DNA from: a virus
Reading direction: 5' to 3' (one strand)
Virus record (IMG/VR): IMGVR_UViG_3300007735_000794
Location: 1-64,000 of that record
Length of the DNA: 64,000 bases
Shown here: in pieces, positions 1 through 64,000 of the stretch
Position numbering within the stretch: position 1 is the stretch's first letter
How the letters are laid out: each line of letters starts with the position of its first letter
Made by a program: the position numbers and the translations under genes
Notes under the pieces: generated by a model
What the model saw: the letters and a program-made list of their open reading frames with translations, nothing else
Told to the model about the DNA's origin: nothing
Databases searched by the model: none

Positions 1-2
1 AG

Positions 3-302
3 ATATATCATTATGCAGTAGACGGGCTTCATTACACAAGTGATGAAGTTGTTGATGCATATGTGTATGTTGATGACTTACTAATTAGTAAAGTAGCATT
101 GTATGTAGGGCCGCAAATCGGTACATCAAATCTTTTTCACGTGTACTTACCAATTGACAATTACAGCGTTGCAAAGTTTGAGCTTGGTTCTCAAGTCAAG
201 ATAACATATAATGATTCTGACGGGAAGCAAGTATATACAGCATCGCTTGCTGGTAGCAATAGCGCAATTCATGCAACGCGTCATGCATGTGGAATCGAAT
301 AA
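3..302 (+). CDS. hypothetical protein, 5' truncated by window start
   Basis: Frame open from base 3 to TAA at 300-302. Confidence 0.6.
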   Translation: MYHYAVDGLHYTSDEVVDAYVYVDDLLISKVALYVGPQIGTSNLFHVYLPIDNYSVAKFELGSQVKITYNDSDGKQVYTASLAGSNSAIHATRHACGIE

Positions 303-316
303 CAAAACAGCAAATC

Positions 317-346
317 ACGTGCGTGACTTTAAACTTATTTTATAAT
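317..346 (+). promoter_or_regulatory. early-type promoter (GTGCGT-N16-TATAAT)
   Basis: acGTGCGT 319-324, TATAAT 341-346; same geometry recurs about 12 times in window. Confidence 0.75.
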
Positions 347-351
347 AAATA

Positions 352-600
352 ACATCTCCCATCGCCCGTTCGAATCCCACCGCGTCTTTATCAAAATCTG
401 CACGTTCTAATGCGTGCAGAGGCGGCAACGAAAGTTGCTTGGCAGTTGTGCAGCCACCATGTGCTTGTTGCGTTTGCTCAATAACGCGGACAAGACGACT
501 TTACAACTGTTAGGGATTGAGCACGGGTCTAAGTCTTGGTAAGATTGCAAGCTCGGGAGCGCACAGCAACCCAAAAAGACTTTGCTTGCAGCACCCAAAA
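352..600 (+). ncRNA. candidate structured ncRNA / long 5' leader
   Basis: Non-coding stretch after promoter with several stems (CTGCACG/CGTGCAG; GCAAC-GAAA-GTTGC; CTTGTTGCGTT/AACGCGGACAAG) and tRNA-like GTTCGAATCCC. Confidence 0.4.
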
Positions 601-622
601 TCATTCACGCAAGGAAGAAACA

Positions 623-907
623 ATGATGCCTACTGCTATTCAAATTATTCATATGTTTGCTGCGGCGTGCTATGTGATTGTTTGTGGCATTGCTTGCGCA
701 GTCGGGCATAGCCTTGACTACGCTGTGTCACGTGGTACGTATGAAGACAAGATGGGACGCAAATATCACATCAAGTCAATTGACGACGTGAATGACATCG
801 TGCAGTATGAAATTGAATTTCGAGCTGGTGGTGGCCCAATTCAGTTTGAAAATGCAACGTGCTCTCGCAAGCGATTCTTTCAAATGAACCTGGTGAAGCT
901 TGGGTAG
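623..907 (+). CDS. hypothetical protein with N-terminal hydrophobic segment
   Basis: ATG 623 after AAGGA; in frame with 536..907 ORF. Confidence 0.65.
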   Translation: MMPTAIQIIHMFAAACYVIVCGIACAVGHSLDYAVSRGTYEDKMGRKYHIKSIDDVNDIVQYEIEFRAGGGPIQFENATCSRKRFFQMNLVKLG

Positions 908-1241
908 AAGCAAGCTAACAGCACTCGAGTTGCTAACACCCTTTGTAGGACGTGTCGTAACGTTGAATGACCACGTATGGATTTACGACTCATTTGTTTG
1001 GTTGAACCCAGGGACGCTCGCGTTTGTTTTAGACGCGTTTGATTGGCAAAATGATGAATTTAATTTTAACAAATGCGTCAAAGCAAGAGCAAGTCATGCG
1101 TCGACAGGCTTGGACTTGAAACAGTATTCAGGACGCGTCAAGATATTCTATCAGCAGCTGAATGTCATTGCGTGGACGTGTGTTTTGATGGGAAGCGATG
1201 AATATCCCGACACATTGATTTCGATTGATGAGGAGCGATAA
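900..1241 (+). CDS. hypothetical protein
   Basis: Tiles with neighbours; VGRVVTL..W..LAFVLD resembles 6465 and 10233 products. Confidence 0.6.
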   Translation: MGRSKLTALELLTPFVGRVVTLNDHVWIYDSFVWLNPGTLAFVLDAFDWQNDEFNFNKCVKARASHASTGLDLKQYSGRVKIFYQQLNVIAWTCVLMGSDEYPDTLISIDEER

Positions 1242-1439
1242 ATGGCAAAATTCAAGTACACTCTCTTCCTTTTGCGTGATCATAACAAGCGAAAGCATAC
1301 ATTTGAAGTCACTGTTCCAGATGAATTTGCTGATTCTCAATCTGTTATTGATGAAGAAGCAATCAATACAATGCCGCAGTGGATTTCTGACGGCGATTGG
1401 GAAATCGAAGATTCGCAGTACAAGTGTGTAGAACAATGA
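1242..1439 (+). CDS. hypothetical protein
   Basis: GAGGAG SD, abuts previous stop. Confidence 0.7.
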   Translation: MAKFKYTLFLLRDHNKRKHTFEVTVPDEFADSQSVIDEEAINTMPQWISDGDWEIEDSQYKCVEQ

Positions 1440-1819
1440 AAAAGAAAGAACAGCAGAAACTCCTTGAATCAACGTTCGAAATTGCGCAAAAGCTCGGTTC
1501 AGAGTTTGAACAAGTGCTTATGAATACGCTGTTCACTGAGCACAATCCCGGATATAAACGCGGTCGTGCACTTACAGTTGCAGATGTGAAGAATCTCAAG
1601 GTGGGTGACATTGTCTGGTTGAGATACAAAAAATGGGATAGAAAGTGGCGTGTAGATGAAGCTGTTACAATTGTAGAAATCTATTCTCCCGGCGATCTAG
1701 AGACAGATGCATGCAGCTTTAGATGCACAAATTCAAATGATAATGAGAAAGCTGTTGATGAAAATCACGGCTATGCAGACCTTTCAGTCGCAGTCAAGAA
1801 AGACGACGTGTCAAAATGA
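1436..1819 (+). CDS. hypothetical protein, KOW/SH3-like (LKVGDIVWL)
   Basis: ATGA overlap; motif. Confidence 0.7.
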   Translation: MKKKEQQKLLESTFEIAQKLGSEFEQVLMNTLFTEHNPGYKRGRALTVADVKNLKVGDIVWLRYKKWDRKWRVDEAVTIVEIYSPGDLETDACSFRCTNSNDNEKAVDENHGYADLSVAVKKDDVSK

Positions 1820-2031
1820 AAGTGAAGCAGCTCAAAGCATTGCTCGCGAAGCTTGATGACGAAATGGAAGTCGTCGTCCAAGAATACAATGGGTGTCAAG
1901 ACATTATGCGATCTATCACAGACGTTGATGTTATCAAGCTCAACAGCTCACTGAAGGACGTCGTCGATCCAAATGTGATGAAACGACGCAGCGGCCAGTC
2001 AATCGCAAAGATCACAGCGCTCAAGTATTAA
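1816..2031 (+). CDS. small phage protein (MKVKQLKALL..MEV), paralog of 13848
   Basis: ATGA overlap; shared N-terminal pattern. Confidence 0.7.
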   Translation: MKVKQLKALLAKLDDEMEVVVQEYNGCQDIMRSITDVDVIKLNSSLKDVVDPNVMKRRSGQSIAKITALKY

Positions 2032-2038
2032 GGTCGAC

Positions 2039-2290
2039 GTGCTAAAAGACTCGCTTGTTCTTGTCACTATTTTGATAGCGTGTATAATCGTCATCATTTC
2101 AAGCATTCGATCGTTGATTGTTCATCACAAGACAATGAATGAATATCGACGACATTGCAAAGAGTATGATGAAAATTGCGATGAGTTAGATCGACGCCTT
2201 GCTAAGGGCGAAAAGAATGTGTCACCATACGATCCTGTCCCAATGCTCTATCCCTATTTCGCACATCGGCGGGGACAAAGAATTCCATGA
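2039..2290 (+). CDS. small membrane protein
   Basis: N-terminal TM helix. Confidence 0.65.
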   Translation: MLKDSLVLVTILIACIIVIISSIRSLIVHHKTMNEYRRHCKEYDENCDELDRRLAKGEKNVSPYDPVPMLYPYFAHRRGQRIP

Positions 2291-2300
2291 ATTAAATTGC

Positions 2301-2330
2301 ACGTGTTTGATAGCATTTATTGTGTATAAT
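2301..2330 (+). promoter_or_regulatory. early-type promoter (GTGTTT-N16-TATAAT)
   Basis: acGTGTTT 2303-2308, TATAAT 2325-2330. Confidence 0.7.
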
Positions 2331-2353
2331 ACAATTCAACATGCGAGGGCGTA

Positions 2354-3622
2354 ATGGCAAATCTTCTTGACGTTGTCCAACATGAGAAGCCAAAGGTGAT
2401 CGATCTTGTCCCATCAGACGTGGAAAGCGTCTGGAAAGCAAGCTCAGATGATCAAGATCATGCAAAGTGGCTTCGACAGCGAGTGCCAGCTTCTGGCGAA
2501 GCTGCTACGTGGGCAAACAAAGTCATCAGTGATGTCGACAAGAAAGTCGAAAATCTCTGCTGGTCAACATACGAAAAGGCAAACCAGCTGCCTGTTCCAA
2601 TGGGAACGCGAGCGCCGGCGCTTCTGAAGAAGCTGATGGCGACTCCGAGTGCTGAACTCGGCGATATCCTCGACGTCACGACGCGTCTTGGCTTTGTCAT
2701 CCTTCCATATGAATACATGTCATCTGACGCGTGGAAGAATGAAAATTCTGATGTGCGAGCTGCAATTGCAGAATTCGGTAGCCTTGCAGGTCAAGAAGAA
2801 AAGAAAGACGCATACAATCGTGTTACGCATACTGCAGTGCCTCGTCGCATGGACGTGTATGTCGTTTGCCCGCCGATCTACTACTCACTCGATAAGCATA
2901 TTGAGTCTGAAAATCCCAATATGCAGCTCTTCGCAGGCAAGAATGAGCAAGCATTCATGGCGTTGGGGCTTACGCTTCCCACACTTCGTGCGATGAATTC
3001 GCAAATCAAGACGCTTGAAGAGAATCAAGCACAGATGTCTCGTGATTACAATGCAGTTCGTTCTGTCGTAGAAGCAAATACTCGAAACATGAATGCTCTT
3101 CGCAACCAAGTTGCAGACTTGGAAAAGAACGTGACAGCTCAGCTTTCGAGAATGCAAGAAATGCTCGATGCTGAGCTGAAGAACACAACTGCTCGTGCTG
3201 TCCAGCTCGCGTCTTCGCTCGGTGCAGAGGGCGCTGAAATTCTGAGATTGCTTGGCAACAAGTCAGACTTGAAGTCTGCAAAGGAAGCACTCGCTGCACT
3301 CGAAGCTGTCAAATTCAGAATCGAGGAACCGCTGATGTTTGCAATGAAGCCCGGCACTTCACTTCGTGATCGAAATGCAGTCACGACGCTGGGACCGTGC
3401 TGGGGACCTGATTTTGCAGATATTATTGCAACTGCTGTCGAGTTGAAGATAGACAAGGAGCAGCGCAAAGCTGCAGAGGGAATGCTCTCTGTCTGGAGAG
3501 GCTCGGGATCTTCGTATCAAAGCAGCAATGCCTACAATGACCAGCGCTACGTACCAGAACTCTCATGGGACACTTCGCCTTACCGCAGTTCTGTATCATA
3601 CGCGAAGCCGAGAAAGTATTAG
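2354..3622 (+). CDS. hypothetical coiled-coil protein (422 aa)
   Basis: GAGG SD; long heptad-rich central region. Confidence 0.85.
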   Translation: MANLLDVVQHEKPKVIDLVPSDVESVWKASSDDQDHAKWLRQRVPASGEAATWANKVISDVDKKVENLCWSTYEKANQLPVPMGTRAPALLKKLMATPSAELGDILDVTTRLGFVILPYEYMSSDAWKNENSDVRAAIAEFGSLAGQEEKKDAYNRVTHTAVPRRMDVYVVCPPIYYSLDKHIESENPNMQLFAGKNEQAFMALGLTLPTLRAMNSQIKTLEENQAQMSRDYNAVRSVVEANTRNMNALRNQVADLEKNVTAQLSRMQEMLDAELKNTTARAVQLASSLGAEGAEILRLLGNKSDLKSAKEALAALEAVKFRIEEPLMFAMKPGTSLRDRNAVTTLGPCWGPDFADIIATAVELKIDKEQRKAAEGMLSVWRGSGSSYQSSNAYNDQRYVPELSWDTSPYRSSVSYAKPRKY

Positions 3623-3636
3623 AATGTTGTAAAAAT

Positions 3637-3673
3637 CTCGCAGCGATGTGTTATTGATTCACATCGCTGCGAG
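3637..3673. repeat. perfect 14-bp inverted repeat (hairpin, possible terminator)
   Basis: CTCGCAGCGATGTG-9nt-CACATCGCTGCGAG just after a stop codon. Confidence 0.85.
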
Positions 3674-3698
3674 CACATCGTTATGAATGTGTTATAAT
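3669..3698 (+). promoter_or_regulatory. early-type promoter (GAGCAC-N16-TATAAT)
   Basis: gcGAGCAC 3671-3676, TATAAT 3693-3698. Confidence 0.65.
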
Positions 3699-3717
3699 TC
3701 GAGTAGAAGGTAAACAC

Positions 3718-3921
3718 ATGCTCGAAGACAACTACAGGCGTGTCATTGCAACGCTTCCATTCGAAGTGAAGATTCAAGACTTCGATGAATGTTCACTCAG
3801 CGTTAGCATCTCTGACGGCCGCCGGCGCTGCGTTTGGTATTGTTACAATGACAGCGGCTTTGATGCGTTGATCAAATGGCTTCGTTTTGAATTGAAAATT
3901 ATCTCATACAACGTCGACTGA
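3718..3921 (+). CDS. hypothetical protein
   Basis: AAGG SD, follows promoter. Confidence 0.65.
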   Translation: MLEDNYRRVIATLPFEVKIQDFDECSLSVSISDGRRRCVWYCYNDSGFDALIKWLRFELKIISYNVD

Positions 3922-3929
3922 GGTTTCAT

Positions 3930-4244
3930 ATGACCAAGCAGATTTACATGTATGTGGGCCGCGGCCGCAACACTGAAAACTTCCCGTGGCGTCCTCTTCG
4001 TTTGAGTGACGAATTCGAAGAAGACATTGCTCGCGGGTTCATTGGTATGTCATTCGAAGACGGTTGCTACGACGCAAATGAAGTCTGCGATGCAGTTGCA
4101 GTTCTCATCGTCGAATTGTTTTCAGAAATGGGAAATTGCTGGAAGCCGAACGTCGGCATCTTCAAGTGTGGTCATTGGTATGATCACAAACTCGGCACGT
4201 ACAAGTACATCAGCTCGAGTGAGCAATTCAGCTTCAAATGGTGA
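3930..4244 (+). CDS. hypothetical protein
   Basis: GAGG SD; tiling. Confidence 0.7.
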   Translation: MTKQIYMYVGRGRNTENFPWRPLRLSDEFEEDIARGFIGMSFEDGCYDANEVCDAVAVLIVELFSEMGNCWKPNVGIFKCGHWYDHKLGTYKYISSSEQFSFKW

Positions 4245-4248
4245 TGAC

Positions 4249-4635
4249 GTGATCAAGTTCATTGACGTGTACAATGACAAGTTTGAACCGAAAACGTGGA
4301 ATGAACCGGCGATGATGACGTCTGCAATGATGGGCGATGCTGCAATTCGTGTGTGGCTCATTCTACGAATCAGAAATGACATCGACAGAAAGTGGCATGG
4401 ACCTGCGCTGAGTGAGATGAATGCCAACGTAAAGATGATTGCCTTTGCAAAAGAAGCATTTCCCATGTGTCATGGCAAGAAGATCGCAGACAATTTTGAA
4501 GCATATATCTGGCATTTGTACAATTTCAATCCGACGAAAATGAATGAAGTGATGTGGAAGTTTTACGCATTTCTTTTGAAAGAGAAAGTGGATTCATACG
4601 TCGTTTGTCCGCTTCTAAAGAAAAAGCTTTCATGA
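4249..4635 (+). CDS. hypothetical protein
   Basis: GTG 4249 in frame of 4006..4635; tiling. Confidence 0.6.
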   Translation: MIKFIDVYNDKFEPKTWNEPAMMTSAMMGDAAIRVWLILRIRNDIDRKWHGPALSEMNANVKMIAFAKEAFPMCHGKKIADNFEAYIWHLYNFNPTKMNEVMWKFYAFLLKEKVDSYVVCPLLKKKLS

Positions 4636-4820
4636 AACTCTATGATTTAGTGCAAATCAAAACTAACTGTACGCTATATCCGTCTGCATTTGGAATCGTC
4701 ATTGCTCTTTATACAGAGGATGCTCGTCTTTACATTAAAGGTAGAAGCTTGTTGTTCTATCATTACGAGTTTGATGTTGTTCAATCAAGCTTTGATGAGA
4801 CACGCCATGAATCGAGATGA
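4632..4820 (+). CDS. small KOW/SH3-like protein
   Basis: MKLYDLVQI; ATGA overlap. Confidence 0.6.
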   Translation: MKLYDLVQIKTNCTLYPSAFGIVIALYTEDARLYIKGRSLLFYHYEFDVVQSSFDETRHESR

Positions 4821-5034
4821 CATCGTCATCGAAGTGGGCGATTTAATCATTCCCATTTACAATAAATATAATGGTTTGCTTGACGCAAGAGTTGTGTTTA
4901 GCATTCAAGCAGAAACTTACAAATGGCTTTACATTGAAGAAATCAAACGATACGACTGGTTTCGCATAACAACAAAAGAAGAAATCTACAAAGGTTTGCT
5001 TAGAAATAAATTCTACGTTATCAAAGGCTCATAG
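4807..5034 (+). CDS. small KOW/SH3-like protein
   Basis: IEVGDLIIP. Confidence 0.6.
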   Translation: MNRDDIVIEVGDLIIPIYNKYNGLLDARVVFSIQAETYKWLYIEEIKRYDWFRITTKEEIYKGLLRNKFYVIKGS

Positions 5035-5040
5035 CAAAAA

Positions 5041-5241
5041 ATGACAAAAAGCATTGCTGAAGTTGGAGATTTGATTCTTGGTGATTGGGAGATTCGCGAC
5101 CCTTTGATCGTTGTTAAAGTTACAGAGACTCACATTTATTGGCAGTATTACAAAACATTTTGCGAAGACAAAGAATATATTCATCATTTTCGTAATACAA
5201 GCGATCTTGATAAAATGATTTGCAAGTGCAGTCAAACATAA
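5041..5241 (+). CDS. small KOW/SH3-like protein
   Basis: AEVGDLIL..LIVVKV. Confidence 0.6.
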   Translation: MTKSIAEVGDLILGDWEIRDPLIVVKVTETHIYWQYYKTFCEDKEYIHHFRNTSDLDKMICKCSQT

Positions 5242-5244
5242 CAA

Positions 5245-5274
5245 GCGAGCGCCCATATTCGAATTGTTTATAAT
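5245..5274 (+). promoter_or_regulatory. early-type promoter (GAGCGC-N16-TATAAT)
   Basis: gcGAGCGC 5247-5252, TATAAT 5269-5274. Confidence 0.7.
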
Positions 5275-5295
5275 AAAAGCGTAGAGGCTAATGCT

Positions 5296-5790
5296 GTGAG
5301 CAAATACGAAAAAGTCTCGCATCCGAAGTTCAAGGTTGGACGATACAAAGCAGACCCAGCAACGGGAAAGCGTGTTATCGACGATGTTCAAAGCTTTGAC
5401 TTCGAGCAGCGTGCTGACGGATCGCCGACTTCTGCAACTGTTCGTGCAATGACTTCGATCTTCCAATCCATCATGAAGATGGGTGGGTGTGTTGAAGTGA
5501 TTCTCGAAGACGGTGGTCTCAGGACGCGAATCAACAAAGCAGATGCTCTCGATCGTTGGCGTGACGAGATGATTTTTCGTCTCGACGCTGATCGCCGCGG
5601 TGCTCCAGAAACGTTTGGTGACAAGGCTGCAAAGATGCGATTGGCTGCAATGAAAGACATCGCAGATGTTGAGAAGCCTTGGCAAAAGGGACTTCCCTGT
5701 GAGCAGCTCCTGACTGACAGGACGTTCGAAATCATCTCGAAGCTTGAAAACGAATTCATCTGGTGGGAAAACTGCCACGGAGCGGAATAA
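5296..5790 (+). CDS. hypothetical protein
   Basis: GAGG SD after promoter; 164 aa. Confidence 0.8.
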   Translation: MSKYEKVSHPKFKVGRYKADPATGKRVIDDVQSFDFEQRADGSPTSATVRAMTSIFQSIMKMGGCVEVILEDGGLRTRINKADALDRWRDEMIFRLDADRRGAPETFGDKAAKMRLAAMKDIADVEKPWQKGLPCEQLLTDRTFEIISKLENEFIWWENCHGAE

Positions 5791-5794
5791 TCAA

Positions 5795-6211
5795 ATGGGC
5801 ACGCTCTACATCATTCGTGGACTTCCTGGCAGCGGCAAGTCCACGACAGCAGACATCTTTCGGAAGCAGAACATCGCAGTCTTCGCTTCTGACGATTTCT
5901 TTCTCAACGCGCAGGGTGTGTACAACTTTGATGCGTCGAAGCTTGCAGAAGCGCACAAGCAGTGTGAAGACAACGTCAATCGTGTCATGAATCTCAAGCG
6001 AGATGTCGCCGTCGAAGGAACATTCACGATGGATTGGGAAGCTCTGCCCGATTTCAGCGCTGCAGAACGAAATGAATATCGTGTCGTTATCATCGACTGT
6101 GGTGATGGCGGTTGCAGCGACGAACAGCTCGCAGCTCGAAACATCCACGGTGTGCCGCTTCATACCATTCAGAAGATGCGTCAGCGGTGGCATTTCAACA
6201 TCTGGCAGTGA
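5795..6211 (+). CDS. P-loop polynucleotide-kinase-like protein (AAA_33 / N4BP2-like)
   Basis: IIRGLPGSGKST Walker A; DDFF; RNIHGVP..IQKM signature. Confidence 0.85.
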   Translation: MGTLYIIRGLPGSGKSTTADIFRKQNIAVFASDDFFLNAQGVYNFDASKLAEAHKQCEDNVNRVMNLKRDVAVEGTFTMDWEALPDFSAAERNEYRVVIIDCGDGGCSDEQLAARNIHGVPLHTIQKMRQRWHFNIWQ

Positions 6212-6241
6212 AGACATGAAATACAGCTTCGAGGCTTCATA

Positions 6242-6475
6242 ATGGCAAAGTCGAAGAAACAAATCAACAACATCGACGCGAAACTTCTTCGTCCTAATCA
6301 AGTCATTATGTTCCATTATTGGTCATGGGAAAAACATCCACTGCAGTATGCTATCGTTATTTCGGCAGATCACAAAAATGGCGATTTTGTTTTCTTTCAG
6401 GACGGGATTCTTGTAAATCATGTAATAGGGCATCTTCGCTGCTCAAAAATCTTGTTGGTTTCTGATGAAAGCTGA
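6242..6475 (+). CDS. hypothetical protein
   Basis: GAGG SD; tiling. Confidence 0.6.
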   Translation: MAKSKKQINNIDAKLLRPNQVIMFHYWSWEKHPLQYAIVISADHKNGDFVFFQDGILVNHVIGHLRCSKILLVSDES

Positions 6476-7049
6476 GAAACGAATTGAGAAGCTTGTTGGG
6501 AAAGTTGTTCGTATAAACTCTCCCATTTTCGATTGGGAATGTGGTCGATGGATTGAGACAGGCGGGTTTGCATTGATTACTGCGATTGATAAACGTCAAA
6601 GAAAAATGACAAAAATTGATCGCGAAGTAGCATTTTCAACTGCAATGAGAACAATTATGCATGGCACACTTGCATATATGAACGTAGTCATTTTTCAAAA
6701 TGCATTTAACGATGATATCTGCAACAGTACAGCAATCGCAATGTTCATTTCATTTGCTACTTTTCTTACTGTCGGATACTTTTGTTTTCACGAAATGTTT
6801 ATGTTGATAACGAAATTGTTTACATTTGATGCGTCAAGAAGAATAGCGTGGATATACCCGACAACACAAACATTGGAAGGATTTACACCAGTTGTGTTAG
6901 ACTTCGATTTCATGTCAACTAATGATGAATTTCCCGTAAGAACATCGCTTGTTTTCCCTGATGGCACCCAGCGCTGGGTTTGGTCACTTGTTGGATCAAA
7001 ATGGTATAAAGACACATTTGTGGTGATCGATGAAATTTCGCAAAAATAA
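6465..7049 (+). CDS. hypothetical membrane protein
   Basis: Internal hydrophobic segments; tiling. Confidence 0.7.
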   Translation: MKAEKRIEKLVGKVVRINSPIFDWECGRWIETGGFALITAIDKRQRKMTKIDREVAFSTAMRTIMHGTLAYMNVVIFQNAFNDDICNSTAIAMFISFATFLTVGYFCFHEMFMLITKLFTFDASRRIAWIYPTTQTLEGFTPVVLDFDFMSTNDEFPVRTSLVFPDGTQRWVWSLVGSKWYKDTFVVIDEISQK

Positions 7050-7272
7050 CAAAGAAATAAAACTTGTGCAATTTGAGCTTGGGCAATTGTTCATTGTCAA
7101 TGATCCTGCTTTTTATGATGAAAACGTAATCGCACTAATTTATGATATCGACAATCACAGATTCAACTTGCAAAAAGTGCATTGTATTTACTATCATCCA
7201 AAAGAAACGTTTGAAGTAGACGTTTGGAATGAAACACTTGAAAGTATGATTATTGAACGTGTTGTATGTTAA
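7030..7272 (+). CDS. small KOW/SH3-like protein
   Basis: FELGQLFIV. Confidence 0.6.
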   Translation: MKFRKNNKEIKLVQFELGQLFIVNDPAFYDENVIALIYDIDNHRFNLQKVHCIYYHPKETFEVDVWNETLESMIIERVVC

Positions 7273-7475
7273 TTCGTGATCTTCAAGACTACAATCTTAT
7301 TATTGTTCAATACGTCGGAAGTGCAAGTAAGCATCTTGCTATTTATATTCCTGAGTTAGCAGCTGAAGAGAAGTCATCGAGTTTTTCGTGCAATCGTGTG
7401 GTGATCTGCACATTTAAGCCCACATCTCGGGGCGTTCGATAATAGATTATATCGTGTTCAAATTGAACTCGTATC

Positions 7476-7505
7476 ACGTGTGTAGCCAATAAAATGTGTT
7501 AAAAT
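7476..7505 (+). promoter_or_regulatory. early-type promoter (GTGTGT-N16-TAAAAT)
   Basis: acGTGTGT 7478-7483, TAAAAT 7500-7505. Confidence 0.65.
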
Positions 7506-7525
7506 GTTTGTAACAAAGGTTTCAT

Positions 7526-8065
7526 ATGCAGAAGCTCTTTATCAATTCATTCTTTCACTACCAGATTATCGAACGAAATGGCAAAAACGTCTTGATTCAA
7601 TTCGGTGATTTGTGCCCAAAAATGGGACACAGAAAAGAATATGATGTGAGTGAAGGTGTAGAATGTGGCGCGTGGAGCAAAGACGAGTTTGTCTCGTTTA
7701 ACTATGACCTTTCAAATGCAACGCATCTTTCAGAAGAAGAGCGTGCAGATAATCACATTGCCGAAGCGAATCCTGGCCCGACGAGGGGCATTGAATGCGG
7801 TGACGATTTTCGATATCATATTCAAGACGCCGATCCGTTGTTTCATAAATTCAACAAGCAAATGAAAGACAACAAAAAGCGCGCAGCAGCTCTTTTTAAT
7901 CAACTGGGCAAAGATGTCAAATCGATTGTTTGGTTCATCAAAGTAGATAATGACGCAGAATTTCTTGATGAAGTGATTCGAATCGAAAATCATCGAACGT
8001 TGAAGCCCAGAAAAACTTTGATCGCTGCATGCGAAAAACAATTGACCAAGCTGGAGCAAAAATGA
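7526..8065 (+). CDS. hypothetical protein
   Basis: AAGG SD after promoter; 179 aa. Confidence 0.8.
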   Translation: MQKLFINSFFHYQIIERNGKNVLIQFGDLCPKMGHRKEYDVSEGVECGAWSKDEFVSFNYDLSNATHLSEEERADNHIAEANPGPTRGIECGDDFRYHIQDADPLFHKFNKQMKDNKKRAAALFNQLGKDVKSIVWFIKVDNDAEFLDEVIRIENHRTLKPRKTLIAACEKQLTKLEQK

Positions 8066-8508
8066 TGTCATTCCTCAATTCAGCCGTTCAGCAAGCAACA
8101 ATCGCTCACGAAGGTCAGCTCGACAAAGGTGGGCACGCATATATCTTGCATCCACTTCGAATCATGTATCGTCTTCGTACGCCTGATGAAGAGTTGATGT
8201 CGATCGCTGTTCTCCACGATTCGATCGAAGACTCTGCTGGGAAAGTGACGATCGAATCTCTCTCGTCGCTCGGCGCACCTTATCGCGTTCTCAAGGCATT
8301 GGAGTTGCTGACTCACGATCCTGCTGTCGACTATATGGACTACATCAAGAAGATTCAAAGTAATCCCGATGCTGTTCGTGTCAAGCTCGAGGATCTTCGC
8401 GACAACAGCGACATCACGAGGCTCAAGGGACTTCGTCAAAAGGATTTCGACAGGCTTGCACGATATTCGATTGCGTATCGTCATCTTATTCAATACGGTG
8501 AGAAGTAA
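8062..8508 (+). CDS. stand-alone HD-domain hydrolase, RelA/SpoT (small alarmone hydrolase / Mesh1)-like
   Basis: AHEGQLDKGGHAYILHP, AVLHDSIED, VKLEDLRDN. Confidence 0.85.
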   Translation: MMSFLNSAVQQATIAHEGQLDKGGHAYILHPLRIMYRLRTPDEELMSIAVLHDSIEDSAGKVTIESLSSLGAPYRVLKALELLTHDPAVDYMDYIKKIQSNPDAVRVKLEDLRDNSDITRLKGLRQKDFDRLARYSIAYRHLIQYGEK

Positions 8509-9329
8509 TGGAAAATAGCGGTTTAGACTTTGACCTTAAACATCACACGATTCTTTGGACAATTGGCGGCAGTAGATGTTATGGAATACATACAAAAGAA
8601 TCTGATGTTGATACAAAAGGAATTTGTATTCCGCCTGCACGCTATTATCATGGCGCATTGAATACATTTGAACAAACAGATTCTCAGCAGCACCTCGAGT
8701 GTTTTCGTGATTTGTTGAATGAAGAAGAAACAAATGTTGCAGCAGGCTCAAAGCTTGAAGGCGTTGTTTATGAAGTAAGAAAGTTCATCAAGCTCGCGAC
8801 AGAATGCAATCCAAACATTCTTGATGTGCTATTCTGTCGCGACGAAGACGTCAGACTGATGACACCTTTGGGAAAATTGCTACGAAACAATAGGCAGCTT
8901 TTTGTCTCTGCAAGAGCGAAGCATTCGTTTTCGGGATACGCAATCGCACAAATGCGTCGTCTTGAAAATGACAAAAGCAATACGTTCAAAACAAGCAGAG
9001 GAAAAAATCGTCAAGATCTAACTGAAAAATACGGATACGACACAAAGTATGCTGCGCATCTTGTTAGATTGATGCGAATGTCACATGAAATAATGGACAG
9101 CGGTGCTGTGAATGTTTATCGTGGCAACATTGACGCCAATGAATTGATTCAAATTCGTCAAGGCGCATGGAAATACGAAGATGTAATTTCTTGGGCAAAA
9201 GCGCAAGATCAAAAGTTGACATTGAATTACAACAACGGGAAATACGCAATTCCGCATTCACCTGATAGAAACGCAATCAATAGTCTTTGTTGCGAAATCG
9301 TCGAACGTCATTTGGCGGGTGAAAAATGA
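8508..9329 (+). CDS. Pol-beta-superfamily nucleotidyltransferase (YcgL/RlaP-like)
   Basis: GSRCYG..SDVDTKG; NPNILDVLF; YDTKYAAHLVRL. Confidence 0.85.
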   Translation: MENSGLDFDLKHHTILWTIGGSRCYGIHTKESDVDTKGICIPPARYYHGALNTFEQTDSQQHLECFRDLLNEEETNVAAGSKLEGVVYEVRKFIKLATECNPNILDVLFCRDEDVRLMTPLGKLLRNNRQLFVSARAKHSFSGYAIAQMRRLENDKSNTFKTSRGKNRQDLTEKYGYDTKYAAHLVRLMRMSHEIMDSGAVNVYRGNIDANELIQIRQGAWKYEDVISWAKAQDQKLTLNYNNGKYAIPHSPDRNAINSLCCEIVERHLAGEK

Positions 9330-9613
9330 CTGACGACGATTTCGAAGAATACAGACAAAGATTTGTTGATTCTGACACGACTGGACACATTCGTTTTCAA
9401 AATTGTGATATTGTTGTGCCATGTAGATATGAGTGGGTGAGAAATGTCATGGGCGAAGCAATTCACAAAGTTGATCGTAAAGAAGTCGCGATTGTTATAG
9501 ATGCTAACGTCATCAGTATCTCCGTGGACCGCCTCGCCATACCTAGCATAAAAGTCATGAATAAATCCCAAGTGGGATACATATACTTCTATTCGCTTGT
9601 GAAAATATGTTAA
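9326..9613 (+). CDS. hypothetical protein
   Basis: ATGA overlap. Confidence 0.6.
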   Translation: MTDDDFEEYRQRFVDSDTTGHIRFQNCDIVVPCRYEWVRNVMGEAIHKVDRKEVAIVIDANVISISVDRLAIPSIKVMNKSQVGYIYFYSLVKIC

Positions 9614-9813
9614 ATGTAAATGATTGTGTCATCTTGCAGGGAAGGGCAGACAAATATCCATTTTGTGCAATCATCACAAAAATTTCATGTGACGAGATTG
9701 TATACAACATTTTCATGCCTGGAAAAATATTTGCAGTCAGATCGTCAGCAAGATCAAAGAATGAATTTGATGCACTTCTTGTTTGTAATCTGACACAAAA
9801 TAACCCAGACTGA
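9607..9813 (+). CDS. small KOW/SH3-like protein
   Basis: LNVNDCVIL..AIITKI. Confidence 0.55.
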   Translation: MLNVNDCVILQGRADKYPFCAIITKISCDEIVYNIFMPGKIFAVRSSARSKNEFDALLVCNLTQNNPD

Positions 9814-9823
9814 GGAACAATAC

Positions 9824-10036
9824 ATGTTTGACAGAATGATGGGCGCTCTCGTTGATCATATTGTTACAATTATTGTAATTGGATGCATTGTGTGCGTAGT
9901 TACATTTTTGTATGAAATAAACGAAGTTCAGAAGAAGATTGAAGAACGACAAGCTGCTTGCGCAAAGAAATGTTACCCATACGTTTGGGCAGAGACAGCT
10001 GACGATCAGCGAGTATGCCTTTGTGGAAATGACTGA
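9824..10036 (+). CDS. small membrane protein with Cys-rich C-terminus
   Basis: GAGG SD; TM helix; CAKKC..CLC. Confidence 0.65.
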   Translation: MFDRMMGALVDHIVTIIVIGCIVCVVTFLYEINEVQKKIEERQAACAKKCYPYVWAETADDQRVCLCGND

Positions 10037-10236
10037 TGGAAGTGGGTGAATTAAGAATTGCAACATCAGGACTTCTATCTAGCGATGTCGGCGACGTTTT
10101 CATAATTGTAAATATTTACAGGACGCCCAATCAAGAAGGCGGAGTAGAATCAGTCGATGTTTATATGGGTGACACTGGCGTTTCACAATTTTGGTTAAAA
10201 AGTTACATTGAACAACATTCTCATGCATTAACATGA
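10036..10236 (+). CDS. small KOW/SH3-like protein
   Basis: MEVGELRI..VGDVFII. Confidence 0.6.
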   Translation: MEVGELRIATSGLLSSDVGDVFIIVNIYRTPNQEGGVESVDVYMGDTGVSQFWLKSYIEQHSHALT

Positions 10237-10667
10237 ACGAAGGATGTCTTGTCAAGGTAATAGACAATGCAGCTTGCCGCGGTTTTGCATTGATCGTAGG
10301 TCGAACATATACAAAGAATCGAAGAACAGTCTTCCAAGATGGTAAAAGTTATACAATACATCTTTCGCTATTTACAGAGCGTTTGATGGCTAAATCATTC
10401 TTTAATAAGCTCAAACAGCGAAAAGGCGACGTTATTTGCATTACAAACAAAATATGGTGGTTTGGCGGTGGCGGGTATGACAATGAAATGTCTCGTTTTG
10501 CGCTTTTGATTGATGTTGTAGAATACGATAAGTATGAAAATGCATCACTTGCCTCAGAAGCTGAAACATGGTCAACAGGATATGAAAGTAATGTCATCGC
10601 ATATTTGCTTATTAACAACAAATTAAAACACGTCAGAATCACACAAGCAGATGTTGTATTTATATGA
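10233..10667 (+). CDS. hypothetical protein (two KOW-like segments)
   Basis: MNEGCLVKV and RKGDVICI. Confidence 0.6.
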   Translation: MNEGCLVKVIDNAACRGFALIVGRTYTKNRRTVFQDGKSYTIHLSLFTERLMAKSFFNKLKQRKGDVICITNKIWWFGGGGYDNEMSRFALLIDVVEYDKYENASLASEAETWSTGYESNVIAYLLINNKLKHVRITQADVVFI

Positions 10668-10933
10668 AAATTGGAACGCTTGTTAGAGTACTGAGCACGG
10701 CGAAATGGGTGCCGCACAATGTTTTTGCAGGTGATTATGCGATTCTTGTAAGCATTGACTGGGATAAAACAACACATCCTTACGGAATAAAAGATCGCGA
10801 CGGAAATGTAATGACTGGCCGCGGGAGATTTTTATTCTTGAATAAGTTTGAAGCTGATGACTTTGTGCATCAAAAAGCAAACATAAAGATGATGTTATAT
10901 GAATCGTTTGATGTGATTAGTGAAGCTCGGTGA
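10664..10933 (+). CDS. small KOW/SH3-like protein
   Basis: MKIGTLVRV. Confidence 0.65.
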   Translation: MKIGTLVRVLSTAKWVPHNVFAGDYAILVSIDWDKTTHPYGIKDRDGNVMTGRGRFLFLNKFEADDFVHQKANIKMMLYESFDVISEAR

Positions 10934-11156
10934 TCTCATTCGAAAGAAACATAGTCACGCTTTCGTTGATGGAAAGTGGTGCGATGTAATTGCATTTTAT
11001 TGCGGTACTATTCCGAAAGGAACAAAGCATGATGATCACGGCTTTGTATACACGACATATTTAATTGATATCTACGTCGTCTATTTAGGCAAGAAAGATA
11101 CGAGTAGATATTTCGCAATATCAGATGAATGGGAAGTTTATCAGGAGTCTAATTAA
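10920..11156 (+). CDS. small KOW/SH3-like protein
   Basis: MKLGDLIRK. Confidence 0.65.
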   Translation: MKLGDLIRKKHSHAFVDGKWCDVIAFYCGTIPKGTKHDDHGFVYTTYLIDIYVVYLGKKDTSRYFAISDEWEVYQESN

Positions 11157-11378
11157 ATGCGAGATGATCGAGACATATGTGTGGGCGATCTTTGCAGATT
11201 TAGACAAACTGGCAATATTGTACTCATTATCAATGAGTTTAAAGCTGAAAATCCTCGATGTGATGAAATAATTGATTATTTTGACATCTATTACACAGCA
11301 CAGTGCATGTTTTCTTCTTATTGGGAAAAAGAACACATTTCGCGTGCGCTCGACATCATAGTATCAGCACGTGTGTGA
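11157..11378 (+). CDS. small KOW/SH3-like protein
   Basis: AGGAG SD; ICVGDLCRF. Confidence 0.65.
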   Translation: MRDDRDICVGDLCRFRQTGNIVLIINEFKAENPRCDEIIDYFDIYYTAQCMFSSYWEKEHISRALDIIVSARV

Positions 11379-11398
11379 TTGCATGCATATATTATAAT
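11369..11398 (+). promoter_or_regulatory. early-type promoter (GTGTGT-N16-TATAAT)
   Basis: acGTGTGT 11371-11376, TATAAT 11393-11398. Confidence 0.7.
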
Positions 11399-11424
11399 GT
11401 TTTTGTCTTAAAGGAATTCGAAAA

Positions 11425-11793
11425 ATGGGTGCGAATCTTCCGAAGATCCTCCGCGTTTCTCGCAAAGGACTCATGTCCGGTGCGAAGATGATCGTTCGTG
11501 GTCTCCAGAATACTGCGTCTCGTCGCTATGACGAAGCTGTAATCGATGAGCAGGTCGTCGACATGGAAATCGAAGAAATTGAGCAGATTGTCGAGACTCG
11601 CCGCCTCGATGAGATGTACTGCGAGCGGTCGTGGCGCCGCAAGCACAAAGACAATTCGCTGGGCGAGTTTTACGAAGACGATGATTATGATGACTTCGTA
11701 GCACAGCGTGAGTGGTGTGATGAATTCGAAGAGACGATCGATTATAAGCGCGCCGACGAAGCTGAAAATGAAACGTGGATCAATTGGGTGTAG
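11425..11793 (+). CDS. hypothetical protein, basic N-terminus and very acidic C-terminus
   Basis: AAGGA SD after promoter. Confidence 0.8.
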   Translation: MGANLPKILRVSRKGLMSGAKMIVRGLQNTASRRYDEAVIDEQVVDMEIEEIEQIVETRRLDEMYCERSWRRKHKDNSLGEFYEDDDYDDFVAQREWCDEFEETIDYKRADEAENETWINWV

Positions 11794-11827
11794 AACAAAC
11801 ATCTCATCAAGTGTAGGAAATCACACA

Positions 11828-12202
11828 ATGATTACTGCAATCTGTTTCTTCATCGCATTTCTCGTTGGTGTTATTACGTGGTCTGCTTGGGAAGAGCTTA
11901 GCACCACGACGTTGCCTATCCTTGCAGCGCTGTTTTTCTTGTCTTACGTCGTCAATCTTTTGCTGTGCGGAATGACAATCGAAAATTCTGAACTGCTGAG
12001 TCGTGTGTATCTTGGCGGATGTAGTTGCGTGTTGTCAATCATTGCAATCTTTCTTGCAATCAGTGACATCATCGAAATCTTCAAGCGGCTGCTTTCAAAG
12101 CAATTCAGCTTCTCTGGAAACAGGGAAAAGCTGCTAATCTCGTCGTTCACTGTTTCAGTAACATTCGCAATCATTACTGCGTCAATCGCAATGTGGGTGT
12201 GA
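11828..12202 (+). CDS. multi-pass membrane protein
   Basis: AGGA SD; about 4 hydrophobic helices. Confidence 0.75.
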   Translation: MITAICFFIAFLVGVITWSAWEELSTTTLPILAALFFLSYVVNLLLCGMTIENSELLSRVYLGGCSCVLSIIAIFLAISDIIEIFKRLLSKQFSFSGNREKLLISSFTVSVTFAIITASIAMWV

Positions 12203-12203
12203 C

Positions 12204-12437
12204 ATGAATGTCTGGGTGCTGTGTGAATGTCGTAAATGCTACATCGACTTCAAGGTGGAAATTCCGCCTGATGTCGAAAATTCTCTTGTCGGTGAACAAA
12301 TTAATCTCCACAGCGGATTTTCTGAATCGTATGGGATGACGACGTGTCCGAATGGTCATGCATCGCCCGCAGAATACTCGATTCATAGCGGGGGAACTGA
12401 GGACGATGTTTTTCCCGCGGGTCAGTGGAAAGCATAA
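12204..12437 (+). CDS. small Cys/His (zinc-ribbon-like) protein
   Basis: CRKC...CPNGH. Confidence 0.65.
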   Translation: MNVWVLCECRKCYIDFKVEIPPDVENSLVGEQINLHSGFSESYGMTTCPNGHASPAEYSIHSGGTEDDVFPAGQWKA

Positions 12438-12934
12438 CTTCACAAATGATCAAGAATAATACTAATCCCACGCTTAGCATGCTGATTCAAGAACATGCAG
12501 GCGTAGACGATTTCATGGCACATCTCGTCATTCAGGTGTGCTTGTCTTTTGCAACAGTGCTTATTTATGCTTCAACGCGCCGTCTTCCTGACGATATCGG
12601 GTTGATTATTACTGCAGCTTTTCATGTGATTATTACGCTATTTTTTGTTTTTGTCTTTGTCCACCATCTCATCGTGAAATGTAATGACACACGAATGAAG
12701 CTTGCAAGAATAGGTGCACTGAAAATTCAGCCGAATTCTGACTTGCTAATCTCAGTCGATAATTTTGTTTATACAGCAAGAGTTGAAGATGTGATGTATC
12801 TAAATGGATCGATTTATATTCACGTATCAAACATGATGCATGACTTTCTCCCGACTTCTTGGAGAAACGGTTTTTTGCGTTATGATGATGTCGATAATAT
12901 TGTGCAGGTTGTAAATGATTTTCAAACAAAGTGA
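12425..12934 (+). CDS. membrane protein
   Basis: Two TM helices; start uncertain. Confidence 0.65.
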   Translation: MESITSQMIKNNTNPTLSMLIQEHAGVDDFMAHLVIQVCLSFATVLIYASTRRLPDDIGLIITAAFHVIITLFFVFVFVHHLIVKCNDTRMKLARIGALKIQPNSDLLISVDNFVYTARVEDVMYLNGSIYIHVSNMMHDFLPTSWRNGFLRYDDVDNIVQVVNDFQTK

Positions 12935-13124
12935 TTTGATTCTTCGTAGAATCGATTTGAAATCACAAAATGTATACATTGACATCGTGTTAAGCGTGCG
13001 GAATGAATATGAATTGCTGGAAGTTGCTTATATAAAAAATGATAATTGGATTGTCGATATGCATGATGTCGACTACATTACTGCGCGCGTTGTTGAAATT
13101 GTTCACCCAGATGAGGATGACTAA
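12915..13124 (+). CDS. small protein, paralog of 15266 and 15472
   Basis: DLILRR..DIV..Y....VVEIVH pattern. Confidence 0.7.
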   Translation: MIFKQSDLILRRIDLKSQNVYIDIVLSVRNEYELLEVAYIKNDNWIVDMHDVDYITARVVEIVHPDEDD

Positions 13125-13296
13125 CGTGGAAGTGGGGGAGCTATATGAGCTTGGTCTCGGTGGAATTTACTATTTGATTATCGCAATGAACGAAGAAACT
13201 GCGGAGGCGATGAGGTATGACACACAAGGACACGTTGATCATGTCATCGATCGTAATGCTATATTTACAATACTTTGTAAAATACACGTCAAATAA
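13117..13296 (+). CDS. small KOW/SH3-like protein
   Basis: VEVGELYEL. Confidence 0.55.
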   Translation: MTNVEVGELYELGLGGIYYLIIAMNEETAEAMRYDTQGHVDHVIDRNAIFTILCKIHVK

Positions 13297-13305
13297 GATG
13301 CCGCA

Positions 13306-13572
13306 ATGAAGAAAGATCAAATCGTTCAAGTAGCACAGATTTCATACGGCGGCGCTGAAATGTTTAAACCGGGCACATTGCTCCATCTACGATGGGTATC
13401 TGGTAATGGGAGTAGATTTGCAATTTACATTGAACATGTGCTACTCGATGGTTTCACGTATGTAAAGATGTATGAATGTGAAAACAGACATAACAAAATT
13501 AACTTCATCATTTCCACATATTCAGAATCATATGTGATCAGACAAACCATTGAATATTTTGAAGCGACATGA
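13306..13572 (+). CDS. small KOW/SH3-like protein
   Basis: FKPGTLLHL. Confidence 0.55.
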   Translation: MKKDQIVQVAQISYGGAEMFKPGTLLHLRWVSGNGSRFAIYIEHVLLDGFTYVKMYECENRHNKINFIISTYSESYVIRQTIEYFEAT

Positions 13573-13763
13573 ATTCAGCATATGAACCCGCGGTTGATGA
13601 TGTGATTCTCTTGCGATACTCATCGGGTATTGTTCGCATTGCGAAAATTATTCGCATAGAATCAAGAGTCAATACACTCGAATATAACAAAGCATTAGAA
13701 CAATGGTGTCAGTGTGTGTGGAGTCATAACTACATCAAAAATGGCTTTGTTGAAAAGCTTTGA
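13569..13763 (+). CDS. small KOW/SH3-like protein
   Basis: PAVDDVILL..IAKIIRI. Confidence 0.55.
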   Translation: MNSAYEPAVDDVILLRYSSGIVRIAKIIRIESRVNTLEYNKALEQWCQCVWSHNYIKNGFVEKL

Positions 13764-13790
13764 ACAAACGTAGATTGCTTATCATTTACT

Positions 13791-13820
13791 GCGTGCGCAA
13801 ATTAATTCGCGTTGTATAAT
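13791..13820 (+). promoter_or_regulatory. early-type promoter (GTGCGC-N16-TATAAT)
   Basis: gcGTGCGC 13793-13798, TATAAT 13815-13820. Confidence 0.75.
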
Positions 13821-13847
13821 CGTATTACAGAAAAGGTATTTCGAACA

Positions 13848-14054
13848 ATGACTGTCAAAGACCTCATCGAAAAGCTGAAGACGTTTCCGCCCGACTATGA
13901 AGTCATCACGCTTGATGCTGATGGGCGTGAAGAGTCGGGTGTTGTGAATGCAGTCTTAGGCAAGATTCTTGAAATCGAAGTGGGTGAAGACTCCTTCGTT
14001 CAGGATGAGCCGAGTGATGAAGAAATGGGCTGCGTCGCAATCTACACTTTCTAG
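13848..14054 (+). CDS. small phage protein (MTVKDLIEKL..PPDYEV)
   Basis: AAGG SD; paralogous pattern with 1816. Confidence 0.75.
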   Translation: MTVKDLIEKLKTFPPDYEVITLDADGREESGVVNAVLGKILEIEVGEDSFVQDEPSDEEMGCVAIYTF

Positions 14055-14070
14055 TCGCAGAGAGATCGCA

Positions 14071-14301
14071 ATGAAACAGCTCATCAATCAAATCGCAGCA
14101 CAGATTGTCAAGTGGGCAGTCATGCGCATCAGCAATCATCCGAGGCAGCATGTCTTGCGTATCTGTAAAGATCATCACTTTGCATTGATTCGCGGTGAAA
14201 CTGTATATGTTGTCGGGAAAACAGACGACAGTCTTCTTGTCAGGTGCTGGTTTCCCAAGCTTCAAGTAGAAATCAATCTCAATCCCGCAAGCTTTGAGTG
14301 A
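14071..14301 (+). CDS. hypothetical protein
   Basis: ATG 14071 in 13969..14301 frame. Confidence 0.6.
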   Translation: MKQLINQIAAQIVKWAVMRISNHPRQHVLRICKDHHFALIRGETVYVVGKTDDSLLVRCWFPKLQVEINLNPASFE

Positions 14302-14310
14302 GGCATCAAT

Positions 14311-14583
14311 ATGAAGTTCAATGCATTCGCAATCTTCTCGCAAAGCAAAGGCTTCTATCACGCTGGGTCAATGTCAGACTACGACGGCGACTATCGAGTC
14401 CACGAATGGTCTGTCAAAGATGATGTTGACGGCATCATCGACTATTACGCCACGTCTGACGCAGCAAATGATGCGCTGAATGTGATGAAGCAAGAATACA
14501 AAAACACCTGCACATCTTGTCCTGAAGACGCATGTGTCGTCGCAATCGAAATCATGATTAAGCGCACAACTGCGGGGATGTAG
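14311..14583 (+). CDS. hypothetical protein
   Basis: GAGG SD. Confidence 0.7.
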   Translation: MKFNAFAIFSQSKGFYHAGSMSDYDGDYRVHEWSVKDDVDGIIDYYATSDAANDALNVMKQEYKNTCTSCPEDACVVAIEIMIKRTTAGM

Positions 14584-14589
14584 ACAAAA

Positions 14590-14775
14590 ATGAACAACAA
14601 CGACATGTACAGCTTCTACTTCCAAGACACGTTCGTGCGCGTCGAATGGTGGGATCATCCTGAAAATCATGCAGGCCCGTGGCGGTCTGCATATGATGCG
14701 TTGAATGCATTCTACAGAACTGGTATGGGGTCAGAACCCGCAGATGCATGCTACGTTCTGTTGACTGAATCGTAA
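14590..14775 (+). CDS. hypothetical protein
   Basis: Tiling. Confidence 0.6.
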   Translation: MNNNDMYSFYFQDTFVRVEWWDHPENHAGPWRSAYDALNAFYRTGMGSEPADACYVLLTES

Positions 14776-14804
14776 GCTGTTGCAATTCGTGCAAGATTGA
14801 TTGT

Positions 14805-15059
14805 ATGAAACAAGCGCTGAACAAACACAACGTCAGCGTTGGTGAGCTTGTTTGTTTGTGTGAAATGCATGGCAAAGAAAAATTTCGCTATTTTATTTTG
14901 ATTTTGGCAACGACAAATGATTCTGTTGAAGCTTTTGACTTTGAACTACAAGCGCCATGCTGGCTCTATTACGAAACAATCAACGAGTTCTTTGACTACA
15001 AGATAAGCAAATGTCGACAAAGGCAAACGGAGAAAACAAAAAATGAACACAAAATTTGA
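14805..15059 (+). CDS. small KOW/SH3-like protein
   Basis: VSVGELVCL..YFILIL. Confidence 0.6.
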   Translation: MKQALNKHNVSVGELVCLCEMHGKEKFRYFILILATTNDSVEAFDFELQAPCWLYYETINEFFDYKISKCRQRQTEKTKNEHKI

Positions 15060-15264
15060 CAATGTAAAGATCGACCAACTCACGGAAAGTGAGCGAATTG
15101 AGCTTTTGTGCAAGATCGAAGAACTTGTTGCTGATATGCCTTCGCTTACAGTTGACGCGCCCGGGCATATATTCGACGAGTATGCATGCTGTGGGGGTGC
15201 TACGAATCACGGACATGACAAAAATTGTTCTATCGGTCAATTGCGAAAGATCTTTGGCTACTAA
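15043..15264 (+). CDS. small Cys/His protein
   Basis: GGAG SD; CCG...GHDKNC. Confidence 0.65.
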   Translation: MNTKFDNVKIDQLTESERIELLCKIEELVADMPSLTVDAPGHIFDEYACCGGATNHGHDKNCSIGQLRKIFGY

Positions 15265-15265
15265 A

Positions 15266-15475
15266 GTGAAGTTCCAAATCGGCGACCTCCTGATACGAAG
15301 GCAACGCCCGGACGGTCCATTAATGAAAGATATTGTCGTAGAAATCGACAATGTTTATCGTGATGTTCGATTGTTGCATAACCGTCACAGCTACACTTGC
15401 GTTGAAGATTATAGTCACGAGTACCTTGTAGAAACTGTCATTGAAATCATTCACATAGACGAGTTTCATAAATGA
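15266..15475 (+). CDS. small KOW-like protein, paralog of 12915/15472
   Basis: FQIGDLLIRR..DIV..EYLVETVIEIIH. Confidence 0.7.
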   Translation: MKFQIGDLLIRRQRPDGPLMKDIVVEIDNVYRDVRLLHNRHSYTCVEDYSHEYLVETVIEIIHIDEFHK

Positions 15476-15711
15476 AATTGAAATCAGTATCTATCAACAG
15501 ATATGACTTGCTGATTCGACGCCCTTCATATTCAAAGAACACGCTCTTTGACGTCGTCATGACAATTCACGAACATGACATTATAACTGTAATGTCCATG
15601 CAGAACGGCAGTTCGTGGTACAATTCGTATACAGTGGAATATATTGTTTCGACAATTGTTGAAATCGTTCACGCAGATTCTTCAATGTGTAAAGCGCAAA
15701 GGGAGGAATGA
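15472..15711 (+). CDS. small KOW-like protein, paralog of 12915/15266
   Basis: YDLLIRR..DVV..EYIVSTIVEIVH. Confidence 0.7.
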   Translation: MKLKSVSINRYDLLIRRPSYSKNTLFDVVMTIHEHDIITVMSMQNGSSWYNSYTVEYIVSTIVEIVHADSSMCKAQREE

Positions 15712-15947
15712 TGTCGCAGTTCAATAACATCGAGCATGTCAATGCACTTCGTGAAAGTGCGAGAAGTGCTGCTGAAGCTCGGAAAGCAGCATGGTCGCAG
15801 ATGGAATCAACTCATGGCGATGACAATGTCGCTTTTGCCGTAGCATACAAGAAGTATTGTGAAGCACGAGAAAAGTGTGAGCAAATCGCTGAGAAATGGC
15901 ACAATGCAATGATTGAGCACAGCGAATCGCGTCTTCGCAATATCTGA
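15708..15947 (+). CDS. small helical protein
   Basis: GGAGG SD. Confidence 0.7.
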   Translation: MMSQFNNIEHVNALRESARSAAEARKAAWSQMESTHGDDNVAFAVAYKKYCEAREKCEQIAEKWHNAMIEHSESRLRNI

Positions 15948-15994
15948 GCAGAACAATCGAATGATCACAATTCACAGTGCTGAATGACAGCGTA

Positions 15995-16023
15995 ACGTGC
16001 GCGAACTTCGCGCTGTGTATAAT
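15995..16023 (+). promoter_or_regulatory. early-type promoter (GTGCGC-N15-TATAAT)
   Basis: acGTGCGC 15997-16002, TATAAT 16018-16023. Confidence 0.65.
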
Positions 16024-16079
16024 AAAGATGCGTGGAAAATCACGCAACACCAAAGCCTCAACGTGGCGGACAAGTCTCA

Positions 16080-16256
16080 ATGATCGTCGTCACTTACCGA
16101 AATCGGAAAGAACGTGTAAAGACGATTCGTCGTTGCGACAACATGTCTTCACAAACATGGCTTTGGTGTCATCTCGAACTCGAGAGTGGTGAAGAAGTCG
16201 TGGGCTTTTTCAACGTTGATGAAATCGTGCAGCACAACAATGAAATCAATCGCTGA
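16080..16256 (+). CDS. hypothetical protein
   Basis: After promoter; start uncertain. Confidence 0.55.
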   Translation: MIVVTYRNRKERVKTIRRCDNMSSQTWLWCHLELESGEEVVGFFNVDEIVQHNNEINR

Positions 16257-16263
16257 GGTTCAT

Positions 16264-16884
16264 ATGTCCACGATCTCCGGAACGACTCATGACATCATCT
16301 ACACCTGCTACTCACAGGATGAAGTGGTGATTCGTCAGCAGCTGAAGCATCTGCTGGTCATTCGAGCAGCGAAGCATCATCACTTGCAGCTCTTCAAACT
16401 CCCAGGGACCAAAGAAGAAATCACCGCCCTGGGATTCAGCAGTTACAATCAACCCGATACCTGGGTCATGGTGGCCGACAAGGGTCTACGCAGCTACACG
16501 ACCTCCGTCGATCACATCTGCCACGCAGCCGCTGACTGGATGGCAGGTTGGCTCTTCTGCGAGTCGATGCACATCACGCAGGCAAAGGAACTTCGGCAGA
16601 AAGAAATGACTGCAAAACTTGCGGCAGCAACCGCAAAAGCATCGAAGATCGTTCGTGCAAAGTTGCTAGACAAGACACCCTACATGCTGATTCAGCGTGT
16701 TCATCAAACGAGCCCAACCACCACCCACGTCTCCACCTTCGTCACCAACGACACATATTACATCGAAGAACACGCAGTGAAGACGTACGGCTACAAGCTT
16801 CTAGCTTGCGCGAAGACCGAAGAGCAGCTCAACGAGCTTCTCGAATTCACTCGTGAGCCACAACAAATCATCGCTGTCACCTAG
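16264..16884 (+). CDS. hypothetical protein (C-ending codon bias)
   Basis: GAGG SD; about 206 aa. Confidence 0.8.
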   Translation: MSTISGTTHDIIYTCYSQDEVVIRQQLKHLLVIRAAKHHHLQLFKLPGTKEEITALGFSSYNQPDTWVMVADKGLRSYTTSVDHICHAAADWMAGWLFCESMHITQAKELRQKEMTAKLAAATAKASKIVRAKLLDKTPYMLIQRVHQTSPTTTHVSTFVTNDTYYIEEHAVKTYGYKLLACAKTEEQLNELLEFTREPQQIIAVT

Positions 16885-17171
16885 GGAATATTACGCTAAT
16901 GAATGGTCTGAGCATTCTCTTCTAATGAATCTTGTCGAAATTGTCAAACTCAATGCATGAAACGTTCAATGTGATGCTCAATGTGATGTATGACTCGCAG
17001 CTTGTGGAAGACTTTACAAACGAAATGACAATGAAATGTCAAAAGTGTTCATATGATGACATGTGACAGACTGTTTCTGCGGCTCATGCAGAGGACGCAG
17101 GTAAAATCTGGTGGGGCGGGGGACCCCGAAGTCGTCCGACGCGTCAACTTTCAACTGCCTCGACTTGTCAA

Positions 17172-17414
17172 ATGACCAATTCCGAATTACACAATGTCAA
17201 AGCGACAGACGTCATTGTTCTTACGGGTTCACATGCACGCAGATATTTCTATCTTGTATTAAATGTAACTTCAGATAACAAAACTATCACTGTCATGTCG
17301 TCAGTCAATGAGTATGCAGAACAGCAAGTCGGCCCGATCGACGCATTTCTTTCCACAACGTGTCACATAGAAATCCTTCAGACACATGACGAGTCACATC
17401 ACAATGACGAATGA
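17172..17414 (+). CDS. small KOW/SH3-like protein
   Basis: VKATDVIVL..YLVLNV. Confidence 0.55.
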   Translation: MTNSELHNVKATDVIVLTGSHARRYFYLVLNVTSDNKTITVMSSVNEYAEQQVGPIDAFLSTTCHIEILQTHDESHHNDE

Positions 17415-17655
17415 TACATCATTGAATAATTTGAATATACACAATATTCAACAAGGCGATCTTATTCAGATCGACGCTGCATTCGATTTCAGGCCCATTA
17501 TGCTCGTCACAGGAATCTGCACTGTGGCAATCAGACGCGTCGATCACATTGCAGTCGATTTTCAATTCGTATGGGACGGTGTGCAGCATGAAGACACATG
17601 GCAAATGAAGACAATCAATGAACGATGGGACGGATTCGTGTCAAGGCCACAATGA
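17386..17655 (+). CDS. small KOW/SH3-like protein
   Basis: IQQGDLIQI; start uncertain. Confidence 0.6.
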   Translation: MTSHITMTNDTSLNNLNIHNIQQGDLIQIDAAFDFRPIMLVTGICTVAIRRVDHIAVDFQFVWDGVQHEDTWQMKTINERWDGFVSRPQ

Positions 17656-17740
17656 CGTCTGCGCAACCGACAATCGATACAAACGTCTGAGCTCTGCGAG
17701 CGCAATCGCATTCACATGTTACCATTCAAATGGGCGAATA

Positions 17741-18001
17741 ATGAACGATCAATTTGAGCCGGGCGACTTGTTGATTATGCGTTATGATGATACACCCACG
17801 AGCAGCATACAGTATCCCGGTGTGATCTTGAGTACAGGCGAGCAGTGTGGTCTCCGTAGCTCTAGATGGGTAACTTTTTTCTATCATCTGCCCGACGGAG
17901 TCGTGAGTGCGTGTGACAGCAAAAAAATTGTCACACATACCCAGACTTGGGTCTACGAGTACATGATTTCGCATCATAAAGCAGCATTTGACTCGCAGTA
18001 G
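17741..18001 (+). CDS. small KOW/SH3-like protein
   Basis: FEPGDLLIM..GVIL. Confidence 0.6.
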   Translation: MNDQFEPGDLLIMRYDDTPTSSIQYPGVILSTGEQCGLRSSRWVTFFYHLPDGVVSACDSKKIVTHTQTWVYEYMISHHKAAFDSQ

Positions 18002-18241
18002 CGCAAAAAGTATATGATCTCAGCTCAAAGCTCACTTTCATCACATTTTTGAACATTTTTTAAACAGAAGTGAGCTTTGTGGGCAGAAGATAAAAAATAT
18101 TTGACTCCCAGCAGCGCGCAGAGTTAATCATTTTTGATGAAGTTAACTTTCGTCACACTTTTTGAACTTTTTGAAACGGTTTTGAGGTTTGATGTGAAAG
18201 CGTTAAAAATGATTGACTCAGAGCAGCGCGCAAAGTATATA
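17986..18241 (+). repeat. degenerate ~113-bp tandem repeat, each unit with TTGACT-N17-TATAT-like promoter
   Basis: TTGACTC..AG.AGCGC..A.AG at 17988, 18101, 18213; ACTTTC.TCACA.TTTTTGAAC repeated. Confidence 0.75.
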
Positions 18242-18433
18242 AGTCCTCACACAATTGAACCTGGGCAGCTGTGGAAGATGATATATGATGTAGAGATTTA
18301 CTATCACATTCTCACAGTTGACGAACGAATTGTTACAATTGTCAGATGGTGCTCGCAGAGAATGACTGTCGAGTGGCGCTATCGTTATGACGTTGATCAA
18401 ATGCGCGGGACGCTCATTTCAGGGAACACATAA
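18209..18433 (+). CDS. small 'GQLW' KOW-like protein
   Basis: IEPGQLWK..YYHILTV; start uncertain. Confidence 0.55.
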   Translation: MIDSEQRAKYISPHTIEPGQLWKMIYDVEIYYHILTVDERIVTIVRWCSQRMTVEWRYRYDVDQMRGTLISGNT

Positions 18434-18651
18434 TGACAAGCACAAAGATGAAAATTGAGAAGGGTCAACTGTGGCGCATCAACGCACAAACAAAAAGCGG
18501 GACAATTCTCTATCTGATTTTAGACATCGTTAACAGTAATACAGTCACAATTGCGCGATACGGATCGTATTCAATGGGACCGGGCGCATTTTGTATTGTG
18601 ACACGAAGTGTTTATGAAATTCGTGATCTTGCGACAGAGATAATCGTATGA
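18433..18651 (+). CDS. small 'GQLW' KOW-like protein
   Basis: IEKGQLWRI..LYLILDI. Confidence 0.65.
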   Translation: MTSTKMKIEKGQLWRINAQTKSGTILYLILDIVNSNTVTIARYGSYSMGPGAFCIVTRSVYEIRDLATEIIV

Positions 18652-18860
18652 ATTCGCAACGACGCTATCAGCAGAATCAGATGTGGCGCATTCGGTCACC
18701 GCACATCTATTACGTCATTGCACAAATCAAACACGACAGCGCAGTCATTCTACGTTTTGATTGTCAACCGTATCGCAGTAGGAAGGGTGACGGTGCTGCA
18801 GTCACGCAACACGAGCAGTTCTACAGCGTTCTTGATTCTATTTGCACAGAAGAACTATGA
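18648..18860 (+). CDS. small 'GQLW'-type protein
   Basis: QQNQMWRI..YYVIAQI. Confidence 0.6.
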   Translation: MNSQRRYQQNQMWRIRSPHIYYVIAQIKHDSAVILRFDCQPYRSRKGDGAAVTQHEQFYSVLDSICTEEL

Positions 18861-19051
18861 AACCGCTCAAACCCATCGTAGCGGGTCAGTTGTTAATCAA
18901 TTCGACAGAGCACAGAATCAAATACATTGTCATCGTTGTGTGGCAACATTCAGCATGTGTCATGCGATATGATTGGCGAGGCTTTACGATTGAACACTAC
19001 AGCTTAGATTTGCTCTCGTCAATCGCATTCAATATCGAAGAAGACACATGA
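18857..19051 (+). CDS. small 'GQL'-type protein
   Basis: IVAGQLLI; ATGA overlap. Confidence 0.6.
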   Translation: MKPLKPIVAGQLLINSTEHRIKYIVIVVWQHSACVMRYDWRGFTIEHYSLDLLSSIAFNIEEDT

Positions 19052-19266
19052 AAATGGCTGTCGCATGCGGACAAATTTGGAGATTGAAAGTAGAATTTAG
19101 AATTTTCTACGACGCCGCGCGACTATTTCATGTTTTGTCATTGAATGACGCCTTCGCCCAGGGCAATTTTATCGCTGATGTTGGGTCTGCGCCAATGCGT
19201 TGTAATTTGCCTTGCGATCGTATTCTTGAAATATACGACCTCATTTCAGACGCTGTCAGAGAATGA
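19048..19266 (+). CDS. small 'GQIW'-type protein
   Basis: VACGQIWRL. Confidence 0.6.
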   Translation: MKMAVACGQIWRLKVEFRIFYDAARLFHVLSLNDAFAQGNFIADVGSAPMRCNLPCDRILEIYDLISDAVRE

Positions 19267-19267
19267 C

Positions 19268-19561
19268 ATGTCAAATCTAGCAGAAGCACAGCAAACTGAA
19301 TTCTCGGCGGGTGATCTCTATCTGATTAAATTTTGGCCTGGGGGCGCGACATGGACAGGATTCGTGCTGACGAATGAATACGTTGATCCAACGCTCAGCG
19401 CCGGCGGCAAGCTTGTCATGTTGAACTTGTATGCCGCAGACAAAATACCGTATAATGGCTACAAAATCTATGCGAATGAATTACGCCGTTGCGAATCGAT
19501 CAAAAAATTGTGTAGCATTGATGATGATGAACATGAATATACACAGAATGAATCTGCATAA
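19268..19561 (+). CDS. small KOW/SH3-like protein
   Basis: FSAGDLYLI. Confidence 0.6.
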   Translation: MSNLAEAQQTEFSAGDLYLIKFWPGGATWTGFVLTNEYVDPTLSAGGKLVMLNLYAADKIPYNGYKIYANELRRCESIKKLCSIDDDEHEYTQNESA

Positions 19562-19598
19562 CTTATGTGAAACTTTGACAACAAATCCACAGTAACAT

Positions 19599-19871
19599 AT
19601 GGCAATCATGCACGATTCAACAGAACTTCAACAGATAAAATCTGCTGACATACAATGCGGGATGATGTTGCAAATTCGTTTTGGACCGGGACCCAACAAC
19701 GGATTCAACACAATTGCATATGTCAATGCTATCAACACGAAAATGTGTGTGTTTGTATTCACATTATGGTTTACTGACAACAGCGACATCAGCATTTGGC
19801 CCAATTACACAATTCCAATCAGCTCGACTGGGAACATGCAATTCAGATACATTTGCAGCGACCCTGCGTGA
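19599..19871 (+). CDS. small KOW/SH3-like protein
   Basis: IQCGMMLQI. Confidence 0.6.
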   Translation: MAIMHDSTELQQIKSADIQCGMMLQIRFGPGPNNGFNTIAYVNAINTKMCVFVFTLWFTDNSDISIWPNYTIPISSTGNMQFRYICSDPA

Positions 19872-19920
19872 GAAGCGCTTGAAGCCCACTTGACGCCCGA
19901 ACTTCACACCCAACAACATC

Positions 19921-19950
19921 ACGTGCGTGAAATGCGCGGGATCATATAAT
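19921..19950 (+). promoter_or_regulatory. early-type promoter (GTGCGT-N16-TATAAT)
   Basis: acGTGCGT 19923-19928, TATAAT 19945-19950. Confidence 0.75.
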
Positions 19951-19986
19951 GTCGCCACAGCAGCACAATTCGTGTTGCGCAAGAGG

Positions 19987-20232
19987 ATGACTTCGATGAA
20001 GTGCACGAAGTGCCACGTTGAGATGCAGTTGGGTCTCGCAATGATGCCCGTCTTGGGCAATTCGAATGCAAAGCCGCAGCTTGGGCAATGCATGTGGCCC
20101 GTTGGTGCAGCACTGTCGAACAACTGCCTCAAGTGCCCGCAGTGTGGTCACACTGTCGCATGGGCAGGGGAAGCGCAAGTGATGGTGGGCGATCCTCACT
20201 TGACGGTCAACGTGGGCGTTGCACAGAACTGA
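19987..20232 (+). CDS. zinc-ribbon protein
   Basis: MKCTKCHVEM...KCPQCGH; GAGG SD. Confidence 0.7.
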   Translation: MTSMKCTKCHVEMQLGLAMMPVLGNSNAKPQLGQCMWPVGAALSNNCLKCPQCGHTVAWAGEAQVMVGDPHLTVNVGVAQN

Positions 20233-20685
20233 AGATCTGCACGACAGCAAAGGGCGTGGGAGCTTAGAGATAAGTTGCCGCGCTTTTTGTTCACTTGAGC
20301 CTCGGGCTTCTCACACAGCACTGCACACTCTGCTCGTTGCAGAAAAATGCGACTTCCTAACAACTTCTACATCAGACGCTCGCGTGTCGCAGTGAAGACT
20401 GATGTCTCAACGTTTCAAGACACGCGGACGGGAAGCTCACGCGCAATTGAACATCGCGTCGCGCACGCGACAGACTCGACTTCACAGCTCTGCGTTGCCC
20501 TGCCCACACGTCAGTTCGACGACGTCAGAGCGCTGACGCAGCAGCACGCACGTCAGAGCGCGCAGATGTTCAAATCCGTTCTGCTGTGCGCAAGCTGCTG
20601 AAGGGTCACTTGAGACCCAACACTCACCTTGCGCACAGCAGAACGGGGGAGGCTTTCGCCTCCCCCGCCCATTCACCCGCCGTCC

Positions 20686-21249
20686 CTAGCTACGGCGACC
20701 CTTCTTCTTCTCGACCTGCACGGGTTCCTCGGCCACGGGCGCCTCGGGCTCTTCCACCACCGTCTCGGCGTGCACCTCGACGGGTTCCTCCACGGTCTCC
20801 GCGGGCACGTCTTCCCCGGTGGCGGGCTGCACCTCGGCGACCTCGCCCGTGGCCTCCTCGGCGGTGTTGGTCACCTCCTCGGTGGCACCCTCGGGCGGCG
20901 CCGCCGCCTCCACCACCGGCTCCTCCACCTGCACGACGGGGGCGATCGGCTGACCGTTGACGAGGATGACCGGCTTGTCCGTGTTGGTGGACCCACCGTG
21001 GCTCTTCGTCTCGGGGCACGGGTAGCCGGCCTCGCGGAGCGCCTTCTTGCACGCCCCACCGATCGCCACCTTTTCCCCCTGGCCGAACTGGGCACGCGTG
21101 TCATCGTGGACCTTGAGCAGCCAACGCCCGCCCCAGTTGAAGGGGGAAGCCGTGAAGGGCTTGCCGTCGCACGTCCCGGAGGCGGACTGCTTGTTGTTCT
21201 TGGCGTCGGTCACGTCGAGGGCGGTGATCTTGATATCGAATCGGGACAT
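20686..21249 (-). CDS. hypothetical protein with long Glu/Val/Pro-rich acidic tail; very high GC3
   Basis: GGAGAG SD before ATG 21249; codons nearly all G/C-ending; own promoter. Confidence 0.85.
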   Translation of the reverse strand: MSRFDIKITALDVTDAKNNKQSASGTCDGKPFTASPFNWGGRWLLKVHDDTRAQFGQGEKVAIGGACKKALREAGYPCPETKSHGGSTNTDKPVILVNGQPIAPVVQVEEPVVEAAAPPEGATEEVTNTAEEATGEVAEVQPATGEDVPAETVEEPVEVHAETVVEEPEAPVAEEPVQVEKKKGRRS

Positions 21250-21385
21250 GATCTCTCCCACTTGTTCGGCACTTGTTGCCGATTGTTGCTAGACACCCGG
21301 GAGGGTGGGAATAAGGGTGGCGGGGATTTGACCCGCCCGGGGAGGATTCCCCTCTTAATCCATTATTCCTCTGGATTATACCCAG

Positions 21386-21415
21386 ATTATATCTTTGAGT
21401 TTTTGGTTCACACGT
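21386..21415 (-). promoter_or_regulatory. early-type promoter (GTGTGA-N16-TATAAT) for the 21249 gene
   Basis: + strand ATTATA 21386-21391, TCACAC 21408-21413. Confidence 0.7.
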
Positions 21416-21481
21416 CGATGGAGATGGGAAGTTTTGTGCTGCGAAAATGCGCTGACGCTCGCCGCGCTTGAAGCTCACATG

Positions 21482-21544
21482 AAGCACTTGACACCCACTT
21501 CACGCTGACGCTGAGGAGAAAGCACTTGACAGACACTTCACGCT
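21482..21544 (+). repeat. 25-bp imperfect direct repeat containing TTGACA
   Basis: AAGCACTTGACAcccACTTCACGCT / AAGCACTTGACAgacACTTCACGCT, 38-bp period. Confidence 0.75.
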
Positions 21545-21923
21545 CCTCATGAACTTGACGTTCCACAAATGTCCGCGGCAGACACACGTCGCCTCGCTCA
21601 TTGTCGGGCTGAAGTGTGAAGTGCTGCACACGCTGCGCGTTGCGACTCCGAGCGCGGCGAGGTGCGGGCTGATGCAGCTTGACATGAAGCGCACGCTTGA
21701 GACGCTGTCGTTTGACTGTGAAGCAGTGTAGGGGCACGTTGCGCTGCTCAGCGTCTGAGATGCAGTGCTGCTCGATAGACACGTCAGACCTCCCATTGCG
21801 CAGCTGTGCTGCGTCTATGCTGCTACGCACGCTGATGTCGCAGTCGTGCGTCAAACAGCGCACAGGGCACACGAACTGAATCGTGAACCCGTGCACAGTG
21901 ACAGCTCCGCTGCTGCCAAATAG

Positions 21924-21953
21924 ATTATAACATGCAGTTTCTGTTGCGCACGC
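21924..21953 (-). promoter_or_regulatory. early-type promoter (GTGCGC-N16-TATAAT), leftward
   Basis: + strand ATTATA 21924-21929, GCGCAC 21946-21951. Confidence 0.7.
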
Positions 21954-22047
21954 TGCCACAACCGGTGCGCAGCGCAGAGAACAATCGAAGCGTCACGCAG
22001 ATGATGCGTGTCTGCTGCTGCAGCTGACGTAGCCGCCGCCCTGTCCC

Positions 22048-22076
22048 ATTATAACAACGCTGCACACTTCACACGC
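22048..22076 (-). promoter_or_regulatory. early-type promoter (GTGTGA-N15-TATAAT), leftward
   Basis: + strand ATTATA 22048-22053, TCACAC 22069-22074. Confidence 0.55.
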
Positions 22077-22184
22077 GAGCGGCCCTAGGGCAGCGGGGCG
22101 CCCCCTGTAGGGTCTCCCCCGAGCCCACCCGGACAGGCTCAGTGGGGGTCTGAAGCGGGGCTGCGTGCGCCCTAGTCTCCGCGC

Positions 22185-22373
22185 GCTTCCCGGGAATTTT
22201 CAACGACTTCTGACATCGTATCAACGATGTCAACAAGCGTCGCGTTGTCTAAGCTAGCAAATAACATGCTTCCCGGGAATTTTCAACGACTTCTGACATT
22301 TATGCAGCACGAGATTCTTCTAAACAACAGCTGTTCAAACTTTTCTTCCCGGGAAAGTTGACGAACTTTTGAC
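22185..22373 (+). repeat. 32-bp perfect direct repeat x2 plus degenerate third copy, palindromic core TTCCCGGGAA
   Basis: GCTTCCCGGGAATTTTCAACGACTTCTGACAT at 22185 and 22268; core again at 22346 and 23026. Confidence 0.9.
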
Positions 22374-22395
22374 TTGCATTAAGATAATTAATGCT

Positions 22396-22476
22396 ATGTT
22401 GATATCAAACACAAACCTTAGAAGATTGATTGCTGAATCGATAGAAAGCGGCATATTAATGATAACAACTTGTTGA
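22396..22476 (+). pseudogene. leader-only remnant of the LRxLIxE family (26 aa)
   Basis: MLISNTNLRRLIAES then early stop; upstream sequence duplicates that of 23062. Confidence 0.6.
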
Positions 22477-22531
22477 AAAAAATTCGAAGTTATATCAGCA
22501 AGCGCAGATAGATCGAATGCAATAAAGTGAA

Positions 22532-22939
22532 TTAGTCTTCTTCGTCATCAAACAAATCATCGAAGTCATCGTCATCATCACCCCATTCTTCATCACGCAT
22601 GGCAGCAGCAAAATCACCATGCGCTGGGTCACCGCCCGCAGACAATAAGATCATGTCAGCAAGCTCAACGAATTGATCTTCGGTCAGCACTTCATCAAAG
22701 CCAAATCCGCTGAGATTTGCATGAAGATCATACGTGGGCATTTTTGAATCTGCATCAAAAAGAAATGTAAGGCGATCTGCGATTTTGCACATAAGTGGCG
22801 CGCGGCTTTCTTGCGGCATTGAATCGATGTTTGTGCATAGATCTAATGCCCATTCAATTGTTTCTGCTTCATCATCTTGTGATTCGTCTTTTAACTCATC
22901 ATCAATCATTTCTATCAACATGCTTTTTGATAGTTTCAT
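22532..22939 (-). CDS. acidic protein with leader variant (putative virion internal protein)
   Basis: MKLSKSMLIEMIDDELKDES; Asp-rich tail. Confidence 0.75.
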   Translation of the reverse strand: MKLSKSMLIEMIDDELKDESQDDEAETIEWALDLCTNIDSMPQESRAPLMCKIADRLTFLFDADSKMPTYDLHANLSGFGFDEVLTEDQFVELADMILLSAGGDPAHGDFAAAMRDEEWGDDDDDFDDLFDDEED

Positions 22940-23061
22940 TTGTTGACTCTATAAAAGTATACATATCGATGAAGCAAAAATCTGCACCCGTAAACTTTTC
23001 GTAAAGTGAACAGTCACAACTTTTCTTCCCGGGAAAATTGCGCGAAATGATAATTAGCTTT

Positions 23062-23712
23062 ATGTTGATATCTGCGCGCAAATTAAAATCGATGATTGCT
23101 GAAGCAGCAAGCAATGATTTGCTTGATGATGATCTTGTTCTTTTAATTGAAGAGTTTGCTAATCTTTCTAAAGACTGCGCAACGTTTGACGATATTAGCG
23201 AAGAAGGCATGTTGATACTGAAAATGATTCGTAAACTTGCAAGAAGTGGTGATGATGATCGCTATTTTAGTTGGATTCTGCGTCAAGATCTCACGCGGAA
23301 AATTTCAATAAATGATATCGCACAATTTTCTGTTGGTGCTATGTTTCTTGATGAACGCTGTGGTGTAAGCGACAAAGACAAAATGAAATTTGAGCAAATT
23401 GACAAGTTGATATCAAAGCTATCTGTCCAGTTCGCTTTTCGAAAAGATGAATTGGAAATTGAAAAACTCTCTGAGGCGATTATTGCGCTGCTCCGCGAAA
23501 TTTATGGAATTAGCAGCTTAAACGGTTCTCCTTTCACTTACGCATCACTTGCATTCCGTTGCAAAAGCCTGCGTTGTTACAATCCTTACAACACACACGC
23601 AGCAATTCCAGTGTTTGTTCAAAGAACTCTGCTCTATTCATTAACTGGATACGTATTTGACTTGCAAAAATCAATTCATAATTTTTTGCGCTTCCACGAA
23701 GATCGCACTTAA
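23062..23712 (+). CDS. leader-family protein (putative virion internal protein), close paralog of 24996
   Basis: MLISARKLKSMIAEA; EEGMLILKMIRKLA. Confidence 0.8.
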   Translation: MLISARKLKSMIAEAASNDLLDDDLVLLIEEFANLSKDCATFDDISEEGMLILKMIRKLARSGDDDRYFSWILRQDLTRKISINDIAQFSVGAMFLDERCGVSDKDKMKFEQIDKLISKLSVQFAFRKDELEIEKLSEAIIALLREIYGISSLNGSPFTYASLAFRCKSLRCYNPYNTHAAIPVFVQRTLLYSLTGYVFDLQKSIHNFLRFHEDRT

Positions 23713-24357
23713 ATGATTATTTCTAGCACAAAATTGCGACGTCTGATTTATGAAGCAATTGATGATTTTGGCGAAGATCGTGAAGTAATTCAATCATTGT
23801 TTGATGAAGCTGTTTCTCGTTTTTTTGAATGCGGAGTATCGTTTTCTCGAGCAAATGTTGATGAAGAGTTTATTGTTGCGTCAAAACAATTAATCACACT
23901 TTTGGGATGGGACAGTGAAATGATTCGCGACATGATCGCAGATCATGAAAGTCTTGATCCTTACATGCAAGATTCTTTCTTTAGCGTTATGAAGTGGGTT
24001 TGCTTCAAATCTTTAAATAATATTGATGACGCTGCCGACCCAAATTTTTTGCAATTGAAAGAAGCAATTATTGAGCTTAAAAAAGCAATTGACAAAGAAG
24101 ACGAAGACAATGAAGATTTTGCTCCAGGCGATGCTGAACAAGATGATAATTTGTATGTCATAGAATTGCAGAAGATTTTGAGCTTATATCAACGCAATGA
24201 GAAGGTGAAAACATTATTGAACGCTCGAATACACGGCGTTGCTGATGGGTTTGTTGCGACGTTTATTAATCCTGGTTACAATGAATTTATTATTCCAAGC
24301 ATTGTAGACATAATTAAAAAGTTTGTTAGACGCAGTGTTAAGAGAACAATGATATGA
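23713..24357 (+). CDS. leader-family protein
   Basis: MIISSTKLRRLIYEA; EEFIVASKQL. Confidence 0.8.
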   Translation: MIISSTKLRRLIYEAIDDFGEDREVIQSLFDEAVSRFFECGVSFSRANVDEEFIVASKQLITLLGWDSEMIRDMIADHESLDPYMQDSFFSVMKWVCFKSLNNIDDAADPNFLQLKEAIIELKKAIDKEDEDNEDFAPGDAEQDDNLYVIELQKILSLYQRNEKVKTLLNARIHGVADGFVATFINPGYNEFIIPSIVDIIKKFVRRSVKRTMI

Positions 24358-24977
24358 TTATTTCTAGCACAAAATTGCGACGCTTGCTTAAGGAATCAAT
24401 GGACGCTAGCGTCCATGAAATCATTGAACAAATGTGTGAAATTTTTAAGCAAAACAATGCTAGAATGGATAAAACGCTAGCTGACCCTGATTTTATCTTT
24501 TTAGAAAATGCACTTTATGCAAGTTATGATGCTATTGCAGAATTCGATAGACGTATTGATGTGAAAAGTGTCATTGAAGATGCGATTGCTGGAAGCAACA
24601 TATCTTCGTATTCTGCTATTTGCTTGAGTCAAGCAATAGAATCAATTATTAGCGACAAATGCAGACACATAAATATCAATGACGCAAGAATAAAAGAAAT
24701 AGAGCAACTGCTCGAAGTAATATACGAATTTTACAAAACACAAGACTTTGAATACATCAAAAAAAATGAAAGTGAAATCATAAGTGTTGTAAAAAAGATA
24801 CATGAACTCGCCGCGGGTGTTTATAATGTCGATGAAGACTTTCGTGACTGCATGGGTAGAATGAGCGTGTCTTATTCAAGCGACATATTTATACATTTTG
24901 TTAGAAGCGTAGTCTATAGAATGACATCACATGATGCTGCGCGAGATGTTCGTCATTTTAATCGCGTCATGATATAA
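24354..24977 (+). CDS. leader-family protein
   Basis: MIISSTKLRRLLKES (leader DNA nearly identical to 23713). Confidence 0.8.
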   Translation: MIISSTKLRRLLKESMDASVHEIIEQMCEIFKQNNARMDKTLADPDFIFLENALYASYDAIAEFDRRIDVKSVIEDAIAGSNISSYSAICLSQAIESIISDKCRHININDARIKEIEQLLEVIYEFYKTQDFEYIKKNESEIISVVKKIHELAAGVYNVDEDFRDCMGRMSVSYSSDIFIHFVRSVVYRMTSHDAARDVRHFNRVMI

Positions 24978-24995
24978 GAGAACAACATAATAAAC

Positions 24996-25655
24996 ATGAA
25001 CATCACTTCACAACAACTTCGGCAAATGATTCGTGAAGCAGTCACGCACGACGATAACAATGAAATGCTCGATGATGATATTGCAGAATTGATTTATCAA
25101 TTTGAAGATGAAACGAAAGAATGTGTACGGTTTAGTGACATAAATGAATCTGGAATGCTTGCATTAAAGATGATAAGAAAACTCGCAAATGTGGGTGACT
25201 ATATAAAATTTATTGAATGGAATAACAAAAGATGGTCTTTTGACAAACCGTTTAATGACGTCTCACATAATTCATTGCTTGCTGCATTTTTTGAAGCGAA
25301 TGAACATATCACAGATAATGATAATCAAATGTTTGAAAAACTAAATAAATTGTTTGGCGAGCTAAAGTCACAGTTTGAAACTCACAAACAAGCAAAAAAG
25401 ATTTGCAACATTTCTATGAAAATTATTGATATTATACACCAGCGCTTTGGAAACATATATCATACAGACTTGCTAAATGCTTCATTTGCATATCATTGCA
25501 GCAATATGCGTCATTTTTCGCCATCTAATGCTGAGATTGTGCCTCTTTTTGTCAAAACAGTAATTCTTTATAGCACAAATGAAAATCATGCAGAGTTATT
25601 ATATCGTGTTCGAAGATTTATCGATGACATTAATTTAGACGCAGACGAAGATTAA
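24996..25655 (+). CDS. leader-family protein
   Basis: MNITSQQLRQMIREA; ESGMLALKMIRKLA. Confidence 0.8.
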   Translation: MNITSQQLRQMIREAVTHDDNNEMLDDDIAELIYQFEDETKECVRFSDINESGMLALKMIRKLANVGDYIKFIEWNNKRWSFDKPFNDVSHNSLLAAFFEANEHITDNDNQMFEKLNKLFGELKSQFETHKQAKKICNISMKIIDIIHQRFGNIYHTDLLNASFAYHCSNMRHFSPSNAEIVPLFVKTVILYSTNENHAELLYRVRRFIDDINLDADED

Positions 25656-26041
25656 CTCTTGTCGTTATATTTGTAGTCTAAATAAAATAGAGTACTTTTT
25701 GGCATAGACATCGGTTGAACTTTTACAATATCATGAATAAATAATGCTGAGTTTGCTCTTTGTATTTTTGGAAATACGAATTTTTGTGGCCTCGTTGATT
25801 TCCCACGCGTAAAGATTTGTGTTTCGTATATCGTGTGTATGCGTTCATCAATAAACACTTCCCAGTTTGGGAAGTTATTACTTGTCGCAATTTTAATGAT
25901 GGGCATGCATAGTTTTGGTGCTTCCCATTCGTGTTCAAGCCACACCTCATAAATTTCGCCCGCGACTATTTGTCGTTCTTCGTCTTTCAAAACTTTAACT
26001 GCGCTCTTAATCATTTTCATTTTTCTCTTTGCGAGAAACAT
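25652..26041 (-). CDS. hypothetical protein (IVAGEIYEV, KOW-like)
   Basis: Fills gap antisense; no leader. Confidence 0.6.
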   Translation of the reverse strand: MFLAKRKMKMIKSAVKVLKDEERQIVAGEIYEVWLEHEWEAPKLCMPIIKIATSNNFPNWEVFIDERIHTIYETQIFTRGKSTRPQKFVFPKIQRANSALFIHDIVKVQPMSMPKSTLFYLDYKYNDKS

Positions 26042-26204
26042 TTAATGAATGAATTTCACGAATGATTTCGTCACGATTGTTTTTGTTAAAGTCTAACAAT
26101 TCTTGTATCTTTCTTAATAAGTTTTCGTCAAGATCAGAATTGTCAAGTTCTTTGACAACATCGTCAGCCATTTCTTTGAATTTCGAAATCAAACTTTTTT
26201 CCAT
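26007..26204 (-). CDS. small helical protein
   Basis: GAGG SD; TGTAAA-N16-TATGAT upstream. Confidence 0.65.
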   Translation of the reverse strand: MEKSLISKFKEMADDVVKELDNSDLDENLLRKIQELLDFNKNNRDEIIREIHSLNVSRKEKNEND

Positions 26205-26294
26205 TTTTAACCTCGTATTTATCATACTGCTTCTTGCTAAAATTTACACTTTCTTTTCTCAAGCATATTTAATTGTATAAAGAGCACATGTTCT

Positions 26295-26933
26295 ATGAAA
26301 ATTACAAAATCAGAATTGCATCGTCTTATACGTGAAGAATTTGTTCGCCTTCGCGAAGGCAGTGATACAATTGGTAAACCACTGTTTAGTTTAGCAGGTC
26401 TTATGGGTCAAGACTATATGGGTGCACCAATCGCAAGATTAAAGCCCACAGATTTTGATGATTGGCGATCAAAATTGCCAGCAGAATTCAAAATGCCTTG
26501 CATCACAAAGCAGGGTGTTGCTGCCGTGCCCGTTTCAAAACAGATTTATATGCCTTTCTTAGAAGCATTCTATAAATTTATTGGGATGGGTGACGTAGAA
26601 GAAGGAGTAAACAAAGTATCTGGAATGTCAATCGACGAATTTCATAGCAAAATGGGATTATTCAAATCAATTGAAAAAGGCGCGGGCGCAGGCCAAGTTG
26701 CTGGCGCTTTAAGAATTCAAAAAAATATTTTACTAAACGATCTCATTGCGCAGCATGATGAATTTTCAAGATACCTTATATTTAAAATGACAAGATTCGG
26801 TGTTCCACAACCGTGGGTTTGGCCACTTGTTTCTGAACTAACATTTGAAGAGGTCACAGAAGAAATGATTACACCTGCAATGGCAGATCTTGACAAAGCT
26901 ATTATGTTTAGTCAATATGCGGCACAAAAGTAA
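26295..26933 (+). CDS. leader-bearing protein with unrelated body
   Basis: MKITKSELHRLIREEFVRLREG; ATATTTA upstream. Confidence 0.8.
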   Translation: MKITKSELHRLIREEFVRLREGSDTIGKPLFSLAGLMGQDYMGAPIARLKPTDFDDWRSKLPAEFKMPCITKQGVAAVPVSKQIYMPFLEAFYKFIGMGDVEEGVNKVSGMSIDEFHSKMGLFKSIEKGAGAGQVAGALRIQKNILLNDLIAQHDEFSRYLIFKMTRFGVPQPWVWPLVSELTFEEVTEEMITPAMADLDKAIMFSQYAAQK

Positions 26934-26938
26934 TTTGA

Positions 26939-27667
26939 ATGCTAATCACTTCTAGAAAACTTCGCAATCTTATCAAAGAAGCAATTAGTGATACAAATGA
27001 ATTACGTCAAGAAATTAGTGAAGACATTGAACAGATTCTTGTTTCTACTACAGGCAGAACAAACACATATGAAGACATAGCAACAAACAATGACTTGAAA
27101 CATTTGTTAAATGTGCTTTATGCAGATGCAAATGAAAATGACTACGAAGAATTTATGTGTGCATGGCGCGCATATACAACAGGATACAGCGCAGTGGATT
27201 CTGTGTTGCATAACGTTGAACAATATATAGAAAATTCTATCGACGTTATTGATGTTATCGCAGCAATTTTATTTAACAAACAACACAATGTCAGTTTACA
27301 CAGTCAGCATTTTGCGAACATTTCTTCAATGTTATATTTGTTGCATGATGCATGGGACGAGTTTAGCCACAGCAATACATCAGGTGAAAGAGCAAGAAGC
27401 TTGGCAAAAATAATTTATGAATTAAATGAAAAAATCGGCAGAGAATTTAGCAGCATGTATGGAAATATAAGCGCATTTGATGTAAATTTAAAGAAGCATT
27501 CGATTGTGTTTGAAGCGAAGAACAATATTTATTCATCACTTTGTCTATTTACAGACATTGTAAAAATGGGAAAAGCATTTGATAATTTTGTCTATCACTA
27601 CATTATCACGTCATTTTTAAAAAGTCACACTATTGAATTAGATCGATATATAAATCAGTTCAAATAA
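26939..27667 (+). CDS. leader-family protein
   Basis: MLITSRKLRNLIKEA. Confidence 0.8.
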   Translation: MLITSRKLRNLIKEAISDTNELRQEISEDIEQILVSTTGRTNTYEDIATNNDLKHLLNVLYADANENDYEEFMCAWRAYTTGYSAVDSVLHNVEQYIENSIDVIDVIAAILFNKQHNVSLHSQHFANISSMLYLLHDAWDEFSHSNTSGERARSLAKIIYELNEKIGREFSSMYGNISAFDVNLKKHSIVFEAKNNIYSSLCLFTDIVKMGKAFDNFVYHYIITSFLKSHTIELDRYINQFK

Positions 27668-27703
27668 AGAAACGGAATAATTAGCAGCATAAGATTGTGA
27701 TTA

Positions 27704-28384
27704 ATGTCTGATCGTGTGATTAAAGTATTCATTCGTCAATCGCTAAATGAAACTCGTGATCTTAATCTTGATGTTGATGAAGATATCAATATGCTTGTTA
27801 ATGAGATTATTGATTTAAAAATTCGTACTCCTGAGGATATTGATACAAATAATTTTGTTGTTACGACTATTATGAAAATGATTGCTGGATTTTTGACGCA
27901 AGGTGATTATGATGTAATAAGCGCTCGTGACTTGTTGTATGTTCCGCTTGTAAACAACACAAACTGTTTACCTAGCTTTGCTATGAAAATAGGAAGAATG
28001 TTATCATTTTATTTTGTCTTAAAAATTTGCAACATTAACAATGAAAAAATTAATATTCTTCGACAAAAAATTTTGTTGTGCAATGATTTGATAGACAAAT
28101 ATATTAGCGAAAATGATGATGAACAAACAATGAATAAGATTATTCATAATTTGAAATTTTTGCATGCATTTGTAAAAGAAATAACAGGCAACAATAGACA
28201 TTATATTACTTTGATTCTTGATCGAAATCATACAATTGGAAAATCATGCGAAGAGAATGTATTTCGATTTTCAAAATATCATTGCATTGCTTACGCGATA
28301 GACGTATTCAGAGAGTTAAAGGATAGTGAAATTCGCAGCATCGTTAAAGATGAAAAAGTGTATTCAACTATTAGGACTAACTAG
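27704..28384 (+). CDS. leader-family protein
   Basis: VIKVFIRQSLNET; TTIMKMIAGFL. Confidence 0.8.
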   Translation: MSDRVIKVFIRQSLNETRDLNLDVDEDINMLVNEIIDLKIRTPEDIDTNNFVVTTIMKMIAGFLTQGDYDVISARDLLYVPLVNNTNCLPSFAMKIGRMLSFYFVLKICNINNEKINILRQKILLCNDLIDKYISENDDEQTMNKIIHNLKFLHAFVKEITGNNRHYITLILDRNHTIGKSCEENVFRFSKYHCIAYAIDVFRELKDSEIRSIVKDEKVYSTIRTN

Positions 28385-28386
28385 CA

Positions 28387-29064
28387 ATGTTTAAAATGAA
28401 TTTACAAAATACAATTCGTTATTTTTTGCTTGAAGTAACAGAAGAAGAGAAGCTTGCAAAGCGCACAGACGAAGAAGACTTGTTGTTTTATGGTAAAGAA
28501 CTTTTACAATTTTTGTATGAGCACAAAATAAAAAACGATTGGTCGTATAAATCTTTCAAACATGAAATTAGTGATGAACTTGAGTTTATGATAAAAACAT
28601 ATGCAACATTAGCAGCAATGACATGTGATTCTATAAAATCAGTTGAAATGTTTAATAAACATGCAGGCTTTAGATCGTGGCCTTATCTCAGCCAAGATGT
28701 CATTTTTCAATTTATTTTTACAAAATTAGACTTGAAGATTGATGATCCACGTTTCAAAGAAATCATTTATCTTGGAAAAACAATCAGCGAAATGATAAAT
28801 GATTATGAATATATGTGCGCACGAAATGCTTCAAATGAAACATCGCTTCAACTCATTATTGTTAATCTAAAGAAACTGCGCGCATTGTGCAAAGATGTGT
28901 TCAAAGGAAATGATGAGTATGCGCGATGGATCGTATACGAGTGTAAAACAGACAAGTTCGATTTAACAGTGTATGTCGATAGAATTATGATTATGCACTG
29001 TATGATAACAGACTTTTCAGACATAAAACTAAAACGTGAATTGGAGAAAAGCTGTGGAATATAA
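28387..29064 (+). CDS. leader-family protein
   Basis: LQNTIRYFLLEV; ELEFMIKTYA. Confidence 0.8.
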   Translation: MFKMNLQNTIRYFLLEVTEEEKLAKRTDEEDLLFYGKELLQFLYEHKIKNDWSYKSFKHEISDELEFMIKTYATLAAMTCDSIKSVEMFNKHAGFRSWPYLSQDVIFQFIFTKLDLKIDDPRFKEIIYLGKTISEMINDYEYMCARNASNETSLQLIIVNLKKLRALCKDVFKGNDEYARWIVYECKTDKFDLTVYVDRIMIMHCMITDFSDIKLKRELEKSCGI

Positions 29065-29740
29065 TTTAAGGCATCTCCGTGAATTAATTCGTGAAGGTTT
29101 GCGTGCGCAAGAACGCGAACAAAAAATTGAAGAAAACAAAGAAGATATCACACATTTGCTAGATGAAATATGTCTGTTATGTAGGGGCGCAGAACACAGA
29201 CAAGACGTAGGTGAGAACGAAGAAGAACTAGTAATTGTGATTAAAATGACAGGTATATTGCTTTCAAAGATTTTTGATACTCCTGATCAAGTGTCTCATT
29301 TTCTTTTTGTTTCTAATATGCGCGTTAAAATGGGAAGAAATTTATTGTCTGTAATAATCACCGAGATTTGTACAATATTTTCATTAGAAAAGCTCAATAT
29401 AAAAGAAAATGATTCAATATTCGAAATGTCAGATGAATTAGTCAAAGAGTTAAATGAACTACTTCATCAATACTGTTTTGAGTATATTGAATGTATGCAA
29501 GAGATACTAGTTGCAGCACACAAATTAAATGATATGTTTGTTTTGTTTTGGAAAAATTCAAACGATCGTAAAAATGCGCAAGATTGTATATATTTTCTTA
29601 CATACACGTCACCGAGAAAAACAAGGCTGCTTAAAGACACACATTACCCAGGAATTAGACAATTTGCAGTAACACATAAGCTTGATGATGAAGACATAAC
29701 AGATATCGTGTTTAATGAACAGATCACTTCGAAAAGATAA
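29054..29740 (+). CDS. leader-family protein
   Basis: GTG start after GGAG; LRHLRELIREG; ELVIVIKMTG. Confidence 0.75.
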   Translation: MEYNLRHLRELIREGLRAQEREQKIEENKEDITHLLDEICLLCRGAEHRQDVGENEEELVIVIKMTGILLSKIFDTPDQVSHFLFVSNMRVKMGRNLLSVIITEICTIFSLEKLNIKENDSIFEMSDELVKELNELLHQYCFEYIECMQEILVAAHKLNDMFVLFWKNSNDRKNAQDCIYFLTYTSPRKTRLLKDTHYPGIRQFAVTHKLDDEDITDIVFNEQITSKR

Positions 29741-29748
29741 TTATCAGT

Positions 29749-30357
29749 ATGATTCGTCAAATAATTAGAGAAGTACTTCGCAATGAAGAGGTTGATGACA
29801 TTGTCACGTTGATCTGGAATTTGCGTGATAGATTCGAAGAGCAGGGAAATGATTTTAGAAATGTTGAAGTAGATGAAGAATTTCAACTATCAGTAAAAAT
29901 GTTATCTTCATTAATACGAAATAACAAAGAAAAGCTTTTAAACGCATGGCGCACAATTGATGACATTAATCTAGATGCATTTTCAAATGAAGACAATGCA
30001 TTCATTGATTTCTTGTTTTGGCAAAATTACAAAATTCTTAACAAAATAGACTTAAGTAATGAAAATTTTATGAAGTTAATATCACAAATTGAATTATTAT
30101 CAAAATACATAGACGGTCAAGGCCCAAAACATAACAAAATAATGTACATGAATATGATTGCAGAGAATGCATTAAAAATGTTTGAAAATTGTGAATTCGA
30201 CTATACGCATGAAGATACTTTTGGACGATATGAGCATGACGGTTTTATAATATCAATTTTTAATGGAAAATCAAGTCAAGCTGAGGACGTTATCGATGTA
30301 TTAGATCGTGAATATACACACCTTTTAAGGGCGCGAGGCGAAAAAGATTACTCATGA
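29749..30357 (+). CDS. leader-family protein
   Basis: MIRQIIREV; EEFQLSVKMLSSLI. Confidence 0.8.
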   Translation: MIRQIIREVLRNEEVDDIVTLIWNLRDRFEEQGNDFRNVEVDEEFQLSVKMLSSLIRNNKEKLLNAWRTIDDINLDAFSNEDNAFIDFLFWQNYKILNKIDLSNENFMKLISQIELLSKYIDGQGPKHNKIMYMNMIAENALKMFENCEFDYTHEDTFGRYEHDGFIISIFNGKSSQAEDVIDVLDREYTHLLRARGEKDYS

Positions 30358-30965
30358 CATCGACACAAACATTGCGCAGCATGATACGTGAAGCATTGCT
30401 TCAAGACGTCGGTTATGAAGAAGAGTTTATTGCTGATGCACAAGTTGTGCTTTCAGAAATGGTAAAGATCTTAATTGATAACAATTCTCATATATTTGAT
30501 GCAGTTAAAAATGAAGAATTTCGATTATCAGCAAGAATGCTTGCGAATATGATTTGTGGCGAATTTCAAAGTTATCCACTTGCACGAAAGCTAATTTCTA
30601 GTGTTATATGTCATGATGAGTCAGTCATACATGGAAGTACTATTTTAATAATGATCGAAGATTATATTTGTTGGTTAGTTTATGCAAAAATAAACAATAT
30701 TGATACAGAACACGTTGATTGCAGTGAAGCAATCAAGCGCATTAAGCAGCTTGACATACTTAACTCGCAAGGCTATGAAATTTATGAACAAATAGACTGC
30801 TGTAAAAAGATCATTGCAGCATTCAAAAAATCAAATTTGAATTTTATTCGAGCAGATGATGCATTGCGTGGTTTAATACGCATATCATTGAGCGAAGATG
30901 ATATTCATGTTGATTATAACGTATTAAGCATGATAATCATCGATTCATATTATGCAATTTCATAA
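30354..30965 (+). CDS. leader-family protein
   Basis: MTSTQTLRSMIREA; EEFRLSARMLA. Confidence 0.8.
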   Translation: MTSTQTLRSMIREALLQDVGYEEEFIADAQVVLSEMVKILIDNNSHIFDAVKNEEFRLSARMLANMICGEFQSYPLARKLISSVICHDESVIHGSTILIMIEDYICWLVYAKINNIDTEHVDCSEAIKRIKQLDILNSQGYEIYEQIDCCKKIIAAFKKSNLNFIRADDALRGLIRISLSEDDIHVDYNVLSMIIIDSYYAIS

Positions 30966-31572
30966 CTTTTTAATAAAGCAACTTATTCGCGAAGGTTTCT
31001 TTTCAGATCAAGAAGCAGAAGCAGAGCTACGTAGTGGAATAAGAGAAATATTGGTGTATATTTCTGATATGTTTAAAATACAAGATACAACATGCATTCA
31101 TGAGTTAGTTGGTAACAATGAATTCAATACAAGCGTCAAAATGATTGTTGGGCTGTTGTTGCAAGAATTCAAAGCAAGATCATCAGCGCAGTATTTTTTG
31201 GGAGAAATATTTCACGAAACATTCAGCATAGATAGAGCACGAGCAATCGAAGAAAAGCTTGTTTTAGAGCTACAACAATATATTACTTGGAAAATATGTG
31301 AGATTCAAATGAATGTTCAAATAAACGATCATCACATACAGACTGCAATAGAGCTTATAAAGAAAATCTCAGATATGCACAAAGCATCAATGTTTTTTTC
31401 GGCGCGTGAAAAATTTATTGAGCGTCAAATGTTTAAGCGTATTCGTGAAGAATTGCTTGCTGGTAAAATAGACATAAATGCGATTGGTCGAGTTGCGTAT
31501 TATGGATTTCTAATCTCACAATTTAATAGCTGGGATATTGATTATCAATATATTGACAATGACTTGTATTAA
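30952..31572 (+). CDS. leader-family protein
   Basis: LIKQLIREG; NEFNTSVKMIVGLL. Confidence 0.8.
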   Translation: MQFHNFLIKQLIREGFFSDQEAEAELRSGIREILVYISDMFKIQDTTCIHELVGNNEFNTSVKMIVGLLLQEFKARSSAQYFLGEIFHETFSIDRARAIEEKLVLELQQYITWKICEIQMNVQINDHHIQTAIELIKKISDMHKASMFFSAREKFIERQMFKRIREELLAGKIDINAIGRVAYYGFLISQFNSWDIDYQYIDNDLY

Positions 31573-31936
31573 GTTTTTCTCGTATAAATTCATCATTCAG
31601 ATGTTTTAACATCGCAATCACACTGTCATTAAGTTTATTATTTGCTGCATTATCACCCGCATATACGTCATTTTGCCTGTCGCGGATAAATGATGACATT
31701 AAGCCGTCATCGTGTATCTCTATTTCACAATAGAATTTTTTATTGCTCCACGATAGAACAATTGTCTTTGTATCATTAGTGTCTTCACCAAACGCAACTT
31801 GCGGCAAGTCAAGTGTATTGCAAAAATCATTTTGAAGTTGTCGCCAAGATTTGACAACATGCGCAGCATGAGATTTTGAAATAACGCTTTCTAAGTTATT
31901 TATACAATTTTCAAATTCAAGTTCATTTTTTTCCAT
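31523..31936 (-). CDS. hypothetical protein
   Basis: Antisense insert; ATG 31936 overlaps upstream gene end. Confidence 0.65.
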   Translation of the reverse strand: MEKNELEFENCINNLESVISKSHAAHVVKSWRQLQNDFCNTLDLPQVAFGEDTNDTKTIVLSWSNKKFYCEIEIHDDGLMSSFIRDRQNDVYAGDNAANNKLNDSVIAMLKHLNDEFIREKLNTSHCQYIDNQYPSY

Positions 31937-32237
31937 GTAATCCAAGCCATTCATTAAGTTCACGAAGCAATACAAGTCTTTCAAGAAACACAAAATAAAA
32001 ATTCCAATCATCAACAATCATTTGTGGACTATCATCATGATTTATGCAAAGCAATTGTGCTCGCTTGCCAATAATCAATTCTAACATTGCATTTTTCGCA
32101 TTAGTCTGCTCAATAAGCTCACGAGTGCTTATTGTAGTTGAATTATACTTTGCGTCATAATTGTAATGTGAATGTATATTTTCTAATGAAATAATTTCAC
32201 GTCGCAGTTCATCAGATGATTCGTATTTAGCTAACAT
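31923..32237 (-). CDS. hypothetical protein
   Basis: TGTAAA-N15-TATTAT upstream. Confidence 0.65.
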   Translation of the reverse strand: MLAKYESSDELRREIISLENIHSHYNYDAKYNSTTISTRELIEQTNAKNAMLELIIGKRAQLLCINHDDSPQMIVDDWNFYFVFLERLVLLRELNEWLGLHGKK

Positions 32238-32308
32238 TATTTGAATAATAACTATAATAGAAGCGTTTACAACGTTGATGATAATTAATTTATATGACGA
32301 TGTGTTAA

Positions 32309-33471
32309 ATGCTAATTGAAAGCAAAGAACTAAGACGTTTAATTTGTGAATCGATTCAAGCTGAGATGATTATCGAACTTTTTGCGCCCTTTGACCGGCG
32401 TTTTTTTGATTCGCTACATTCAAAAAAAATTAGTAGACAAAAGCTTGAAGATTTTGAATTTGCTCTCAAAGGTGCGAATTCATTTCTTAGCAAGGAAGGT
32501 GAGGATATTCATCCAAAACAAAAAGAAAGTTTTGTCTATAATGTCTTGTACGAATCACATCATCCAAGCTCGAGAATTATTGCAGACATGCTCGGCGCAT
32601 ATGCACGAGGCATATCATTTGACGAAATAATACAAAAAACATTCGAATCTGGTCATCATTTTGCAAGTTTTTTTAAAGACGCAGAAAACATAAAAAAAAA
32701 GTAAATGAAGCAAAACTCTCTCCGCTTTACACGTGCGAAGACATTAAAAATATTGTCAAAGATCGGCAAGAAATTGCAGATGACGTCGCATTTGTTATAG
32801 AGCCGATTATCGAAATTGAAAAATACAAATCATATTGTTATAATAATCCAACACTCATCGCATCAGATGAAGAAATAAAATATTACGAAGATTTACAAAA
32901 AGAAAAAAATTTATCTGTTAAAGTTGCTGCTTCGCTCATTTGGAATTCATTAAATCATTCATACATCTACTATGATCATGTGCTTATTGATGTGATTGTT
33001 CGTGAATTTTTGGCACATGCTGGAGTAATGCCTGGTTACTTACGACATGCGACAACATGTGATATAGTCATTGAAATTGAACAATTACGAGACGCAGAAT
33101 CAGAGCAACAATTGCGTGAAAATACAAGCATCACAAATGTCATGCTTGACAATGAAAAAATAGAATTTGCTGCGACAGTTGCAGAATGCTTTGATGATTA
33201 TCGTTTTATCCCAATTTTTAAGCTCGACATTTTTAGCAGTGAGTACAAAGAATTTATTAATGAACTCACACTTGGATGCAAACAATATTTGAATTTGCTT
33301 GGAATCGAACAATCAATTGACAATATAAACATTTTATTGTCTTTAAATGACAAAATCAGAAATACAATACAGACAAATTGTTCTATCTTTTTCGATGTTG
33401 TGAAGTCGTTTATGCAATCAAAAAGTATAAACGACGCATTATTTAGTGCAAAATTTAAATTGCAATTCTAG
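32309..33471 (+). CDS. leader-family polyprotein split by a -1 frameshift at A9 / A_AAA_AAG (32692-32701)
   Basis: 0-frame stops at 32704; -1 frame open 32701-33471 with no ATG/GTG/TTG before 32980, and carries family core LSVKVAASLI. Confidence 0.75.
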
Positions 33472-33655
33472 TCCACAATTGTGAATATTTTTGAATGATT
33501 GTAAGCGCAAGCGATTTTGCAGATTCACAATCGCTTGTTTGAAGAATAACGTTCACAGAATTCTTAAGATAATCAGAAACAATTGTCTTTTGTTCTAGCT
33601 TCGCATTCTCATATTGTTTAAGGCGATTTTCAAGCCACTGGAAGTCGTTAGACAT
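33455..33655 (-). CDS. small hypothetical protein
   Basis: AGGG SD; TGTAAA-N16-TATTAT upstream. Confidence 0.65.
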   Translation of the reverse strand: MSNDFQWLENRLKQYENAKLEQKTIVSDYLKNSVNVILQTSDCESAKSLALTIIQKYSQLWTRIAI

Positions 33656-33723
33656 TTAACACCCTATTGTTATAATAATTTGTGAATCGATCATTTACAA
33701 GAGATTAGCGAATATTTATTGTT

Positions 33724-34584
33724 ATGTTATTGTCAAAGAATCAACTTCGTAAAATAATTTGTGAAGCGTATGAATTGAATAAAAGAGCACCTGATGGTTA
33801 TCTTGCTTTTAACGCAGATGAAATTGATATTGTCAAAAATGCAATGGAAAATTATCAAAATGACAAATTATATCAAATTCAGCAGCTTTTGCAAAATAAC
33901 AATGACGAAGAATTTAAATTTGAATGGAAAGAGTTCGAATTCGCAATGAAAGTTGTTCATACAATCATAGATAAAAAGGCGGGAACAAACAAAGAAACTT
34001 GTAAACGATTTGAAAAGCTAATTAGATTAGTCGATCCAGATTTGAAATTCCAAAATTTTTGGAATCTTGTCGGTGCAAAATATTATTATGATATTGAAAA
34101 TGAGACTGCACTCGACATTATGTATGGGTATGATATGCAGTCATCATATAGCTTTCCAAATCAAGATCCTGACGCAATTCATGAGGCTTTAGGAATGAAC
34201 ACAATCAAATCAAAATCATTAAGACACATACGCGAATCATTGAGCGACATGTATAAACGTGTAAGTGATGTAGAAACAAATGGATATTTTGCTAATTTCG
34301 CGCGCGAGTTTTTAGCGAAATATGATGATATGTTTAATGATTATGAACAATTTACAGAAGAAGACAAATTACAGCTACGTATATACTTGAGTGTATTTGC
34401 GCAAGAAATTAAAGATGCAGAGAGCAATTGGGACAGATTAGAACAAATAAATGCACTCATACAGATTTTTATCGACGCAAATTTTAAGACGCCTGCTGCA
34501 TTCGCACACATGGTCATGGGTGTTAAGCGAAAAGATTACACAGAATTTGATGATTTTGTTAATCTATCGGATAAAGTTAAATGA
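33724..34584 (+). CDS. leader-family protein (probably two domains)
   Basis: MLLSKNQLRKIICEA; EFEFAMKVV; internal LRHIRES. Confidence 0.8.
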   Translation: MLLSKNQLRKIICEAYELNKRAPDGYLAFNADEIDIVKNAMENYQNDKLYQIQQLLQNNNDEEFKFEWKEFEFAMKVVHTIIDKKAGTNKETCKRFEKLIRLVDPDLKFQNFWNLVGAKYYYDIENETALDIMYGYDMQSSYSFPNQDPDAIHEALGMNTIKSKSLRHIRESLSDMYKRVSDVETNGYFANFAREFLAKYDDMFNDYEQFTEEDKLQLRIYLSVFAQEIKDAESNWDRLEQINALIQIFIDANFKTPAAFAHMVMGVKRKDYTEFDDFVNLSDKVK

Positions 34585-36677
34585 GCCTAAATCTTCAACA
34601 AGCGATTCGCGAGATTTTGTCAAACAAAAATCATTTGTATGAAAGTACATTAGAAGCGAAAAAAGAAATCGCAGCGTATATCAACGACTCAGTCATTTTT
34701 GACATTATGAAAAAAAATAAAGATGCAAATTACGATGATTTACTTCGCGTTACGTCATCAGAAAAAGAAGATTTATTTGTTACATGCAAAATTATAGCAG
34801 CGCTTATAAAAGAGTTTTTTGAAGAAAAATCTCTTCTTGATGATGGAAATTCTATATTTGTCTTTGTTGAGTCTGTATTCTACCTTACAGGTATCGAACA
34901 GAATTATTCGATATCAGCTTTTTATTATCTTATCGTAGATTTTTACGATGAATTAAAATTGGGCAAGACGCGTTTTGTTGATAGAGAAAATAAAGTAAGC
35001 GCAGTGGAATATACGTTTGATTGTTACTTTGTAATAGAGAATGCTATGCTAAACGAGTCAGAAGATCTCGATGAAAAAGAACAGCTTACGACAGCAGAGG
35101 CATTGGATTTTATTAATGATTCAATCATAGCTGTCATTGCGTCAAGAGAAGACACGCGAGCAGGCGTAGATATTGATATTGATAACGAAATAGGCGATAA
35201 TGATTTTGACATTAACAAATTAATCAAAGTAACAAGCGCCGAAAAAGATGATTTATTTATAACTTGCAAAATTGCTTCACGTGTTTTCGATAAAAAGCTG
35301 TTTTTAAACAATTGTTGGGGTCTAGCTGCACTTTTTGGTAGAACACGTTACGCAACAACAGACCCGTTTATTTTGCTAATTTATGCATTTCATAAAGAAG
35401 AAGTGCACAAAAAACCATTTGTAGAAAAAACATTCAATGATTGGTTTGAAGTCGATGATGTCAACATTTTAACAGAATCGGTAGAAAATGATATTCGCGA
35501 CGAAGAAGAAATAAGAACAGAAATAGAAACTATTATTAACAACTCAATAATCAGAGACTTCGGAGAATATTCGAATGCAATTGAATGCGGTGTAGATACT
35601 GATTTTTTAACGCAACAAGAACAAGACGAAGTATTGATTACATGTAAGATTCTAGAACGAACGTTTAATGAACTCACAAGAATGAATGGTAAGTATTTCT
35701 GGGCTTGTGTGCATGATACGCTTAAAAATTTGGAAATTTTGAATTTAAGAAAAATACTTGACTGCATTCACTTGATACATCAGGGAAGGATTACAGAAGC
35801 CGAACACGATCTTTCATTTGATCTATTTGACAGATGTAGAAAAGAAAAATTAGATGAATCAAATGAAATGTTAAACACTAATGCAGAAGAGCTTACGCAT
35901 GAGATTGCTGAATTTATAAATTATTCTATCATTAAACAACTTTATGATGGGACAGTATACGAGATTACGCGCCGCAAACTTACAAATGACGAAGCTAGTG
36001 AATTGTTTGTTACTTGCAAGATTCTTTCAAAATTGTATAACGATTTGTATAACTTGGAACCAAAAAATTCTCACCGTGATTTCTGGGATGTTTCGTATTC
36101 ATCGCTTGCTTGTCTTGATTCGATTGCAAATAGACGAGAAATTTGTGAAGTTATTTATAAATGTTGGAATGGACATGAAGATTTTGCGAAAGAGTATATC
36201 AAGACGACAATTTTTGAAGTTCAAGTAGCACAAAAACTTGATGAAAGTGTAGATTACACTGAGCTTCGCAATAAATATGATGATGTAATAGACGAATGTG
36301 TAGCATTTATGAAAGACAGCGATCTTGATGTTCTCATGCACGAAATAACAAAAGGTGTAGATGAATTCCAAGAAAGATATGAAAGAATTAAGATTTCAAG
36401 AGCAAATGCATCAAAACTATACATCATATGCAAAATAATTTATTCATTTGCAAAAGACGCGTATATTCTACTTTATATGTTAGATCCCGACTTGGCAACA
36501 TCTGGCGGTTGCATCAAAGGAATGATTAATGCATATGTTTATAGAGAAAAAAAGTTCTTAGGTGATTCGACGCATCAAAGAAGTCTTAGTTATGATTTGC
36601 TTTTGAATCTCATCAATAAAATAGAAAGTTATAAATCACTCGAAGAATCAGAACTTTTTGAGGTAAAAGATGAGTAA
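34581..36677 (+). CDS. leader-family five-domain polyprotein
   Basis: Five (L/V)(F/L/Y)(V/I)(T/I)CKI cores separated by LNES, LTES, LDES, LDES. Confidence 0.85.
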   Translation: MSLNLQQAIREILSNKNHLYESTLEAKKEIAAYINDSVIFDIMKKNKDANYDDLLRVTSSEKEDLFVTCKIIAALIKEFFEEKSLLDDGNSIFVFVESVFYLTGIEQNYSISAFYYLIVDFYDELKLGKTRFVDRENKVSAVEYTFDCYFVIENAMLNESEDLDEKEQLTTAEALDFINDSIIAVIASREDTRAGVDIDIDNEIGDNDFDINKLIKVTSAEKDDLFITCKIASRVFDKKLFLNNCWGLAALFGRTRYATTDPFILLIYAFHKEEVHKKPFVEKTFNDWFEVDDVNILTESVENDIRDEEEIRTEIETIINNSIIRDFGEYSNAIECGVDTDFLTQQEQDEVLITCKILERTFNELTRMNGKYFWACVHDTLKNLEILNLRKILDCIHLIHQGRITEAEHDLSFDLFDRCRKEKLDESNEMLNTNAEELTHEIAEFINYSIIKQLYDGTVYEITRRKLTNDEASELFVTCKILSKLYNDLYNLEPKNSHRDFWDVSYSSLACLDSIANRREICEVIYKCWNGHEDFAKEYIKTTIFEVQVAQKLDESVDYTELRNKYDDVIDECVAFMKDSDLDVLMHEITKGVDEFQERYERIKISRANASKLYIICKIIYSFAKDAYILLYMLDPDLATSGGCIKGMINAYVYREKKFLGDSTHQRSLSYDLLLNLINKIESYKSLEESELFEVKDE

Positions 36678-38208
36678 ATATATCGAAAGCGCATCTGAAC
36701 GATATTTCGATCCAATTTTTGAAGAGCTCACAGAATTCGTTGAAGAGCTTGATTTAAAATCATTTGATAATGCGACTAAAATTACACGAAAGCAAGCAGA
36801 AGAGCTTGATTTTGCAATCAAAGTGATTGCAAAATTGACTCGTGAATTTTGGGAACATACTGTGGATAAAACTCCTGATTTATTTCCACCAATCGAGAGT
36901 TACTATTGGGCTTCTAAAACATCGTCTTATTATGCAAATTTGAGAATATTTTTTAGATTTTGCGGAATTGCAAATTCATCAGTTTTTGCTGGTTTAGTGT
37001 CATATTATCAAATGGGATATGACCACGACATCATTAAACATACTTGGAAGATCAAGGACGATACGAATCTTAATGAATCTCATGATAAAAATTTATTAGA
37101 ACAACAATATAATGATCTTGTAGATGAGCTTGTAACATACATAAGCTATTCATCTTTGGCAGAAATTATTCCATATGAAAATTTGCAACAAAATAAAATT
37201 ACACATGAACAAGCAAATGAAATATTTTATGTTTGCAAAGTAATTGCATATTACATGAATAAGATTTCTAGCGCTTTAAAAGATAGAAATCATTTAGAAA
37301 AAGTTGAAGTAGCTTCGCGCATAAGGAACATTTTACGTCAATGCGGGATAACAGATTTGCGACTCTTGACAATTTTTTCACGTGTTGTCGTAGCTGTCAT
37401 GAATAATCAAGATGCAGATTTAAAAACTGCATTTAATAACAATATTACACAAATCATTAATGAAGCTATACAGAAAAATAGCGGAGAATGCTGCCCAATA
37501 TGTGGTGCAGAAGAAAATGTGTCGTGTGAACATTATCCAACAACGAATGAGCAAGATGAGATTTTAAGCGCTGCATTTTATGCTTATCTAGAAGACGAAA
37601 CATCGACTGCTTGGGCAATAAAAATCGCAGCGTCTGTTGTTGATTTAAATTTGTATAGGCGCTATATAGATGAGCTATTCAAAGGTTACACAGAAATGAC
37701 GCCAGAAAAGCGAATGCTTCATTTTGTCGCAGGTGTAATTCGTGATGCAGTTGAATTTCATGATGAAAATGCATCATTTGCATATTCAACTTACATTAAG
37801 TTTGCAGATCGCATTATTGATTATTTGCAAAACAAAGGCACATTACATGAATTCATTTCTGAAGCGTTAATGATTGATGACATTGGTCAACATTCTGAAT
37901 TTATGTTGGCACAGCGTGCATTCATAAATGAAATCAAAGAAGTCATTGAGCAACTTGATCCATTTATATTTGCAAATGCACGTCATACTTCAAGAATCGA
38001 ATTAAGAAATGATTTTGATTTTGCGTTAAAACTTATCAATGCGATGTTTATAAAATTTTGTCAAGAAACATCAACAAAGTATGACTACAGTTTAATCTAT
38101 CGTGTTATAAGTTCGACGCAACTTTATTCTAGTAATTATGATGTGATAGAAGTAGCAGACAATATAGACGAAACGCGTCGCGGCACATTTAAATGGAATA
38201 ATACATAA
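36670..38208 (+). CDS. family four-domain polyprotein
   Basis: Cores DFAIKVI, FYVCKVI, AWAIKIA, DFALKLI; linkers LNES, INEA, ISEA. Confidence 0.85.
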   Translation: MSKYIESASERYFDPIFEELTEFVEELDLKSFDNATKITRKQAEELDFAIKVIAKLTREFWEHTVDKTPDLFPPIESYYWASKTSSYYANLRIFFRFCGIANSSVFAGLVSYYQMGYDHDIIKHTWKIKDDTNLNESHDKNLLEQQYNDLVDELVTYISYSSLAEIIPYENLQQNKITHEQANEIFYVCKVIAYYMNKISSALKDRNHLEKVEVASRIRNILRQCGITDLRLLTIFSRVVVAVMNNQDADLKTAFNNNITQIINEAIQKNSGECCPICGAEENVSCEHYPTTNEQDEILSAAFYAYLEDETSTAWAIKIAASVVDLNLYRRYIDELFKGYTEMTPEKRMLHFVAGVIRDAVEFHDENASFAYSTYIKFADRIIDYLQNKGTLHEFISEALMIDDIGQHSEFMLAQRAFINEIKEVIEQLDPFIFANARHTSRIELRNDFDFALKLINAMFIKFCQETSTKYDYSLIYRVISSTQLYSSNYDVIEVADNIDETRRGTFKWNNT

Positions 38209-38231
38209 ATGTGCCACGAAAATTTATTTAA

Positions 38232-39182
38232 TTAACGTCTCATACCTAATTTAGCAGGTCCGCCCAAGAATTGGCCAAATGCTTGATCTTCTACATCGCG
38301 CGTTTCGCTGAGTGCATCGAAGAATCCTTGTTCGAAAACTTCGCGACTTTGTGACGTATTTTCAATTTCCATAAGTAAAGTAACAAGATTTTCGGAATTT
38401 CTTGCAGCTTCTTTTAAAACTGCGTCGTAATACTTAGAAAGCACATCGCGAATTCTTTCTGCCATTGGCGCATTTTCTTGTTGCGCTTGCGCATAATTTA
38501 CTTGTGGCGTTAATCCAAGCAAATTTGCAAACCAGCCGTCCTCAGTTGCTCTAATCATATTAAGCGCAATTTGAAAATTGCTTATGAATGCTCGAGGATC
38601 GCTCTTCATAAGTCTACCAAGCTCTGCCCATACAAGCGGCAAAATTCTCATTCCAACACTCATTGCAGGAGCAACAAACTCTTCCATCAAAACTTTTGAA
38701 ACAGCTATTTTGACTTGTATTCTGTTCTTTTTTCCTGCAAGATCACGAACAGGGAAGTATTTTTGTTTTGTTTCTGGCGGCGGGTCTATTCCTGGCTCAT
38801 CTTCTGGAGCATTGCCCACAACACCCTTGTGTTTTTGTTTCGTTCGATTTGCAAGCGCATCATCGAACGCTTGATCAAAATCAAAATCATCATCTACGTC
38901 AGAGCTGTCTAATGCATTTAATATACTCTCGGGAGTTGCACCCTTAAATTGATCAAGTGTAACACCTCCCCGGGCTACCGGAGGAAGATTTACATTTTTT
39001 TGTCTTGTGCCAAGGTCGCCACCTTTTGGAAGCACTTCAACTTCTCCGCCGCCAGCGGGAGCATTAAGCAAATCTTCAAGTTCTTGCTCTTCTTTTGATA
39101 AAACTTTTGTTTTAAGCGGAGGATTATCAAAAGCTTCTTTTATAACTGCACGTATTGTTTTTCTTAGATTTCTAATTGACAT
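38232..39182 (-). CDS. leader-bearing hypothetical protein
   Basis: MSIRNLRKTIRAVIKEA. Confidence 0.8.
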   Translation of the reverse strand: MSIRNLRKTIRAVIKEAFDNPPLKTKVLSKEEQELEDLLNAPAGGGEVEVLPKGGDLGTRQKNVNLPPVARGGVTLDQFKGATPESILNALDSSDVDDDFDFDQAFDDALANRTKQKHKGVVGNAPEDEPGIDPPPETKQKYFPVRDLAGKKNRIQVKIAVSKVLMEEFVAPAMSVGMRILPLVWAELGRLMKSDPRAFISNFQIALNMIRATEDGWFANLLGLTPQVNYAQAQQENAPMAERIRDVLSKYYDAVLKEAARNSENLVTLLMEIENTSQSREVFEQGFFDALSETRDVEDQAFGQFLGGPAKLGMRR

Positions 39183-39189
39183 ATTGAAT

Positions 39190-39924
39190 TTAGCCTCTTA
39201 AGCGTGTATAGTCTACGCTATGTCTAGAATATTGGTTCCAAATATCGTTATCAAATTCATGACGACCGCGATCGTCGCCTGCAGCGCCCAGACGTTCTGC
39301 TTCGTAATGAATAAATGAGAACCACCAACCAAATTGTTTCATGATTGTATCAAATAAGACAGTATGCGCAAAGTCAAATTTTGATTCGTCAGTTATTCGA
39401 CAGACGACATCTGTCGAATTAAAGAGCTTTTCTAATAGTGACTCATCATCGTCTTCTATAATTTCATCACCAATTTCATTATAAAATGTAAATGGACATT
39501 TTGAAATATCATATTGAAATCCTGCTACAAGTTCAGTTGTAATAATCTCGAATGCATGCACGATCATTTTCACTAATTCTTTAGTGAGCGCCTTGCCAAG
39601 TTTTTTTGTTACGTCATCAGTACTTTCTGCATTTTTTAAGAATTCATTAGAAAGCTCTTTTGCAAATGAAATAATTATGCTTTTGATACTTGCGTCTGAT
39701 TTTAATGTCTCATTTGATATTCCAAAGCTTTTTGCTAGTTGCATGTATTTTGTAGTTAGACCTGACGCATATTTTTCTGCAATGTCATAAAATACTTCGC
39801 TTTTTGCAATTGTTGTTATGCTATTGAGAAAATTTGTAATTTCTTCATCTGACACGTCGTCGATGCCTTCGAGCATGAGGTGTCTGCGTATGAGCGATCT
39901 AAGAATTGTGTTTTTTATTTCCAT
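39190..39924 (-). CDS. leader-bearing acidic helical protein, paralog of 41947
   Basis: IKNTILRSLIRRHLMLEGIDD; TLK...IK pattern shared. Confidence 0.8.
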   Translation of the reverse strand: MEIKNTILRSLIRRHLMLEGIDDVSDEEITNFLNSITTIAKSEVFYDIAEKYASGLTTKYMQLAKSFGISNETLKSDASIKSIIISFAKELSNEFLKNAESTDDVTKKLGKALTKELVKMIVHAFEIITTELVAGFQYDISKCPFTFYNEIGDEIIEDDDESLLEKLFNSTDVVCRITDESKFDFAHTVLFDTIMKQFGWWFSFIHYEAERLGAAGDDRGRHEFDNDIWNQYSRHSVDYTRLRG

Positions 39925-39928
39925 TATT

Positions 39929-41863
39929 TTAACCGATGATTTTTTGCCATGATTTAAGTAATTTGTTTTCTTTAAACAAATCGTTTAAATCATTATCAAT
40001 TTCTTGATCATTTGCACTTTGAACATTATCATTTAGCCCTAATATGCGTTTAGACTCGTCAGGAACAATACCGAGGAATTTGTTAACAGTGATTGCGTGT
40101 GTTAGCATTTGTCTAATTTTGCTATTTTTTGCAGATATGCCTATCGCGTCCATAAAAAGTTTAATTTTATATGGGAGTGTTCCGTAATTAAATATCAATT
40201 CTAGCATATGAGGTAACTTTTTATTTTCTGGCGCTTTGTCTGGATTTATGATATACAAGTTCGCAATCTTAAGCGAAACGTCGCGAGGCCATGATTTAAC
40301 AAATGCAGGATTGCTCAATGCTGCTTGGAATGATTCATTTGTTAAAACAAAATCCCAAAAGTTTCCGTTAAGTCCTGTTCCCATCGCGCTTGTGAATGAT
40401 TTTGAACACATGTCAAGCACGATTTCAACGGGTGTATTTGGGTTTGTAGAAATATTTTTTGCGAGCGATTGATAGTTTTTTTCTTTTGCATACTCATATG
40501 CAGCTTTAATTTCTTCAACATTGTCAGAAATTGACATATCGTATGCTTTTTGAACTTTTGCGTATGGACTTCCTAAGCTTATCATTAATGATTTTGTTTC
40601 TTCATCTTGATTATCTACTAATTTATTCCACGAAGATAACATCTTAAATATTGCATCTCCCGATGCTTTAACATTTTGAAAAAGTAAAAACACATTTTTT
40701 GCATTTTCTGGCCAGATTTTTATATCTGAGTTATCATTGAATATCGCAGCAAGCGTATAATCATTCAACTCTTCTTTGTCTGCATTAATTTTGATAAGTT
40801 CATTCAATACATTTGAATCTTGATTTGTAACTTGATAAGTGAGACGAGAAAGCGTCATAAATTTAGCAATGAATGCAGCACATTCTCTAGAGAATTTTAC
40901 ATTTGCAGATGTTGCATCTTTATAAATTCGAATAGCTTCCTCAGTTCTTTGCTGAGCGCTGAGTGTGACAAGCATTTCTTTCATTGCACCGAGATTATTT
41001 GCAGCCTTGATAGCATAATCTGCGGCGGGCGCAACGCCACCAATCGATTCAACTTTTTCGAAGATAATCTTCATAATCTCAGAATAATATTGACCCAAGA
41101 CGCGTTTGTGGTCTTCAGCTGTCATTCCTTTATTGTCTCTGTCAATCGTTGTTCCGCCATTACGTCCATCTATAAGCTTGCCGTCTTTAAAACCAATTGA
41201 CATATAATCAAATTTTCCGGCGGGGTCTGGATAAGGACGCGCGCCATCTTTGATAATATAGATTAATAGCTTGTCACCAGAGTTGTATGTGTAGAAAAGA
41301 TTTGATTGAGATGTATAGTTTGTACACCACGTTGTGTTAGGTGCCATTGTTATCGGATCATAGCCTGCAATTTCCATACTGTCTGCCATGTTGTGAGGCA
41401 GCCAAATGTTCCAAGGACCGACTTTTCCTATCAATTCTTTTGGGCCACCCTGCGAACCTGTCAGTGCAAGCCTTTGTTTTTTCTTTGATGCCAACGCCAT
41501 GATTGTAGTCATTTCATCGACTGTCATCTTTTGAAAATCTGCAGGATTATCCCACGATTTTTCTTTATTGAGCCCAGCATAGTATGCTGCGATATCTGTC
41601 TTAAACTGTTCGTTTGTTGCCCATTTTTGGCTAAGACCTGATGCTAATCCTTTGTATGATTTAACAATTCCAATGCAGTCCTCAATTGGATGAGTTTCTT
41701 TGATTGATTTTTCTTTTCCAAATCTCTTAATCAACCAAGAAATGCAAGGCGGATCAAGTTGCATAATCTGTGGCGCTTGAGCGCTGTATTTATCTGCCAG
41801 CTCTTTTTGGTCATCTTTAAATCCTTCAAGCAGCAATTCGGCAATAAATTGTTTTATATGCAT
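39929..41863 (-). CDS. large leader-bearing protein with WCT motif and LRV-like NPNTP repeat
   Basis: MHIKQFIAELLLEG; TTWCTN..NLFYTY; NPNTPVEI. Confidence 0.85.
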   Translation of the reverse strand: MHIKQFIAELLLEGFKDDQKELADKYSAQAPQIMQLDPPCISWLIKRFGKEKSIKETHPIEDCIGIVKSYKGLASGLSQKWATNEQFKTDIAAYYAGLNKEKSWDNPADFQKMTVDEMTTIMALASKKKQRLALTGSQGGPKELIGKVGPWNIWLPHNMADSMEIAGYDPITMAPNTTWCTNYTSQSNLFYTYNSGDKLLIYIIKDGARPYPDPAGKFDYMSIGFKDGKLIDGRNGGTTIDRDNKGMTAEDHKRVLGQYYSEIMKIIFEKVESIGGVAPAADYAIKAANNLGAMKEMLVTLSAQQRTEEAIRIYKDATSANVKFSRECAAFIAKFMTLSRLTYQVTNQDSNVLNELIKINADKEELNDYTLAAIFNDNSDIKIWPENAKNVFLLFQNVKASGDAIFKMLSSWNKLVDNQDEETKSLMISLGSPYAKVQKAYDMSISDNVEEIKAAYEYAKEKNYQSLAKNISTNPNTPVEIVLDMCSKSFTSAMGTGLNGNFWDFVLTNESFQAALSNPAFVKSWPRDVSLKIANLYIINPDKAPENKKLPHMLELIFNYGTLPYKIKLFMDAIGISAKNSKIRQMLTHAITVNKFLGIVPDESKRILGLNDNVQSANDQEIDNDLNDLFKENKLLKSWQKIIG

Positions 41864-41946
41864 TTAATTCTCACAAGACAGAACAAGTTATTTATAACTA
41901 TACAAATGAGTGTCTAGAAAATAATCTTTTAGCAAAAATGTTATAG

Positions 41947-42618
41947 CTATGCTATTTTTGCTTTAATGCTTGCACACTCTTTAAAATCAAAATTATAAAA
42001 CCAGCATGAGATCCTGTAGATCAACATCTCATACAGCGCTTTTTGATCATCATCAAGTGATATTATAGTTATGAGTTCGCCTCTCTCGCGAAGGTCAATA
42101 AGTTCTTCATAATCTGTAATTAGTTTTCCTGAGCCATCATGGACGAAGACGTCTTCGTCGTGCGTTTGATAAAGCGCTTCGAATGCGAATTCACTTGGTA
42201 GCTCACTAATGACGCCGACAAGCATCTTTACTATTTCGTAGACAAAGATTTTTACGATTTTTTCGTCATTAATAATTTCTGAGTATTCTTCGATGTCTGC
42301 CTCAGATTCTGCTAAGAGTTGCAGTATATTAAGATATAGATTATTTGCATTAAGAATTAACAGCTGCTTTATTTGATTATTCTGCTTCAGCGTAACACGA
42401 TTCATTCCGCTAGGTGAATGCGCCATTTCGTAGAGGACTTTTCCAATTTTGTTGTCTATTGCGCTCTTAACAAAATCTTCATCAAACTTATCAGCATGAT
42501 GAAGTTCTATGATTAGATCGACTAATTGAAGTGCTTTTTCTTTTTTATTGTCATCAAGCCCTTCTTCAATGATCCTTCGTTTAATTAGCGATCGAAGAAC
42601 AGAATTTTTAACAAACAT
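41947..42618 (-). CDS. leader-bearing acidic helical protein, paralog of 39190
   Basis: VKNSVLRSLIKRRIIEEGLDD. Confidence 0.8.
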   Translation of the reverse strand: MFVKNSVLRSLIKRRIIEEGLDDNKKEKALQLVDLIIELHHADKFDEDFVKSAIDNKIGKVLYEMAHSPSGMNRVTLKQNNQIKQLLILNANNLYLNILQLLAESEADIEEYSEIINDEKIVKIFVYEIVKMLVGVISELPSEFAFEALYQTHDEDVFVHDGSGKLITDYEELIDLRERGELITIISLDDDQKALYEMLIYRISCWFYNFDFKECASIKAKIA

Positions 42619-42655
42619 TAGTAACGCCACGAACAATTATTAAATATACAAACAG

Positions 42656-43165
42656 TTAGAAAAATGTTTGCCTATTTTGGGGTTCAACATAGTCAAGCTT
42701 CAAAAATTCAAATACGGCATAATCGTCATAAAAATCAGAAATACATTCTTTCTTATCGTTTAAAATTTGATTTTTTGTATAACAATATCCCATTTCGCTA
42801 CACATACTTGCAATAAAAATATTGAATCCAGCCGGACCTGTGTAATTCATTGTCATTATTCCAAAATTTTCTTTTGTTGCAATAAAAATATCAATTTGAA
42901 CATCATCAATTGAAACGTAGTATGCAATTTTCCCAACTTGTTTTTTCAATTGAACGTTATCAAACCATGATTTAAAATCATCAAGATTTTTTGGCACTAT
43001 AACAATATCAACATCACCGCATGTTTGTCTTTGTCTGCGATATGACCCACATATTTCTAATTTTTCACATTGAGCATGAAGTCCCAACACTTTTAATTCT
43101 TCAACAATTTTTTCAACTTCTTTTCTTGATATTCTTCTGCTCTCACCAAAGACTTTGCCGCTCAT
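42656..43165 (-). CDS. polX: minimal X-family DNA polymerase (palm + thumb only)
   Basis: GSYRR..CGDVDIV; QIDIF; YTG...FN; YVEPQNR. Confidence 0.85.
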   Translation of the reverse strand: MSGKVFGESRRISRKEVEKIVEELKVLGLHAQCEKLEICGSYRRQRQTCGDVDIVIVPKNLDDFKSWFDNVQLKKQVGKIAYYVSIDDVQIDIFIATKENFGIMTMNYTGPAGFNIFIASMCSEMGYCYTKNQILNDKKECISDFYDDYAVFEFLKLDYVEPQNRQTFF

Positions 43166-43226
43166 AAATCACACGTAATAAACAAAATATAATTCGTGTC
43201 ATGATATTTACACATATTTATAGAAT

Positions 43227-44030
43227 ATGACGAAAATATTGCAAGAATCAATACGATGTATACTGAATGAAACAGTAGGCTGGTCTGATAGCTTAGAATC
43301 AATCTCTTTGAGGTTAGAAGAATTGATTGGGAAAGAATTTTCAATGTTCAAGCATTTAGAAAAAATGGGCTGGAAATTGGGAAGATTTTTACCTGACACT
43401 ATACCACACGATTTTGTTTATTTGGGTAGTGGCATGTATCGTGTTGTGTTTGCACCCAAATCAGACAAAGATTTAGTTATCAAAATAGCAAAAACAGAAG
43501 ACGGTTGCGCTATGAATAGTGACGATGCTCTAGTTGGGAAAAATGGATATTGGGCGAAAGCGTTCCCGAAATGTTACAACGTTGCAGATGATTATAGATG
43601 GATTATTCAAGAGCGATGTGATGTTGCAAGAAATAGAAGTTCGCATGGCTATGCTGACCTTTCTAGTTACTTTGTAAATACATACTTTTATTATTTTTCA
43701 GATGACGATGAGTGGTCTGTGCTAATTTGTTCACTTGCTATCGGCGCTGGAATGTCATTTGATGAATTAAAGAAATCATGCAGAAATGCATATCTTACTG
43801 CTGCCAATGAAATAAATAATTCTTTCGAAGAAGACCCAGATGAAATCATTCAATCTATGAATGACGAACTTATGAATACATCTGCAACATATAAATTGTG
43901 GTGTGGCGCGATCAAGCGATTTGGAATTGCACCAGACGATTTATATTCAAACAATCTTGGATTTTCTAGAGAAGACTGCAGACCTGTTATTATTGATTCA
44001 AGCTTTATAAATACATTAGAGAGAACATAA
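43227..44030 (+). CDS. atypical protein-kinase-like protein with family leader
   Basis: LGSGMYRVVF, VIKIA, DDLYSNNLG, VIIDS; leader ILQESIRCILNET. Confidence 0.75.
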   Translation: MTKILQESIRCILNETVGWSDSLESISLRLEELIGKEFSMFKHLEKMGWKLGRFLPDTIPHDFVYLGSGMYRVVFAPKSDKDLVIKIAKTEDGCAMNSDDALVGKNGYWAKAFPKCYNVADDYRWIIQERCDVARNRSSHGYADLSSYFVNTYFYYFSDDDEWSVLICSLAIGAGMSFDELKKSCRNAYLTAANEINNSFEEDPDEIIQSMNDELMNTSATYKLWCGAIKRFGIAPDDLYSNNLGFSREDCRPVIIDSSFINTLERT

Positions 44031-44031
44031 A

Positions 44032-44754
44032 ATGAACGAACAATTCAAAAAGTTGCTAAGAGAATTCATAAATGAAACTGTTATAAGACGTCGCGGCGGT
44101 GAAGAAGTAAAAATAGCATCTTCTGCCGATAGGATTTCTTCGTTTTCTGGCGCTACGCGCGGCAATATTACATCGATTGGCGACATAAAAATATCACCAA
44201 AAGAAGCAAAAAACTTGTCGTTAGAAATGAATTCGCCATTTATGCAAGGGCCCGCATTTCATGCAATTTACAATGGAGGTGTGGGAGAAGAAAATAAATT
44301 TGTAAAGATAAAATCAAAAGAGCAAAAGCGTGCATCTATTTGGGGTGAAGATGACAATGAAGAGAACGTTAAAAAAGTTCCAACTCTTGCGAATTATAGA
44401 ATCGGCGAAAAGGGCTCATATGTTTATATTCCTGAGCTTTTTTTGATGGTGCATAATCCTGCTACAGTTGATCGTGCATTTGGCGTCGGTTTTGTTAAAA
44501 ATATAGAAAATTTCCCAACATCAACACCGGGCTATGATGCACCGCTTGCTCAAATAGAATTTGCTGACGATCAAAAGCCACCAGGTCATATGAATACACA
44601 AAACATGGTTGGTTTAGCATTCGTATGTAAGTTATCAGAAGCAGATGCGCTTGTTAAAGCAGAACAATTTTCAACGATTAAGAAACGAACACTTTCAAAG
44701 GGCGCGTCAGTCAAAGATCCAATAGTTGCAGCTCAAGAAGAAGATGATGACTAA
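44032..44754 (+). CDS. leader-bearing hypothetical protein
   Basis: FKKLLREFINET. Confidence 0.8.
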   Translation: MNEQFKKLLREFINETVIRRRGGEEVKIASSADRISSFSGATRGNITSIGDIKISPKEAKNLSLEMNSPFMQGPAFHAIYNGGVGEENKFVKIKSKEQKRASIWGEDDNEENVKKVPTLANYRIGEKGSYVYIPELFLMVHNPATVDRAFGVGFVKNIENFPTSTPGYDAPLAQIEFADDQKPPGHMNTQNMVGLAFVCKLSEADALVKAEQFSTIKKRTLSKGASVKDPIVAAQEEDDD

Positions 44755-45160
44755 ATCATGTGAAACAGTTATAAGAGCATTAATACGTGAATTTAATTCG
44801 CCGGTGGGTGATTCTGTTCTTGAAATGATGTCAGATGTCGAGGGTGTTGTCGAAGGAATTAGCAAATTATCAGACGAGCTAATTGAAATAGAACCGCAGG
44901 TAGGAATTCAATTGAAAACATTTGCAAAGAGTTTAAAATCTTCACCAAAAAAAGGGCCCAAAGAAGTCGCAATTCAAATGCAAAAAATTTTAACATTTCT
45001 AGAAGATGAATTGCATGATGAAACGCTTGGTCTTCAAATGAGAATTGCGACATTGCTTCGAAGCTCGTTACCAATGACTGGAATATTTCAATCGCCACAA
45101 GCAGGTTTAAATCCCGCATATGATCCCACAAAAGGCAGCATGTTTAACAAAGCGGGATAA
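44744..45160 (+). CDS. leader-bearing hypothetical protein
   Basis: VIRALIREF. Confidence 0.7.
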   Translation: MMTKSCETVIRALIREFNSPVGDSVLEMMSDVEGVVEGISKLSDELIEIEPQVGIQLKTFAKSLKSSPKKGPKEVAIQMQKILTFLEDELHDETLGLQMRIATLLRSSLPMTGIFQSPQAGLNPAYDPTKGSMFNKAG

Positions 45161-45176
45161 ATGATATAATTGAAGC

Positions 45177-45425
45177 ATGGAAACATTTAATGTACCTGAT
45201 GGTTTTTCACCTCAATTTTGTAATGCAGTGTATGGATTTTTTACTGGCAGAAGAGATAAGCACATATTTGACGAGCTAAAGACCCGTTTCGGCACTGAGC
45301 GGTATTATCTTGAGTCGATTGAAGAAATTTATAATGAAAATGGTTGGCGTCTCGATATTAAATCTCGAAAAGCATACAGAGAAATATTTAGAGGCACGCT
45401 GAGTTTTGATTCTTTTAAGTTATAG
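45177..45425 (+). CDS. hypothetical protein
   Basis: TATAAT just upstream; tiling. Confidence 0.6.
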   Translation: METFNVPDGFSPQFCNAVYGFFTGRRDKHIFDELKTRFGTERYYLESIEEIYNENGWRLDIKSRKAYREIFRGTLSFDSFKL

Positions 45426-45803
45426 ATTTTTGTCATAGATAAATTTCTTGACTAAGACGCCTGCTTTAGCGTTTGCTTGATCTTCATGAAAACCTCCAAT
45501 GTCTTTTATTGGTCGTGTGATTAGACCTCTGTCGTGTTGTTGCATGTGAACCATTTCGTGAGCGATAGATCGACAAATATCAAGAACATTTCTATTATGA
45601 CCCCATACACACACCTCATTTGTCTGAGGATCAAAGTATGCAGTTGTCTTTATATTGTTTTGAGCACGATCTAATACTACTTTTATTTTAAAGTCACAAC
45701 TAAGCTTTAGTTCTTCTTGCGCAAATTTACAAAAATCAGCTACTAAATTTGTATCTTCACCGGGCATATTTAAAGCAGAGTCTACTAATAGTTTTTGTTC
45801 CAT
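45420..45803 (-). CDS. small zincin-type metallopeptidase
   Basis: IAHEMVH (HExxH) plus downstream HEDQA. Confidence 0.75.
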   Translation of the reverse strand: MEQKLLVDSALNMPGEDTNLVADFCKFAQEELKLSCDFKIKVVLDRAQNNIKTTAYFDPQTNEVCVWGHNRNVLDICRSIAHEMVHMQQHDRGLITRPIKDIGGFHEDQANAKAGVLVKKFIYDKNL

Positions 45804-45975
45804 TTAAACCATAACATCTATGTATAAGTATTACAATTTCAATATTTAGTCTTGTAGATTTTAGTAAATGCAGTTCTTATATATGAACTGTATAGCGTTG
45901 TCGTAAATCTTTACAAAATATAAAAATAAAAGTTTGTTGTAATCATGCACGGCTAGTGAGTTATAATAACTCATT

Positions 45976-47283
45976 ATGAACTCAGCTACCATAAACGAAC
46001 TAGAATTCAGATCTCAATTGAATTCTAGACTACTAAATATTAAGCAATTATCAAACTCTGGCGCTTTAATCTTACATAAACATTTAGTAAATGACTCATT
46101 ACAGAAAGTTCTTATATCATCAAAAAGAAAATCATGGTTCGACAATACTATTCTTCCAATGATTGAATCTGCATCAATCGACGCAGAAAAATCTGCACCT
46201 GGCGCGGGATTAATTGTATTGAAGTTAATTACAAGTCAATTAACAGAAGATCTAAAAGAAATTAGCAATTCGAATCTTGAAATAGAACTTCTAAAAGAAC
46301 ATACATCCTCAGCACAAAAAATATGCACGAAAGAAGAATTTGAAGAATTTAGAAAAAAGACACTTTCAAAACATGCTTATGCTTTGATGACAGAAATATT
46401 AGAAAAATACAATCTTGGTGACGATCTAGAAACAAAAAAATCTTATTTGAGAGACACAACAATTGAAAAAATTGAAGGATACACACTTGACAATATTATT
46501 TTTAATCAGCTCTTCCTCAAAAGTGGAACGTGGACAAGGTCAGATGTAAATGTGTTAATAATTGATGGTCTAATAGAATCAGTCGGAGAAATTTATCATC
46601 TTCTAGAAAAAGCAAATAAGACAAGCGAATCGTATCTTGTAATTTGTGCTGGTATTTTACAAGAACCATTGAATGTTATCTTACAAAATTTTGCAAGAGA
46701 AACAATAGATGTAGTTGTTGGAACTATTAAATCAAGTGATCAAAGCATCAATACAATAGCAGATCTTGGCACAATTTGTATGACGTCACCCATCTCAGCA
46801 ATGAAGGGAGAGACAATATCACAAGCAACGTTACATGACTTTCAAAAACTCGATAAAGTCAGTATTACACAAAATCGTATACAAATAAAAAATAGCAAAG
46901 CAAAAATTGCAACTACAAATTTACTTCGTGAACTTATAAAAAAGTCACAGCAAGATATTGACGTTGATTATCTTTTGCAAAAAAGAATAAAATGTCTATC
47001 TTCGTCTAGACTTTCAATATCAATTGGGCGAGACGATGTAGATAAACAAAAAAATATCATTGAAGAAATTGATACATTCTTACGAAGTTGCCCAATGATT
47101 TTATCAAATGGATTTTTACATAAAAATGAATTAAAGAATTTTTCTGATAACATAATCGAATTATTATTTGGTGAAACAGATGCACAACCCGTTGTCAGAA
47201 TTGAAAAAGCTATTTCAATATATAAATCATTCTTTAATCAAATCAAGCAAACCGGCACAATTATCACAGAAGACAGGAGTTAA
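45976..47283 (+). CDS. divergent GroEL/Cpn60-like chaperonin
   Basis: IEGYTLD; LIIDGLIESVGEIYHLLE..YLVICAG (apical domain); LQKRIKCLS..ISIG; lacks GDGTTT. Confidence 0.7.
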   Translation: MNSATINELEFRSQLNSRLLNIKQLSNSGALILHKHLVNDSLQKVLISSKRKSWFDNTILPMIESASIDAEKSAPGAGLIVLKLITSQLTEDLKEISNSNLEIELLKEHTSSAQKICTKEEFEEFRKKTLSKHAYALMTEILEKYNLGDDLETKKSYLRDTTIEKIEGYTLDNIIFNQLFLKSGTWTRSDVNVLIIDGLIESVGEIYHLLEKANKTSESYLVICAGILQEPLNVILQNFARETIDVVVGTIKSSDQSINTIADLGTICMTSPISAMKGETISQATLHDFQKLDKVSITQNRIQIKNSKAKIATTNLLRELIKKSQQDIDVDYLLQKRIKCLSSSRLSISIGRDDVDKQKNIIEEIDTFLRSCPMILSNGFLHKNELKNFSDNIIELLFGETDAQPVVRIEKAISIYKSFFNQIKQTGTIITEDRS

Positions 47284-47287
47284 AAAG

Positions 47288-47521
47288 ATGTCACTAGAGT
47301 TAAAAGTAAGCACTACATTCAAGAATTCAATCGACGTTGTTAAAGATAAAGTCATATCAAATCTCATTGAAGCAAGAGGTCAAGGAAAAATCAAGATAGA
47401 GAAAAAAGAATTCGATGCAATATGCAACATGATAATAATGTCATTTGATCAAGGCTCACTTAACTCGTTCTCTCAAATCGACACACTTGTAAAGGAAATA
47501 AGAAAAGAATATGGCAATTGA
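47288..47521 (+). CDS. hypothetical protein
   Basis: AGGAG SD. Confidence 0.75.
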   Translation: MSLELKVSTTFKNSIDVVKDKVISNLIEARGQGKIKIEKKEFDAICNMIIMSFDQGSLNSFSQIDTLVKEIRKEYGN

Positions 47522-47981
47522 TGGTCTAAGACATTTAATCGAATGTCATTGCATATTACCACAATTTAGAAACAGGAAAGAACCTGTTTATCATAAATTC
47601 GTAGTATTTTCAATTACAAACGATGATGTATTTCAGCAGAAGCTAGTTCAATGCAATAATTGCGGAATCGTTCACAAAGTCATTGATTTTTGTAAATCTG
47701 AGATTGTTCATGGAATTGAAGAAAACAAATCATTGAGAACAATTGAAGATATCAAGCTGGGAATTCCAAAAACAATTTGTGAGTTTCTAACACAACAAAA
47801 TGCAGATTTATCTATCTGGGAATTCGTTGAGTTTGTTCTTGAAAACAATCTTGAAAAAGATGTCGTAATAAAGAAAGATGACTCTGGCGGAATAACACAA
47901 GTAAAAATCTTGCAAATTAAACAAGATGGTACTTTTAAAGTAAGAAATCATACAAGACAAGACATCGTGGAAATACAATGA
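47511..47981 (+). CDS. putative zinc-binding protein
   Basis: ECHC..CNNCG..H..FCK. Confidence 0.75.
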   Translation: MAIDGLRHLIECHCILPQFRNRKEPVYHKFVVFSITNDDVFQQKLVQCNNCGIVHKVIDFCKSEIVHGIEENKSLRTIEDIKLGIPKTICEFLTQQNADLSIWEFVEFVLENNLEKDVVIKKDDSGGITQVKILQIKQDGTFKVRNHTRQDIVEIQ

Positions 47982-48220
47982 AAGTAGGAAAATCTGAAAC
48001 AGAAAAGAAAGCAGAAGAATTGCTTAAATGCAGACAAATCGTAACTGAGGTTCTTAGATTTGGTGTTTCGCAAGATCAAATTATGCAAATCATAAATCTG
48101 CTAGCATTAGAACTTGAAAATAACGCAGCTATGATTGATATAGTCGCAGCAGTAAAAGCACACAAAGTGTCAATCATTGATGAAAATACAACAGCAATTA
48201 AAACAAAACTTTTGGATTAG
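47978..48220 (+). CDS. hypothetical protein
   Basis: ATGA overlap. Confidence 0.75.
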   Translation: MKVGKSETEKKAEELLKCRQIVTEVLRFGVSQDQIMQIINLLALELENNAAMIDIVAAVKAHKVSIIDENTTAIKTKLLD

Positions 48221-48222
48221 CA

Positions 48223-48489
48223 ATGGCAAAAAATGAAATGCAGCAACTTTGGGAAGAGATTAACTTAATTGTTGCAAGTATGGAAAAAGATGCAATTAAA
48301 ACAGATGGAGGAAATATTCGTTCTGGCGTTGTTTTACGCAAAGGATTGCGTCTCTTAAAAGAAAGAGCTGCTAATATGCTTCGAGAATCAATAGAACGAA
48401 AAGAGCAGTTTGCAGAAAACAAACGTGTTCGTCTTAAAGCACGTCGCGATAGAGATGCTGCTAGACAAACAAAAAAATCAATTAACTAG
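48223..48489 (+). CDS. histone H1-like Hc1-family nucleoid protein
   Basis: MEKDAIK..GN..SG..LRK..L.....R.ES pattern; basic tail. Confidence 0.7.
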   Translation: MAKNEMQQLWEEINLIVASMEKDAIKTDGGNIRSGVVLRKGLRLLKERAANMLRESIERKEQFAENKRVRLKARRDRDAARQTKKSIN

Positions 48490-48699
48490 TGAAGAAAGTT
48501 TTTCAATTATTCGTTTTTCAATTTGACAAACGCGCATGCGTGATATAGATAATATGTCACCTATTTCTTGCAGTAATAATGTGCCACGCTTAGCAGCAAC
48601 AATTGTGCAATTTTGATGCTGTTTGCAATTTATCCATTGTCTGCAAGCTTTATTATTGCATTGTACCTTGTGCTCATCGTGCAATTGATAACATTTCAT
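48478..48699 (-). CDS. stand-alone sigma-70 region 4 HTH protein with Cys-rich N-terminus
   Basis: LQEIGDILSISRMRVCQIEKRIIEKL; five N-terminal Cys; GAGG SD. Confidence 0.8.
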   Translation of the reverse strand: MKCYQLHDEHKVQCNNKACRQWINCKQHQNCTIVAAKRGTLLLQEIGDILSISRMRVCQIEKRIIEKLSSLVN

Positions 48700-48759
48700 T
48701 GTAATACCTCTAATTCAATAATAGAGTTGAATGTATGATTTTACCACACAGAGAGTTTA

Positions 48760-50061
48760 ATGTCCTCAAATAATGATAAAAGAAAAACGTTTGTAGTAGA
48801 TACTTCTGTTTTGCTATATGATAAATGTGCAATTCACTCATTTACTGGAAATGACGTTGTAATTCCATTGATCGTTTTAGATGAGCTTGATCGAAACAAA
48901 GACAAGCCCGGTCTTGTTGGTGAAAACGCAAGATACGTCAATCGTTTTCTAGACGATCTCAGAAAAGAGAATAAATTATTTGAAACTATCAATCTGAAAA
49001 ATGATCAAACTATTCGTGTAGAAATTGAATCACATCAAGTGCCACAAGGACTTGATCCAAGCTTTGGTGATAACAAGATCATTGCAACTGCGTATTATCT
49101 TACAAAATCAATGCTCAATACAAAAGTTGTTATGGTGACAAAAGATATCAACTTTAGAATTAAATGTGATGCATTAGGAATCGAAGCTGACGATTACTAC
49201 AAAGATAGAGTTATACAGAACAAAGACGCAATCTATTCGGGTATGCAAGAAATAGAAACTCAAGATGATTTCTTGATTGACAATTTTTATAAACAAGGAT
49301 TTGTTAGCACAAATCTAATTGAAAATGATTTCTATAAGAATCAATATATCTCGCTAAAGTCTGGAAGCAAATCATTGCTTGGCATAAACAATGACGGAAG
49401 AATCATCCCGCTTATCAATAAAATTGATTCTGCAGCAAAAATAAAAGCAAGAAATAAAGAACAGCTATTCGCAATAGACCTTCTTTCACGTGAAGAAATA
49501 AAACTCGTTTCAATGACAGGAATTGCAGGATCAGGAAAAACTTTCTTAACACTCCTCGCAGGGCTTGCAGGAATTCAAGACAAAAAATATGAAAGAATCA
49601 TTATCACAAGATCATTACAGACTGTCGGAAAAGATATTGGTTTTTTGCCAGGCGATATCAATGAAAAAATGTCGCCTTGGCTCTCACCAATTTTAGATAA
49701 CTTTAGACATGTATTCAAAGATCTTTCATATTTTGAAATAATGCGACAAAAAGGTCAAATTGAAATTACGCCGCTCGCATTTATTCGTGGTAGAACATTT
49801 AACAATACATTTTTGATCGTAGACGAAGCTCAAAATTCTACAATACACGAACTAAAGACTGTAATTACACGCGTCGGCGAAAATTCAAAAGTCGTATTGT
49901 TGGGCGATACAGACCAAATTGATACGCCATATCTCGATAGTCTATCAAATGGTTTGACAATCGTCGTAGAAAAATTTAAAAATCACGATATTACAGGACA
50001 TATCACATTAACTAAGGGCGAACGTTCACAGCTTGCAACTTTAGCATCTAAAATAATTTAG
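48760..50061 (+). CDS. phoH: PIN-PhoH family ATPase
   Basis: VVDTSVL / VLDELD PIN domain; GIAGSGKT, GFLPGD, RGRTF, VDEAQN, GDTDQID. Confidence 0.95.
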   Translation: MSSNNDKRKTFVVDTSVLLYDKCAIHSFTGNDVVIPLIVLDELDRNKDKPGLVGENARYVNRFLDDLRKENKLFETINLKNDQTIRVEIESHQVPQGLDPSFGDNKIIATAYYLTKSMLNTKVVMVTKDINFRIKCDALGIEADDYYKDRVIQNKDAIYSGMQEIETQDDFLIDNFYKQGFVSTNLIENDFYKNQYISLKSGSKSLLGINNDGRIIPLINKIDSAAKIKARNKEQLFAIDLLSREEIKLVSMTGIAGSGKTFLTLLAGLAGIQDKKYERIIITRSLQTVGKDIGFLPGDINEKMSPWLSPILDNFRHVFKDLSYFEIMRQKGQIEITPLAFIRGRTFNNTFLIVDEAQNSTIHELKTVITRVGENSKVVLLGDTDQIDTPYLDSLSNGLTIVVEKFKNHDITGHITLTKGERSQLATLASKII

Positions 50062-50093
50062 AATGAATAGTTACTCTATATCAGAGTAGCAAA

Positions 50094-50438
50094 TTGGCAG
50101 GCATAACATATAAACGACTTGACAAAAATAGATTTGTAAAAGTCTATCCATACAATAGAACTCCGCCTAGTTATGTATATGTTTATGAACAAGCACAAGG
50201 TGGATCATCTGTGGAAGCAGGAAAAATAACATTCGCAAACTCAGACTCTGAGACATATTCTTTTACAAATGGACCTTACACTTCAGTACCGTCCATTACT
50301 ATTTCTACAGTTGATTCATTAAGTAACAGTAATACAAACATTACAATTACTGTTGCAGCAGCGAGCACGACATCTGCAACTATTAAATCATCTGCAAAAT
50401 TTTCTGGTCAAGTTCATATTCATGTTGTTCCAGTCTAA
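50094..50438 (+). CDS. putative virion structural protein (Ser/Thr-rich beta protein)
   Basis: TTG start; ATAGTTA upstream; composition. Confidence 0.6.
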   Translation: MAGITYKRLDKNRFVKVYPYNRTPPSYVYVYEQAQGGSSVEAGKITFANSDSETYSFTNGPYTSVPSITISTVDSLSNSNTNITITVAAASTTSATIKSSAKFSGQVHIHVVPV

Positions 50439-50447
50439 GAGGATAGA

Positions 50448-50996
50448 ATGTCATTAGACCAAAGATCAAATCAAATACGAACTACACAAATCATAGCAAC
50501 GGGCACGAATAGCACGAACGCTTCAATTTTGATTTATGGAAATGAAGCAGCAACTAACTATGAGGGCGGAATTTCTGCATTATTAGGAACTAACATTGGA
50601 ACAGACGTTTTCTTATATGTCAGCGGTTCTTCTACAAAAAAGACAGTTTTTGGTGGTGATCTTGTAGCATCTGGAACAATACTTTTTAAAGGACAGCTCA
50701 CAGGCTCTGACTTAAACATTTCAAATACACTTGTTGTTAGTGGAAATTCAACATTTGGTGACGCATCGACAGACACAGTAAAGTTCAATGGAAAATTAAT
50801 ATCAGACGTCTTACCAAGCACAGATAGTGCATATGATCTTGGGTCACCAACAGCACGTTGGAAGAACATCTACACGGGTGACTTGCATTTAAGAAACGAT
50901 AGGGGTGATTGGACAATCATTGAAGAAGAAGATTTTCTTACAATCACAAATAATCGATCAGGCAAAAGATACAAGTTTGTTGTAGAAGAAATATAG
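50448..50996 (+). CDS. putative tail fibre / baseplate-associated protein
   Basis: LPSTDSAYDLGSPTARWKNIYTGDLHL..GDWTIIE typical of phage fibre segments. Confidence 0.7.
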   Translation: MSLDQRSNQIRTTQIIATGTNSTNASILIYGNEAATNYEGGISALLGTNIGTDVFLYVSGSSTKKTVFGGDLVASGTILFKGQLTGSDLNISNTLVVSGNSTFGDASTDTVKFNGKLISDVLPSTDSAYDLGSPTARWKNIYTGDLHLRNDRGDWTIIEEEDFLTITNNRSGKRYKFVVEEI

Positions 50997-51029
50997 TTTA
51001 TTTTTCATTTGCAATGTTAGTATTGCTGT

Positions 51030-52907
51030 ATGAAATCTATGAATATCATTTTTGTTGCCGATTTGTTTTCAAATGACTATGCTGGTGGCGCCGAATTAAC
51101 GACAGACGCCTTAATAAGCTACGGTCCACAAAACATAATTAAAGTTCATTCTAAAGATGTTGATGTTAAATTTTTGCAAGATCATCAACACGATTATTGG
51201 GTTTTTTGCAACTTTTCATCTCTCAATTTCAACTTAATACCTTTGTTAATTGGTAACATAAATTACAGCGTCATCGAATACGATTATAAGTTCTGTCAAT
51301 ACAGGTCAATCGAAAAACACAAAGCTGCAACAGGATATGATTGCGACTGTGCAAACAAAGATATTGGTAAATATGTTTCTGCATTCTTTTATGGAGCAGA
51401 CTATATTTTCTGGATGTCAAAAGGTCAAATGGATCGATACCATTCATTTTTCCCGTCATTAAAGAATCGAAAGCAAATGATTCTTTCTTCGGTATTTGAC
51501 AATAACTTTTTTAATGTAATTGATGTAATGAAAAATTACAATGATAACCGAGACGGCTGGATAGTTCTCGGTTCTAATTCGTGGATTAAGGGCAAAGACA
51601 ACGCAATCAAGTGGTGTGAAGAAAATAACAAAAAGTACGAAGTTATTTGGGACATTCCATATGAAGAAACACTTGCAAAGTTGGCATCTGCTGAGGGATT
51701 TGTGTATCTACCAGCCGGCGGCGACACATGTCCTCGCATGGTAATTGAAGCAAAATTATTGGGTTGTGAAGTTGTAACAAATGAAAACGTTCAACACGAA
51801 AGCGAAAGCTGGTGGCAGAATGAACAAGAGATAACACGGGAGTACTTAGAAGAACAGCCATATGTCTTCTGGTCAATCATCGAAAAGTATTCCCAGCGTA
51901 ATCTAGATATCTCTGGCTATACTACAACTTATAACTGTGTGAATCAAAATTACCCGTTTATTGAGTCTGTGACTTCGATGCTAAATTGTCTTGATGAAGT
52001 CATTGTTGTCGATGGTGGGTCAACAGACGGAACGCTTGAAAAGCTTCAACAGCTCTCAAATGAGAACAATAAATTAAAAGTAGTGTCAAATCCACGTGAC
52101 TGGAGTGATTCAAGATCCGCAGTTTTTGATGGTGATCAAAAAGCAGTCGCTAGAAGATATTGCACAGGAGATTTGTGCTGGCAAATGGATGTTGACGAAA
52201 TCATTCATGAAAATGATTATCAAAAAATAAGAGAGCTTGTTAAGCATGTGCATAAAAGCAATCAAGTAATTGCATTGCCAGTAATCGAATTCTGGGGTGC
52301 TAATAAGAAAGTAAGAATAGACATTAATCCATGGAAGTGGAGATTAAGTAGAAATTACCCGCATATTACACATGGAATTCCAGCACAACTGCGACGTTAT
52401 GACAAAGAAGGCAAATTGTATTCTGCACAAGGAACAGATGGATGTGATTATATACACGCAGATACATGTGAATTGATTCCATTTGTAAACTTTCATACAC
52501 AAGAAACAGAAACTATGCGTCAAAATGCTGCATTTAGCGAAGAGTTTAGAATGAAATATGTTGATTGGTTTACGCAAGTAACAAATTCATTGCCAGGCGT
52601 TTATCATTATTCTTGGTATGATCTTGAAAGAAAAATAAAGACATACAAACATTTTTGGTCAAGGCATTGGCAAAGTTTGTTCGACATAAAACAAGAAGAC
52701 ACAGCACAAAACAATATGTTCTTTGATAAGCCGTGGGCAGAAGTTACAGACAAAGATATTAAAGAACTTGCAGAAAAGTTAGAAAAAGAAATGTGCGGCT
52801 GGATATTCCATAGAAAAATAAATTGGAAAACCCCCACGCCAGATGTTAAAATAAAAGAGTTAACGCACCCAAGTGTGATGTCTAACTGGATTAAATGTGA
52901 ACAATAA
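51030..52907 (+). CDS. two-domain glycosyltransferase (GT4-like + GT2-like)
   Basis: GGAE; DTCPRMVIEAKLLG; VVDGGSTDGT; QMDVDE. Confidence 0.9.
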   Translation: MKSMNIIFVADLFSNDYAGGAELTTDALISYGPQNIIKVHSKDVDVKFLQDHQHDYWVFCNFSSLNFNLIPLLIGNINYSVIEYDYKFCQYRSIEKHKAATGYDCDCANKDIGKYVSAFFYGADYIFWMSKGQMDRYHSFFPSLKNRKQMILSSVFDNNFFNVIDVMKNYNDNRDGWIVLGSNSWIKGKDNAIKWCEENNKKYEVIWDIPYEETLAKLASAEGFVYLPAGGDTCPRMVIEAKLLGCEVVTNENVQHESESWWQNEQEITREYLEEQPYVFWSIIEKYSQRNLDISGYTTTYNCVNQNYPFIESVTSMLNCLDEVIVVDGGSTDGTLEKLQQLSNENNKLKVVSNPRDWSDSRSAVFDGDQKAVARRYCTGDLCWQMDVDEIIHENDYQKIRELVKHVHKSNQVIALPVIEFWGANKKVRIDINPWKWRLSRNYPHITHGIPAQLRRYDKEGKLYSAQGTDGCDYIHADTCELIPFVNFHTQETETMRQNAAFSEEFRMKYVDWFTQVTNSLPGVYHYSWYDLERKIKTYKHFWSRHWQSLFDIKQEDTAQNNMFFDKPWAEVTDKDIKELAEKLEKEMCGWIFHRKINWKTPTPDVKIKELTHPSVMSNWIKCEQ

Positions 52908-53637
52908 ATTTGTTTTTGTAACGCCTGTTTTTAATTGTCAAGATAAGATTGCTCAAACATTAATGACGATGATGTCACAATCGTATAATGATTGGCGTGC
53001 AATCATTATAAACGATATGTCGACAGACAAAACATTACGAACAATAAAAAAGACAATTGCAAATTGTACATTTAAAGACAAGTTTACAATCGTTGATAAC
53101 AAAGAAAAAATGGGTGAAGTAAGAAATACGCTTAATGCTTCGTCAATGATAGACGACGATGAGATTGTAGTTCGTCTCGACGGTGGCGACTGGCTAACAG
53201 AGAATGACACACTTTGGCTTTTAAATCAAACTTATCAAGATTCTAAAGTAGACGTTGCATGGACATCACATCGATGGGAGTATACTACACAAAATATTTC
53301 TGCACCACTTGTGTTGTCACATGGACAAACCGTTTATGACCATCCATGGGTTTCTAGTCACCTAAAGACATTTAGAAATTCTGCACTAAAGAAGGTGCCG
53401 ATTGCAAATTTCAAAGATGAGAATGGAAACTTTATAATGATTGCTTGCGATCAAGCAGTATTTCTACCAATGATGCACATGTCAATAATGGAAAACAGAC
53501 TAGTCGGTCATATTCCTGTAATTTGCTATCACTACAGCATTAATTTGAAGGATAAAGAACTTTTTACATCTGAAAGATCAATTAAACAAAAAAACTCTGC
53601 AGAGTGGATTAGATCACGTGGCTTTATCAAATGTTAA
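52897..53637 (+). CDS. GT2 glycosyltransferase
   Basis: TPVFN; INDMSTD; RLDGGDW. Confidence 0.9.
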   Translation: MNNKFVFVTPVFNCQDKIAQTLMTMMSQSYNDWRAIIINDMSTDKTLRTIKKTIANCTFKDKFTIVDNKEKMGEVRNTLNASSMIDDDEIVVRLDGGDWLTENDTLWLLNQTYQDSKVDVAWTSHRWEYTTQNISAPLVLSHGQTVYDHPWVSSHLKTFRNSALKKVPIANFKDENGNFIMIACDQAVFLPMMHMSIMENRLVGHIPVICYHYSINLKDKELFTSERSIKQKNSAEWIRSRGFIKC

Positions 53638-54521
53638 TAAACATAAATAATGTAGATTTTTCATCGAACTCTGGCCCAAATTCATTTGCAAGCAGGCTTG
53701 CCACACAGCTCAGCGCTGCTGGTCATACAATAACAAAAGAAAAAAATGCAGACGTTCAACTTTCTTTTATCACGATAACAGAAAATACGACGAAAAAAAT
53801 ATTCTTGCGTCTTGATGGCATTTATTTTAATACACAACAAGACTTTATTAGTATGAATGCGCCCATCAGAGAATCATTTAAAAATGCGTATGGTGTAATT
53901 TATCAAACACAATTTAATCACGATTTGATTGAAAAATATTTTGGTCGTCATATTAACACAGCCATTATACGAAATGGTACAGACTTAAAGACAATTGAAA
54001 AAATTCCCGCGATAAAACACGAAATCATAGACAAATATGAAAGTGTGTGGTCATGTGCTTCTTCTTGGCGCCCACACAAACGATTATCTGAAAATATTCG
54101 TTATTTTCAAGAACATGCAGGCAGAGATGATTGCTTAATAGTCGCTGGAAAAAATGCAAATTTCGATGGAATTAATGATAAAAGAATTTTGTATGTTGGC
54201 GACGTTAATTGGGAGACGCTGATTAGCATATATAAGCGTTCAAAATTTTTTATACATCTTGCGTGGTTAGATCATTGCCCAAATGTTGTAGTTGATGCAA
54301 GAGCAGCAGGATGTAAAATTATTTGTACAGACTCAGGTGGAACAAAAGAAATAGCAGGTTTAGACGCAAAATTAATTAATGATGAAAAATGGGATTTTGA
54401 GCCACATGATCTTTATAAACCTTCAAAATTAGACTTTTCAAAATTTAACAACAACACATATGATTCTAATATTGATATCGTAGACGTTGCAAATAAATAC
54501 ATACACTTTTTAAAGAGCTAA
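53631..54521 (+). CDS. GT4 glycosyltransferase
   Basis: IIRNG; HKRL; DHCPNVVVDARAAG..GGTKE. Confidence 0.9.
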   Translation: MLININNVDFSSNSGPNSFASRLATQLSAAGHTITKEKNADVQLSFITITENTTKKIFLRLDGIYFNTQQDFISMNAPIRESFKNAYGVIYQTQFNHDLIEKYFGRHINTAIIRNGTDLKTIEKIPAIKHEIIDKYESVWSCASSWRPHKRLSENIRYFQEHAGRDDCLIVAGKNANFDGINDKRILYVGDVNWETLISIYKRSKFFIHLAWLDHCPNVVVDARAAGCKIICTDSGGTKEIAGLDAKLINDEKWDFEPHDLYKPSKLDFSKFNNNTYDSNIDIVDVANKYIHFLKS

Positions 54522-54523
54522 AA

Positions 54524-55771
54524 ATGATTAAAAAAGCACATCACGAATCTTATGATAAATATGTTGAAAAACAAAAAGAGAAAACACTCGATCCTGACAA
54601 GCGAGAAAAATGGCTTACTGTCGAATGGCAATCTAAAATCGATGGATTCAAAAACGAATTTAAAAAATTCGGAAACATTTTAAATCAAAATTCAAAAGTT
54701 TTGTGTATTGGTGCAAGAACAGGTCAAGAGGTCGAAGCATTCATCCAGTTAGGAATTAAAAATGTCATGGGTATCGACCTTGTTGCATGTCCGCCTCATG
54801 TGATAGAAGGTGATATGCATAAACTCTCATTTGCAGATGAGACATTTGATATTGTGTACTCAAATATTTTTGATCATTCAACAAACCCAGCAAAATTTGT
54901 AAGTGAAATTGAAAGAGTTTTGAAAATCAATGGATTTGCATTTATGCAATTCCAACTTGGCATTGATCAAGATGAATATACAGAATACATTATTGAGAAT
55001 CCATTTCATGACATCTTGACACTATTCAATGTTTCATATTGTCATCATATCAATTCAATAGAGCGAAATTTTGCTGGAATGAATTTTGAGATTCTAACAA
55101 GAAAAGATGCTGAGCTTGTAAAGCTGTTTAATGAGGTAGGGACTGTAGAAACGTTAAAATTGCCAGACGAATACAGACAATTGTGGGATGATATCAATCT
55201 AGACACACAAAAGCGTAAGCTTGATTCTGCATTTATTGTTGATGAGAACGAAAGGAACACAATTCTTGATACGCTTTCAAAGCGTGCATATTATCTAACT
55301 AAAATCGCAGACACATACGGAGTAAAACAAATAGCAGAAGTTGGAACTGCTGAAGGATGGCAGTTTTATTCATTCTGCAAATCAAATTCTGGCAACGTCT
55401 GGTCTTGTGACTTAAGAGATGTAAGATCTTCAAAATATGTAAATACATTTGAGAACGAAAAGTTCGTTGTAGGAAATAGCGATGCAATGAGAGATTCAAT
55501 AAAAGAAGCAAATGAAAAAATCGATATGTTCTATATTGATGGTGGACATGATCAAGGAAATGTCGTAGCAGACGTAAAGAGCTTAATTCCTGTACAAAGC
55601 GACCAGTGCATTTGGGTATTTGATGACTTTGATACAAGATTTGGTTGCGTTAATGATATTGCTCAAATTCTTGTAGCAAGCACGCAATTTAAAGTCTATT
55701 CTGTTGGAAAGACAGCAAGCGGTCAACCGAATCATCAAGCATTTTGCAGAGTTAAGTTCACAGATGGATAA
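54524..55771 (+). CDS. double SAM-dependent methyltransferase
   Basis: LCIGARTG..GDMH..FDIVY; EVGTAEG..YIDGGH..VFDDF. Confidence 0.9.
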   Translation: MIKKAHHESYDKYVEKQKEKTLDPDKREKWLTVEWQSKIDGFKNEFKKFGNILNQNSKVLCIGARTGQEVEAFIQLGIKNVMGIDLVACPPHVIEGDMHKLSFADETFDIVYSNIFDHSTNPAKFVSEIERVLKINGFAFMQFQLGIDQDEYTEYIIENPFHDILTLFNVSYCHHINSIERNFAGMNFEILTRKDAELVKLFNEVGTVETLKLPDEYRQLWDDINLDTQKRKLDSAFIVDENERNTILDTLSKRAYYLTKIADTYGVKQIAEVGTAEGWQFYSFCKSNSGNVWSCDLRDVRSSKYVNTFENEKFVVGNSDAMRDSIKEANEKIDMFYIDGGHDQGNVVADVKSLIPVQSDQCIWVFDDFDTRFGCVNDIAQILVASTQFKVYSVGKTASGQPNHQAFCRVKFTDG

Positions 55772-56627
55772 AGTTTTTCTTACATCTTGCATTGGTCTAG
55801 ATTATGATTTATGTTTACTTGAGCATTTTATAAATCATTATCTAGACATGGGAATAAGGCATCAAAACTTTTTGCTTGTTTTAAACACTTTCAAAGATCA
55901 AGACAATAAAATTAAAGAAAGCGAAGAAATATTGTTGAAATATGGAATAAAACCTGTAGATATTTGGCGCGGCGAATATGAAAGTGAAGAAAAATGGGCA
56001 AGAATAAATGCTGTCTTAACAAAACGAGTAACAAAAAATGACTGGGTTGTTCATCCAGATGCTGATGAATTTCAAGTGTACCCAAAGAATCTCAATACAC
56101 TCATCACAGACTTTGAAAGTTTAGGAATAAATGCAACACAAGGTTTTCTTATAGACAGAATATCTGCAGATCTAACTGTGAAAGACGTAGATAGAGATAT
56201 AACAAATAAAATTTGGCATCAATACCCAGTTAATGCGAATCTTGCACCTTTGATTGGTCTAAAAGGCGTAAAGCTCATGATCTATCGTGGAAATATGCGT
56301 GCAAATAACGGCTCGGGTGAAATTAATGATTCATGCAAACATTTTGTTAATTACCCATACGGCTCGACAGGACTTCAAAATTTTGAAATTACGAAAAGAA
56401 TTATGAATATTGACAATAAAGATGAATTCATGAAGTTCGATGATAATTCTATGAATGAACTCCGATCATTTCATAACTTCTTTACATATCACTTCAAATG
56501 GAATGGTGATGTAATGCCTAAACTTGAACAACGAATTGAAACATACAAGCGTTTAAATAGACCACAATTGTTTCAATCAGTAAAATTTATTGAACACTAT
56601 AAAAAGTACGGTAAGATATTAGTATAA
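55764..56627 (+). CDS. GT2-like glycosyltransferase
   Basis: FINHYLDMG; WVVHPDADEF; YHFKW. Confidence 0.8.
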   Translation: MDKVFLTSCIGLDYDLCLLEHFINHYLDMGIRHQNFLLVLNTFKDQDNKIKESEEILLKYGIKPVDIWRGEYESEEKWARINAVLTKRVTKNDWVVHPDADEFQVYPKNLNTLITDFESLGINATQGFLIDRISADLTVKDVDRDITNKIWHQYPVNANLAPLIGLKGVKLMIYRGNMRANNGSGEINDSCKHFVNYPYGSTGLQNFEITKRIMNIDNKDEFMKFDDNSMNELRSFHNFFTYHFKWNGDVMPKLEQRIETYKRLNRPQLFQSVKFIEHYKKYGKILV

Positions 56628-57979
56628 TGTGTAGCTTTTTAGTAACATCAAAAAAATATAATCAAAAGCTTTTTCACTTTGCAAATGAAAAGCAACAACG
56701 CCGAGGCCCAGATTCAACTAGTATTGTTGAATTTGAGAATTATGTCTTTGTGCATAATTTGCTCTCAATAACGGGCGAATATACTCAACAACCTTTCTTT
56801 AATAAAGAAAGGTCAAAAGTCGCAATATTCAATGGCGAAATATACAATGCAAATGAATTTGGAGATTACCCGTCTGACGGGTATTCTTTAATTCCTGCAT
56901 ATGAACAACACGGCGAAAAATTTGCTGGTAAACTTGATGGTGAATTTGCATTTTGTATCATTGACAAAACAAAAAATGAATTAATCATATCAACAGATAC
57001 GTTTGGCACAAAACCTATCTGGTTTTCGATTGAAGGTGACAATTTTGCAGTCTCTTCTTACAGAAGTGCAATACAACACTTAGGGTTTAAAGAACAACAC
57101 AAAATTCCACCAAACACAACAATAATTGTCTCATTGAGCGAAATGAGAGCAATCAAAAGAATAAAATTCACAGATTTTAGCTTGATTCAATATAAGAAAA
57201 ATTTTGACGATTGGTGCATTGCATTTGAAAATTCAATATCAAAGCGTGCAAAAAATACAAGAGAGAATTTGTTTATAGGACTTTCAAGTGGTTATGATTC
57301 TGGTGCTATTGCATGTGAATTAAAAAAGCAAAATATTAAATTTAATTCATATAGCATAATTGCTGCAGAAGACATAAACGTGCTAAATAGTCGCAGAGCG
57401 TTATTAGAAAACAATAAAATAATCTCGTTGAGAGCAACAGACTATGCTGCACAACAAGCATACATTTCGCAAAATGCCGAAGCATTCAAGTCACAACCAA
57501 GAAAAAACAGACCAAATGGTTATGACGTTTTTGCAGACAAAGGTGCAATAGGCACAGGAATAATTTGTAGTGAAGCTCGACAAGACAATTGCAAAATTTA
57601 CTTATCTGGCCAAGGGTCTGATGAAATAATGTCTGATTATGGCTTTAAAGGTCGACCCGCACCCGGATTTTTACATTGTACAATCGCAGGTCACTATCCA
57701 GAAGATCTTAATATGATTTTTCCATGGGAAAACTTTTATACAGGCACACAAGAAGAGTTCCTGTATAAAGATGAATCAATTGCAGGATTATACGGAATAG
57801 AATCACGTTACCCATTTTTAGATAAAGCACTTGTACAAGAATTTTTATGGCTTGACAATACACTAAAAAACGCAGAGTACAAGAGCCCACTTGATTATTA
57901 CTTGACTAAAAACAATTTCCCATTTGCAAAAGGCGTACACACAAAAGTAGGCTTTAGAGCAAACTCAAACTTGGTATAA
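56627..57979 (+). CDS. asnB: asparagine-synthetase-like glutamine amidotransferase
   Basis: N-terminal Cys; RRGPD; FNGEIYN; LSSGYDS; SGQGSDE; RYPFLD. Confidence 0.9.
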   Translation: MCSFLVTSKKYNQKLFHFANEKQQRRGPDSTSIVEFENYVFVHNLLSITGEYTQQPFFNKERSKVAIFNGEIYNANEFGDYPSDGYSLIPAYEQHGEKFAGKLDGEFAFCIIDKTKNELIISTDTFGTKPIWFSIEGDNFAVSSYRSAIQHLGFKEQHKIPPNTTIIVSLSEMRAIKRIKFTDFSLIQYKKNFDDWCIAFENSISKRAKNTRENLFIGLSSGYDSGAIACELKKQNIKFNSYSIIAAEDINVLNSRRALLENNKIISLRATDYAAQQAYISQNAEAFKSQPRKNRPNGYDVFADKGAIGTGIICSEARQDNCKIYLSGQGSDEIMSDYGFKGRPAPGFLHCTIAGHYPEDLNMIFPWENFYTGTQEEFLYKDESIAGLYGIESRYPFLDKALVQEFLWLDNTLKNAEYKSPLDYYLTKNNFPFAKGVHTKVGFRANSNLV

Positions 57980-57980
57980 A

Positions 57981-58757
57981 ATGCAAATTCTACAATTAGT
58001 AAACTCACAGCCCACAATTGATCGCGGTGTATTATACATCGTCTTTAATGAGTCATTTGTTAAAGAAATGTTAAACTCAGCAAAATCTGTGAAGATGTAC
58101 AATCCTGATATGAAAATTTGTGTAATGTCAAATTTCGATTTTGAGTCAAACGACATTGACTTTTACATAAAGATAAAGCCTAATCATATCAGAGCAAAAG
58201 TTGATTTTATCTGTCACTCACCATTTAAAGAAACACTGTACCTCGACTCTGACACGATCATCAATCAAAATATTGAAGACATATTTGATGTATTAAAAAA
58301 GAACGATATCGCAGGAATACATGATTTTGCAAGAAAACGGGAAAAATATGCAAAACAAATTCAAGAATATGACGCAATACCGTACTCTTTCTCAGAAATA
58401 AATGGTGGCGTGATGTGTTGGAAGCACAATGATGCAACAAGAAAATTTTTTAGTATGTGGCAAGCATATTTTTATAAATATTTTCATATCACAAATGGCT
58501 GGGATCAAGTTTCGTTAAGAATTTCCTTGTGGGAAAGTGATGTTAGATTAATTCATTTGCCTATTGAATACAATGTAAGAGGCAAAGAAAACAGAGATAA
58601 AGTCGATTTCCCACACGTCAGGCTAGAAAATGGAAAAGAACATATGCAACCGCGCATTTTTCATATGCATGTAGATAAGAAAGTGCACAACGGTGTGTAT
58701 GATGTATCATATGATGATGCAGTCGAACATTGCAAGCTTAATCACTACAAGTACTAA
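57981..58757 (+). CDS. GT-A (GT8-like) glycosyltransferase
   Basis: TLYLDSDT; INGGV; DQVSL; LPIEYN. Confidence 0.85.
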   Translation: MQILQLVNSQPTIDRGVLYIVFNESFVKEMLNSAKSVKMYNPDMKICVMSNFDFESNDIDFYIKIKPNHIRAKVDFICHSPFKETLYLDSDTIINQNIEDIFDVLKKNDIAGIHDFARKREKYAKQIQEYDAIPYSFSEINGGVMCWKHNDATRKFFSMWQAYFYKYFHITNGWDQVSLRISLWESDVRLIHLPIEYNVRGKENRDKVDFPHVRLENGKEHMQPRIFHMHVDKKVHNGVYDVSYDDAVEHCKLNHYKY

Positions 58758-58758
58758 C

Positions 58759-59517
58759 ATGAAACAACTTTATTTTATTGGCTCACCAAGAACTGGATCT
58801 ACTCTTCTTGGTCAAATTATCAATTATCATCCTAATTGTCTTATTTCTAATGAATCAAGATTTTTACAAAAAGTAATTGAGAAAGGGCAAGACAAAATCT
58901 CAGCAACGCAAGAGATGATGATCGATGCATGTTATCAATTTAATGAAAGCTTAGAAAAAACAGACAGGTTTTCAAAAACAATAAAAACATATCAGCCGAA
59001 ATGGCAGTCATTTGAGCAATTTAAAGGAAATCCACTTTTTGATAAAAAAGAAATATTGATTATTGGCGACAAAAAAGCAGGTGGAAACATCCACGTTTAC
59101 AGAAACAACAAAGAAAAATTCAATACATTTGTTGCAGAAGAAAAACCGCTATTTCTAATGATAACAAGAAATCCCGCAGAAACTGCGCTTTCATATTTAA
59201 AATCACATGGCAGTGGTTCGTATGAAGAAGCATTGCGAAAAGTGCTTATTGATACACGTGATGCATACATGTTTGGAATAAATTGCGGTTTGAAAATTGT
59301 TCGCTATGAAGAGCTTGTCAATTCAACAGACAATTTTTTAATTGATTTGTTTTCATTTTTATCACTTGAAACAAGTAAAGAATGGCGAAAAGCAATATCA
59401 CAGATAGTGAGCCATGAGAAAGTGCAAGTTTCAAATGAAATGCTAACAACGACAAAAAACATACTCAGTAATGAGTTTCATCAAATTGAATTTTTGTTTG
59501 ATGTGTTCAATGATTAA
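58759..59517 (+). CDS. sulfotransferase
   Basis: IGSPRTGSTLL PAPS loop; RNP...S; VRYEEL. Confidence 0.9.
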   Translation: MKQLYFIGSPRTGSTLLGQIINYHPNCLISNESRFLQKVIEKGQDKISATQEMMIDACYQFNESLEKTDRFSKTIKTYQPKWQSFEQFKGNPLFDKKEILIIGDKKAGGNIHVYRNNKEKFNTFVAEEKPLFLMITRNPAETALSYLKSHGSGSYEEALRKVLIDTRDAYMFGINCGLKIVRYEELVNSTDNFLIDLFSFLSLETSKEWRKAISQIVSHEKVQVSNEMLTTTKNILSNEFHQIEFLFDVFND

Positions 59518-60487
59518 AAATGCCTTATTTGTTCATTTTCCAATAGAAAATGAACAAATTGAAAGTTTGTCACTACCGCGCCACTTTGCAAAAAAAGGAA
59601 TCAATACATACGTTACATTCCACAAGGGCAATCGGCATTATGATTATAAACTTGACGTAAATGGAAATGTAATAAATGTCAACAATGCAGAAACATTTTC
59701 ATTAGAGTTTGACATCTTGATTGCAAAAAGTTCATCAAAACAATCATATGACGCAAGGTATTTTAAAAATTCAAAATACAAAATAAACATAACGCCTATG
59801 GGTATGCAGTGCAATAAAGAAGGTTATGACTATGCTTATGAAGATAATCAGCTTACAAAGCCACCAGTCCCATCAATGTTTAATAAACTTATGTCTGAAT
59901 ATGACATTGGAAAAAAAGAAAATATTATTATTGTTCCAGCATCTCTCGGCACAGACAAAAATCAACTTGAGCTGTTGAATCTTGTCGATGCACATCTAGT
60001 TAAAGATTGGAAAATAATATTCTGCGGCAAATCAGAATCTGTTTCGTATACGAATAAGATGAAAAATGTCGCATTGTCAAAAAATATAAATATTGAAATA
60101 CACAACTTCTTAAATAAAGAAGAACTTGCAAACTTAATCTTAAAATCAAAATTGTTAGCGCTTACGACAGACCCGAGACCAGCACAGCCATATGATCCCG
60201 GACCACGTGTTATTCCAGAGGGATTGTGTGGTGGCACACCATTCTTTATTAACGATTTGGTTCTTGTTGAAGATTCTGTAAAAAGTTTTGGAACGATATA
60301 CAGACAAGGTAATGCTGCTGACATGAATGATAAATTGAAAGATGCAATGTTTACATGGAATCAAAAATCGCTAGATGTAATAAATTTTGCTAAAGTTCAT
60401 TATAACATGGAAAACGCATGCGAATGCGTGTATAGTAATGTAATACAACAAATAGAAAATGAAAGAAAATCTAAAGTATCTTGTTGA
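59510..60487 (+). CDS. GT4-like glycosyltransferase
   Basis: KNQLEL; DPGPRVIPEGLCGGTP. Confidence 0.8.
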   Translation: MIKNALFVHFPIENEQIESLSLPRHFAKKGINTYVTFHKGNRHYDYKLDVNGNVINVNNAETFSLEFDILIAKSSSKQSYDARYFKNSKYKINITPMGMQCNKEGYDYAYEDNQLTKPPVPSMFNKLMSEYDIGKKENIIIVPASLGTDKNQLELLNLVDAHLVKDWKIIFCGKSESVSYTNKMKNVALSKNINIEIHNFLNKEELANLILKSKLLALTTDPRPAQPYDPGPRVIPEGLCGGTPFFINDLVLVEDSVKSFGTIYRQGNAADMNDKLKDAMFTWNQKSLDVINFAKVHYNMENACECVYSNVIQQIENERKSKVSC

Positions 60488-61109
60488 AGCATTTTACATT
60501 AATGAATCTTTGCTTCCTAAAAATCCCATATTTTTACATATCGGTACCTTTACAGGTAAGCTAGAAAAGCTTCTTACAAAGCTATATCCGTCTTGTTCAA
60601 TTTACTCAATTGAACCTCATCCTGATAACTTTGCAAAGCTTAGAGAAAATGTCAAAGAATTGACTAATGTTTACTTGACAAACAAAGCGATAGTGAGCAC
60701 AAATGATAACAAGGTTTTGCTAGCAGGAGTTGGATCTTGCGCATCTACTTATAAAGCGACAAATGGAATTGAAGTAGATGCTATTACATTAGAGAAATTT
60801 GTATTAGAAAACAATATTTCAAATATTGATTGCATCTTTTATAATGCAGAAGGGTCTGAGATGGAGTTTCTTCCTTATCTTGTAGAAAATAAAATGTGCA
60901 GCATGATTACACAAATTTGCTTGAATTTCCATACCCACGTTCAAGGATTTGGAATTTCATATGAAAATGCTTTTGAAATGATGGATCGAATAAAAATTCA
61001 CGATCATTATGTAATAAATGATGATAGATCGACACGTGTCGCATCAATTGCATCTGGTGGAAGATTAAGTGAACTTTATCCGTGTTTCTTATTCTACAAG
61101 AGAAAATAA
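60459..61109 (+). CDS. FkbM-like methyltransferase
   Basis: IGTFTG; IEPHPDN; AEGSE. Confidence 0.85.
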   Translation: MKENLKYLVEAFYINESLLPKNPIFLHIGTFTGKLEKLLTKLYPSCSIYSIEPHPDNFAKLRENVKELTNVYLTNKAIVSTNDNKVLLAGVGSCASTYKATNGIEVDAITLEKFVLENNISNIDCIFYNAEGSEMEFLPYLVENKMCSMITQICLNFHTHVQGFGISYENAFEMMDRIKIHDHYVINDDRSTRVASIASGGRLSELYPCFLFYKRK

Positions 61110-61748
61110 ATGAAAAATTTATACATATTTTTAGCGCATATTGACGATTTAGAATGTGCAACTATTGGCTATCTTTCAAAGAATTACAAATCATATGACA
61201 AAATTCACGTTGTCATTGCTACGTACTGGAAAGAAAAAGCAGGAATTTTTGAAGAAAACTTAAGGCTTCTAAATGAAAAATTTGAATCAAAAATTGTATA
61301 CACAAATTTGTTAAACAAACAGCGACAAATGATGTCATCAATTGACTTTGTCAAAGATCAATTTTATAAGTTGCTTGATTTCAAAACAAGCTTTGATATT
61401 TTAACACATGATGAAAACGATGCACACACTGACCATCGTGCAGTAAGCATGATCTCAATGGGAATGGTAAAGTATGCGAATACATACGTCACTGTTTATT
61501 CTCCAAGCACTTATAACTTTCAACCCAACTTATTCATCAGCATGAACGAAGATGAATTCAAAATTAAAAAAGCATGTCTTGATAAATACAATATTTCTAA
61601 TGAACAATCATATACGGGTTTAGGATATTATCTACAGAGTGATGATCATTACAATATTGGCGAAGCATACTTCTTAGAAAGCTATGCAAATAAACACAAA
61701 ACAAAGTATGCAGAAGTATACAGAATATTAAAAATGTCTTTGGTGTAA
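61110..61748 (+). CDS. PIG-L/LmbE family de-N-acetylase
   Basis: AHIDDLE; DAHTDH. Confidence 0.85.
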   Translation: MKNLYIFLAHIDDLECATIGYLSKNYKSYDKIHVVIATYWKEKAGIFEENLRLLNEKFESKIVYTNLLNKQRQMMSSIDFVKDQFYKLLDFKTSFDILTHDENDAHTDHRAVSMISMGMVKYANTYVTVYSPSTYNFQPNLFISMNEDEFKIKKACLDKYNISNEQSYTGLGYYLQSDDHYNIGEAYFLESYANKHKTKYAEVYRILKMSLV

Positions 61749-61749
61749 A

Positions 61750-62664
61750 ATGAAAAGAGAAAATGTATTTGCATTAGCTGTTGTTGGAGGCCCGCAAACA
61801 GAAGTGTTGTATCACTGGTTTAAGCACGCAGCAGAAAATTTCAAAATTCCAGAGCAGAATATTTTGATTGGTTTTCATGAAAATGAAATGTATCCTGAGA
61901 AGAATAAAAGATGGAAAGAAATTTTTAATGACTTAAACATTACTCCAATAAAAACAATAACATCTACGGGTTGGTCTGCAGAAGTTCAAACATCATTATT
62001 TTCAAGCTTGCATGATGTCGCAAATAGAGTCGACGGTTGGACAGTTCGGGCAGATTGTGATGAATTGCTTGAATTTCATAAAGGAAATCATGATATTCTT
62101 GAATTGATTGATGATCTTGAATCAAGAAAAGAAACGTTTATTCGTGGGATAACTTGCGATAGAATAGCAGCAGATGGTGAATTGATAGAAATTAAAAGAG
62201 ACACAACACTTTTTGAACAATTTCCAATTGCATTGTATGAATACGCTAGATTAAAAACGCTTGCAAGAAAAGCACGTGGGCTGAGCAATCCAAATATTCG
62301 CGCAGATCGTCCTGAGGGATCTGGGATTGCTATTCATAAAAATAGAATTCCAATTACAAAATCAGTTCATAACTTTGATAATCCATACGATCCGCGCCTT
62401 AAAGAATGTCACAAATATGCAATTTTGCATCATTTTAAATATGACAAAGAATTTTATGACAAGCACAAAGAATTTGGAAAAGAAGTAGGAAAAATGTACG
62501 GTCATCCAGATATCTCAGCAATAATCGAAAAATTTTATGATTTTGACACAAACAGGCTTGATATAAAGAAAATTAACGAAGAATTCACAAAACAGTCAGA
62601 ACCAAAAAGATTTGAATTTAACAGTAGTTTTCCAACAAACCAACAACCACCGCGGTGGGTATAA
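61750..62664 (+). CDS. GT2-like glycosyltransferase, paralog of 55764
   Basis: RADCDEL; DRIAADG; HHFKY. Confidence 0.75.
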   Translation: MKRENVFALAVVGGPQTEVLYHWFKHAAENFKIPEQNILIGFHENEMYPEKNKRWKEIFNDLNITPIKTITSTGWSAEVQTSLFSSLHDVANRVDGWTVRADCDELLEFHKGNHDILELIDDLESRKETFIRGITCDRIAADGELIEIKRDTTLFEQFPIALYEYARLKTLARKARGLSNPNIRADRPEGSGIAIHKNRIPITKSVHNFDNPYDPRLKECHKYAILHHFKYDKEFYDKHKEFGKEVGKMYGHPDISAIIEKFYDFDTNRLDIKKINEEFTKQSEPKRFEFNSSFPTNQQPPRWV

Positions 62665-62665
62665 A

Positions 62666-63262
62666 ATGAAAGTAACAATTCATCAACCAGAACATTTTCC
62701 GTATATCGGTTTTTTTAAAAAAATGAATGAAGCAGATTTGTTTATTGTTCTTGACAATGTGAAATTCAAAAAGAATGATTTTCAAAATAGAAATCGTTTT
62801 GTGAATAGATCGGGCAATGAAGAATGGTTTACAGTACCTGTTGAAAAAGACGCAAATTCAAAACTAATCAATGAAGTGAAAGTATCAAAAGATCCTATCT
62901 GGCGTTCAAAGCTGATAAAACAGCATCTACATAACAAACTAAATGTATCAAGCGTTTATGAAGACAGCGAATTATTGATTGATATAAATATGAAAAGTAT
63001 CGTCTGGTGTAGAGATAAATGGAAAATTACTACACCAATGATAATGGCATCATCACTTGCAGCATCGGGATCAAAATCCGAATTGCTTTTAAACATTTGC
63101 AAAGAAGTCGGTGCAACAACGTATCTATCAGGCAAAGGTGGCTTTGACTATCTTGACAAGACAATCTTTGATGAAGCAAAAATAAATGTTGAATTTTTTG
63201 ACCCGAAAATTGATAATATGATGTCTTCGCTTTATAATCAAACAACAACAATCAATTATTGA
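62666..63262 (+). CDS. wbqC: WbqC-like protein
   Basis: IHQPEHFPYIGFF; QNRN; TVPV; YLSGKGG..Y. Confidence 0.9.
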   Translation: MKVTIHQPEHFPYIGFFKKMNEADLFIVLDNVKFKKNDFQNRNRFVNRSGNEEWFTVPVEKDANSKLINEVKVSKDPIWRSKLIKQHLHNKLNVSSVYEDSELLIDINMKSIVWCRDKWKITTPMIMASSLAASGSKSELLLNICKEVGATTYLSGKGGFDYLDKTIFDEAKINVEFFDPKIDNMMSSLYNQTTTINY

Positions 63263-63269
63263 GAGAAAT

Positions 63270-64000
63270 ATGACATCTATCGGTGTAATTGGTCAAGGCT
63301 TCGTAGGTGGAAGTTTGACGACTGTTTTTAGTCGTAAGCATCAAACAACTGTCTACGCTTACGATAAGACAGGTAAACTTGCGCAAGGAGCAACTGAGAT
63401 ATTTATGCCAGATGTAGTAAGAAAACCTGCGTCTGTTTACGAATTTGCAAAAGCGTGCGTTTTACTCAACAAAAACGAATACGATGAAAAATTTTCAAAT
63501 GTATTTTTTGTCTGTGTTCCCACGCCAATGTATGCAGACGGTTCTGCAGATATTTCAATCGTTGAAAATGTATTAGATGATATTTCTGATGTTTCTTTTG
63601 AGACAAAAAACGACGTCATCGCAGTAATAAAATCAACTGTTCCGCCGGGTTCTACACACAAATGGAATGAAAAATATAAAGATAAATTTCTTCATGTTAT
63701 ATTCAATCCAGAGTTCTTAACAGAAGCCAACGCATTGCAAGATATGGAAAATCAAGATCGTATCATTCTTGGCGGACCGAGACCGTGGATTAATGAAGTC
63801 AAGAGCATTTTTGAAAATGCATTTATTGGCGTCCCAGTAATCAAAACGGGATCGACAACGGCAGAAATGGTAAAATACACGACAAACTGTTTTCTTGCAG
63901 TTAAAGTTTCATTTGCAAACGAGCTTGCACAAATATGTGAAGCGCTAGATGATGAAGGTCTTAACATTGACTATGACAAAGTTGTAGAATATGCAAAATT
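63270..64000 (+). CDS. ugd: UDP-glucose/GDP-mannose dehydrogenase family protein, 3' truncated by window end
   Basis: Not in ORF track; MTSIGVIGQGFVG, CVPTP, KSTVPPG, NPEFL, AEMVKY..N.FLAVKVSFANE. Confidence 0.9.
   Translation, partial: MTSIGVIGQGFVGGSLTTVFSRKHQTTVYAYDKTGKLAQGATEIFMPDVVRKPASVYEFAKACVLLNKNEYDEKFSNVFFVCVPTPMYADGSADISIVENVLDDISDVSFETKNDVIAVIKSTVPPGSTHKWNEKYKDKFLHVIFNPEFLTEANALQDMENQDRIILGGPRPWINEVKSIFENAFIGVPVIKTGSTTAEMVKYTTNCFLAVKVSFANELAQICEALDDEGLNIDYDKVVEYAK

Follow-up and report, generated by a model that had tools for sequence, protein, structure and literature searches.

The 98-kb record under study (G000) is a fragment of the genome of an uncultured, freshwater, T4-type jumbo phage with a gp23-type capsid protein. 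We analysed its first 64,000 nt (the window) together with the related IMG/VR phage records G004, G006, G007 and G060. The left end of the record is an arm of small ORFan genes with a GC content of 43% overall (40–47%, and 60% at 20–22 kb), against 31–37% in the rest of the record. In every phage with such an arm, arm GC lies 10–25 points above that of the remaining genome. The features of the arm are as follows.

1..22190, strand not assigned: promoter arm, small ORFan genes in about 12 transcription units, reaching the contig end
318..346, plus: promoter 1, CGTGCG-N17-TATAAT, then a 190-nt leader with no ORF before 536
2302..2330, plus: promoter 2, CGTGTT-N17-TATAAT, 24 nt before GAGGG plus ATG 2354, which opens a 422-aa coiled-coil ORFan
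3670..3698, plus: promoter 3, CGAGCA-N17-TATAAT, ATG at 3718; the box is overlapped by the 3' arm of a 14-bp hairpin, strong at z = −7.4
5246..5274, plus: promoter 4, CGAGCG-N17-TATAAT, GTG 5296 downstream
7477..7505, plus: promoter 5, CGTGTG-N17-TAAAAT with a TGT extended −10, heading the operon 7526–11378
11370..11398, plus: promoter 6, CGTGTG-N17-TATAAT, ATG 11425 downstream
13792..13820, plus: promoter 7, CGTGCG-N17-TATAAT, ATG 13848 downstream
15996..16023, plus: promoter 8, CGTGCG-N16-TATAAT, spacer shorter by one nt
19922..19950, plus: promoter 9, CGTGCG-N17-TATAAT; ATG 19996 downstream opens a protein of 78 aa that has two CxxC pairs and matches zinc-ribbon Pfam models only below threshold
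21386..21414, minus: promoter 10, CGTGTG-N17-TATAAT, predicted to drive gene 21249–20686
21924..21952, minus: promoter 11, CGTGCG-N17-TATAAT with a TGT extended −10, no convincing downstream ORF
22048..22075, minus: promoter 12, CGTGTG-N16-TATAAT with a TGT extended −10, just inside the arm boundary
22080..22380, plus: arm/body junction, G/C runs followed by copies of CTTCCCGGGAA at 22186, 22269 and 22345

The 12 sites combine a −10 hexamer with an upstream box, CGWGYG, that occupies the −35 hexamer position. All of them lie where the original prediction placed them, between ORFs and oriented toward the next gene, and each box is directly preceded by AC or GC as it had described. One of its details needed adjusting: TATAAT is present at 11 of the 12 sites, with TAAAAT at 7500. 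Ten sites have a 17-nt spacer; the two at 15996 and 22075 (minus strand) have 16 nt. A gapped search against shuffled controls found 10 strict matches to CGWGYD-N17-TAWAAT in the 64-kb window where 0.36 were expected, and at most two in every one of 100 dinucleotide-preserving shuffles. Good matches across the whole 98-kb record fall exclusively within 1–22.1 kb. By itself, TATAAT shows no enrichment in the window (63 against 55 expected), and neither do TTGACA-N16–18-TATAAT-like sites in 1–20 kb (45 against 42.9), so the signal lies in the box, its spacing and its placement. The sites thus resemble sigma-70-family promoters in having a −10 near TATAAT and an upstream element 17 ± 1 nt away, without a TTGACA-like −35: none of the 12 carries TTGACA, with which CGWGYG shares only the C at −31.

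Judged by sequence, the CGTG-box signal is a genuine promoter type, because hundreds of copies occur in related phages. The 60% GC arm of G006 holds 26 same-strand copies of CY-CGTGCG-N15-TGR-TAnAAT, and so does that of G007 (z > 60). Upstream, C−37, Y−36 and CGTGC from −35 to −31 are present in 26 of 26 copies and G−30 in 23–24; downstream, the consensus continues through T−15, G−14 and TAnAAT to a start-site-like G-C pair, conserved in the relatives 7–8 nt past the −10, and then AAGGAGG-ATG. The spacer is 17 nt in 52 of the 53 sites of these two phages, and the −10 variants in relatives are TAGAAT, TACAAT and TATAAT. About 10 copies occur in G004, with sites ahead of an operon for an RpoD-like sigma and of a DNA ligase gene. 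G060 has no promoter array in its 273 kb. The gene behind promoter 10, at 60% GC, belongs to a family also found in the promoter arms of relatives. Across 79 freshwater metagenome loci we counted 162 same-strand copies and one on the opposite strand, with five in a reversed control. TTGACA is absent from all of the more than 200 promoters considered here. Box, exact spacing and placement are conserved in four phage records and in the 79 metagenome loci, which strongly supports the prediction of a promoter class that keeps a normal −10 but has a new specificity at −35.

An artefact, either a chance motif or a chimeric contig joining two unrelated phages at 22.2 kb, is highly improbable. GC does fall abruptly at that point, from about 60% to about 33%, and no Logan contig spans 22214–22270, but chance is excluded by the shuffles and read depth is alike on both sides of 22.2 kb in three runs. 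A 32-bp repeat with copies to the left and right stands at the break, and a fourth CTTCCCGGGAA copy lies at 23025. Moreover, the independent assemblies G007 and G006 share the arm, the GC-run, TTCCCGGGAA and the cargo-array layout, and the arm boundary of G007 repeats the G000 junction, with G/C runs followed by repeats.

What reads the box is a matter of weighing candidates. The rigid 17-nt spacing to the −10 suggests a region 4 / region 2 pair, and the window encodes one stand-alone candidate for the region 4 part.

48478..48699, minus: candidate reader, a 73-aa protein consisting of a Cys-rich cap and sigma-70 region 4.2 only

This mini-protein matches PF04545 at 34.4 bits over model positions 23–48 only and aligns to region 4 of RpoD and SigA chains in the PDB. 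It is encoded by G000, G006 and G007 (PF04545, 34–36 bits) and also by G060; no contig carries both a variant box and the mini-protein. The recognition helix of the 48478–48699 protein reads SRMRVCQ where RpoD has TRERIRQ, and a mini-protein helix GVTRMRICQ aligns to GVTRERIRQ of RpoD, with changes at E585 and R588 (E585M, R588C) and R584 kept. In RpoD, R584 contacts −31 and E585 contacts −33/−34, while R588 is tied to −33 by genetics (PMC2613000; PMC12262734). The CGTG box departs from TTGACA at −34 and −33 and keeps C at −31. A match between the helix changes and the changed bases, with E585/R588 answering to −33/−34 and R584 to −31, is therefore plausible as argued from E. coli and Thermus structures. 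Redesign of R584, E585, R586, R588 and Q589 yields orthogonal −35 specificities (PMC12262734). The mini-protein gene itself sits behind another promoter class, GGTAAA-N16-TATTAT in G000 and (G/A)GTAAA-N16-TAnnTT across three phages, as would suit a cascade.

The relatives offer a possible second component. G004 and G060 encode an RpoD-like sigma with regions 1.2, 2 and 3 of a group-1-type sigma that stops after region 4.1, ending after LRLRFGI and lacking region 4.2. A second small HTH gene directly follows it in both phages, and its product may be the true partner of the truncated sigma.

We tentatively favor a reading in which the arm promoters are recognized by a phage region-4-type module, although we give the whole of it somewhat less than an even chance. 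The sites would be pre-late promoters of a hyperplastic arm of small ORFan genes, each gene or short operon having a promoter of its own in the manner of the PeSL cassettes known from T4-type phages. A group-1-type sigma bound to host core RNA polymerase would read the TAnAAT −10, where TGn is common in relatives, through its regions 2 and 3, and a phage-encoded region-4-type module rather than canonical host region 4 would read the CC-CGTG-Y-R box at the −35 position. The Cys-capped stand-alone protein at 48478–48699 is the most likely module, and it would either take the place of host sigma region 4 or complete the relatives' RpoD-like sigma lacking region 4.2. The motif, its spacing, placement and conservation across phages, and the mini-protein with its altered helix, are observed; transcription start at these sites, its timing and, above all, the identity of the box binder are what we infer here. 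Among the sequencing runs that contain the stretch, none is on record as RNA. It counts against a phage reader that such a protein would arrive too late if the arm is immediate-early, and that the TGn extension of the −10, present at 25 of 26 sites in G006 and G007, could free these promoters from any need for −35 contact.

The sites could instead be ordinary early promoters read by the unmodified host holoenzyme, either because the host primary sigma prefers CGTGYR or because the (extended) −10 suffices and box contacts are merely tolerated; we judge this unlikely. With a promoter for each small gene, the arm does look like the early hyperplastic region of a T4-type phage (PMC2839356), and its higher GC and strong AAGGAGG sites could mean host adaptation. 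The G004 sigma operon lies behind a CGTG promoter, which must work before that sigma exists; promoters of the class should therefore have at least weak activity in its absence. TGn, nearly universal in relatives, also suits a host reader, but it occurs in only about four of the 12 G000 sites, which means that a −35-type contact is probably needed. Eight strictly conserved positions exceed the expectation for merely tolerated contacts, and the lack of TTGACA likewise speaks against host recognition. Primary sigmas of well-studied phyla are, as far as is known, almost unvarying in the region 4.2 helix TRERIRQ, and their −35 consensus is TTGACA-like. An unusual host sigma, the other possibility raised originally, gains no support from about 320 genomes of candidate host phyla (Verrucomicrobiota, Nitrospirota and others, the phyla closest to the phage sigma), in which the motif is unenriched; its frequency equals that of controls both in a set of 16 genomes and in 301 genomes from the phylum to which the closest sigma homologues belong.

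Another DNA-binding protein overlapping the −35 is less likely again. It could be a MotA- or lambda cII-like activator, possibly capsid-delivered with neighbouring cargo proteins, or a phage repressor silencing all arm promoters jointly, with the promoter running on its extended −10. Extended −10 promoters do work without −35 contact (PMC2613000). The box spans −37 (CC) to −29, longer than a hexamer, and many copies contain the near-palindrome CCCGTGCGGG, with CACGTG in G000. The palindromic extension, however, is present in fewer than half of the copies, and the fixed 17-nt distance and single orientation suit sigma region 4 better than a dimeric operator. No MotA or AsiA homologue was found in the incomplete records searched, and no other candidate protein emerged.

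The class could instead be the cognate, self-activating promoter of the phage two-gene RpoD-like sigma (the truncated N-piece plus the adjacent small HTH protein) and not of the Cys-capped mini-protein, which we consider improbable. Directly before the two-gene unit of G004 stands a CGTGCG-N15-TGGTATAAT promoter, like the self-regulated operons of many alternative sigma factors, and the group-1-type regions 1.2, 2 and 3 of the N-piece suit a TAnAAT −10. Yet G060 has the unit with no CGTG box, by eye, in the 150 nt upstream and no array, and neither the N-piece nor the unit was found in G000, G006 and G007, which are 28–32% complete, G000 being a 98-kb fragment. By our reading, the N-piece does not conserve the position equivalent to E458, the residue that recognizes the TG motif.

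Returning to the mini-protein as reader, its broadest form is a freshwater T4-type jumbo phage clade with a natural orthogonal promoter system. A zinc-capped region 4.2 protein (E585M, R588C) would replace the host −35 reader and direct RNA polymerase to CCGTGYR-N17-TAnAAT promoters unused by host sigma, with the reading head as a separate, exchangeable subunit; this full version is possible but rather unlikely. CCGTGYR-N17-TAnAAT is in any case a precise signature of one transcription class in widespread uncultured lake phages, by which their ORFan arms can be annotated and their regulatory programme deduced from metagenomes. Should the detached region 4.2 protein prove to read the box, it would be a natural example of a small, separate subunit carrying −35 specificity. 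Host RNA polymerase could then be redirected by a third route, in addition to MotA/AsiA appropriation and complete phage sigma factors, and synthetic circuits would gain a ready-made orthogonal sigma-4 / −35 pair.

T4 middle promoters keep a sigma-70-type −10 while −35 recognition is replaced through MotA/AsiA, with the MotA box TGCTTtA centred at −30. The arm promoters likewise retain the −10 and swap the canonical −35 for a phage-specific box, and a phage product that redirects −35 recognition may apply here too. The MotA box itself is not matched, as the phage box CCGTGYR lies at −37 to −29 with 17-nt spacing. PF09114 and PF09010 gave no match in G000, G004, G006 and G007, nor PF09010 in G060, in records 28–82% complete and a search with no responding positive control. 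The originally suggested likeness to this sigma appropriation is not supported in its MotA/AsiA part, with no homologue found in these incomplete records and a box at −35, not −30, but a different route of sigma remodelling is plausible from the encoded proteins: a stand-alone phage region 4.2 protein with changed base-reading residues, alongside the relatives' RpoD-like sigma without region 4.2. In contrast to MotA/AsiA, the candidate reader is itself a sigma region 4.2.

The arm is closest in layout to the PeSL cassettes of RB49 and phi1 (Arbiol et al. 2010, PMC2839356), in which the promoters follow the E. coli sigma-70 consensus, TTGACA included. Both have dozens of rigid promoter copies, each just before a small ORFan, in a hyperplastic region of a T4-type (gp23-type) genome, and some copies with a stem-loop overlapping the promoter, as at 3670. 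Here, by contrast, CGTGYR takes the −35 position, the arm is much higher in GC than the rest of the genome, and strong stem-loops accompany a minority of copies: of the sites scanned, 3 out of 13 in G000 and 5 out of 27 in G007 fold with z ≤ −2, and only the one at 3670 is strong.

The proposed division of labor also has precedents. In B. subtilis SigO-RsoA and T4 gp55 plus gp33, two polypeptides share promoter recognition, one of them at the beta-flap/region 4 place. RsoA gives region-2-like functions and gp33 does not read DNA, whereas the detached piece proposed here would be the −35-reading helix-turn-helix itself. Group 2 (gp23-type) jumbo phages have a minimal one-HTH sigma-4-like protein and an RpoD-like sigma, according to the excerpts of Iyer et al. 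2021 (PMC7824862) used here; our phage shares the gp23-type capsid and the one-HTH sigma-4-like protein, and its relatives the RpoD-like sigma. Those excerpts assign no promoter to the sigma proteins, for which we offer a candidate cognate class, and our analysis adds that the RpoD-like sigma ends short of region 4.2. Finally, the mini-protein differs from RpoD at two of the five residues reprogrammed in engineered sigma-70 region 4 variants (PMC12262734); those were built in full-length sigma-70, whereas the phage protein is a natural, free-standing candidate.

The 12 promoter-like sites of the original prediction are all present in the window, and aligning them on the -10 hexamer places a CGWGYG box at -35 to -30 in each. 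A gapped-motif search gave 10 matches to the strict pattern against 0.36 expected, with none of 100 shuffles exceeding 2. The spacer between CGWGYG and the -10 is 17 nt at 10 of 12 sites, the sites at 15996 and 22075 (minus strand) having 16 nt, and the TATAAT assigned to all 12 is found at 11, the site at 7500 reading TAAAAT. Every site lies between ORFs and points toward the next gene, most of them 20–50 nt upstream of a ribosome-binding site and start codon. Canonical TTGACA/TATAAT-like sites are about as frequent in the first 20 kb as in shuffled sequence (45 observed versus 42.9 expected), and no good match to this CGTG class occurs elsewhere in the 98-kb record (G000). We found no published description of such a promoter class.

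The CGTG class is a conserved, lineage-wide element, since it recurs in relatives of this phage and in metagenomes. We retrieved relatives through the late sigma-like gene (L005:3822-4544), obtaining 509 IMG/VR loci, and a pattern search of whole related records gave matches in three of them. G007 carries 26 same-strand copies at canonical spacing within 1–20 kb, where GC is 59–64% versus 35–40% elsewhere; G006 carries 26 one-strand copies at 87–104 kb, where GC is 57–66%. Enrichment in these two records exceeds z = 60. Their joint consensus comprises C-37, Y-36, an invariant CGTGC from -35 to -31, G-30, R-29, T-15, G-14, R-13 and TA(G/C/T)AAT, followed 7–8 nt downstream of the -10 by a conserved G-C pair and then by AAGGAGG and ATG. 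The third record, G004 (about 50% GC), has roughly ten CGTG(C/T)(A/G) copies, one directly upstream of an RpoD-like sigma gene and one upstream of a DNA ligase gene. A further 14 larger records and 42 small fragments related through the late sigma-like gene showed no array, but as none of them demonstrably spans an arm, the promoter-bearing segment, they are uninformative.

Metagenomes extend the class further. Putative promoter 10 drives a high-GC gene whose small family is represented by two paralogs in the G006 arm and two in the G007 arm, and an alignment of this family retrieved 79 freshwater loci totaling 303 kb. These held 162 same-strand promoter matches, against 1 on the opposite strand and 5 for a reversed-pattern control. 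Among 138 distinct copies, 132 have C-37, 115 C-36, 129 T-33 and 120 C-31; position -30 is A or G in 134, and 103 carry TG at -15/-14. The -10 reads TAGAAT in 78 copies, TACAAT in 46 and TATAAT in 14. The boxes come as CGTGCA, CGTGCG, CGAGCG, CGTGTG and CGTGAR, the CGWGYG of the window among them.

The high-GC arm protein has only two near-identical relatives in the databases, and no relative of a 422-aa arm protein turned up in viral contigs. Some paralogs of the high-GC family (L103:19351-19800, minus strand; L094:7566-8003, plus strand) end in a SAP/Rho-N-like motif, LTVPQLKARAKDRGLKGYSDLNK, whose sequence suggests nucleic-acid binding; the copy in the window has an acidic E/V/P-rich tail in its place.

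The arm also holds features outside the promoter class. After promoter 1, about 190 nt (347-535) lack an ORF and contain the tRNA T-arm-like GTTCGAATCC; ARAGORN and Rfam were negative here, as were Rfam and tRNA scans of the whole window, and the segment may be a leader or small RNA. Of the canonical sigma-70-like sites in the arm, TTGTCA-N16-TATAAT (2061-2088) fits best, with 11 of 12 positions; it falls within ORF 2039-2290 and precedes promoter 2 by 240 nt. An island of 60% GC includes some 1.4 kb without a convincing ORF yet with three promoters. A plus-strand repeat in the island, CACTTGAC(A/G)-N4-7-ACTTCAC, occurs at 19879-19900, 20186-20200, 20608-20630, 21485-21503 and 21523-21541; two copies are in exact register against 0.02 expected, and the rest were recognized by eye with variable spacing.

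The arm joins a body of different composition, and we take the junction as genuine. GC is 40–47% in 1–20 kb, about 60% in 20–22 kb and 31–37% to the right of 22 kb. Logan contigs from four runs cover both sides of the break at similar depth and are broken only at a 32-bp repeat, CTTCCCGGGAATTTTCAACGACTTCTGACAT, with copies on each side; because contigs break there, none spans 22214-22270. Of the listed runs that contain this stretch, none is recorded as RNA. G007, an independent assembly, has the same order of promoter arm, G/C runs, TTTCCCGGGAAAAT copies and first leader-bearing cargo gene. A palindrome-containing box, CTTCCCGGGAA(A/T)TTT, stands at 22186-22196, 22269-22279, 22345-22355 and 23025-23035, at the junction and upstream of the first cargo genes, and two 32-bp copies of this type are identical. 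The equivalent junction of G007 (about 20.9–21.1 kb, L095) has TTTCCCGGGAAAAT twice after some 230 nt of G/C runs. Possible roles of the junction box include those of regulator site, terminus and origin.

Arms of this kind exceed the rest of their genomes by 10–25 GC points in each case (G000 1–22 kb, G007 1–20 kb, G006 87–104 kb), and all three reach a contig end. The pattern could come from a host-like composition that favors early expression, from evasion of silencers that bind AT-rich DNA, from a recent foreign origin, or from microdiversity that breaks assemblies. Contigs from runs X1 and X3 part from the window at 16881-16884, exactly where ORF 16186-16884 ends, which indicates strain-level replacement of adjoining arm segments; the 287-nt gap after this ORF has no CGTG promoter.

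The best candidate for reading the box is a phage-encoded module of the sigma region 4 type, a tentative proposal that we put at or somewhat below even likelihood and that covers two small HTH proteins. The first is a mini-protein of 73–84 aa that combines a Cys-rich cap with region 4.2 alone and is encoded by seven phages (G000, G006, G007, G003, G040, G060 and G061). In a PDB profile search its GVTRMRICQ aligns with GVTRERIRQ of RpoD, so that in E. coli numbering E585M and R588C are changed and R584, R586 and Q589 are kept. R584 contacts the C:G pair at -31, E585 acts at -33/-34 and R588 is tied to -33 by genetics (PMC2613000, PMC12262734); redesign of these residues yields orthogonal -35 specificity (PMC12262734). 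The CGTG box keeps C at -31 and departs from TTGACA at -34 and -33. Judged from these alignments, the altered helix residues agree suggestively with the altered box positions.

The second protein accompanies a truncated sigma. In G004 and G060 an RpoD-like sigma with regions 1.2, 2, 3 and 4.1 ends right after region 4.1 (LRLRFGI), and within 20 nt 3' of it lies a conserved 90-aa HTH gene (GYREIAE...TARN...):

G004 108452-109479 (L110:8452-9479), RpoD-like sigma and HTH unit
G060 206827-207820 (L175:6827-7820), RpoD-like sigma and HTH unit

The HTH gene has no Pfam match and appears to encode another type of detached region 4.2. Neither Pfam nor BLAST ties it to the mini-protein, which leaves two candidates for a detached reading head. 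G060 (273 kb, 82% complete) encodes the mini-protein and has no array; we rejected this as evidence against a link, because its contig begins within the cargo-gene array, at the place expected for the start of an arm, and is uninformative.

Reading by the host holoenzyme alone is rather unlikely. In its favor, a CGTG promoter precedes the truncated-sigma operon of G004, which requires the class to have at least weak activity before that sigma is present; the near-universal TGn extended -10 of the relatives could permit this. Primary sigmas of the well-studied phyla show, to our knowledge, almost no variation in their recognition helix. In a search for cellular homologues of the phage RpoD-like sigma, biased by exact peptide words, the closest came mostly from Verrucomicrobiota and Nitrospirota. 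Against host reading, the motif was no commoner than in controls, with at most 3 copies in any genome, in 16 Verrucomicrobiota/Nitrospirota-type genomes and 301 genomes of the closest-relative phylum, a scan that left Actinomycetota outside; a search for WhiB as a host clue found none. As far as tested, the class is specific to this phage lineage. Reading by another DNA-binding factor is quite unlikely. The original prediction is partly supported: the reading as a promoter class with a sigma-70-type -10 and a new specificity at the -35 position stands. The T4-like MotA/AsiA comparison gained no support: neither homologue was detected in the related records, which are incomplete and in which no positive control gave a signal.

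Returning to the phage-encoded module, the mini-protein gene has a putative promoter of another type, (G/A)GTAAA-N16-TAnnTT, in three phages. In the AT-rich body, sites of a related form, nTGTAA-N17-TAnnnT, stand before genes that are on the minus strand or serve DNA metabolism, the sigma-4.2 gene among them. The following are putative promoters of this form, the first five numbered in the window and the last three in the genome:

26247, minus strand
32270, minus strand
33698, minus strand
43211, minus strand
48744, minus strand
64245, plus strand
93776, plus strand
96236, plus strand

TGTAA at the same register is enriched in G060 (9–10 copies versus about 1.6 expected). Since this class keeps the canonical T-34 and G-33 and the mini-protein gene has a different promoter type from the arm, a cascade is possible in which a host-like promoter class would yield the mini-protein and the mini-protein would in turn activate the CGTG class. 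Merging the two classes, prompted by CGTGTAAA in G004, was rejected: the G004 copies all keep CGTG but differ in the four bases after it, and the CG is missing from the body class.

Megablast of both window halves against 50,697 phage records found no close relatives. The window is the first 64,000 nt of a 98,068-bp IMG/VR virus record, for which CheckV estimates 28% completeness. In relatives the major capsid protein is of the gp23 type, which places the lineage among the T4-type "group 2" jumbo phages described by Iyer et al. 2021 (PMC7824862). The G004 promoters stand before sigma, ligase and small-ORF genes, which suggests a pre-replicative class. Each small ORFan or short operon has its own rigid promoter, and these promoters concentrate in a variable arm of a T4-type genome; the layout matches the PeSL cassettes of phages RB49 and phi1 (PMC2839356). 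Unlike in PeSL, a strong stem-loop accompanies only a few CGTG copies, most clearly the one at 3670, whose box is overlapped by the 3' arm of a 14-bp hairpin. PeSL promoters are moreover canonical sigma-70 promoters (PMC2839356), whereas those of the CGTG class are non-canonical.

Follow-up and report, generated by a model that had tools for sequence, protein, structure and literature searches.

A common N-terminal leader in a 23-kb gene array of an uncultured far-T4 jumbo phage: a putative tag for loading proteins into the prohead

The locus studied here raises the question of why about 25 genes clustered in the genome of one phage begin with nearly the same short peptide, and what that peptide does. 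The phage is an uncultured far-T4 jumbo phage represented by a 98-kb fragment (about 28% complete). The window, i.e., the whole stretch of 64,000 nucleotides that was analyzed, covers the first 64 kb of this fragment, and an Rfam search of the window gave zero matches. The phage is placed in the T4 superfamily by its gp6-type baseplate and by the gp23, gp20, and gp21 homologs of its relatives; in four related records, the baseplate wedge is 48–49% identical to that of the phage under study. T4 relies on its capsid targeting sequence to load core and internal proteins (PMC5694885, PMC3012670), and gp21 cleaves I/L-x-E behind the Glu (PMC12991175). The T-even phages have variable ip loci, attributed to Repoila 1994 as cited in PMC12373910. 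An earlier note had proposed that the leader is a comparable head-loading tag and that the array encodes cargo proteins delivered at infection.

The ORF list and an alignment of the N-termini bore out an array-wide leader on both strands: among the 31 ORFs of 22.4–45.2 kb, 19 carry a strong leader and six a weak one. The strong form is N-terminal, amphipathic, and 14 residues long, and has the consensus M-x-I/L-x4-L-R/K-x-L-I-x-E. A strict regular expression applied to the first 25 residues matched 17 of the 31 genes in 22.4–45.2 kb, as compared with 0/49 upstream and 2/49 downstream (Fisher p = 5e-11 for the enrichment in the array), and a looser expression was 22 times as dense at N-termini as in protein interiors. 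A leader HMM with a threshold of at least 6 bits gave 19 N-terminal matches and 0 internal matches over the 29,768 residues of the 98-kb contig; because the training set consisted of the array's own leaders, only the internal zero counts as independent. The claim that the leader is missing from polX and the antisense genes also held: polX lacks it, as do five antisense ORFs. All 49 upstream genes lack it too. The leader keeps one fixed register, with residue 14 last, in 15 proteins, of which 13 belong to the array and two lie beyond the window; this count takes in the gene at 29036 provided that its start is the GTG at 29054. Position 12 is Ile or Leu in all 15, and residue 14 is Glu in 12, Arg in two (both members of family F2), and Asp in one (the weak variant at 22532). 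In both F2 leaders, another L/I-x-E-G follows at a distance of five or six residues. The conserved Leu8, Arg9, and Leu11 are encoded by many synonymous codons, with a mean nucleotide identity of 51%, which argues for selection on the peptide and not on the DNA.

The array begins on the minus strand with a 135-aa protein of net charge −33 (22532..22939), which has a poly-Asp/Glu tail and the weak leader variant MKLSKSMLIEMIDDE. It is followed on the plus strand by four paralogs of family F1a at 23062..25655 (23062–23712, 23713–24357, 24354–24977, and 24996–25655), whose 14-residue leaders end in I/L-x-E. Two antisense ORFs without the leader (25652..26225, minus strand) come next, and the C-terminus of a 129-aa product from this stretch matches the beginning of Pfam Gp23. 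Back on the plus strand, a 212-aa protein with the leader MKITKSELHRLIRE (26295..26933), for which a relative in the array was not detected, precedes seven F1a paralogs at 26939..31572 that start at 26939, 27704, 28387, 29054 (GTG), 29749, 30354, and 30952; the leader is weak in 27704 and 28387 and only 8 residues long in 29749. Another two antisense ORFs without the leader (31523..32237, minus strand) are followed by the F1b members on the plus strand. These comprise a 131-aa leader protein and a −1-frame ORF that follows an A9 tract and reaches 33471 (32309..33471); a two-module 286-aa protein (33724..34584) that has a second leader core, LRHIRE-S, at residues 165–171 in addition to its N-terminal leader; and proteins of 698 aa (five modules) and 512 aa (four modules) encoded at 34581..38208. 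The motif [LIVM]-x-E-[SA] occurs at the module joints of the last two, at residues 21, 159, 299, 426, 555, and 689 of the 698-aa protein and at residues 136, 265, and 398 of the 512-aa protein, i.e., at nine sites versus 2.9 expected.

The minus strand then encodes a 316-aa leader protein (38232..39182), an F2 paralog with the leader LRSLIRR followed by LMLEG (39190..39924), a 644-aa protein with the short leader IAELLLEG (39929..41863), the second F2 paralog with LRSLIKR followed by IIEEG (41947..42618), and a minimal Pol beta/PolX-like protein without the leader (42656..43165). The Pol beta/PolX-like gene is kept within the cluster in a relative too, and the ortholog of the 316-aa protein in the related locus L010 has the leader and adjoins polX. 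The array ends on the plus strand with three unrelated leader proteins (43227..45160) of 267 aa (kinase-like, weak leader), 240 aa, and 138 aa. A small HExxH protein adjoins the array. The candidate late promoter TATAAATA occurs 13 times on the contig; it is found upstream of only three array genes and upstream of none of the structural genes.

The bodies behind the leader had been described as otherwise dissimilar, which is accurate for about eight of the bearers (including those with weak leaders), which showed no detectable relation to any other after leader trimming. The others fall into eleven diverged, all-alpha F1a paralogs, five F1b proteins of a modular family, and two F2 paralogs; F1a, F1b, and the proteins without relatives showed no detectable relation to each other once the leader was trimmed. 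Pairwise identity within F1a is 14–24%, the leader being the sole well-conserved stretch, and the family is nearly lineage-specific, with 16 matches among 1.84 billion representatives; five non-self relatives carry the leader. Homologs of the 644-aa, F1a, and 316-aa proteins in other phages likewise keep the leader while their bodies diverge. The predicted structure of the F1a protein encoded at 24996–25655 (pLDDT 87) is an all-alpha, compact globular bundle, in which the leader forms a separate helix of lower confidence connected by a linker to the compact domain. Foldseek of this model against PDB and BFVD gave no match, and sequence searches of PDB were empty. The cargo is acidic (pI 4.4–5.6). 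Pfam and PHROGs gave no result for most cargo, either here or in the related record G002, nor did they match any array protein to T4 internal proteins or Alt, and a first IMG/VR scan with a single protein gave no result. The 644-aa protein has a conserved alpha/beta N-domain and an ARM/HEAT-like C-terminus; tblastn against 50,697 phage records found no match, and Foldseek of its model returned only ARM/HEAT-like repeats with E above 1e-3, none of them significant. About 30 of its 36 metagenomic homologs start with a full leader, and four homologs have a leader-like helix also at the extreme C-terminus. For the kinase-like protein, a word-based search did not find a homolog, and Atlas gave only a lead to a T7-kinase family found in 17% of the members of one cluster.

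No protease, portal, or capsid gene was found on the 98-kb fragment (completeness about 28%), and the link to the head therefore rests on relatives. The gp21-like protease anticipated in the earlier note is missing from the fragment itself, and a T4 gp21-type protease (Peptidase S77) is encoded in all eight related records examined, four of which have a baseplate at about 49% identity. Peptidase_S77 scored above the Pfam cut-off in 4/4 records with an ortholog of the 644-aa protein, and the catalytic His and Ser of the relatives' protease align with H85 and S140 of T4. The head module of G002 is arranged as TerL, portal, a 288-aa protein, the protease, a 171-aa leader gene, a 96-aa leader gene, two 177-aa ORFs, a 466-aa scaffold-like protein, and the major capsid protein. 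From one IMG/VR scan, 80 protease loci were kept out of 197 matches; the comparison of downstream genes covered 61 distinct protease loci. The motif stands at the start of the first gene downstream of the protease in 48 of the 61 loci and of the second gene in 44; the anticipated occurrence of the motif on scaffold propeptides was accordingly seen, in relatives only. Counted by distinct proteins, 100/130 protease-adjacent proteins have the motif versus 6/403 other ORFs, with Glu most often at residue 14, although the compared loci are akin to one another and p-values overstate their independence. The relatives were scored by a regular expression with measured background because the narrow leader HMM scores them weakly (at least 4 bits in 19/158, versus 0/401 others). 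In the more distant phage XacN1, a strong leader was not found near the protease. As T4 controls, gp22 starts with MLKEQLIAE-A and gp24 with MAKINELLRE-S.

Since head-core genes beside the protease of the relatives bear the same tag, the array proteins probably enter the capsid and undergo trimming there, as the internal proteins of T4 do. Judging from the sequences, we give a probability of roughly 0.65 to the reading that the leader is a propeptide that targets proteins to the prohead core, like the T4 capsid targeting sequence, and that the array products are processed proteins of the head interior. The leader would carry its protein into the prohead core during assembly and would then be removed by a cut behind the Glu of (I/L)-x-E; in the two multi-module proteins, further cuts at the same motif would separate the modules, and the mature proteins would remain in the head alongside the DNA. 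All steps from targeting and cleavage to retention and ejection are ones that we infer. The earlier proposal is borne out in part: its head-loading tag and protease site are supported, by comparison, in every test run, namely by the (I/L)-x-E end, the proteases of the relatives, the protease-adjacent motif, and T4 gp22 and gp24. Counting against head loading are the Arg in place of Glu14 in both F2 leaders, the acidity of the cargo, unlike the T4 proteins IPII and IPIII, which are basic, and the absence of cut-site avoidance in the mature parts, where [LI]-x-E-[ASG] was seen nine times versus 11.3 expected. The C-terminal leader-like helix of the four 644-aa homologs is left unexplained by a pure N-terminal propeptide model.

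What the cargo would do is a separate matter. That most of these proteins are injected effectors is a tentative proposal, somewhat less probable than its negation, and we infer an anti-defense or host-takeover role of the cargo with the kinase-like protein as the single, weak enzyme lead. Possible, but rather doubtful, is a version of large-scale scaffold mimicry in which the leader reproduces, in portable form, the first 14 residues of a head-core protein, new genes gained the leader, modules were strung together through the protease motif, more than 30 distinct modules are delivered with the DNA, and a fast-evolving, lineage-specific all-alpha family is an injected counter-defense. The two acidic helical paralog families, which make up about half of the array, could equally be structural head contents.

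This last view, extended to most of the array (F1a and F1b), is the best surviving rival, although we regard it as unlikely overall: the leader would load the prohead with an expanded core, scaffold, or inner body, which would be degraded, expelled, or used in organizing the DNA of a genome of roughly 350 kb, and there would be no effector arsenal. It would account for the strongest homology of the leader, which is to genes in core or scaffold position, for the acidic, helical F1 proteins without enzyme signature or structural match, and for polyproteins with repeated cut motifs like those of T4 gp22; paralogous inner-head proteins are known in giant phages (PMC5694885). However, the compact and confident F1a bundle contrasts with the low complexity of the protease-adjacent proteins, internal cut sites are not in excess in single-domain members, and the near lineage-specificity of F1a together with its low pairwise identity is more in keeping with an arms race than with a structural core. 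It is quite improbable that the leader is a shared N-terminal helix serving some target unrelated to the capsid, be it a modifying enzyme, chaperonin, membrane, or oligomerization surface; the C-terminal helix in the four 644-aa homologs and the HExxH protein beside the array would suit such a role, but the motif clusters in the first two genes after the head protease and its end is the preferred site of that protease. A radical-SAM-linked tag was rejected, as there is no radical-SAM gene on the contig or in three of the four relatives. Hardly credible is a leader without any targeting role, either as the part of a single ancestral gene that has been conserved best or as a start-codon element of the DNA or mRNA, because, even though about half of the bearers are paralogs and the leader alone is well conserved in F1a, the trimmed F1a, F1b, and relative-less proteins are unrelated as far as detectable, the 644-aa, 316-aa, and kinase-like proteins differ widely in size and body, and the conserved residues are spelled with many synonymous codons.

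If the leader works as a head-loading tag, it is a label, readable from sequence, for the proteins that virions deliver in a clade of large T4-like phages that is abundant and uncultured, and metagenomes alone would suffice for listing injected proteins, which are otherwise difficult to detect. The label would flag a nearly lineage-specific, fast-diverging family as a counter-defense candidate, and it would provide a second, different tag for packing foreign proteins into capsids. The T4 internal-protein model, built on three to about ten genes of T-evens, would then also cover multi-module proteins and arrays as large as about 25 genes. Should the leader be a copy of the start of a core protein, the array would encode the largest such delivered protein set described.

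Among known systems, the processed inner-head and ejection proteins of phiKZ-like giant phages, such as phiKZ gp175 and SPN3US gp245, resemble the putative array cargo in being many paralogous head-internal proteins of a jumbo phage that a gp21-related protease trims after Glu. Their propeptides are mostly longer than 100 residues with the motif A/S/G-x-E (PMC5694885, PMC10052503), in contrast to the 14 residues and I/L-x-E of the array leader. An assignment to phiKZ-like inner-body proteins was rejected on this leader length and on the I or L two places before the putative cut, and the clade of the array phage is T4-like, not phiKZ-like. The array also has a likeness to T4 IPI–III and Alt: a short N-terminal peptide is the sole common part of otherwise unrelated, clustered, non-core genes, it ends in the gp21 cut site (I/L)-x-E, and it resembles the N-termini of the head core and vertex proteins gp22 and gp24. 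The array differs from T4 in its 14-residue leader with its own consensus (L8, R9, L11, I12, and E14), as compared with 10 residues in T4, and in having about 25 bearers in 23 kb, as compared with three in T4 and about 10 known across T-evens. Its putative cargo is acidic, none of it being homologous to IPI–III, and two of its proteins are multi-module with the motif at their joints.

The shared N-terminal leader at 22.4–45.2 kb is well supported by sequence comparison as a putative tag of T4-type capsid-targeting cargo. That the cargo constitutes an effector arsenal, as the earlier note proposed, is still a guess, since most of the cargo proteins have no assigned identity, and a live rival holds that the F1 families, which make up much of the array, are structural components of the head rather than effectors. 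Nearly all cargo proteins are acidic. The model of one F1a protein (24996–25655) is all-alpha (pLDDT 87, pTM 0.79), with the leader as a separate lower-confidence helix (residues 5–17) followed by a linker, and has nothing similar in PDB or BFVD. The 644-aa protein (39929–41863, minus strand) combines an ARM/HEAT-like tail with a conserved alpha/beta N-domain in which Trp, Cys and His residues are invariant, and the product of the gene at 43227 matches phrog_4301 (2.5e-9) and, weakly, a kinase PHROG, with Atlas pointing to a T7-kinase as a lead.

Among the 31 ORFs counted in the array, 25 carry the leader, strong in 19 (M-x-(I/L)-x4-L-(R/K)-x-(L/M/I)-I-x-E) and weak in six, which confirms the observation from which the analysis started. 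Its reported absence from polX, five antisense ORFs in the array and the early genes was also borne out: a strict regular expression matched 17 of the 31 array genes, none of the 49 genes of the left arm, which looks early, and two of the 49 on the right (Fisher p = 5e-11). A leader HMM gave 19 N-terminal and no internal matches across 29,768 residues, and a looser expression was 22 times denser at N-termini than within proteins. Fifteen proteins hold the motif at one position, its last residue being residue 14 (in 12 of them Glu; the two F2 proteins have Arg there, and the weak variant at 22532 has Asp). This count takes in the ORF listed from GTG 29036, assuming a start at GTG 29054, the most likely one, from which the leader reads MEYNLRHLRELIRE and Glu is residue 14. 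Thirteen of the fifteen lie in the array and two beyond the window, at 80585–80851 (plus strand) and 95648–95911 (minus strand) of the contig.

After leader removal, the bodies were compared by phmmer and iterated HMM searches. Family F1a comprises ten proteins of 200–240 aa and, weakly, that of 29054; they are 14–24% identical, and the leader is their sole well-conserved stretch. F1b, built of ~130-aa modules, comprises the proteins of 32309, 32980 and 33724 together with the 698-aa and 512-aa proteins (34581–38208, plus strand), and F2 is the pair 39190 and 41947. No relative was detected for 22532, 26295, 38232, 39929, 43227, 44032, 44744 and the two bearers beyond the window. Since hhalign related neither F1a nor F1b nor the relative-less proteins to one another (probability below 1%), about ten independent families of sequences bear the leader, and common descent alone is not supported as the leader's origin. 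The description of the bodies as otherwise dissimilar therefore holds between these groups, but many bearers fall into F1a, F1b or F2. The conserved object is the peptide rather than a DNA or mRNA element, because Leu8, Arg9 and Leu11 are each specified by four to six different codons and nucleotide identity across the leader averages 51%; a nucleotide-level element is accordingly not supported. Nor is a role as a tag for a radical-SAM enzyme.

In the 698-aa protein, [LIVM]-x-E-[SA] marks the joints of five like modules (after residues 21, 159, 299, 426, 555 and 689), and in the 512-aa protein it does so after residues 136, 265 and 398. These nine junction sites, against 2.9 expected, would fit cutting into module-sized products. 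The 286-aa protein (33724–34584, plus strand) has a complete second leader core at residues 165–171. At 32692–32980, past the stop of a 131-aa gene, an A9 tract leads into a -1 frame that stays open to 33471, lacks a start codon, has V-N-E-A at the junction and is family-like in sequence; a frameshift, slippage or an error in sequencing the homopolymer may lie behind it.

The leader is also kept in other phages. About 30 of 36 metagenomic homologues of the 644-aa protein begin M-x-I-x-R-x-Q-L-R-x-L-V-E-S-V-L-L-E-G or a close variant. F1a had 16 matches among 1.84 billion representatives, with the leader in all five longer non-self ones, and an orthologue of the 316-aa protein (38232–39182, minus strand) has it and adjoins a polX orthologue. 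Bodies drift in these homologues while the leader persists. From this pattern, the right part of the array (38–43 kb) looks like a conserved cargo set and the F1 part (23–38 kb) like a lineage-specific expansion; in G005 and G008, two related fragments, leader genes number only three to five per fragment. Four homologues of the 644-aa protein (P0006, P0014, P0015 and P0020) have, besides the N-terminal helix, a second leader-like helix at the extreme C-terminus (RLRQLIRR, RLRQVIKR or RLRQLIKE), which suggests a binding element able to act at either protein end.

No Peptidase_S77 gene is present on the 98-kb contig, an absence that carries little weight at a completeness of 28%. A gp21-type protease scores above the Pfam cut-off in all four larger records with an orthologue of the 644-aa protein. 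In G002, one related record, the protease shares 32% identity with T4 gp21, and its His and Ser line up with the catalytic H85 and S140 of T4 (PMC12991175). The G002 head module runs TerL, portal, a 288-aa gene, protease, a 171-aa gene, a 96-aa gene, two 177-aa ORFs, a 466-aa scaffold-like protein and capsid protein. The 171-aa gene starts MKMTRQDLKSIVKE-CLVE-ILSE-G, with Leu8, Lys9, Ile11, Val12 and Glu14 at the same positions as in the window's leader, and the 96-aa gene starts MATRLTPDTLRRLVLEE. A protease scan of IMG/VR kept 80 loci (66–100% identity) of 197 matches. The motif, which the earlier note had suggested seeking on capsid and scaffold propeptides, is present in relatives on the first gene downstream of the protease in 48 of 61 distinct loci and on the second in 44 of 61. 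Counted by distinct proteins, it occurs in 100 of 130 protease-adjacent and 6 of 403 other ORFs, most often with Glu as residue 14; the p-value of this enrichment is inflated because the loci are related to one another. In four of the scanned records the baseplate wedge is 48–49% identical to that of this phage, any cultured phage being more distant. In cultured Microcystis phage Mel-JY01, the gene after the protease bears the motif in displaced form (IVQE-VVRE-VIAE). A ribosomal protein S21 gene (L155, 6184–6411) lies within the head module, right after this leader-like gene, and ties the group to published bS21 phages (PMC9723584). Separately, the last 42 residues encoded by an antisense ORF in the array (25652–26041, minus strand; 129 aa) match the beginning of the Pfam family Gp23 (T4 major capsid protein) at 26.5 bits against a cut-off of 24.4, and also relatives' capsid proteins, at 47% over 36 aa; the ORF may be a detached N-terminal capsid fragment.

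The window makes up the first 64 kb of one 98,068-bp IMG/VR record, and the 28% completeness (CheckV) implies a genome of ~350 kb. To its right, the contig carries large structural genes and a baseplate wedge of the T4 gp6 type; the wedge's nearest cultured relatives are Flavobacterium phage immuto and Mel-JY01, which match it, like a 484-kb uncultured phage, at ~30% identity. Since related records also have a gp23-type capsid protein, a gp20-type portal and TerL, the phage is, judged by these genes, a deep branch of the T4 superfamily. No obvious Shine-Dalgarno sequence was seen at start codons, which would fit, as a lead only, hosts among the Bacteroidetes, as put forward for related huge phages of fresh water (PMC9723584). 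The first 22 kb has a GC content of ~43% and a short island at 20–22 kb one of 60%, with 33% elsewhere. The left arm (1–20000) is crowded with 60–90-aa ORFs sharing similar starts (e.g., M-x-x-G-D-L-V); similar runs in related contigs (L008, L017 and L018) argue that its differing GC is not an assembly chimera. The island (20000–22000), with no match in Pfam or Rfam, encloses a 191-aa ORF (20686–21261, minus strand) with an acidic Pro/Glu/Val/Ala-rich tail. Directly beside the array, a 127-aa protein (45420–45803, minus strand) bears an HExxH motif and weakly matches DUF6782, a putative metallopeptidase family (E = 0.0016); farther right (48760–63998) come a PIN-PhoH fusion (1e-53) and, after it, a run of glycosyltransferases, methyltransferases and an asparagine-synthase-like gene.

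TATAAATA, the T4 late-promoter word, occurs at 41889, 43215 and 44006, preceding the 644-aa gene, polX and a 240-aa gene by 19–50 nt, and is not seen upstream of the contig's structural genes. No published description of such a leader array was found for this phage clade; the principle is already known from T4, in which a 10–20-residue capsid targeting sequence brings core and internal proteins into the core and is removed by gp21 (PMC5694885, PMC3012670), which cleaves after the Glu of I/L-x-E (PMC12991175). The T4 controls gp22 and gp24 start MLKEQLIAE-A and MAKINELLRE-S. In T-even Ip proteins, at least ten of which are reported, the leader is the only common part, and they lie in variable hotspots (PMC12373910). 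The array fits this pattern, with a leader that is longer and of another sequence.

Follow-up and report, generated by a model that had tools for sequence, protein, structure and literature searches.

Positions 23062-38208 of the window (the whole 64,000-nucleotide stretch that was analysed, positions 1 to 64,000 of IMG/VR record IMGVR_UViG_3300007735_000794) hold a run of plus-strand genes whose products had been described, from the letters and their translations, as more than 20 divergent copies of one helical domain with a near-invariant Lys. This raises the questions of whether a single domain has been multiplied here and what such an array would do for the virus. The source DNA comes from a giant (jumbo) freshwater phage that has not been cultured and is represented by a fragment, a 98-kb contig; its baseplate has relatives among phages of Flavobacterium and Microcystis. 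The array comprises 17 genes and about 25 units, 20 of which contain the Lys; the delimited units are 15 ORFs, 9 polyprotein modules, and one hidden module in the -1 frame at 32713-32979. The units are acidic, with pI values of 4.4-6.6 that reach at most 5.75 in all except one. Their contiguous arrangement on one strand, the adjacency of the paralogs most alike, and the repetition of modules within genes bear out the earlier proposal of expansion by tandem duplication. A sigma-70-like promoter lies upstream of the array; a promoter and terminator scan across the array itself gave counts no higher than in shuffles.

The first group of units, the S family, comprises 11 separately encoded proteins, each close to 200 aa long. 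With the leader stripped, each of these was recognised by a profile of the remaining ten (leave-one-out test, 0/200 shuffles), and two pairs were also linked by BLASTP (the products of 23062 and 24996 at 2e-36, those of 23713 and 29749 at 6e-7). Members, with their leave-one-out values, are as follows.

23062..23712, plus strand: S member, 216 aa, leader MLISARKLKSMIAE followed by A, core EEGMLILKMI, score 27.8
23713..24357, plus strand: S member, 214 aa, core EEFIVASKQL, z 5.5
24354..24977, plus strand: S member, 207 aa, Asn aligned in place of Lys (DFIFLENAL), z 9.5
24996..25655, plus strand: S member, 219 aa, core ESGMLALKMI, z 12.6
26939..27667, plus strand: S member, 242 aa, Asn in place of Lys, z 6.2
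27704..28384, plus strand: S member, 226 aa, core VVTTIMKMI, z 5.6
28387..29064, plus strand: S member, 225 aa, core DELEFMIKTY, z 12.0
29036..29740, plus strand: S member, 234 aa, core EELVIVIKMT, z 10.5
29749..30357, plus strand: S member, 202 aa, core EEFQLSVKML, modelled with AlphaFold2
30354..30965, plus strand: S member, 203 aa, Arg in place of Lys (EEFRLSARML), z 16.4
30952..31572, plus strand: S member, 206 aa, core NEFNTSVKMI, z 14.0

Pairwise identity within the S family was 12-19% throughout the domain, and the leader alone stood out, at 41%. The suggestion of a conserved scaffold with variable surfaces was not borne out, in that no conserved core could be distinguished from variable regions. 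An internal duplication between the N-terminal and C-terminal halves of the S proteins was considered and dropped as unproven (hhalign E 0.13); the C-terminal half compared with M gave E 0.4, not better than with reversed M.

The second group, the M family, is made up of 9 or more modules, each roughly 130 aa long, which are spread over two polyproteins and a gene with just one module. Leave-one-out profiles built after leader removal recognised most of these modules. The M modules and the remaining units of the array are given below, with a slash marking putative cut sites.

26295..26933, plus strand: 212-aa protein, leader MKITKSELHRLIRE, without the Lys core, recognised by neither the S nor the M profile
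32309..32704, plus strand: 131 aa, leader plus one M-like module with core EDFEFALKGA, M profile z 6.4, 0/200 shuffles
32692..32700, plus strand: A9 run, read in the sequence as A_AAA_AAA_AAG, where the 32309 ORF stops
32713..32979, plus strand: hidden -1-frame module without its own start codon, core EKNLSVKVAASLI, in an open stop-to-stop frame at 32677-33468
32980..33471, plus strand: 163-aa unit in neither family, leader-like VLIDVIVRE/F, without the Lys (EKIEFAATVA), sharing its frame with the hidden module
33724..34584, plus strand: 286-aa leader-bearing protein, core KEFEFAMKVV, weakly placed by the S-core profile (6/300 shuffles)
34581..36677, plus strand: polyprotein, 698 aa, leader and five M modules, leave-one-out 0/200 shuffles for 5/5 modules
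36670..38208, plus strand: polyprotein, 512 aa, four modules by profile searches, putative cuts LNE/S, INE/A and ISE/A

The 34581 polyprotein has putative cut sites LYE/S, LNE/S, LTE/S, LDE/S and LDE/S, and the profile envelopes of its modules (residues 23-159, 161-299, 300-426, 427-555 and 557-698) match these L-x-E/S sites exactly. The 36670 polyprotein has two M modules (1 and 2), a Cys-rich third module that was not placed, and a fourth with links to both 32309 and the S core. The single-module protein 32309 was found by the M profile among six-frame ORFs at E 0.0036. A -1 shift at the A9 run where its ORF ends would read ...IKKKVNE/AKL... into the next module. No indel was seen at the run in contigs from three samples (two studies), a result with which a systematic homopolymer error is still compatible. 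The hidden module was recognised by the S-core profile (0/300 shuffles, z 3.5) and not by the M profile; the 33724 protein was not recognised by the full-length S or M profiles. In all, five units fit neither family with confidence, namely 26295, 32980, 33724, module 3 of 36670, and the hidden module.

The Lys-centred core that had drawn attention to the locus is real. All ten of the cores originally quoted were found, in frame, at the genes named. In the 15-kb array the strict pattern [ED][FLM]-x-h-[ASTCI]-h-K-h was counted 8 times in frame. All remaining six-frame translation of the 98-kb contig yielded 4 occurrences, one of them in a truncated copy at 22363; a leader-only mini-ORF from a truncated copy is listed next.

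22414..22473, plus strand: truncated copy, leader-only mini-ORF MLISNTNLRRLIAES..., with upstream sequence the same as that of gene 23062

When the first 100 post-leader residues were aligned, the Lys column held K in 19 of 23 units, the others having N, N, R and T. The Lys is kept in 8/11 S proteins and is the sole invariant column across 9 M modules. The acidic helix reported upstream of it was likewise present (D in 8/11 S, E in 8/9 M). The codons of the motif differ at synonymous sites, which indicates conservation at the protein level; the leader codons also vary at synonymous sites, so that selection acts on the leader peptide. With synonymous positions varying in both, a DNA-level element (a promoter, for instance, or a site of recombination) was rejected for the Lys motif and for the leader.

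One S protein and one M module were modelled with AlphaFold, and both came out all-alpha, in agreement with the helical character assigned earlier. The S model (29749; pLDDT 79.9, pTM 0.75) shows nine domain helices after a low-confidence leader helix; residues 1-11, the leader, have pLDDT below 50, and Lys50 falls within helix 43-56. In the M model (module 4 of 34581; pLDDT 78.2), the inter-module linker (residues 120-129) is of low confidence and disordered. The leader and the linker thus appear, in these models, to be the flexible parts, and the Lys helix is the most confident element of both. Its Lys probably has a structural role, for example as the partner of a Glu conserved in helix 1. 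As modelled, the helical bundles seem to match no known fold: comparison with Protein Atlas gave feature scores of at most 0.87 and TM below 0.5, save for DUF29 at 0.55 with an M module. DUF29 was rejected as the identity of that module, as Pfam gives no support for it.

The description of the domain as unrecognised also stood, with both families lacking identified relatives in Pfam, PHROGs, NCBIfam, PDB and BFVD. None of 9 array proteins in Pfam, or of 10 in NCBIfam, scored at or above any family cut-off, and hmmscan of 9 array proteins, with E up to 0.1, did not return PF12699 (phiKZ inner body). Seven array proteins had no PHROGs match below E 0.01, two unrelated families of unknown function appearing at E 0.014 and 0.038. 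Through Pfam, NCBIfam and PHROGs there was no match to the T4 IPI/IPII/IPIII internal-protein families. Solved structures searched with both family profiles gave chance-level matches only, to designed helical proteins. Against 50,697 phage records, neither megablast of the array nor tblastn of the 512-aa polyprotein found a match. The core profile found one outside protein among 1.84 billion representative proteins. The ortholog of 36670, P0008, is encoded on a 1,655-bp Logan contig; it has 41% identity and retains the linker sites. Searches for a related locus in viral contigs with 24996, 34581 and P0008, and in JGI metagenomes with P0008, found none. S and M are therefore orphan families, for which a function of any kind would be a new finding.

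We then asked whether S and M are one domain. Among the roughly 25 units, leave-one-out profiles establish two families, S with 11 members and M with at least 9; a single domain in more than 20 copies is not established. The sequence-only reading had held that profile-profile scores no better than chance would speak against a common domain, and the hhalign comparison of S with M indeed gave E 0.42, no better than chance, with two further comparisons at 0.17 and 0.06. S and M may accordingly be unrelated helical families sharing one leader-tagged array, the Lys stretch being an ordinary amphipathic helix. The locus would then contain, besides two families of smaller size, several leader-tagged proteins that are unrelated. 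In keeping with this, searches of the six-frame database with either profile failed to return the other family, full-length profiles did not cross-match in shuffle tests, and the real score was equalled in 6/235 block shuffles (hhalign column and block shuffles now and then scored near 130, which was treated as an artefact and set aside). On the other side, the best local profile-profile alignment lies in the Lys helix and places Lys on Lys; 5/7 M cores were matched by the S-core profile at p < 0.04; and that profile gave z 7.0 for module 4 of 36670, which BLASTP links (8e-5) to the M-recognised 32309. In addition, the core of the S protein 29036 was recognised by the M-core profile (0/300 shuffles). 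Both models open with a long acidic helix (some 20 residues), which is followed by a short one and then by the Lys-centred helix, and strand, array, leader and acidity are common to both families. Because of these weak one-sided signals and the transitive link between module 4 of 36670 and 32309, a common origin stays plausible. We regard the S-M link as only suggestive and, judging from the sequences, the two as probably distant relatives; that they are unrelated is a lesser possibility, which we nevertheless take seriously.

Evidence on function comes from the leader. Most of the 17 genes encode an N-terminal leader whose last residues are (I/L)-x-E, the next residue being A, S, G, V, E or I. 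It is weak or atypical in 27704, 28387, 32980 and 36670; the last has only MSKYIE/S, whereas its ortholog P0008 has a full leader. The pattern is N-terminal in 19/116 contig ORFs, compared with 1 at control positions. The leader is used across the phage lineage in the form L-R-x-L-I-R-E, then A, G or S. It is also present on unrelated proteins, such as a HEAT/LRV-repeat protein whose homologues in other jumbo-phage contigs likewise carry it. The modules of the polyproteins are joined by a leader-like motif, (I/L)-x-E then S/A. Within the domains such sites are not avoided (66 seen, 64 expected), so the motif by itself is weak and only its placement at boundaries is informative. The 98-kb fragment, 28% complete by CheckV, contains no protease, capsid or scaffold gene. 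A relative with the same leader, the jumbo phage G001, encodes a T4-type head protease (PF03420, 89 bits; phrog_207, 3e-51) that adjoins the portal and terminase genes, with two leader-bearing small ORFs directly downstream of it.

The leader, the module-joining motif and the G001 protease together make head-packaged, protease-trimmed internal proteins the most likely reading, to which we give an even chance. The leader would bring the precursors into the assembling prohead, where a head protease of the T4 gp21 type, such as that of G001, would cut after Glu, so that leaders come off and modules are set free singly. Once mature, the acidic bundles would stay beside the DNA inside the head and pass into the host when it is infected, where the diversified paralogs might serve as a set of binders or inhibitors.

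A rather unlikely variant keeps the proteins inside the head as structural components, either a scaffolding core or a DNA-organising inner body of many paralogs of the phiKZ type, and not host effectors. The array proteins are acidic and all-helical, as is T4 gp22, and the small leader-bearing ORFs of G001 stand right after the protease, the position of the T4 scaffold gene. Inner-body paralog families are found in giant phages, as PF12699 in phiKZ and families A and B in SPN3US (PMC5694885). Against this, about 25 units at 12-19% identity exceed the diversity that a scaffold needs, PF12699 and scaffold PHROGs were unmatched, and G001 shares the leader while both the S and the M family are absent from it, which argues against a place for them among the core head components of this lineage.

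That the leader is no head-loading tag, and the proteins are ordinary early cytoplasmic factors (for anti-defence or host takeover, for example), appears improbable. The N-terminus would then serve for docking to a virion part, as a degradation or localisation signal, or in translation control. The sigma-70-like promoter ahead of the array would suit early expression, but the (I/L)-x-E then S/A motif at the polyprotein boundaries, kept in the ortholog, fits proteolytic release, synonymous variation in the leader argues against an RNA-level signal, and a T4-type protease is present in the lineage. Equally doubtful is the most elaborate form of the packaging model, a capsid-delivered arsenal of more than 20 leader-loaded helical modules, some made as polyproteins cut into single effectors and one (32309-33471) extended by slippage at the A9 run, with each module neutralising a different host defence or protein.

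The head-packaged reading has its closest parallel in the internal proteins of T4 and the T-even phages (IPI, IPII, IPIII and Alt). These likewise have a short leader that ends in hydrophobic-x-Glu before Ala, Ser or Gly and is common to otherwise dissimilar small proteins, with clustered and variable genes, and a gp21-type protease, found here in the leader-sharing relative G001. T4 IPII and IPIII are basic, whereas the array proteins are acidic. There is also no similarity in sequence or fold, and the array has about 25 units compared with 3-4 in T4 and includes polyproteins of up to five modules; its packaging is inferred. In T4, a capsid-targeting sequence is cleaved by gp21, and the heads of giant phages contain diverged paralogs in large, functionally uncharacterised families, some with N-terminal propeptides removed by the prohead protease (PMC5694885). 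The many diverged paralogs of the array, if resident in the head, would resemble head family B of SPN3US (20 members) and PF12699 of phiKZ and SPN3US. The (I/L)-x-E motif is that of T4, the phiKZ cleavage motif being S/A/G-x-E, and the lineage of the array phage differs from that of phiKZ and SPN3US.

Leader-tagged paralog families have already been described in T4-like and giant phages, so that the value of the locus lies in this particular family and its polyprotein layout, not in a new principle. If the proteins are packaged and injected, about 15 kb of this genome goes into head cargo: some 25 diversified proteins, which would rank with the larger sets described and would in part be delivered as protease-cut polyproteins. 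Polyprotein production of injected effectors, if true, would give phages a novel means of packing effectors in large numbers. Under the same condition, the array would offer a test bed for short-tag cargo loading in giant phages, together with an unexplored stock of small helical proteins, which may have host defences as their targets. Over samples from 2018 to 2025 the array sequence was unchanged, with no sign of ongoing diversification, and the region was near-identical in four sequencing runs from three studies (1 SNP in 16.5 kb).

The strongest conserved feature of the array at 23062-38208 is the leader, an N-terminal tag ending in (I/L)-x-E, and not the domain behind it. Pairwise identity is 41% in the leader versus 12-19% along the domains, and synonymous sites vary within the leader. 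The leader pattern was found at the start of 19 of the 116 ORFs of the contig, unrelated neighbours included, compared to one occurrence at control positions. The array and its surroundings comprise the following features, in window coordinates unless stated.

20001-22000: island of 60% GC; the rest of the contig has 33-45% GC
22111-22473: promoter-like unit (TTCCCGGGAA...TTGAC...) repeated in direct orientation upstream of the array, with a leader-only mini-ORF (MLISNTNLRRLIAES) behind one copy
23062-38208, plus strand: array of 17 tightly packed ORFs
25616-26041, minus strand: 129-aa ORF inside the array, on the opposite strand
32692-32700: A9 run (A_AAA_AAA_AAG) where the 32309 ORF stops
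32713-32979, -1 frame: hidden extra module, core EKNLSVKVAASLI, without a start codon
34581-36677, plus strand: 698-aa polyprotein with five modules
36670-38208, plus strand: 512-aa polyprotein with four modules, its gene sharing 8 bases (36670-36677) with the end of the gene for the 698-aa product
37465-37863: third module of the 512-aa polyprotein
38232-45160, and genome position 95038-95682: unrelated leader-bearing proteins flanking the array
39929-41863, minus strand: 644-aa HEAT/LRV-repeat neighbour bearing the leader
42656-43165: Pol-beta-like nucleotidyltransferase (PF14792/PF14791) without leader, between the flanking leader-bearing proteins

The ORFs, the polyprotein modules and the hidden module together delimit about 25 units, which are acidic throughout (pI 4.4-6.6; at most 5.75 in all but one). 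Eleven stand-alone proteins of about 200 aa (genes 23062, 23713, 24354, 24996, 26939, 27704, 28387, 29036, 29749, 30354 and 30952) form the S family: with leaders removed, each was matched by the profile of the other ten (0/200 shuffles, z 5.5-16). The M family consists of modules of about 130 aa. In the same shuffle test, the module profile matched seven polyprotein modules, gene 32309 and the three modules of P0008, an outside ortholog of the 512-aa polyprotein; module 4 of 36670 was added through its BLASTP match to 32309 (8e-5). Module boundaries given by the family profile fall on L-x-E↓S or I-x-E↓A sites, where the arrow marks the proposed cleavage point. Genes 26295, 32980 and 33724 and module 3 of 36670 were placed in neither family. 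This module 3 fits neither family profile. Where other units have the acidic helix, it begins with a Cys-rich stretch, CCPICG...SCEH, that may bind a metal as a small site.

The sequence-only reading had described a single domain in more than 20 copies with a near-invariant Lys core, and the cores that it quoted were all located in the array and in frame. The strict pattern [ED][FLM]-x-h-[ASTCI]-h-K-h occurs in frame eight times in the array, compared to four occurrences elsewhere in the six-frame translated contig. When the post-leader N-termini of 23 units were aligned, the Lys column was K in 19; it is the sole invariant column in M, and the Lys is kept in 8 of the 11 S proteins. At the level of sequence profiles, S and M are each proven as a family, and a single domain uniting them is not shown. 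Several results speak against a link: neither profile found members of the other family in a six-frame database, shuffle tests with full-length S and M profiles were negative, hhalign gave E-values of 0.42 and 0.17 (0.06 with the N-terminal half of S), and 6 of 235 block shuffles scored as high as the real alignment. Other results favour a link. The best local S-M alignment sits on the Lys helix, Lys over Lys. The S-core profile gave p < 0.04 for five of seven M cores, z 7.0 for module 4 of 36670, and 0/300 for the hidden module. The first three elements are identical in order in the AlphaFold models of S (pLDDT 79.9, pTM 0.75) and M (pLDDT 78.2, pTM 0.76), whose flexible parts are the leader and the inter-module linker. 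S and M are thus probably, but not demonstrably, distantly related.

The A9 run precedes the hidden module, and a -1 shift there gives ...IKKKVNE↓A..., linking 32309 with a 264-codon open frame in which two more modules lie. The run is identical and free of indels in contigs that span it from three samples (two studies), so it would represent either slippage or a fixed frameshift.

The description of the domain as unrecognised was borne out: the array proteins had no credible match in Pfam, PHROGs or NCBIfam and none in a PDB sequence search, and Foldseek found no match for the S and M models in PDB or BFVD. Searching 1.84 billion representative proteins with the core profile retrieved 16, of which 15 are the window's own. 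The sole outsider, P0008 (400 aa, on a 1,655-bp contig), is 41% identical to the 512-aa polyprotein, with the linker sites conserved. It carries a full leader, LRHIIRE↓M; the 512-aa polyprotein itself starts with a short MSKYIE↓S only. T-even phages encode leader-tagged internal proteins at variable loci. Large head paralog families are known in giant phages, such as the 20-member family B of SPN3US and PF12699, the inner-body family of phiKZ (PMC5694885). The S/M array is distinct from these kinds by its orphan helical families and polyprotein layout.

The HEAT/LRV-repeat neighbour has homologues in other jumbo-phage contigs, and these share its leader. One such relative, G001 (171.5 kb), has consecutive genes for terminase, portal and a head protease of the T4 type; immediately downstream of the protease are two small ORFs with leaders (150 and 105 aa; G001 61902-62731, minus strand; 1902-2731 of locus L011). 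The T4 scaffold gene holds the same position, directly after the head protease. No S or M members were found in G001. In T4, a capsid-targeting sequence brings internal proteins to the prohead core and is removed by gp21 (PMC5694885). By analogy, S and M proteins would be loaded into the head and then trimmed by a protease; for the array this proposal draws on sequence features, with the protease taken from a relative, and head genes are absent from the 98-kb fragment.

This fragment is a single, linear IMG/VR virus record of 98,068 bp, of which the window covers the first 64 kb; its CheckV completeness of 28% points to a full genome of roughly 350 kb. It encodes PhoH and a gp6-like baseplate wedge protein, the nearest relatives of which (~30% identity) are from Flavobacterium phage immuto, Microcystis phage Mel-JY01 and a 484-kb uncultured phage. 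The same sequence was found in viral and riverine metagenomes from 2018, 2020 and 2025, with one SNP in 16.5 kb among the four sequencing runs compared. From 22 kb rightward the GC content is about 33%; the leftmost 22 kb has higher GC and few long ORFs. One Logan contig lacks 83 bases (22184-22268) of the repeat region, so the copy number of the promoter-like unit varies. The 129-aa ORF has a match to phrog_138, a major head protein of the T4 type (E 5e-8), that covers positions 58-117 of its 444, in the N-terminal part, and reads through a TAA stop; by its sequence the region resembles a fragment or remnant of a capsid gene.

Follow-up and report, generated by a model that had tools for sequence, protein, structure and literature searches.

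A giant, uncultured T4-like phage from fresh water has a variable gene array with two adjacent open reading frames, here called ORFs A and B, that are predicted to encode chains of repeated domains joined by short motifs resembling the cleavage sites of a T4-type prohead protease. The question raised by this locus is whether such chains are carried into the phage head and cut there into separate proteins or have some other role. The window analyzed comprised the first 64,000 nucleotides of IMG/VR record IMGVR_UViG_3300007735_000794, and positions below refer to it; the whole record is 98 kb in length, with a completeness of 28% (CheckV). No match to either ORF was found in Pfam, including matches to peptidase domains, or in PHROG, and literature searches found no published description of such polyproteins.

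Module composition of ORFs A and B

ORF A (34581-36677, 698 amino acids [aa]) contained five modules, and ORF B (36670-38208, 512 aa) contained four. A sequence-only reading of the window had proposed five domains with (T/I)CKI cores for the 698-aa ORF, and every motif on which that proposal was based was located. The TCKI/ICKI cores were found at aa 68, 228, 354, 478, and 616, and the motifs LYES, LNES, LTES, LDES, and LDES were found at nucleotides (nt) 34635, 35049, 35469, 35850, and 36237, respectively. ORF A also contained LEES at nt 36639, near the C terminus, and one extra ITEA at nt 35790, which lies inside module A3 and was the sole site away from a joint. The motifs of ORF B were LNES (nt 37069), INEA (nt 37456), and ISEA (nt 37855). 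The resulting features, with leave-one-out E values from profile searches, were as follows.

34581..34643, + strand: ORF A leader, aa 1 to 21, with candidate cut sites IRE-I (aa 9 to 11) and LYE-S (aa 19 to 21)
34644..35057, + strand: module A1, 138 aa, 16.1 kDa, pI 4.5, ending in LNE and followed by S (E = 9e-14)
35058..35477, + strand: module A2, 140 aa, pI 4.4, ending in LTE and followed by S (E = 5e-7)
35478..35858, + strand: module A3, 127 aa, pI 4.6, ending in LDE and followed by S (E = 1e-7)
35859..36245, + strand: module A4 (the module that was modeled), 129 aa, pI 4.8, ending in LDE and followed by S (E = 2e-14)
36246..36677, + strand: module A5, 134 aa to LEE-S (nt 36639-36650) (E = 3e-6)
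36660..36677, + strand: A/B boundary, with a GAGG ribosome-binding site and the ORF B ATG at 36670
36670..37077, + strand: module B1 with a putative 6-aa leader remnant, MSKYIE-S, ending in LNE and followed by S (E = 1e-5)
37078..37464, + strand: module B2, 129 aa, VCKV core, ending in INE and followed by A (E = 8e-8)
37465..37863, + strand: module B3, 133 aa, with a divergent sequence and a Cys cluster at the N terminus (CCPICG...C.H), ending in ISE and followed by A
37864..38208, + strand: module B4, 114 aa and stop codon (E = 0.018; singles-only hidden Markov model [HMM], iE = 9e-4)

After the LEE-S of module A5, a 9-aa tail (SELFEVKDE) preceded the stop codon. Identity between modules was 10 to 33%. 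The modules of the two ORFs showed cross-detection, in that an HMM built from the A modules alone detected ORF B (E = 7e-7) and one built from the B modules alone detected ORF A (3e-7). Seven of the nine modules were recognized at E ≤ 1e-5 when left out of the profile; module B4 was marginal (0.018), and module B3 was not recognized (9.6). The tie of B3 to the family came solely via the metagenomic protein P0012, in which the third module, at the same position, was matched by the family profile. Searched against 1.84 billion representatives, this profile matched 16 proteins, 14 of which matched genes of this record in length; the other two were metagenome fragments (P0012 and P0016). Once the leader was removed, the homology of the modules to single-domain neighbors of 200 to 240 aa was only marginal.

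Module A4 was predicted by AlphaFold to form a compact seven-helix bundle (pLDDT, 80.3; pTM, 0.75), in which helix 1 began at module residue 2 and the last nine residues (P9 to P1) had a pLDDT of 50. As modeled, the bundle is an orphan domain with no recognized fold, and no internal protein was named among the results of fold searches with the module. A two-module AF2 model was of low confidence overall (pLDDT, 50), with the lowest values (29) at both joints and a helix break at P1'. The predicted joint is a short, low-confidence hinge of one to three residues leading from the last helix of one module to the first helix of the next. The expectation from the sequence-only reading that AlphaFold would separate independent domains by flexible linkers thus held in part: confidence dipped at the joints between helical bundles, but no long flexible linker was predicted.

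Joint motif, shared leader, and genomic context

All internal joints of ORFs A and B read [L/I]-x-E-[S/A]. Across nine joints (seven here and two in P0012), P3 was Leu or Ile (9/9), P1 was Glu (9/9), and P1' was Ser or Ala (9/9), while most flanking positions exceeded 2 bits of entropy and P11 was aromatic in 8/9. Outside ORFs A and B, the motif [LI]xE[SA] occurred at a density of 0.127 per 100 aa in the ORFs of this phage. ORF A contained 7 copies, against an expectation of 1.67 from shuffled sequences (P = 0.002); there were 3 copies in ORF B. Plain [LI]xE was not enriched and occurred at the level expected from composition, so that the signal is the four-residue motif placed at the joints. 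In MAFFT alignments, the joint motif shared columns with the leader end (LIRE-A/G) of single-domain neighbors, in agreement with the earlier proposal that the linkers match the end of the leader; the features in common are P3 Leu or Ile, P1 Glu, and a small P1' residue. The joint Glu was the sole column conserved at ≥90% among 21 aligned sequences and was more conserved than the family's core Lys.

The N-terminal leader was shared by about 20 ORFs of the 23- to 45-kb region, lying on both strands and including proteins that otherwise seem unrelated, and 17 of the 22 proteins of this array had [LIVM]xE[SAG] among their first 30 residues. One member of 644 aa had >100 metagenomic homologs retaining the same leader, with no homolog found in isolated phages. 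The ORF A leader scored 17.6 with the leader position-specific scoring matrix (PSSM), versus a background 99.9th percentile of 3.9. The full-leader PSSM gave no score at the ORF A joints, which suggests that only the cut determinant has been retained there. Compared to T4 leader sequences (taken from AF158101), the array leader resembled the start of IPII and IPIII (MKTYQEFIAE-A) in length, in hydrophobic residues at P7, P4, and P3, in P1 Glu, and in P1' Ala.

Upstream of ORF A, two further features were found.

33649..33676, + strand: sigma-70-like promoter, TAGACA-16-TATAAT with TG, preceding the three-gene operon 33724 / 34581 / 36670
33724..34584, + strand: first operon gene, encoding a 286-aa leader-bearing protein with an internal, nearly complete second leader

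The promoter, identified by consensus match only, had 11/12 matches and an extended -10 element. Late-type boxes (TATAAATA) stand before three other leader-bearing units, and none was found on the + strand from 23 to 38 kb. A sigma-70-type extended -10 promoter, not a late box, before the A/B operon was counted against head cargo, for which late coexpression would be expected. The second leader of the first operon gene (MNTIKSKSLRHIRE-S; aa 158-172, nt 34195-34239) makes this ORF look like a fusion of two genes in which the whole leader of the downstream gene was kept, and its complete internal leader would represent an intermediate state of leader-to-joint decay.

The start of ORF B overlapped the stop of ORF A by 8 nt (ATGAGTAA). 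ORF B is read in the +1 frame, where a stop codon at 36664-36666 ruled out an earlier start. Contigs from an independent study crossed the boundary without any difference, indicating that the arrangement is not an assembly error. P0012, the only ORF B ortholog found and one foreign to this record (35% identity), began with a full leader (MHKLRHIIRE) and kept both of its joints (LQE-A and INE-S); B-type chains thus appear to be leader-bearing genes in their own right, and the ORF B leader appears eroded here to MSKYIE. The earlier reading of ORF B as a split-off continuation was correct in that it has no full leader and overlaps the previous stop, but the leader of P0012 and the GAGG ribosome-binding site of ORF B's own argue that it is not simply that.

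Head genes were absent from the 98-kb record, in which no match to PF03420 (S77 prohead protease) was found. A 171-kb relative was collinear with this record over 29 ORFs and encoded, just beyond the position of this record's end, a T4-type terminase followed by a portal protein (1e-78) and an S77 protease (2.5e-25). The same cluster contained two small leader-bearing proteins, whose genes directly adjoin that for the S77 protease, and a major capsid protein of the gp23 type (2e-75), in which LRE-S occupies aa 59-61. This phage may be expected to encode an S77 protease as well, synteny with the relative being the one basis. By the same synteny, the array holding ORFs A and B lies tens of kilobases from the head-gene cluster, and array content was not conserved in the collinear relative.

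Proposed processing and competing explanations

The presence of a head-protease cutting motif at every joint suggests that capsid loading, followed by cutting into small proteins, is the probable fate of the chains. We give an even chance to the interpretation that ORFs A and B encode head cargo, targeted by the leader, from which the prohead protease makes nine acidic proteins of ~15 kDa. A similar scheme in the sequence-only reading, with release of separate proteins of ~100 to 150 aa, is supported in part by these results. Targeting, cleavage, release, packaging, and the role of the modules are what we infer from sequence. The short N-terminal leader, like the T4 capsid-targeting sequence, would dock the chain on the scaffolding core during prohead assembly, and a gp21-type (S77) prohead protease would cut after the Glu of L/I-x-E, removing the leader and cleaving every [L/I]-x-E-[S/A] joint. 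These cuts would free nine compact, acidic, all-helical proteins of 13 to 16 kDa inside the head, which may exit with the DNA at infection or make up an internal body; one leader would load five modules and so fix their stoichiometry. The chains probably originated when cargo genes with leaders fused or were duplicated, after which selection may have preserved no more of each internal leader than its cut site. Several observations count against this interpretation: the joint is as short as a hinge, the modules are acidic whereas T4 internal proteins are basic, and ORF B has no leader of working length and a noncanonical first site (YIE-S). Moreover, Ser followed by acidic residues is a typical helix N-cap, and conservation of the joint could therefore be partly structural.

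That last point is central to the unlikely alternative that the chains are uncleaved tandem-repeat proteins, full length and multidomain, packaged or not, in which the joint motif is a leader relic kept as a hinge or N-cap. The very short joint, and Ser or Ala followed by acidic residues at P1' to P3' directly where helix 1 begins at module residue 2, are in keeping with it, and since the modules are duplicates, the shared motif partly reflects common descent. N-capping nevertheless leaves an invariant P3 Leu or Ile and P1 Glu unexplained at 10 to 33% identity. The conserved positions are exactly those that define the gp21 site and coincide with the leader end in 17/22 array proteins, and the targeting part of the leader has decayed while the three cut-site positions have not. 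There is a smaller chance that the chains are not cargo but scaffold or core proteins like T4 gp22, gp67, and gp68, which would help build a large prohead core and be cut at L/I-x-E into pieces that are then expelled or stay behind as an inert internal structure, playing no part in the host cell. ORFs A and B resemble these T4 proteins in being helical and acidic with several gp21-type L/I-x-E sites (PMC9026906, PMC5694885), cutting of T4 core proteins at multiple sites and families of head-protein paralogs in giant phages are established (PMC5694885, PMC10052503), and the small leader-bearing proteins of the relative adjoin its protease gene. However, the modules are predicted to be compact globular bundles (pTM, 0.75) rather than extended coiled coils, [LI]xE[SA] occurs at boundaries except for the off-joint ITEA while plain [LI]xE stays at the level of composition, and the variable array lies far from the head-gene cluster, with content unlike that of the relative. 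T4 core proteins are broken down to short peptides that exit the head, whereas the sites here bound predicted compact 15-kDa domains, which suggests the release of intact folded products.

It is improbable that the locus is not a virion system at all, with the N-terminal helix acting in early or middle intracellular proteins as a different kind of signal or as an interaction motif and its likeness to capsid-targeting and protease sites coincidental. The sigma-70-type promoter before the operon, the lack of a Pfam or PHROG link to virion proteins, and the 644-aa leader-bearing protein with no homolog in isolated phages would fit this explanation. It is opposed by the fit of the leader to the T4 capsid-targeting sequence in length, register, P1, and P1', by the late-type boxes ahead of three other leader-bearing units, and by the T4-type head genes of the clade, including an S77 protease gene flanked by genes for small leader-bearing proteins.

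For chains of head cargo released by the prohead protease, a more tentative extension is that the leader cut site may act as a universal joint, by which neighboring cargo genes could fuse (leader to joint) or split (joint to leader) with function kept. Fusing and splitting would be harmless because the prohead protease would restore separate proteins inside the head. The array would then present a series comprising separate leader-bearing genes, the fusion in ORF 33724, the L-x-E-S joints of ORF A, and the eroded leader of ORF B. The outcome would be a load of fixed stoichiometry in which one orphan helical domain is present in nine diversified versions. That all modules are copies of one such domain suggests that a single binding or inhibitor scaffold has been diversified, and the load may be a collection of injected inhibitors that act on host defenses.

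Relation to known systems and significance

The closest parallels are the T4 internal proteins: IPI, IPII, IPIII, and Alt carry a capsid-targeting sequence and undergo gp21 processing, as relayed in papers citing Mullaney and Black 1996 (PMC9026906, PMC3012670), and gp21 cuts at L/I-X-E, plus a Glu-Ala bond in gp22 (PMC9026906). As in that system, a leader of 10 to 20 aa is common to differing proteins, with L/I-x-E at its end and a small residue next, and the genes occupy a variable locus of a T4-type phage. T4 cargo, in contrast, consists of single units with one leader cut (Alt also has a C-terminal cut [PMC5694885]), whereas here five or four modules carry the motif at every joint. The modules also differ from T4 internal proteins in being acidic and without detected sequence or fold relation to them.

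Phages phiKZ, 201phi2-1, and SPN3US, which use an S80 protease, are likewise giant phages with putative head-protein paralogs and several motifs per substrate, but their motif is S/A/G-x-E and the extra cuts fall in discarded propeptides (PMC5694885, PMC10052503). Here P3 was Leu or Ile, of T4 type (9/9 joints and the leaders), and cutting would part one mature repeat module from the next; assignment as an S80 substrate of the phiKZ/SPN3US type was rejected, with the small P3 residue missing at joints and leaders. Polyvalent proteins are also long and multimodular, with proposed packaging, delivery with DNA, and processing into parts (Iyer et al. 2017, PMC5512222), although they join different enzyme domains and their processing is proposed to be by an embedded peptidase domain, e.g., MPTase (PMC5512222). 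That assignment was rejected as well, the modules being copies of one family with no Pfam match and no embedded peptidase domain. RNA-virus polyproteins are single products cut at short repeated motifs into equimolar parts, and encapsulin cargo-loading peptides are short terminal peptides that send cargo inside a shell. Both are alike in working and have no evolutionary relation to this locus, where the protease would be a separate capsid-maturation enzyme in the prohead.

The lesson of T4 is that a 10-residue leader and one protease cut suffice for head loading and delivery to the host. If the proposed processing is true, each leader would load several proteins at set ratios, and cargo genes would be free to fuse and split. 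Such a mechanism would account for the way in which giant T4-like phages assemble large repertoires of packaged proteins and reshape them quickly. The leader together with [L/I]-x-E-small joints would provide a sequence rule to find injected proteins in metagenomes and a natural design for multicargo loading in T4-based delivery vectors.

Joints and modules of the two chains

Every motif that the sequence-only reading had placed in ORF A (34581-36677, 698 aa, modules A1 to A5) and ORF B (36670-38208, 512 aa, modules B1 to B4) was found at its position, and the five (T/I)CKI-core domains proposed for ORF A were present as five TCKI/ICKI cores. ORF A opens with MSLNLQQAIRE...LYE-S, a leader of the short N-terminal type common to about 20 neighboring genes (23-45 kb); its cores are separated by LNES, LTES, LDES, and LDES, and LEES lies nine residues ahead of the stop. 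The joints of ORF B are LNES, INEA, and ISEA. With P1 denoting the Glu ahead of the putative cut and P1' the residue after it, all nine internal joints examined (seven in ORFs A and B and two in P0012, a foreign ortholog of ORF B) have L/I at P3, E at P1, and S/A at P1'. The motif [LI]xE[SA] was infrequent elsewhere in the phage (0.127 per 100 aa) and enriched in ORF A (7 versus 1.67 expected from shuffles, P = 0.002), whereas plain [LI]xE occurred at the frequency expected from composition; the signal is thus specific, and it is located mainly at module boundaries. A scaffold-protein-like general enrichment of [LI]xE was rejected on the same frequency. Cutting at the joints is predicted to release products of 114-140 aa (13.4-16.1 kDa, pI 4.4-5.6). 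Module B3 begins (37465-37560) with an inserted N-terminal Cys cluster, CCPICG followed by C.H, that is absent from P0012, a foreign three-module ortholog of ORF B, and that may form a small metal-binding knuckle.

The proposed match between the joints and the end of the N-terminal leader was upheld, as the joint motif aligned to the same columns as the leader end (LIRE-A/G) of single genes in two independent alignments. Across the 21 sequences compared (mean column identity, 14%), the joint Glu was the sole column conserved at 90% or more. At the nine joints, most flanking positions had entropies of >2 bits, the exception being an aromatic P11 that is part of the last helix. P0012, 35% identical to ORF B, keeps both of its joints (LQE-A and INE-S) with S and A interchanged relative to ORF B. 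A whole-leader position-specific scoring matrix gave 16-28 on most true leaders and fell below threshold at all ORF A joints, where the targeting half of the leader is decayed and the three cut-site positions are kept. ORF 33724 (286 aa), the first gene of the A/B operon, carries a nearly complete second leader in midprotein, including its Met (MNTIKSKSLRHIRE-S, aa 158-172, nt 34195-34239), and looks like two cargo genes that fused recently or, alternatively, a gene with an internal start.

The fold of module A4 was predicted from the 21-sequence alignment; overlapping two-module segments, which merely tiled on identical parts, and a full-length alignment with single-domain genes, which was too messy, were left out. 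The model is a seven-helix bundle (pLDDT, 80.3; pTM, 0.75) with the conserved Lys in its long third helix; confidence drops to a pLDDT of 50 over P9-P1, and P3-P1 are nonhelical. A two-module A3-A4 model was weak overall (pLDDT, 50), with its two lowest blocks (29) at both joints and a helix break at P1'. This drop and break place the sites at predicted domain boundaries, outside folded cores; the joints are modeled as short hinges, not as long flexible linkers. No convincing match to A4 was found among solved or predicted viral structures: the best Foldseek E values were 0.37 (PDB) and 0.27 (BFVD), the top Z score in a wide VIA-align search (6.2) was under the level meaningful for helical bundles, and the ESM Atlas gave no usable match.

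ORF B starts within the last codons of ORF A (ATGAGTAA), in the +1 frame and preceded by a ribosome-binding site (GAGG). A longer ORF B is excluded by a stop in its frame at 36664-36666, two codons upstream of this start. The ORF A tail (..FEVKDE) and ORF B start (MSKYIE-S) together come close to a normal joint in length and shape (F-E-V-x5-L-x-E-S), but P0012 itself carries a complete leader, and the suggestion that ORF B is a split-off continuation of ORF A does not hold in simple form. The boundary therefore does not fix the direction of change and could be either a fusion in progress or a fission. An assembly or sequencing error was rejected, the boundary being the same in three assemblies and in an independent study. 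Fusion of A and B by a +1 ribosomal frameshift was dropped; the B-frame stop leaves only an AAA-G slip at 36666-36669, which nothing supports, and separate initiation of ORF B is the simpler reading given its own ribosome-binding site.

The module family and its reach

A profile hidden Markov model (HMM) built solely from the A modules matched ORF B (7e-7), and an HMM built solely from the B modules matched ORF A (3e-7) and a 131-aa ORF at 32309 (1e-7). The view that all nine domains form one family stood for seven modules (leave-one-out E ≤ 1e-5); B4 was marginal, and B3 was not recognized, its link to the family running solely through its positional ortholog, the third module of P0012, which the family profile matched. 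The upstream single-domain genes of 200-240 aa have the leader in common with the chains and beyond it match only marginally, across some 40 residues surrounding the helix of the conserved Lys; firm homology was dropped because the match is marginal without the leaders, and wider homology is unproven. An A9 run (32692-32700) closes ORF 32309, and beyond it the -1 frame stays free of stops over 264 codons, passing VNE-A, as far as 33471. The stretch 32309-33471 could be a third multimodule chain, frameshifted or slippage dependent; the -1-frame extension gave no match to the module HMMs.

Against 1.84 billion representatives, the family profile matched 16 proteins, of which 14 had the lengths of the record's own genes and two (P0012, on a 1655-nt contig, and P0016) were short Logan fragments. 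The module family is nearly private. Word-based searches for homologs of ORF A and of P0012 recovered nothing but the query, and P0012 was not found among viral contigs and metagenome contigs. Pfam and PHROGs gave no match for ORF A or B; the only matches among these and eight neighbors were the polX gene (Pfam) and ORF 43227 (PHROGs). The former encodes a 169-aa DNA polymerase beta (family X) palm and thumb protein (42656-43165, - strand) without a leader, among leader-bearing genes.

Leaders, promoters, and T4-type head genes

T4 IPII and IPIII start with MKTYQEFIAE-A, as read from the T4 genome. Loading requires no more than these ten residues, and the cleavage motif of gp21 is L/I-X-E, with a Glu-Ala bond in gp22 among the sites cut (PMC9026906). 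The leaders here (e.g., M.I.S.KLR.LIRE-A) are like those of IPII and IPIII in length, hydrophobic P7/P4/P3, P1, and P1'. A 644-aa protein (39929-41863, - strand) starts with MHIKQFIAE and has >190 metagenomic homologs, many with precomputed HEAT or LRV-repeat Pfam matches; tblastn against 50,697 isolated-phage records found no homolog. An N terminus with two successive L-x-E sites (..LR.LVES.LLEGFKDDQ) occurs in nearly all of the 120 homologs listed, which makes the leader a clade-wide feature.

Ahead of the A/B operon is a sigma-70-like promoter that is close to consensus and has an extended -10. Late-promoter boxes of the T4 type (TATAAATA) were located at 41896 and 43222 (both - strand) and at 44006 (+ strand), at distances of 26-57 nt from the three transcription units that they precede, all of which contain leader-bearing genes; the A/B operon has no such box. 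None was found on the + strand of the array at 23-38 kb, where TATAAT-type boxes occur instead.

The source record in IMG/VR (98 kb, with the window as its first 64 kb) is 28% complete (CheckV), which implies a whole genome of roughly 350 kb. Over 45.4-94.8 kb, 29 of its ORFs are strictly collinear with G001, a 171.5-kb viral contig that carries a T4-type head cluster directly past the collinear block:

Features of the G001 head cluster
T4-type large terminase
gp20 portal (E = 1e-78)
Peptidase_S77 prohead protease (G001 62731-63351; E = 2.5e-25)
Two small proteins bearing a leader of this type
gp23-type major capsid protein (E = 2e-75)

LRE-S occupies aa 59-61 of the G001 capsid protein, close to the position of propeptide removal in T4 gp23. 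Collinearity and this cluster indicate that the window's phage is a very divergent giant T4-like phage. The record ends short of the cluster position, and PF03420 had no match on it; we infer that a prohead protease gene lies beyond the 98 kb, at an expected distance of about 8-10 kb. Inside the array, an antisense 129-aa ORF (25652-26041, - strand) showed 47% identity over 36 aa (E = 1e-8) to the G001 capsid protein. G+C is 40-47% over positions 1-23000, where long ORFs are few and a single 2-kb bin (20001-22000) reaches 60%, and the remainder of the window has 31-36%, with a sharp break in composition and coding density near 22-24 kb.

Identical sequence was present in viral-metagenome runs and an independent metagenome study, and short identical pieces were present in lake and river metagenomes; being identical, these contigs are uninformative on selection. 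No RNA data were listed among runs carrying the sequence, and blastn against the 50,697 isolated-phage records gave no match.

Readings of the chains and the array

The most likely reading, about as probable as not, is that ORFs A and B encode homotypic protease-jointed capsid-cargo polyproteins, a variant of the T4 capsid-targeting sequence/gp21 scheme. Against it, the Ser and acidic residues opening each module also fit a helix N-cap, and we consider it unlikely that the chains are repeat proteins left uncleaved. The acidity of the modules is a further point against capsid cargo, T4 internal proteins, unlike them, not being acidic; a role as scaffold-like assembly proteins seems quite improbable. 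The sigma-70 promoter without a TATAAATA box also counts against the capsid-cargo reading, as does the unexplained loading of ORF B, and a function outside the virion is given very little credence.

No published description of protease-jointed cargo polyprotein chains was found in the literature searched. Unlike the A/B chains, polyvalent proteins combine different enzymes in one chain, which is proposed to be processed by an embedded peptidase (PMC5512222).

At the syntenic position, G001 likewise carries an array of genes with leaders (144956-171341 and 5590-16159; loci L008, L015, and L016). The content of that array is unrelated to that of the window's array except for the 644-aa protein, which suggests that the leader-gene array is a hyperplastic locus for cargo, comparable to the region of the T4 internal proteins.
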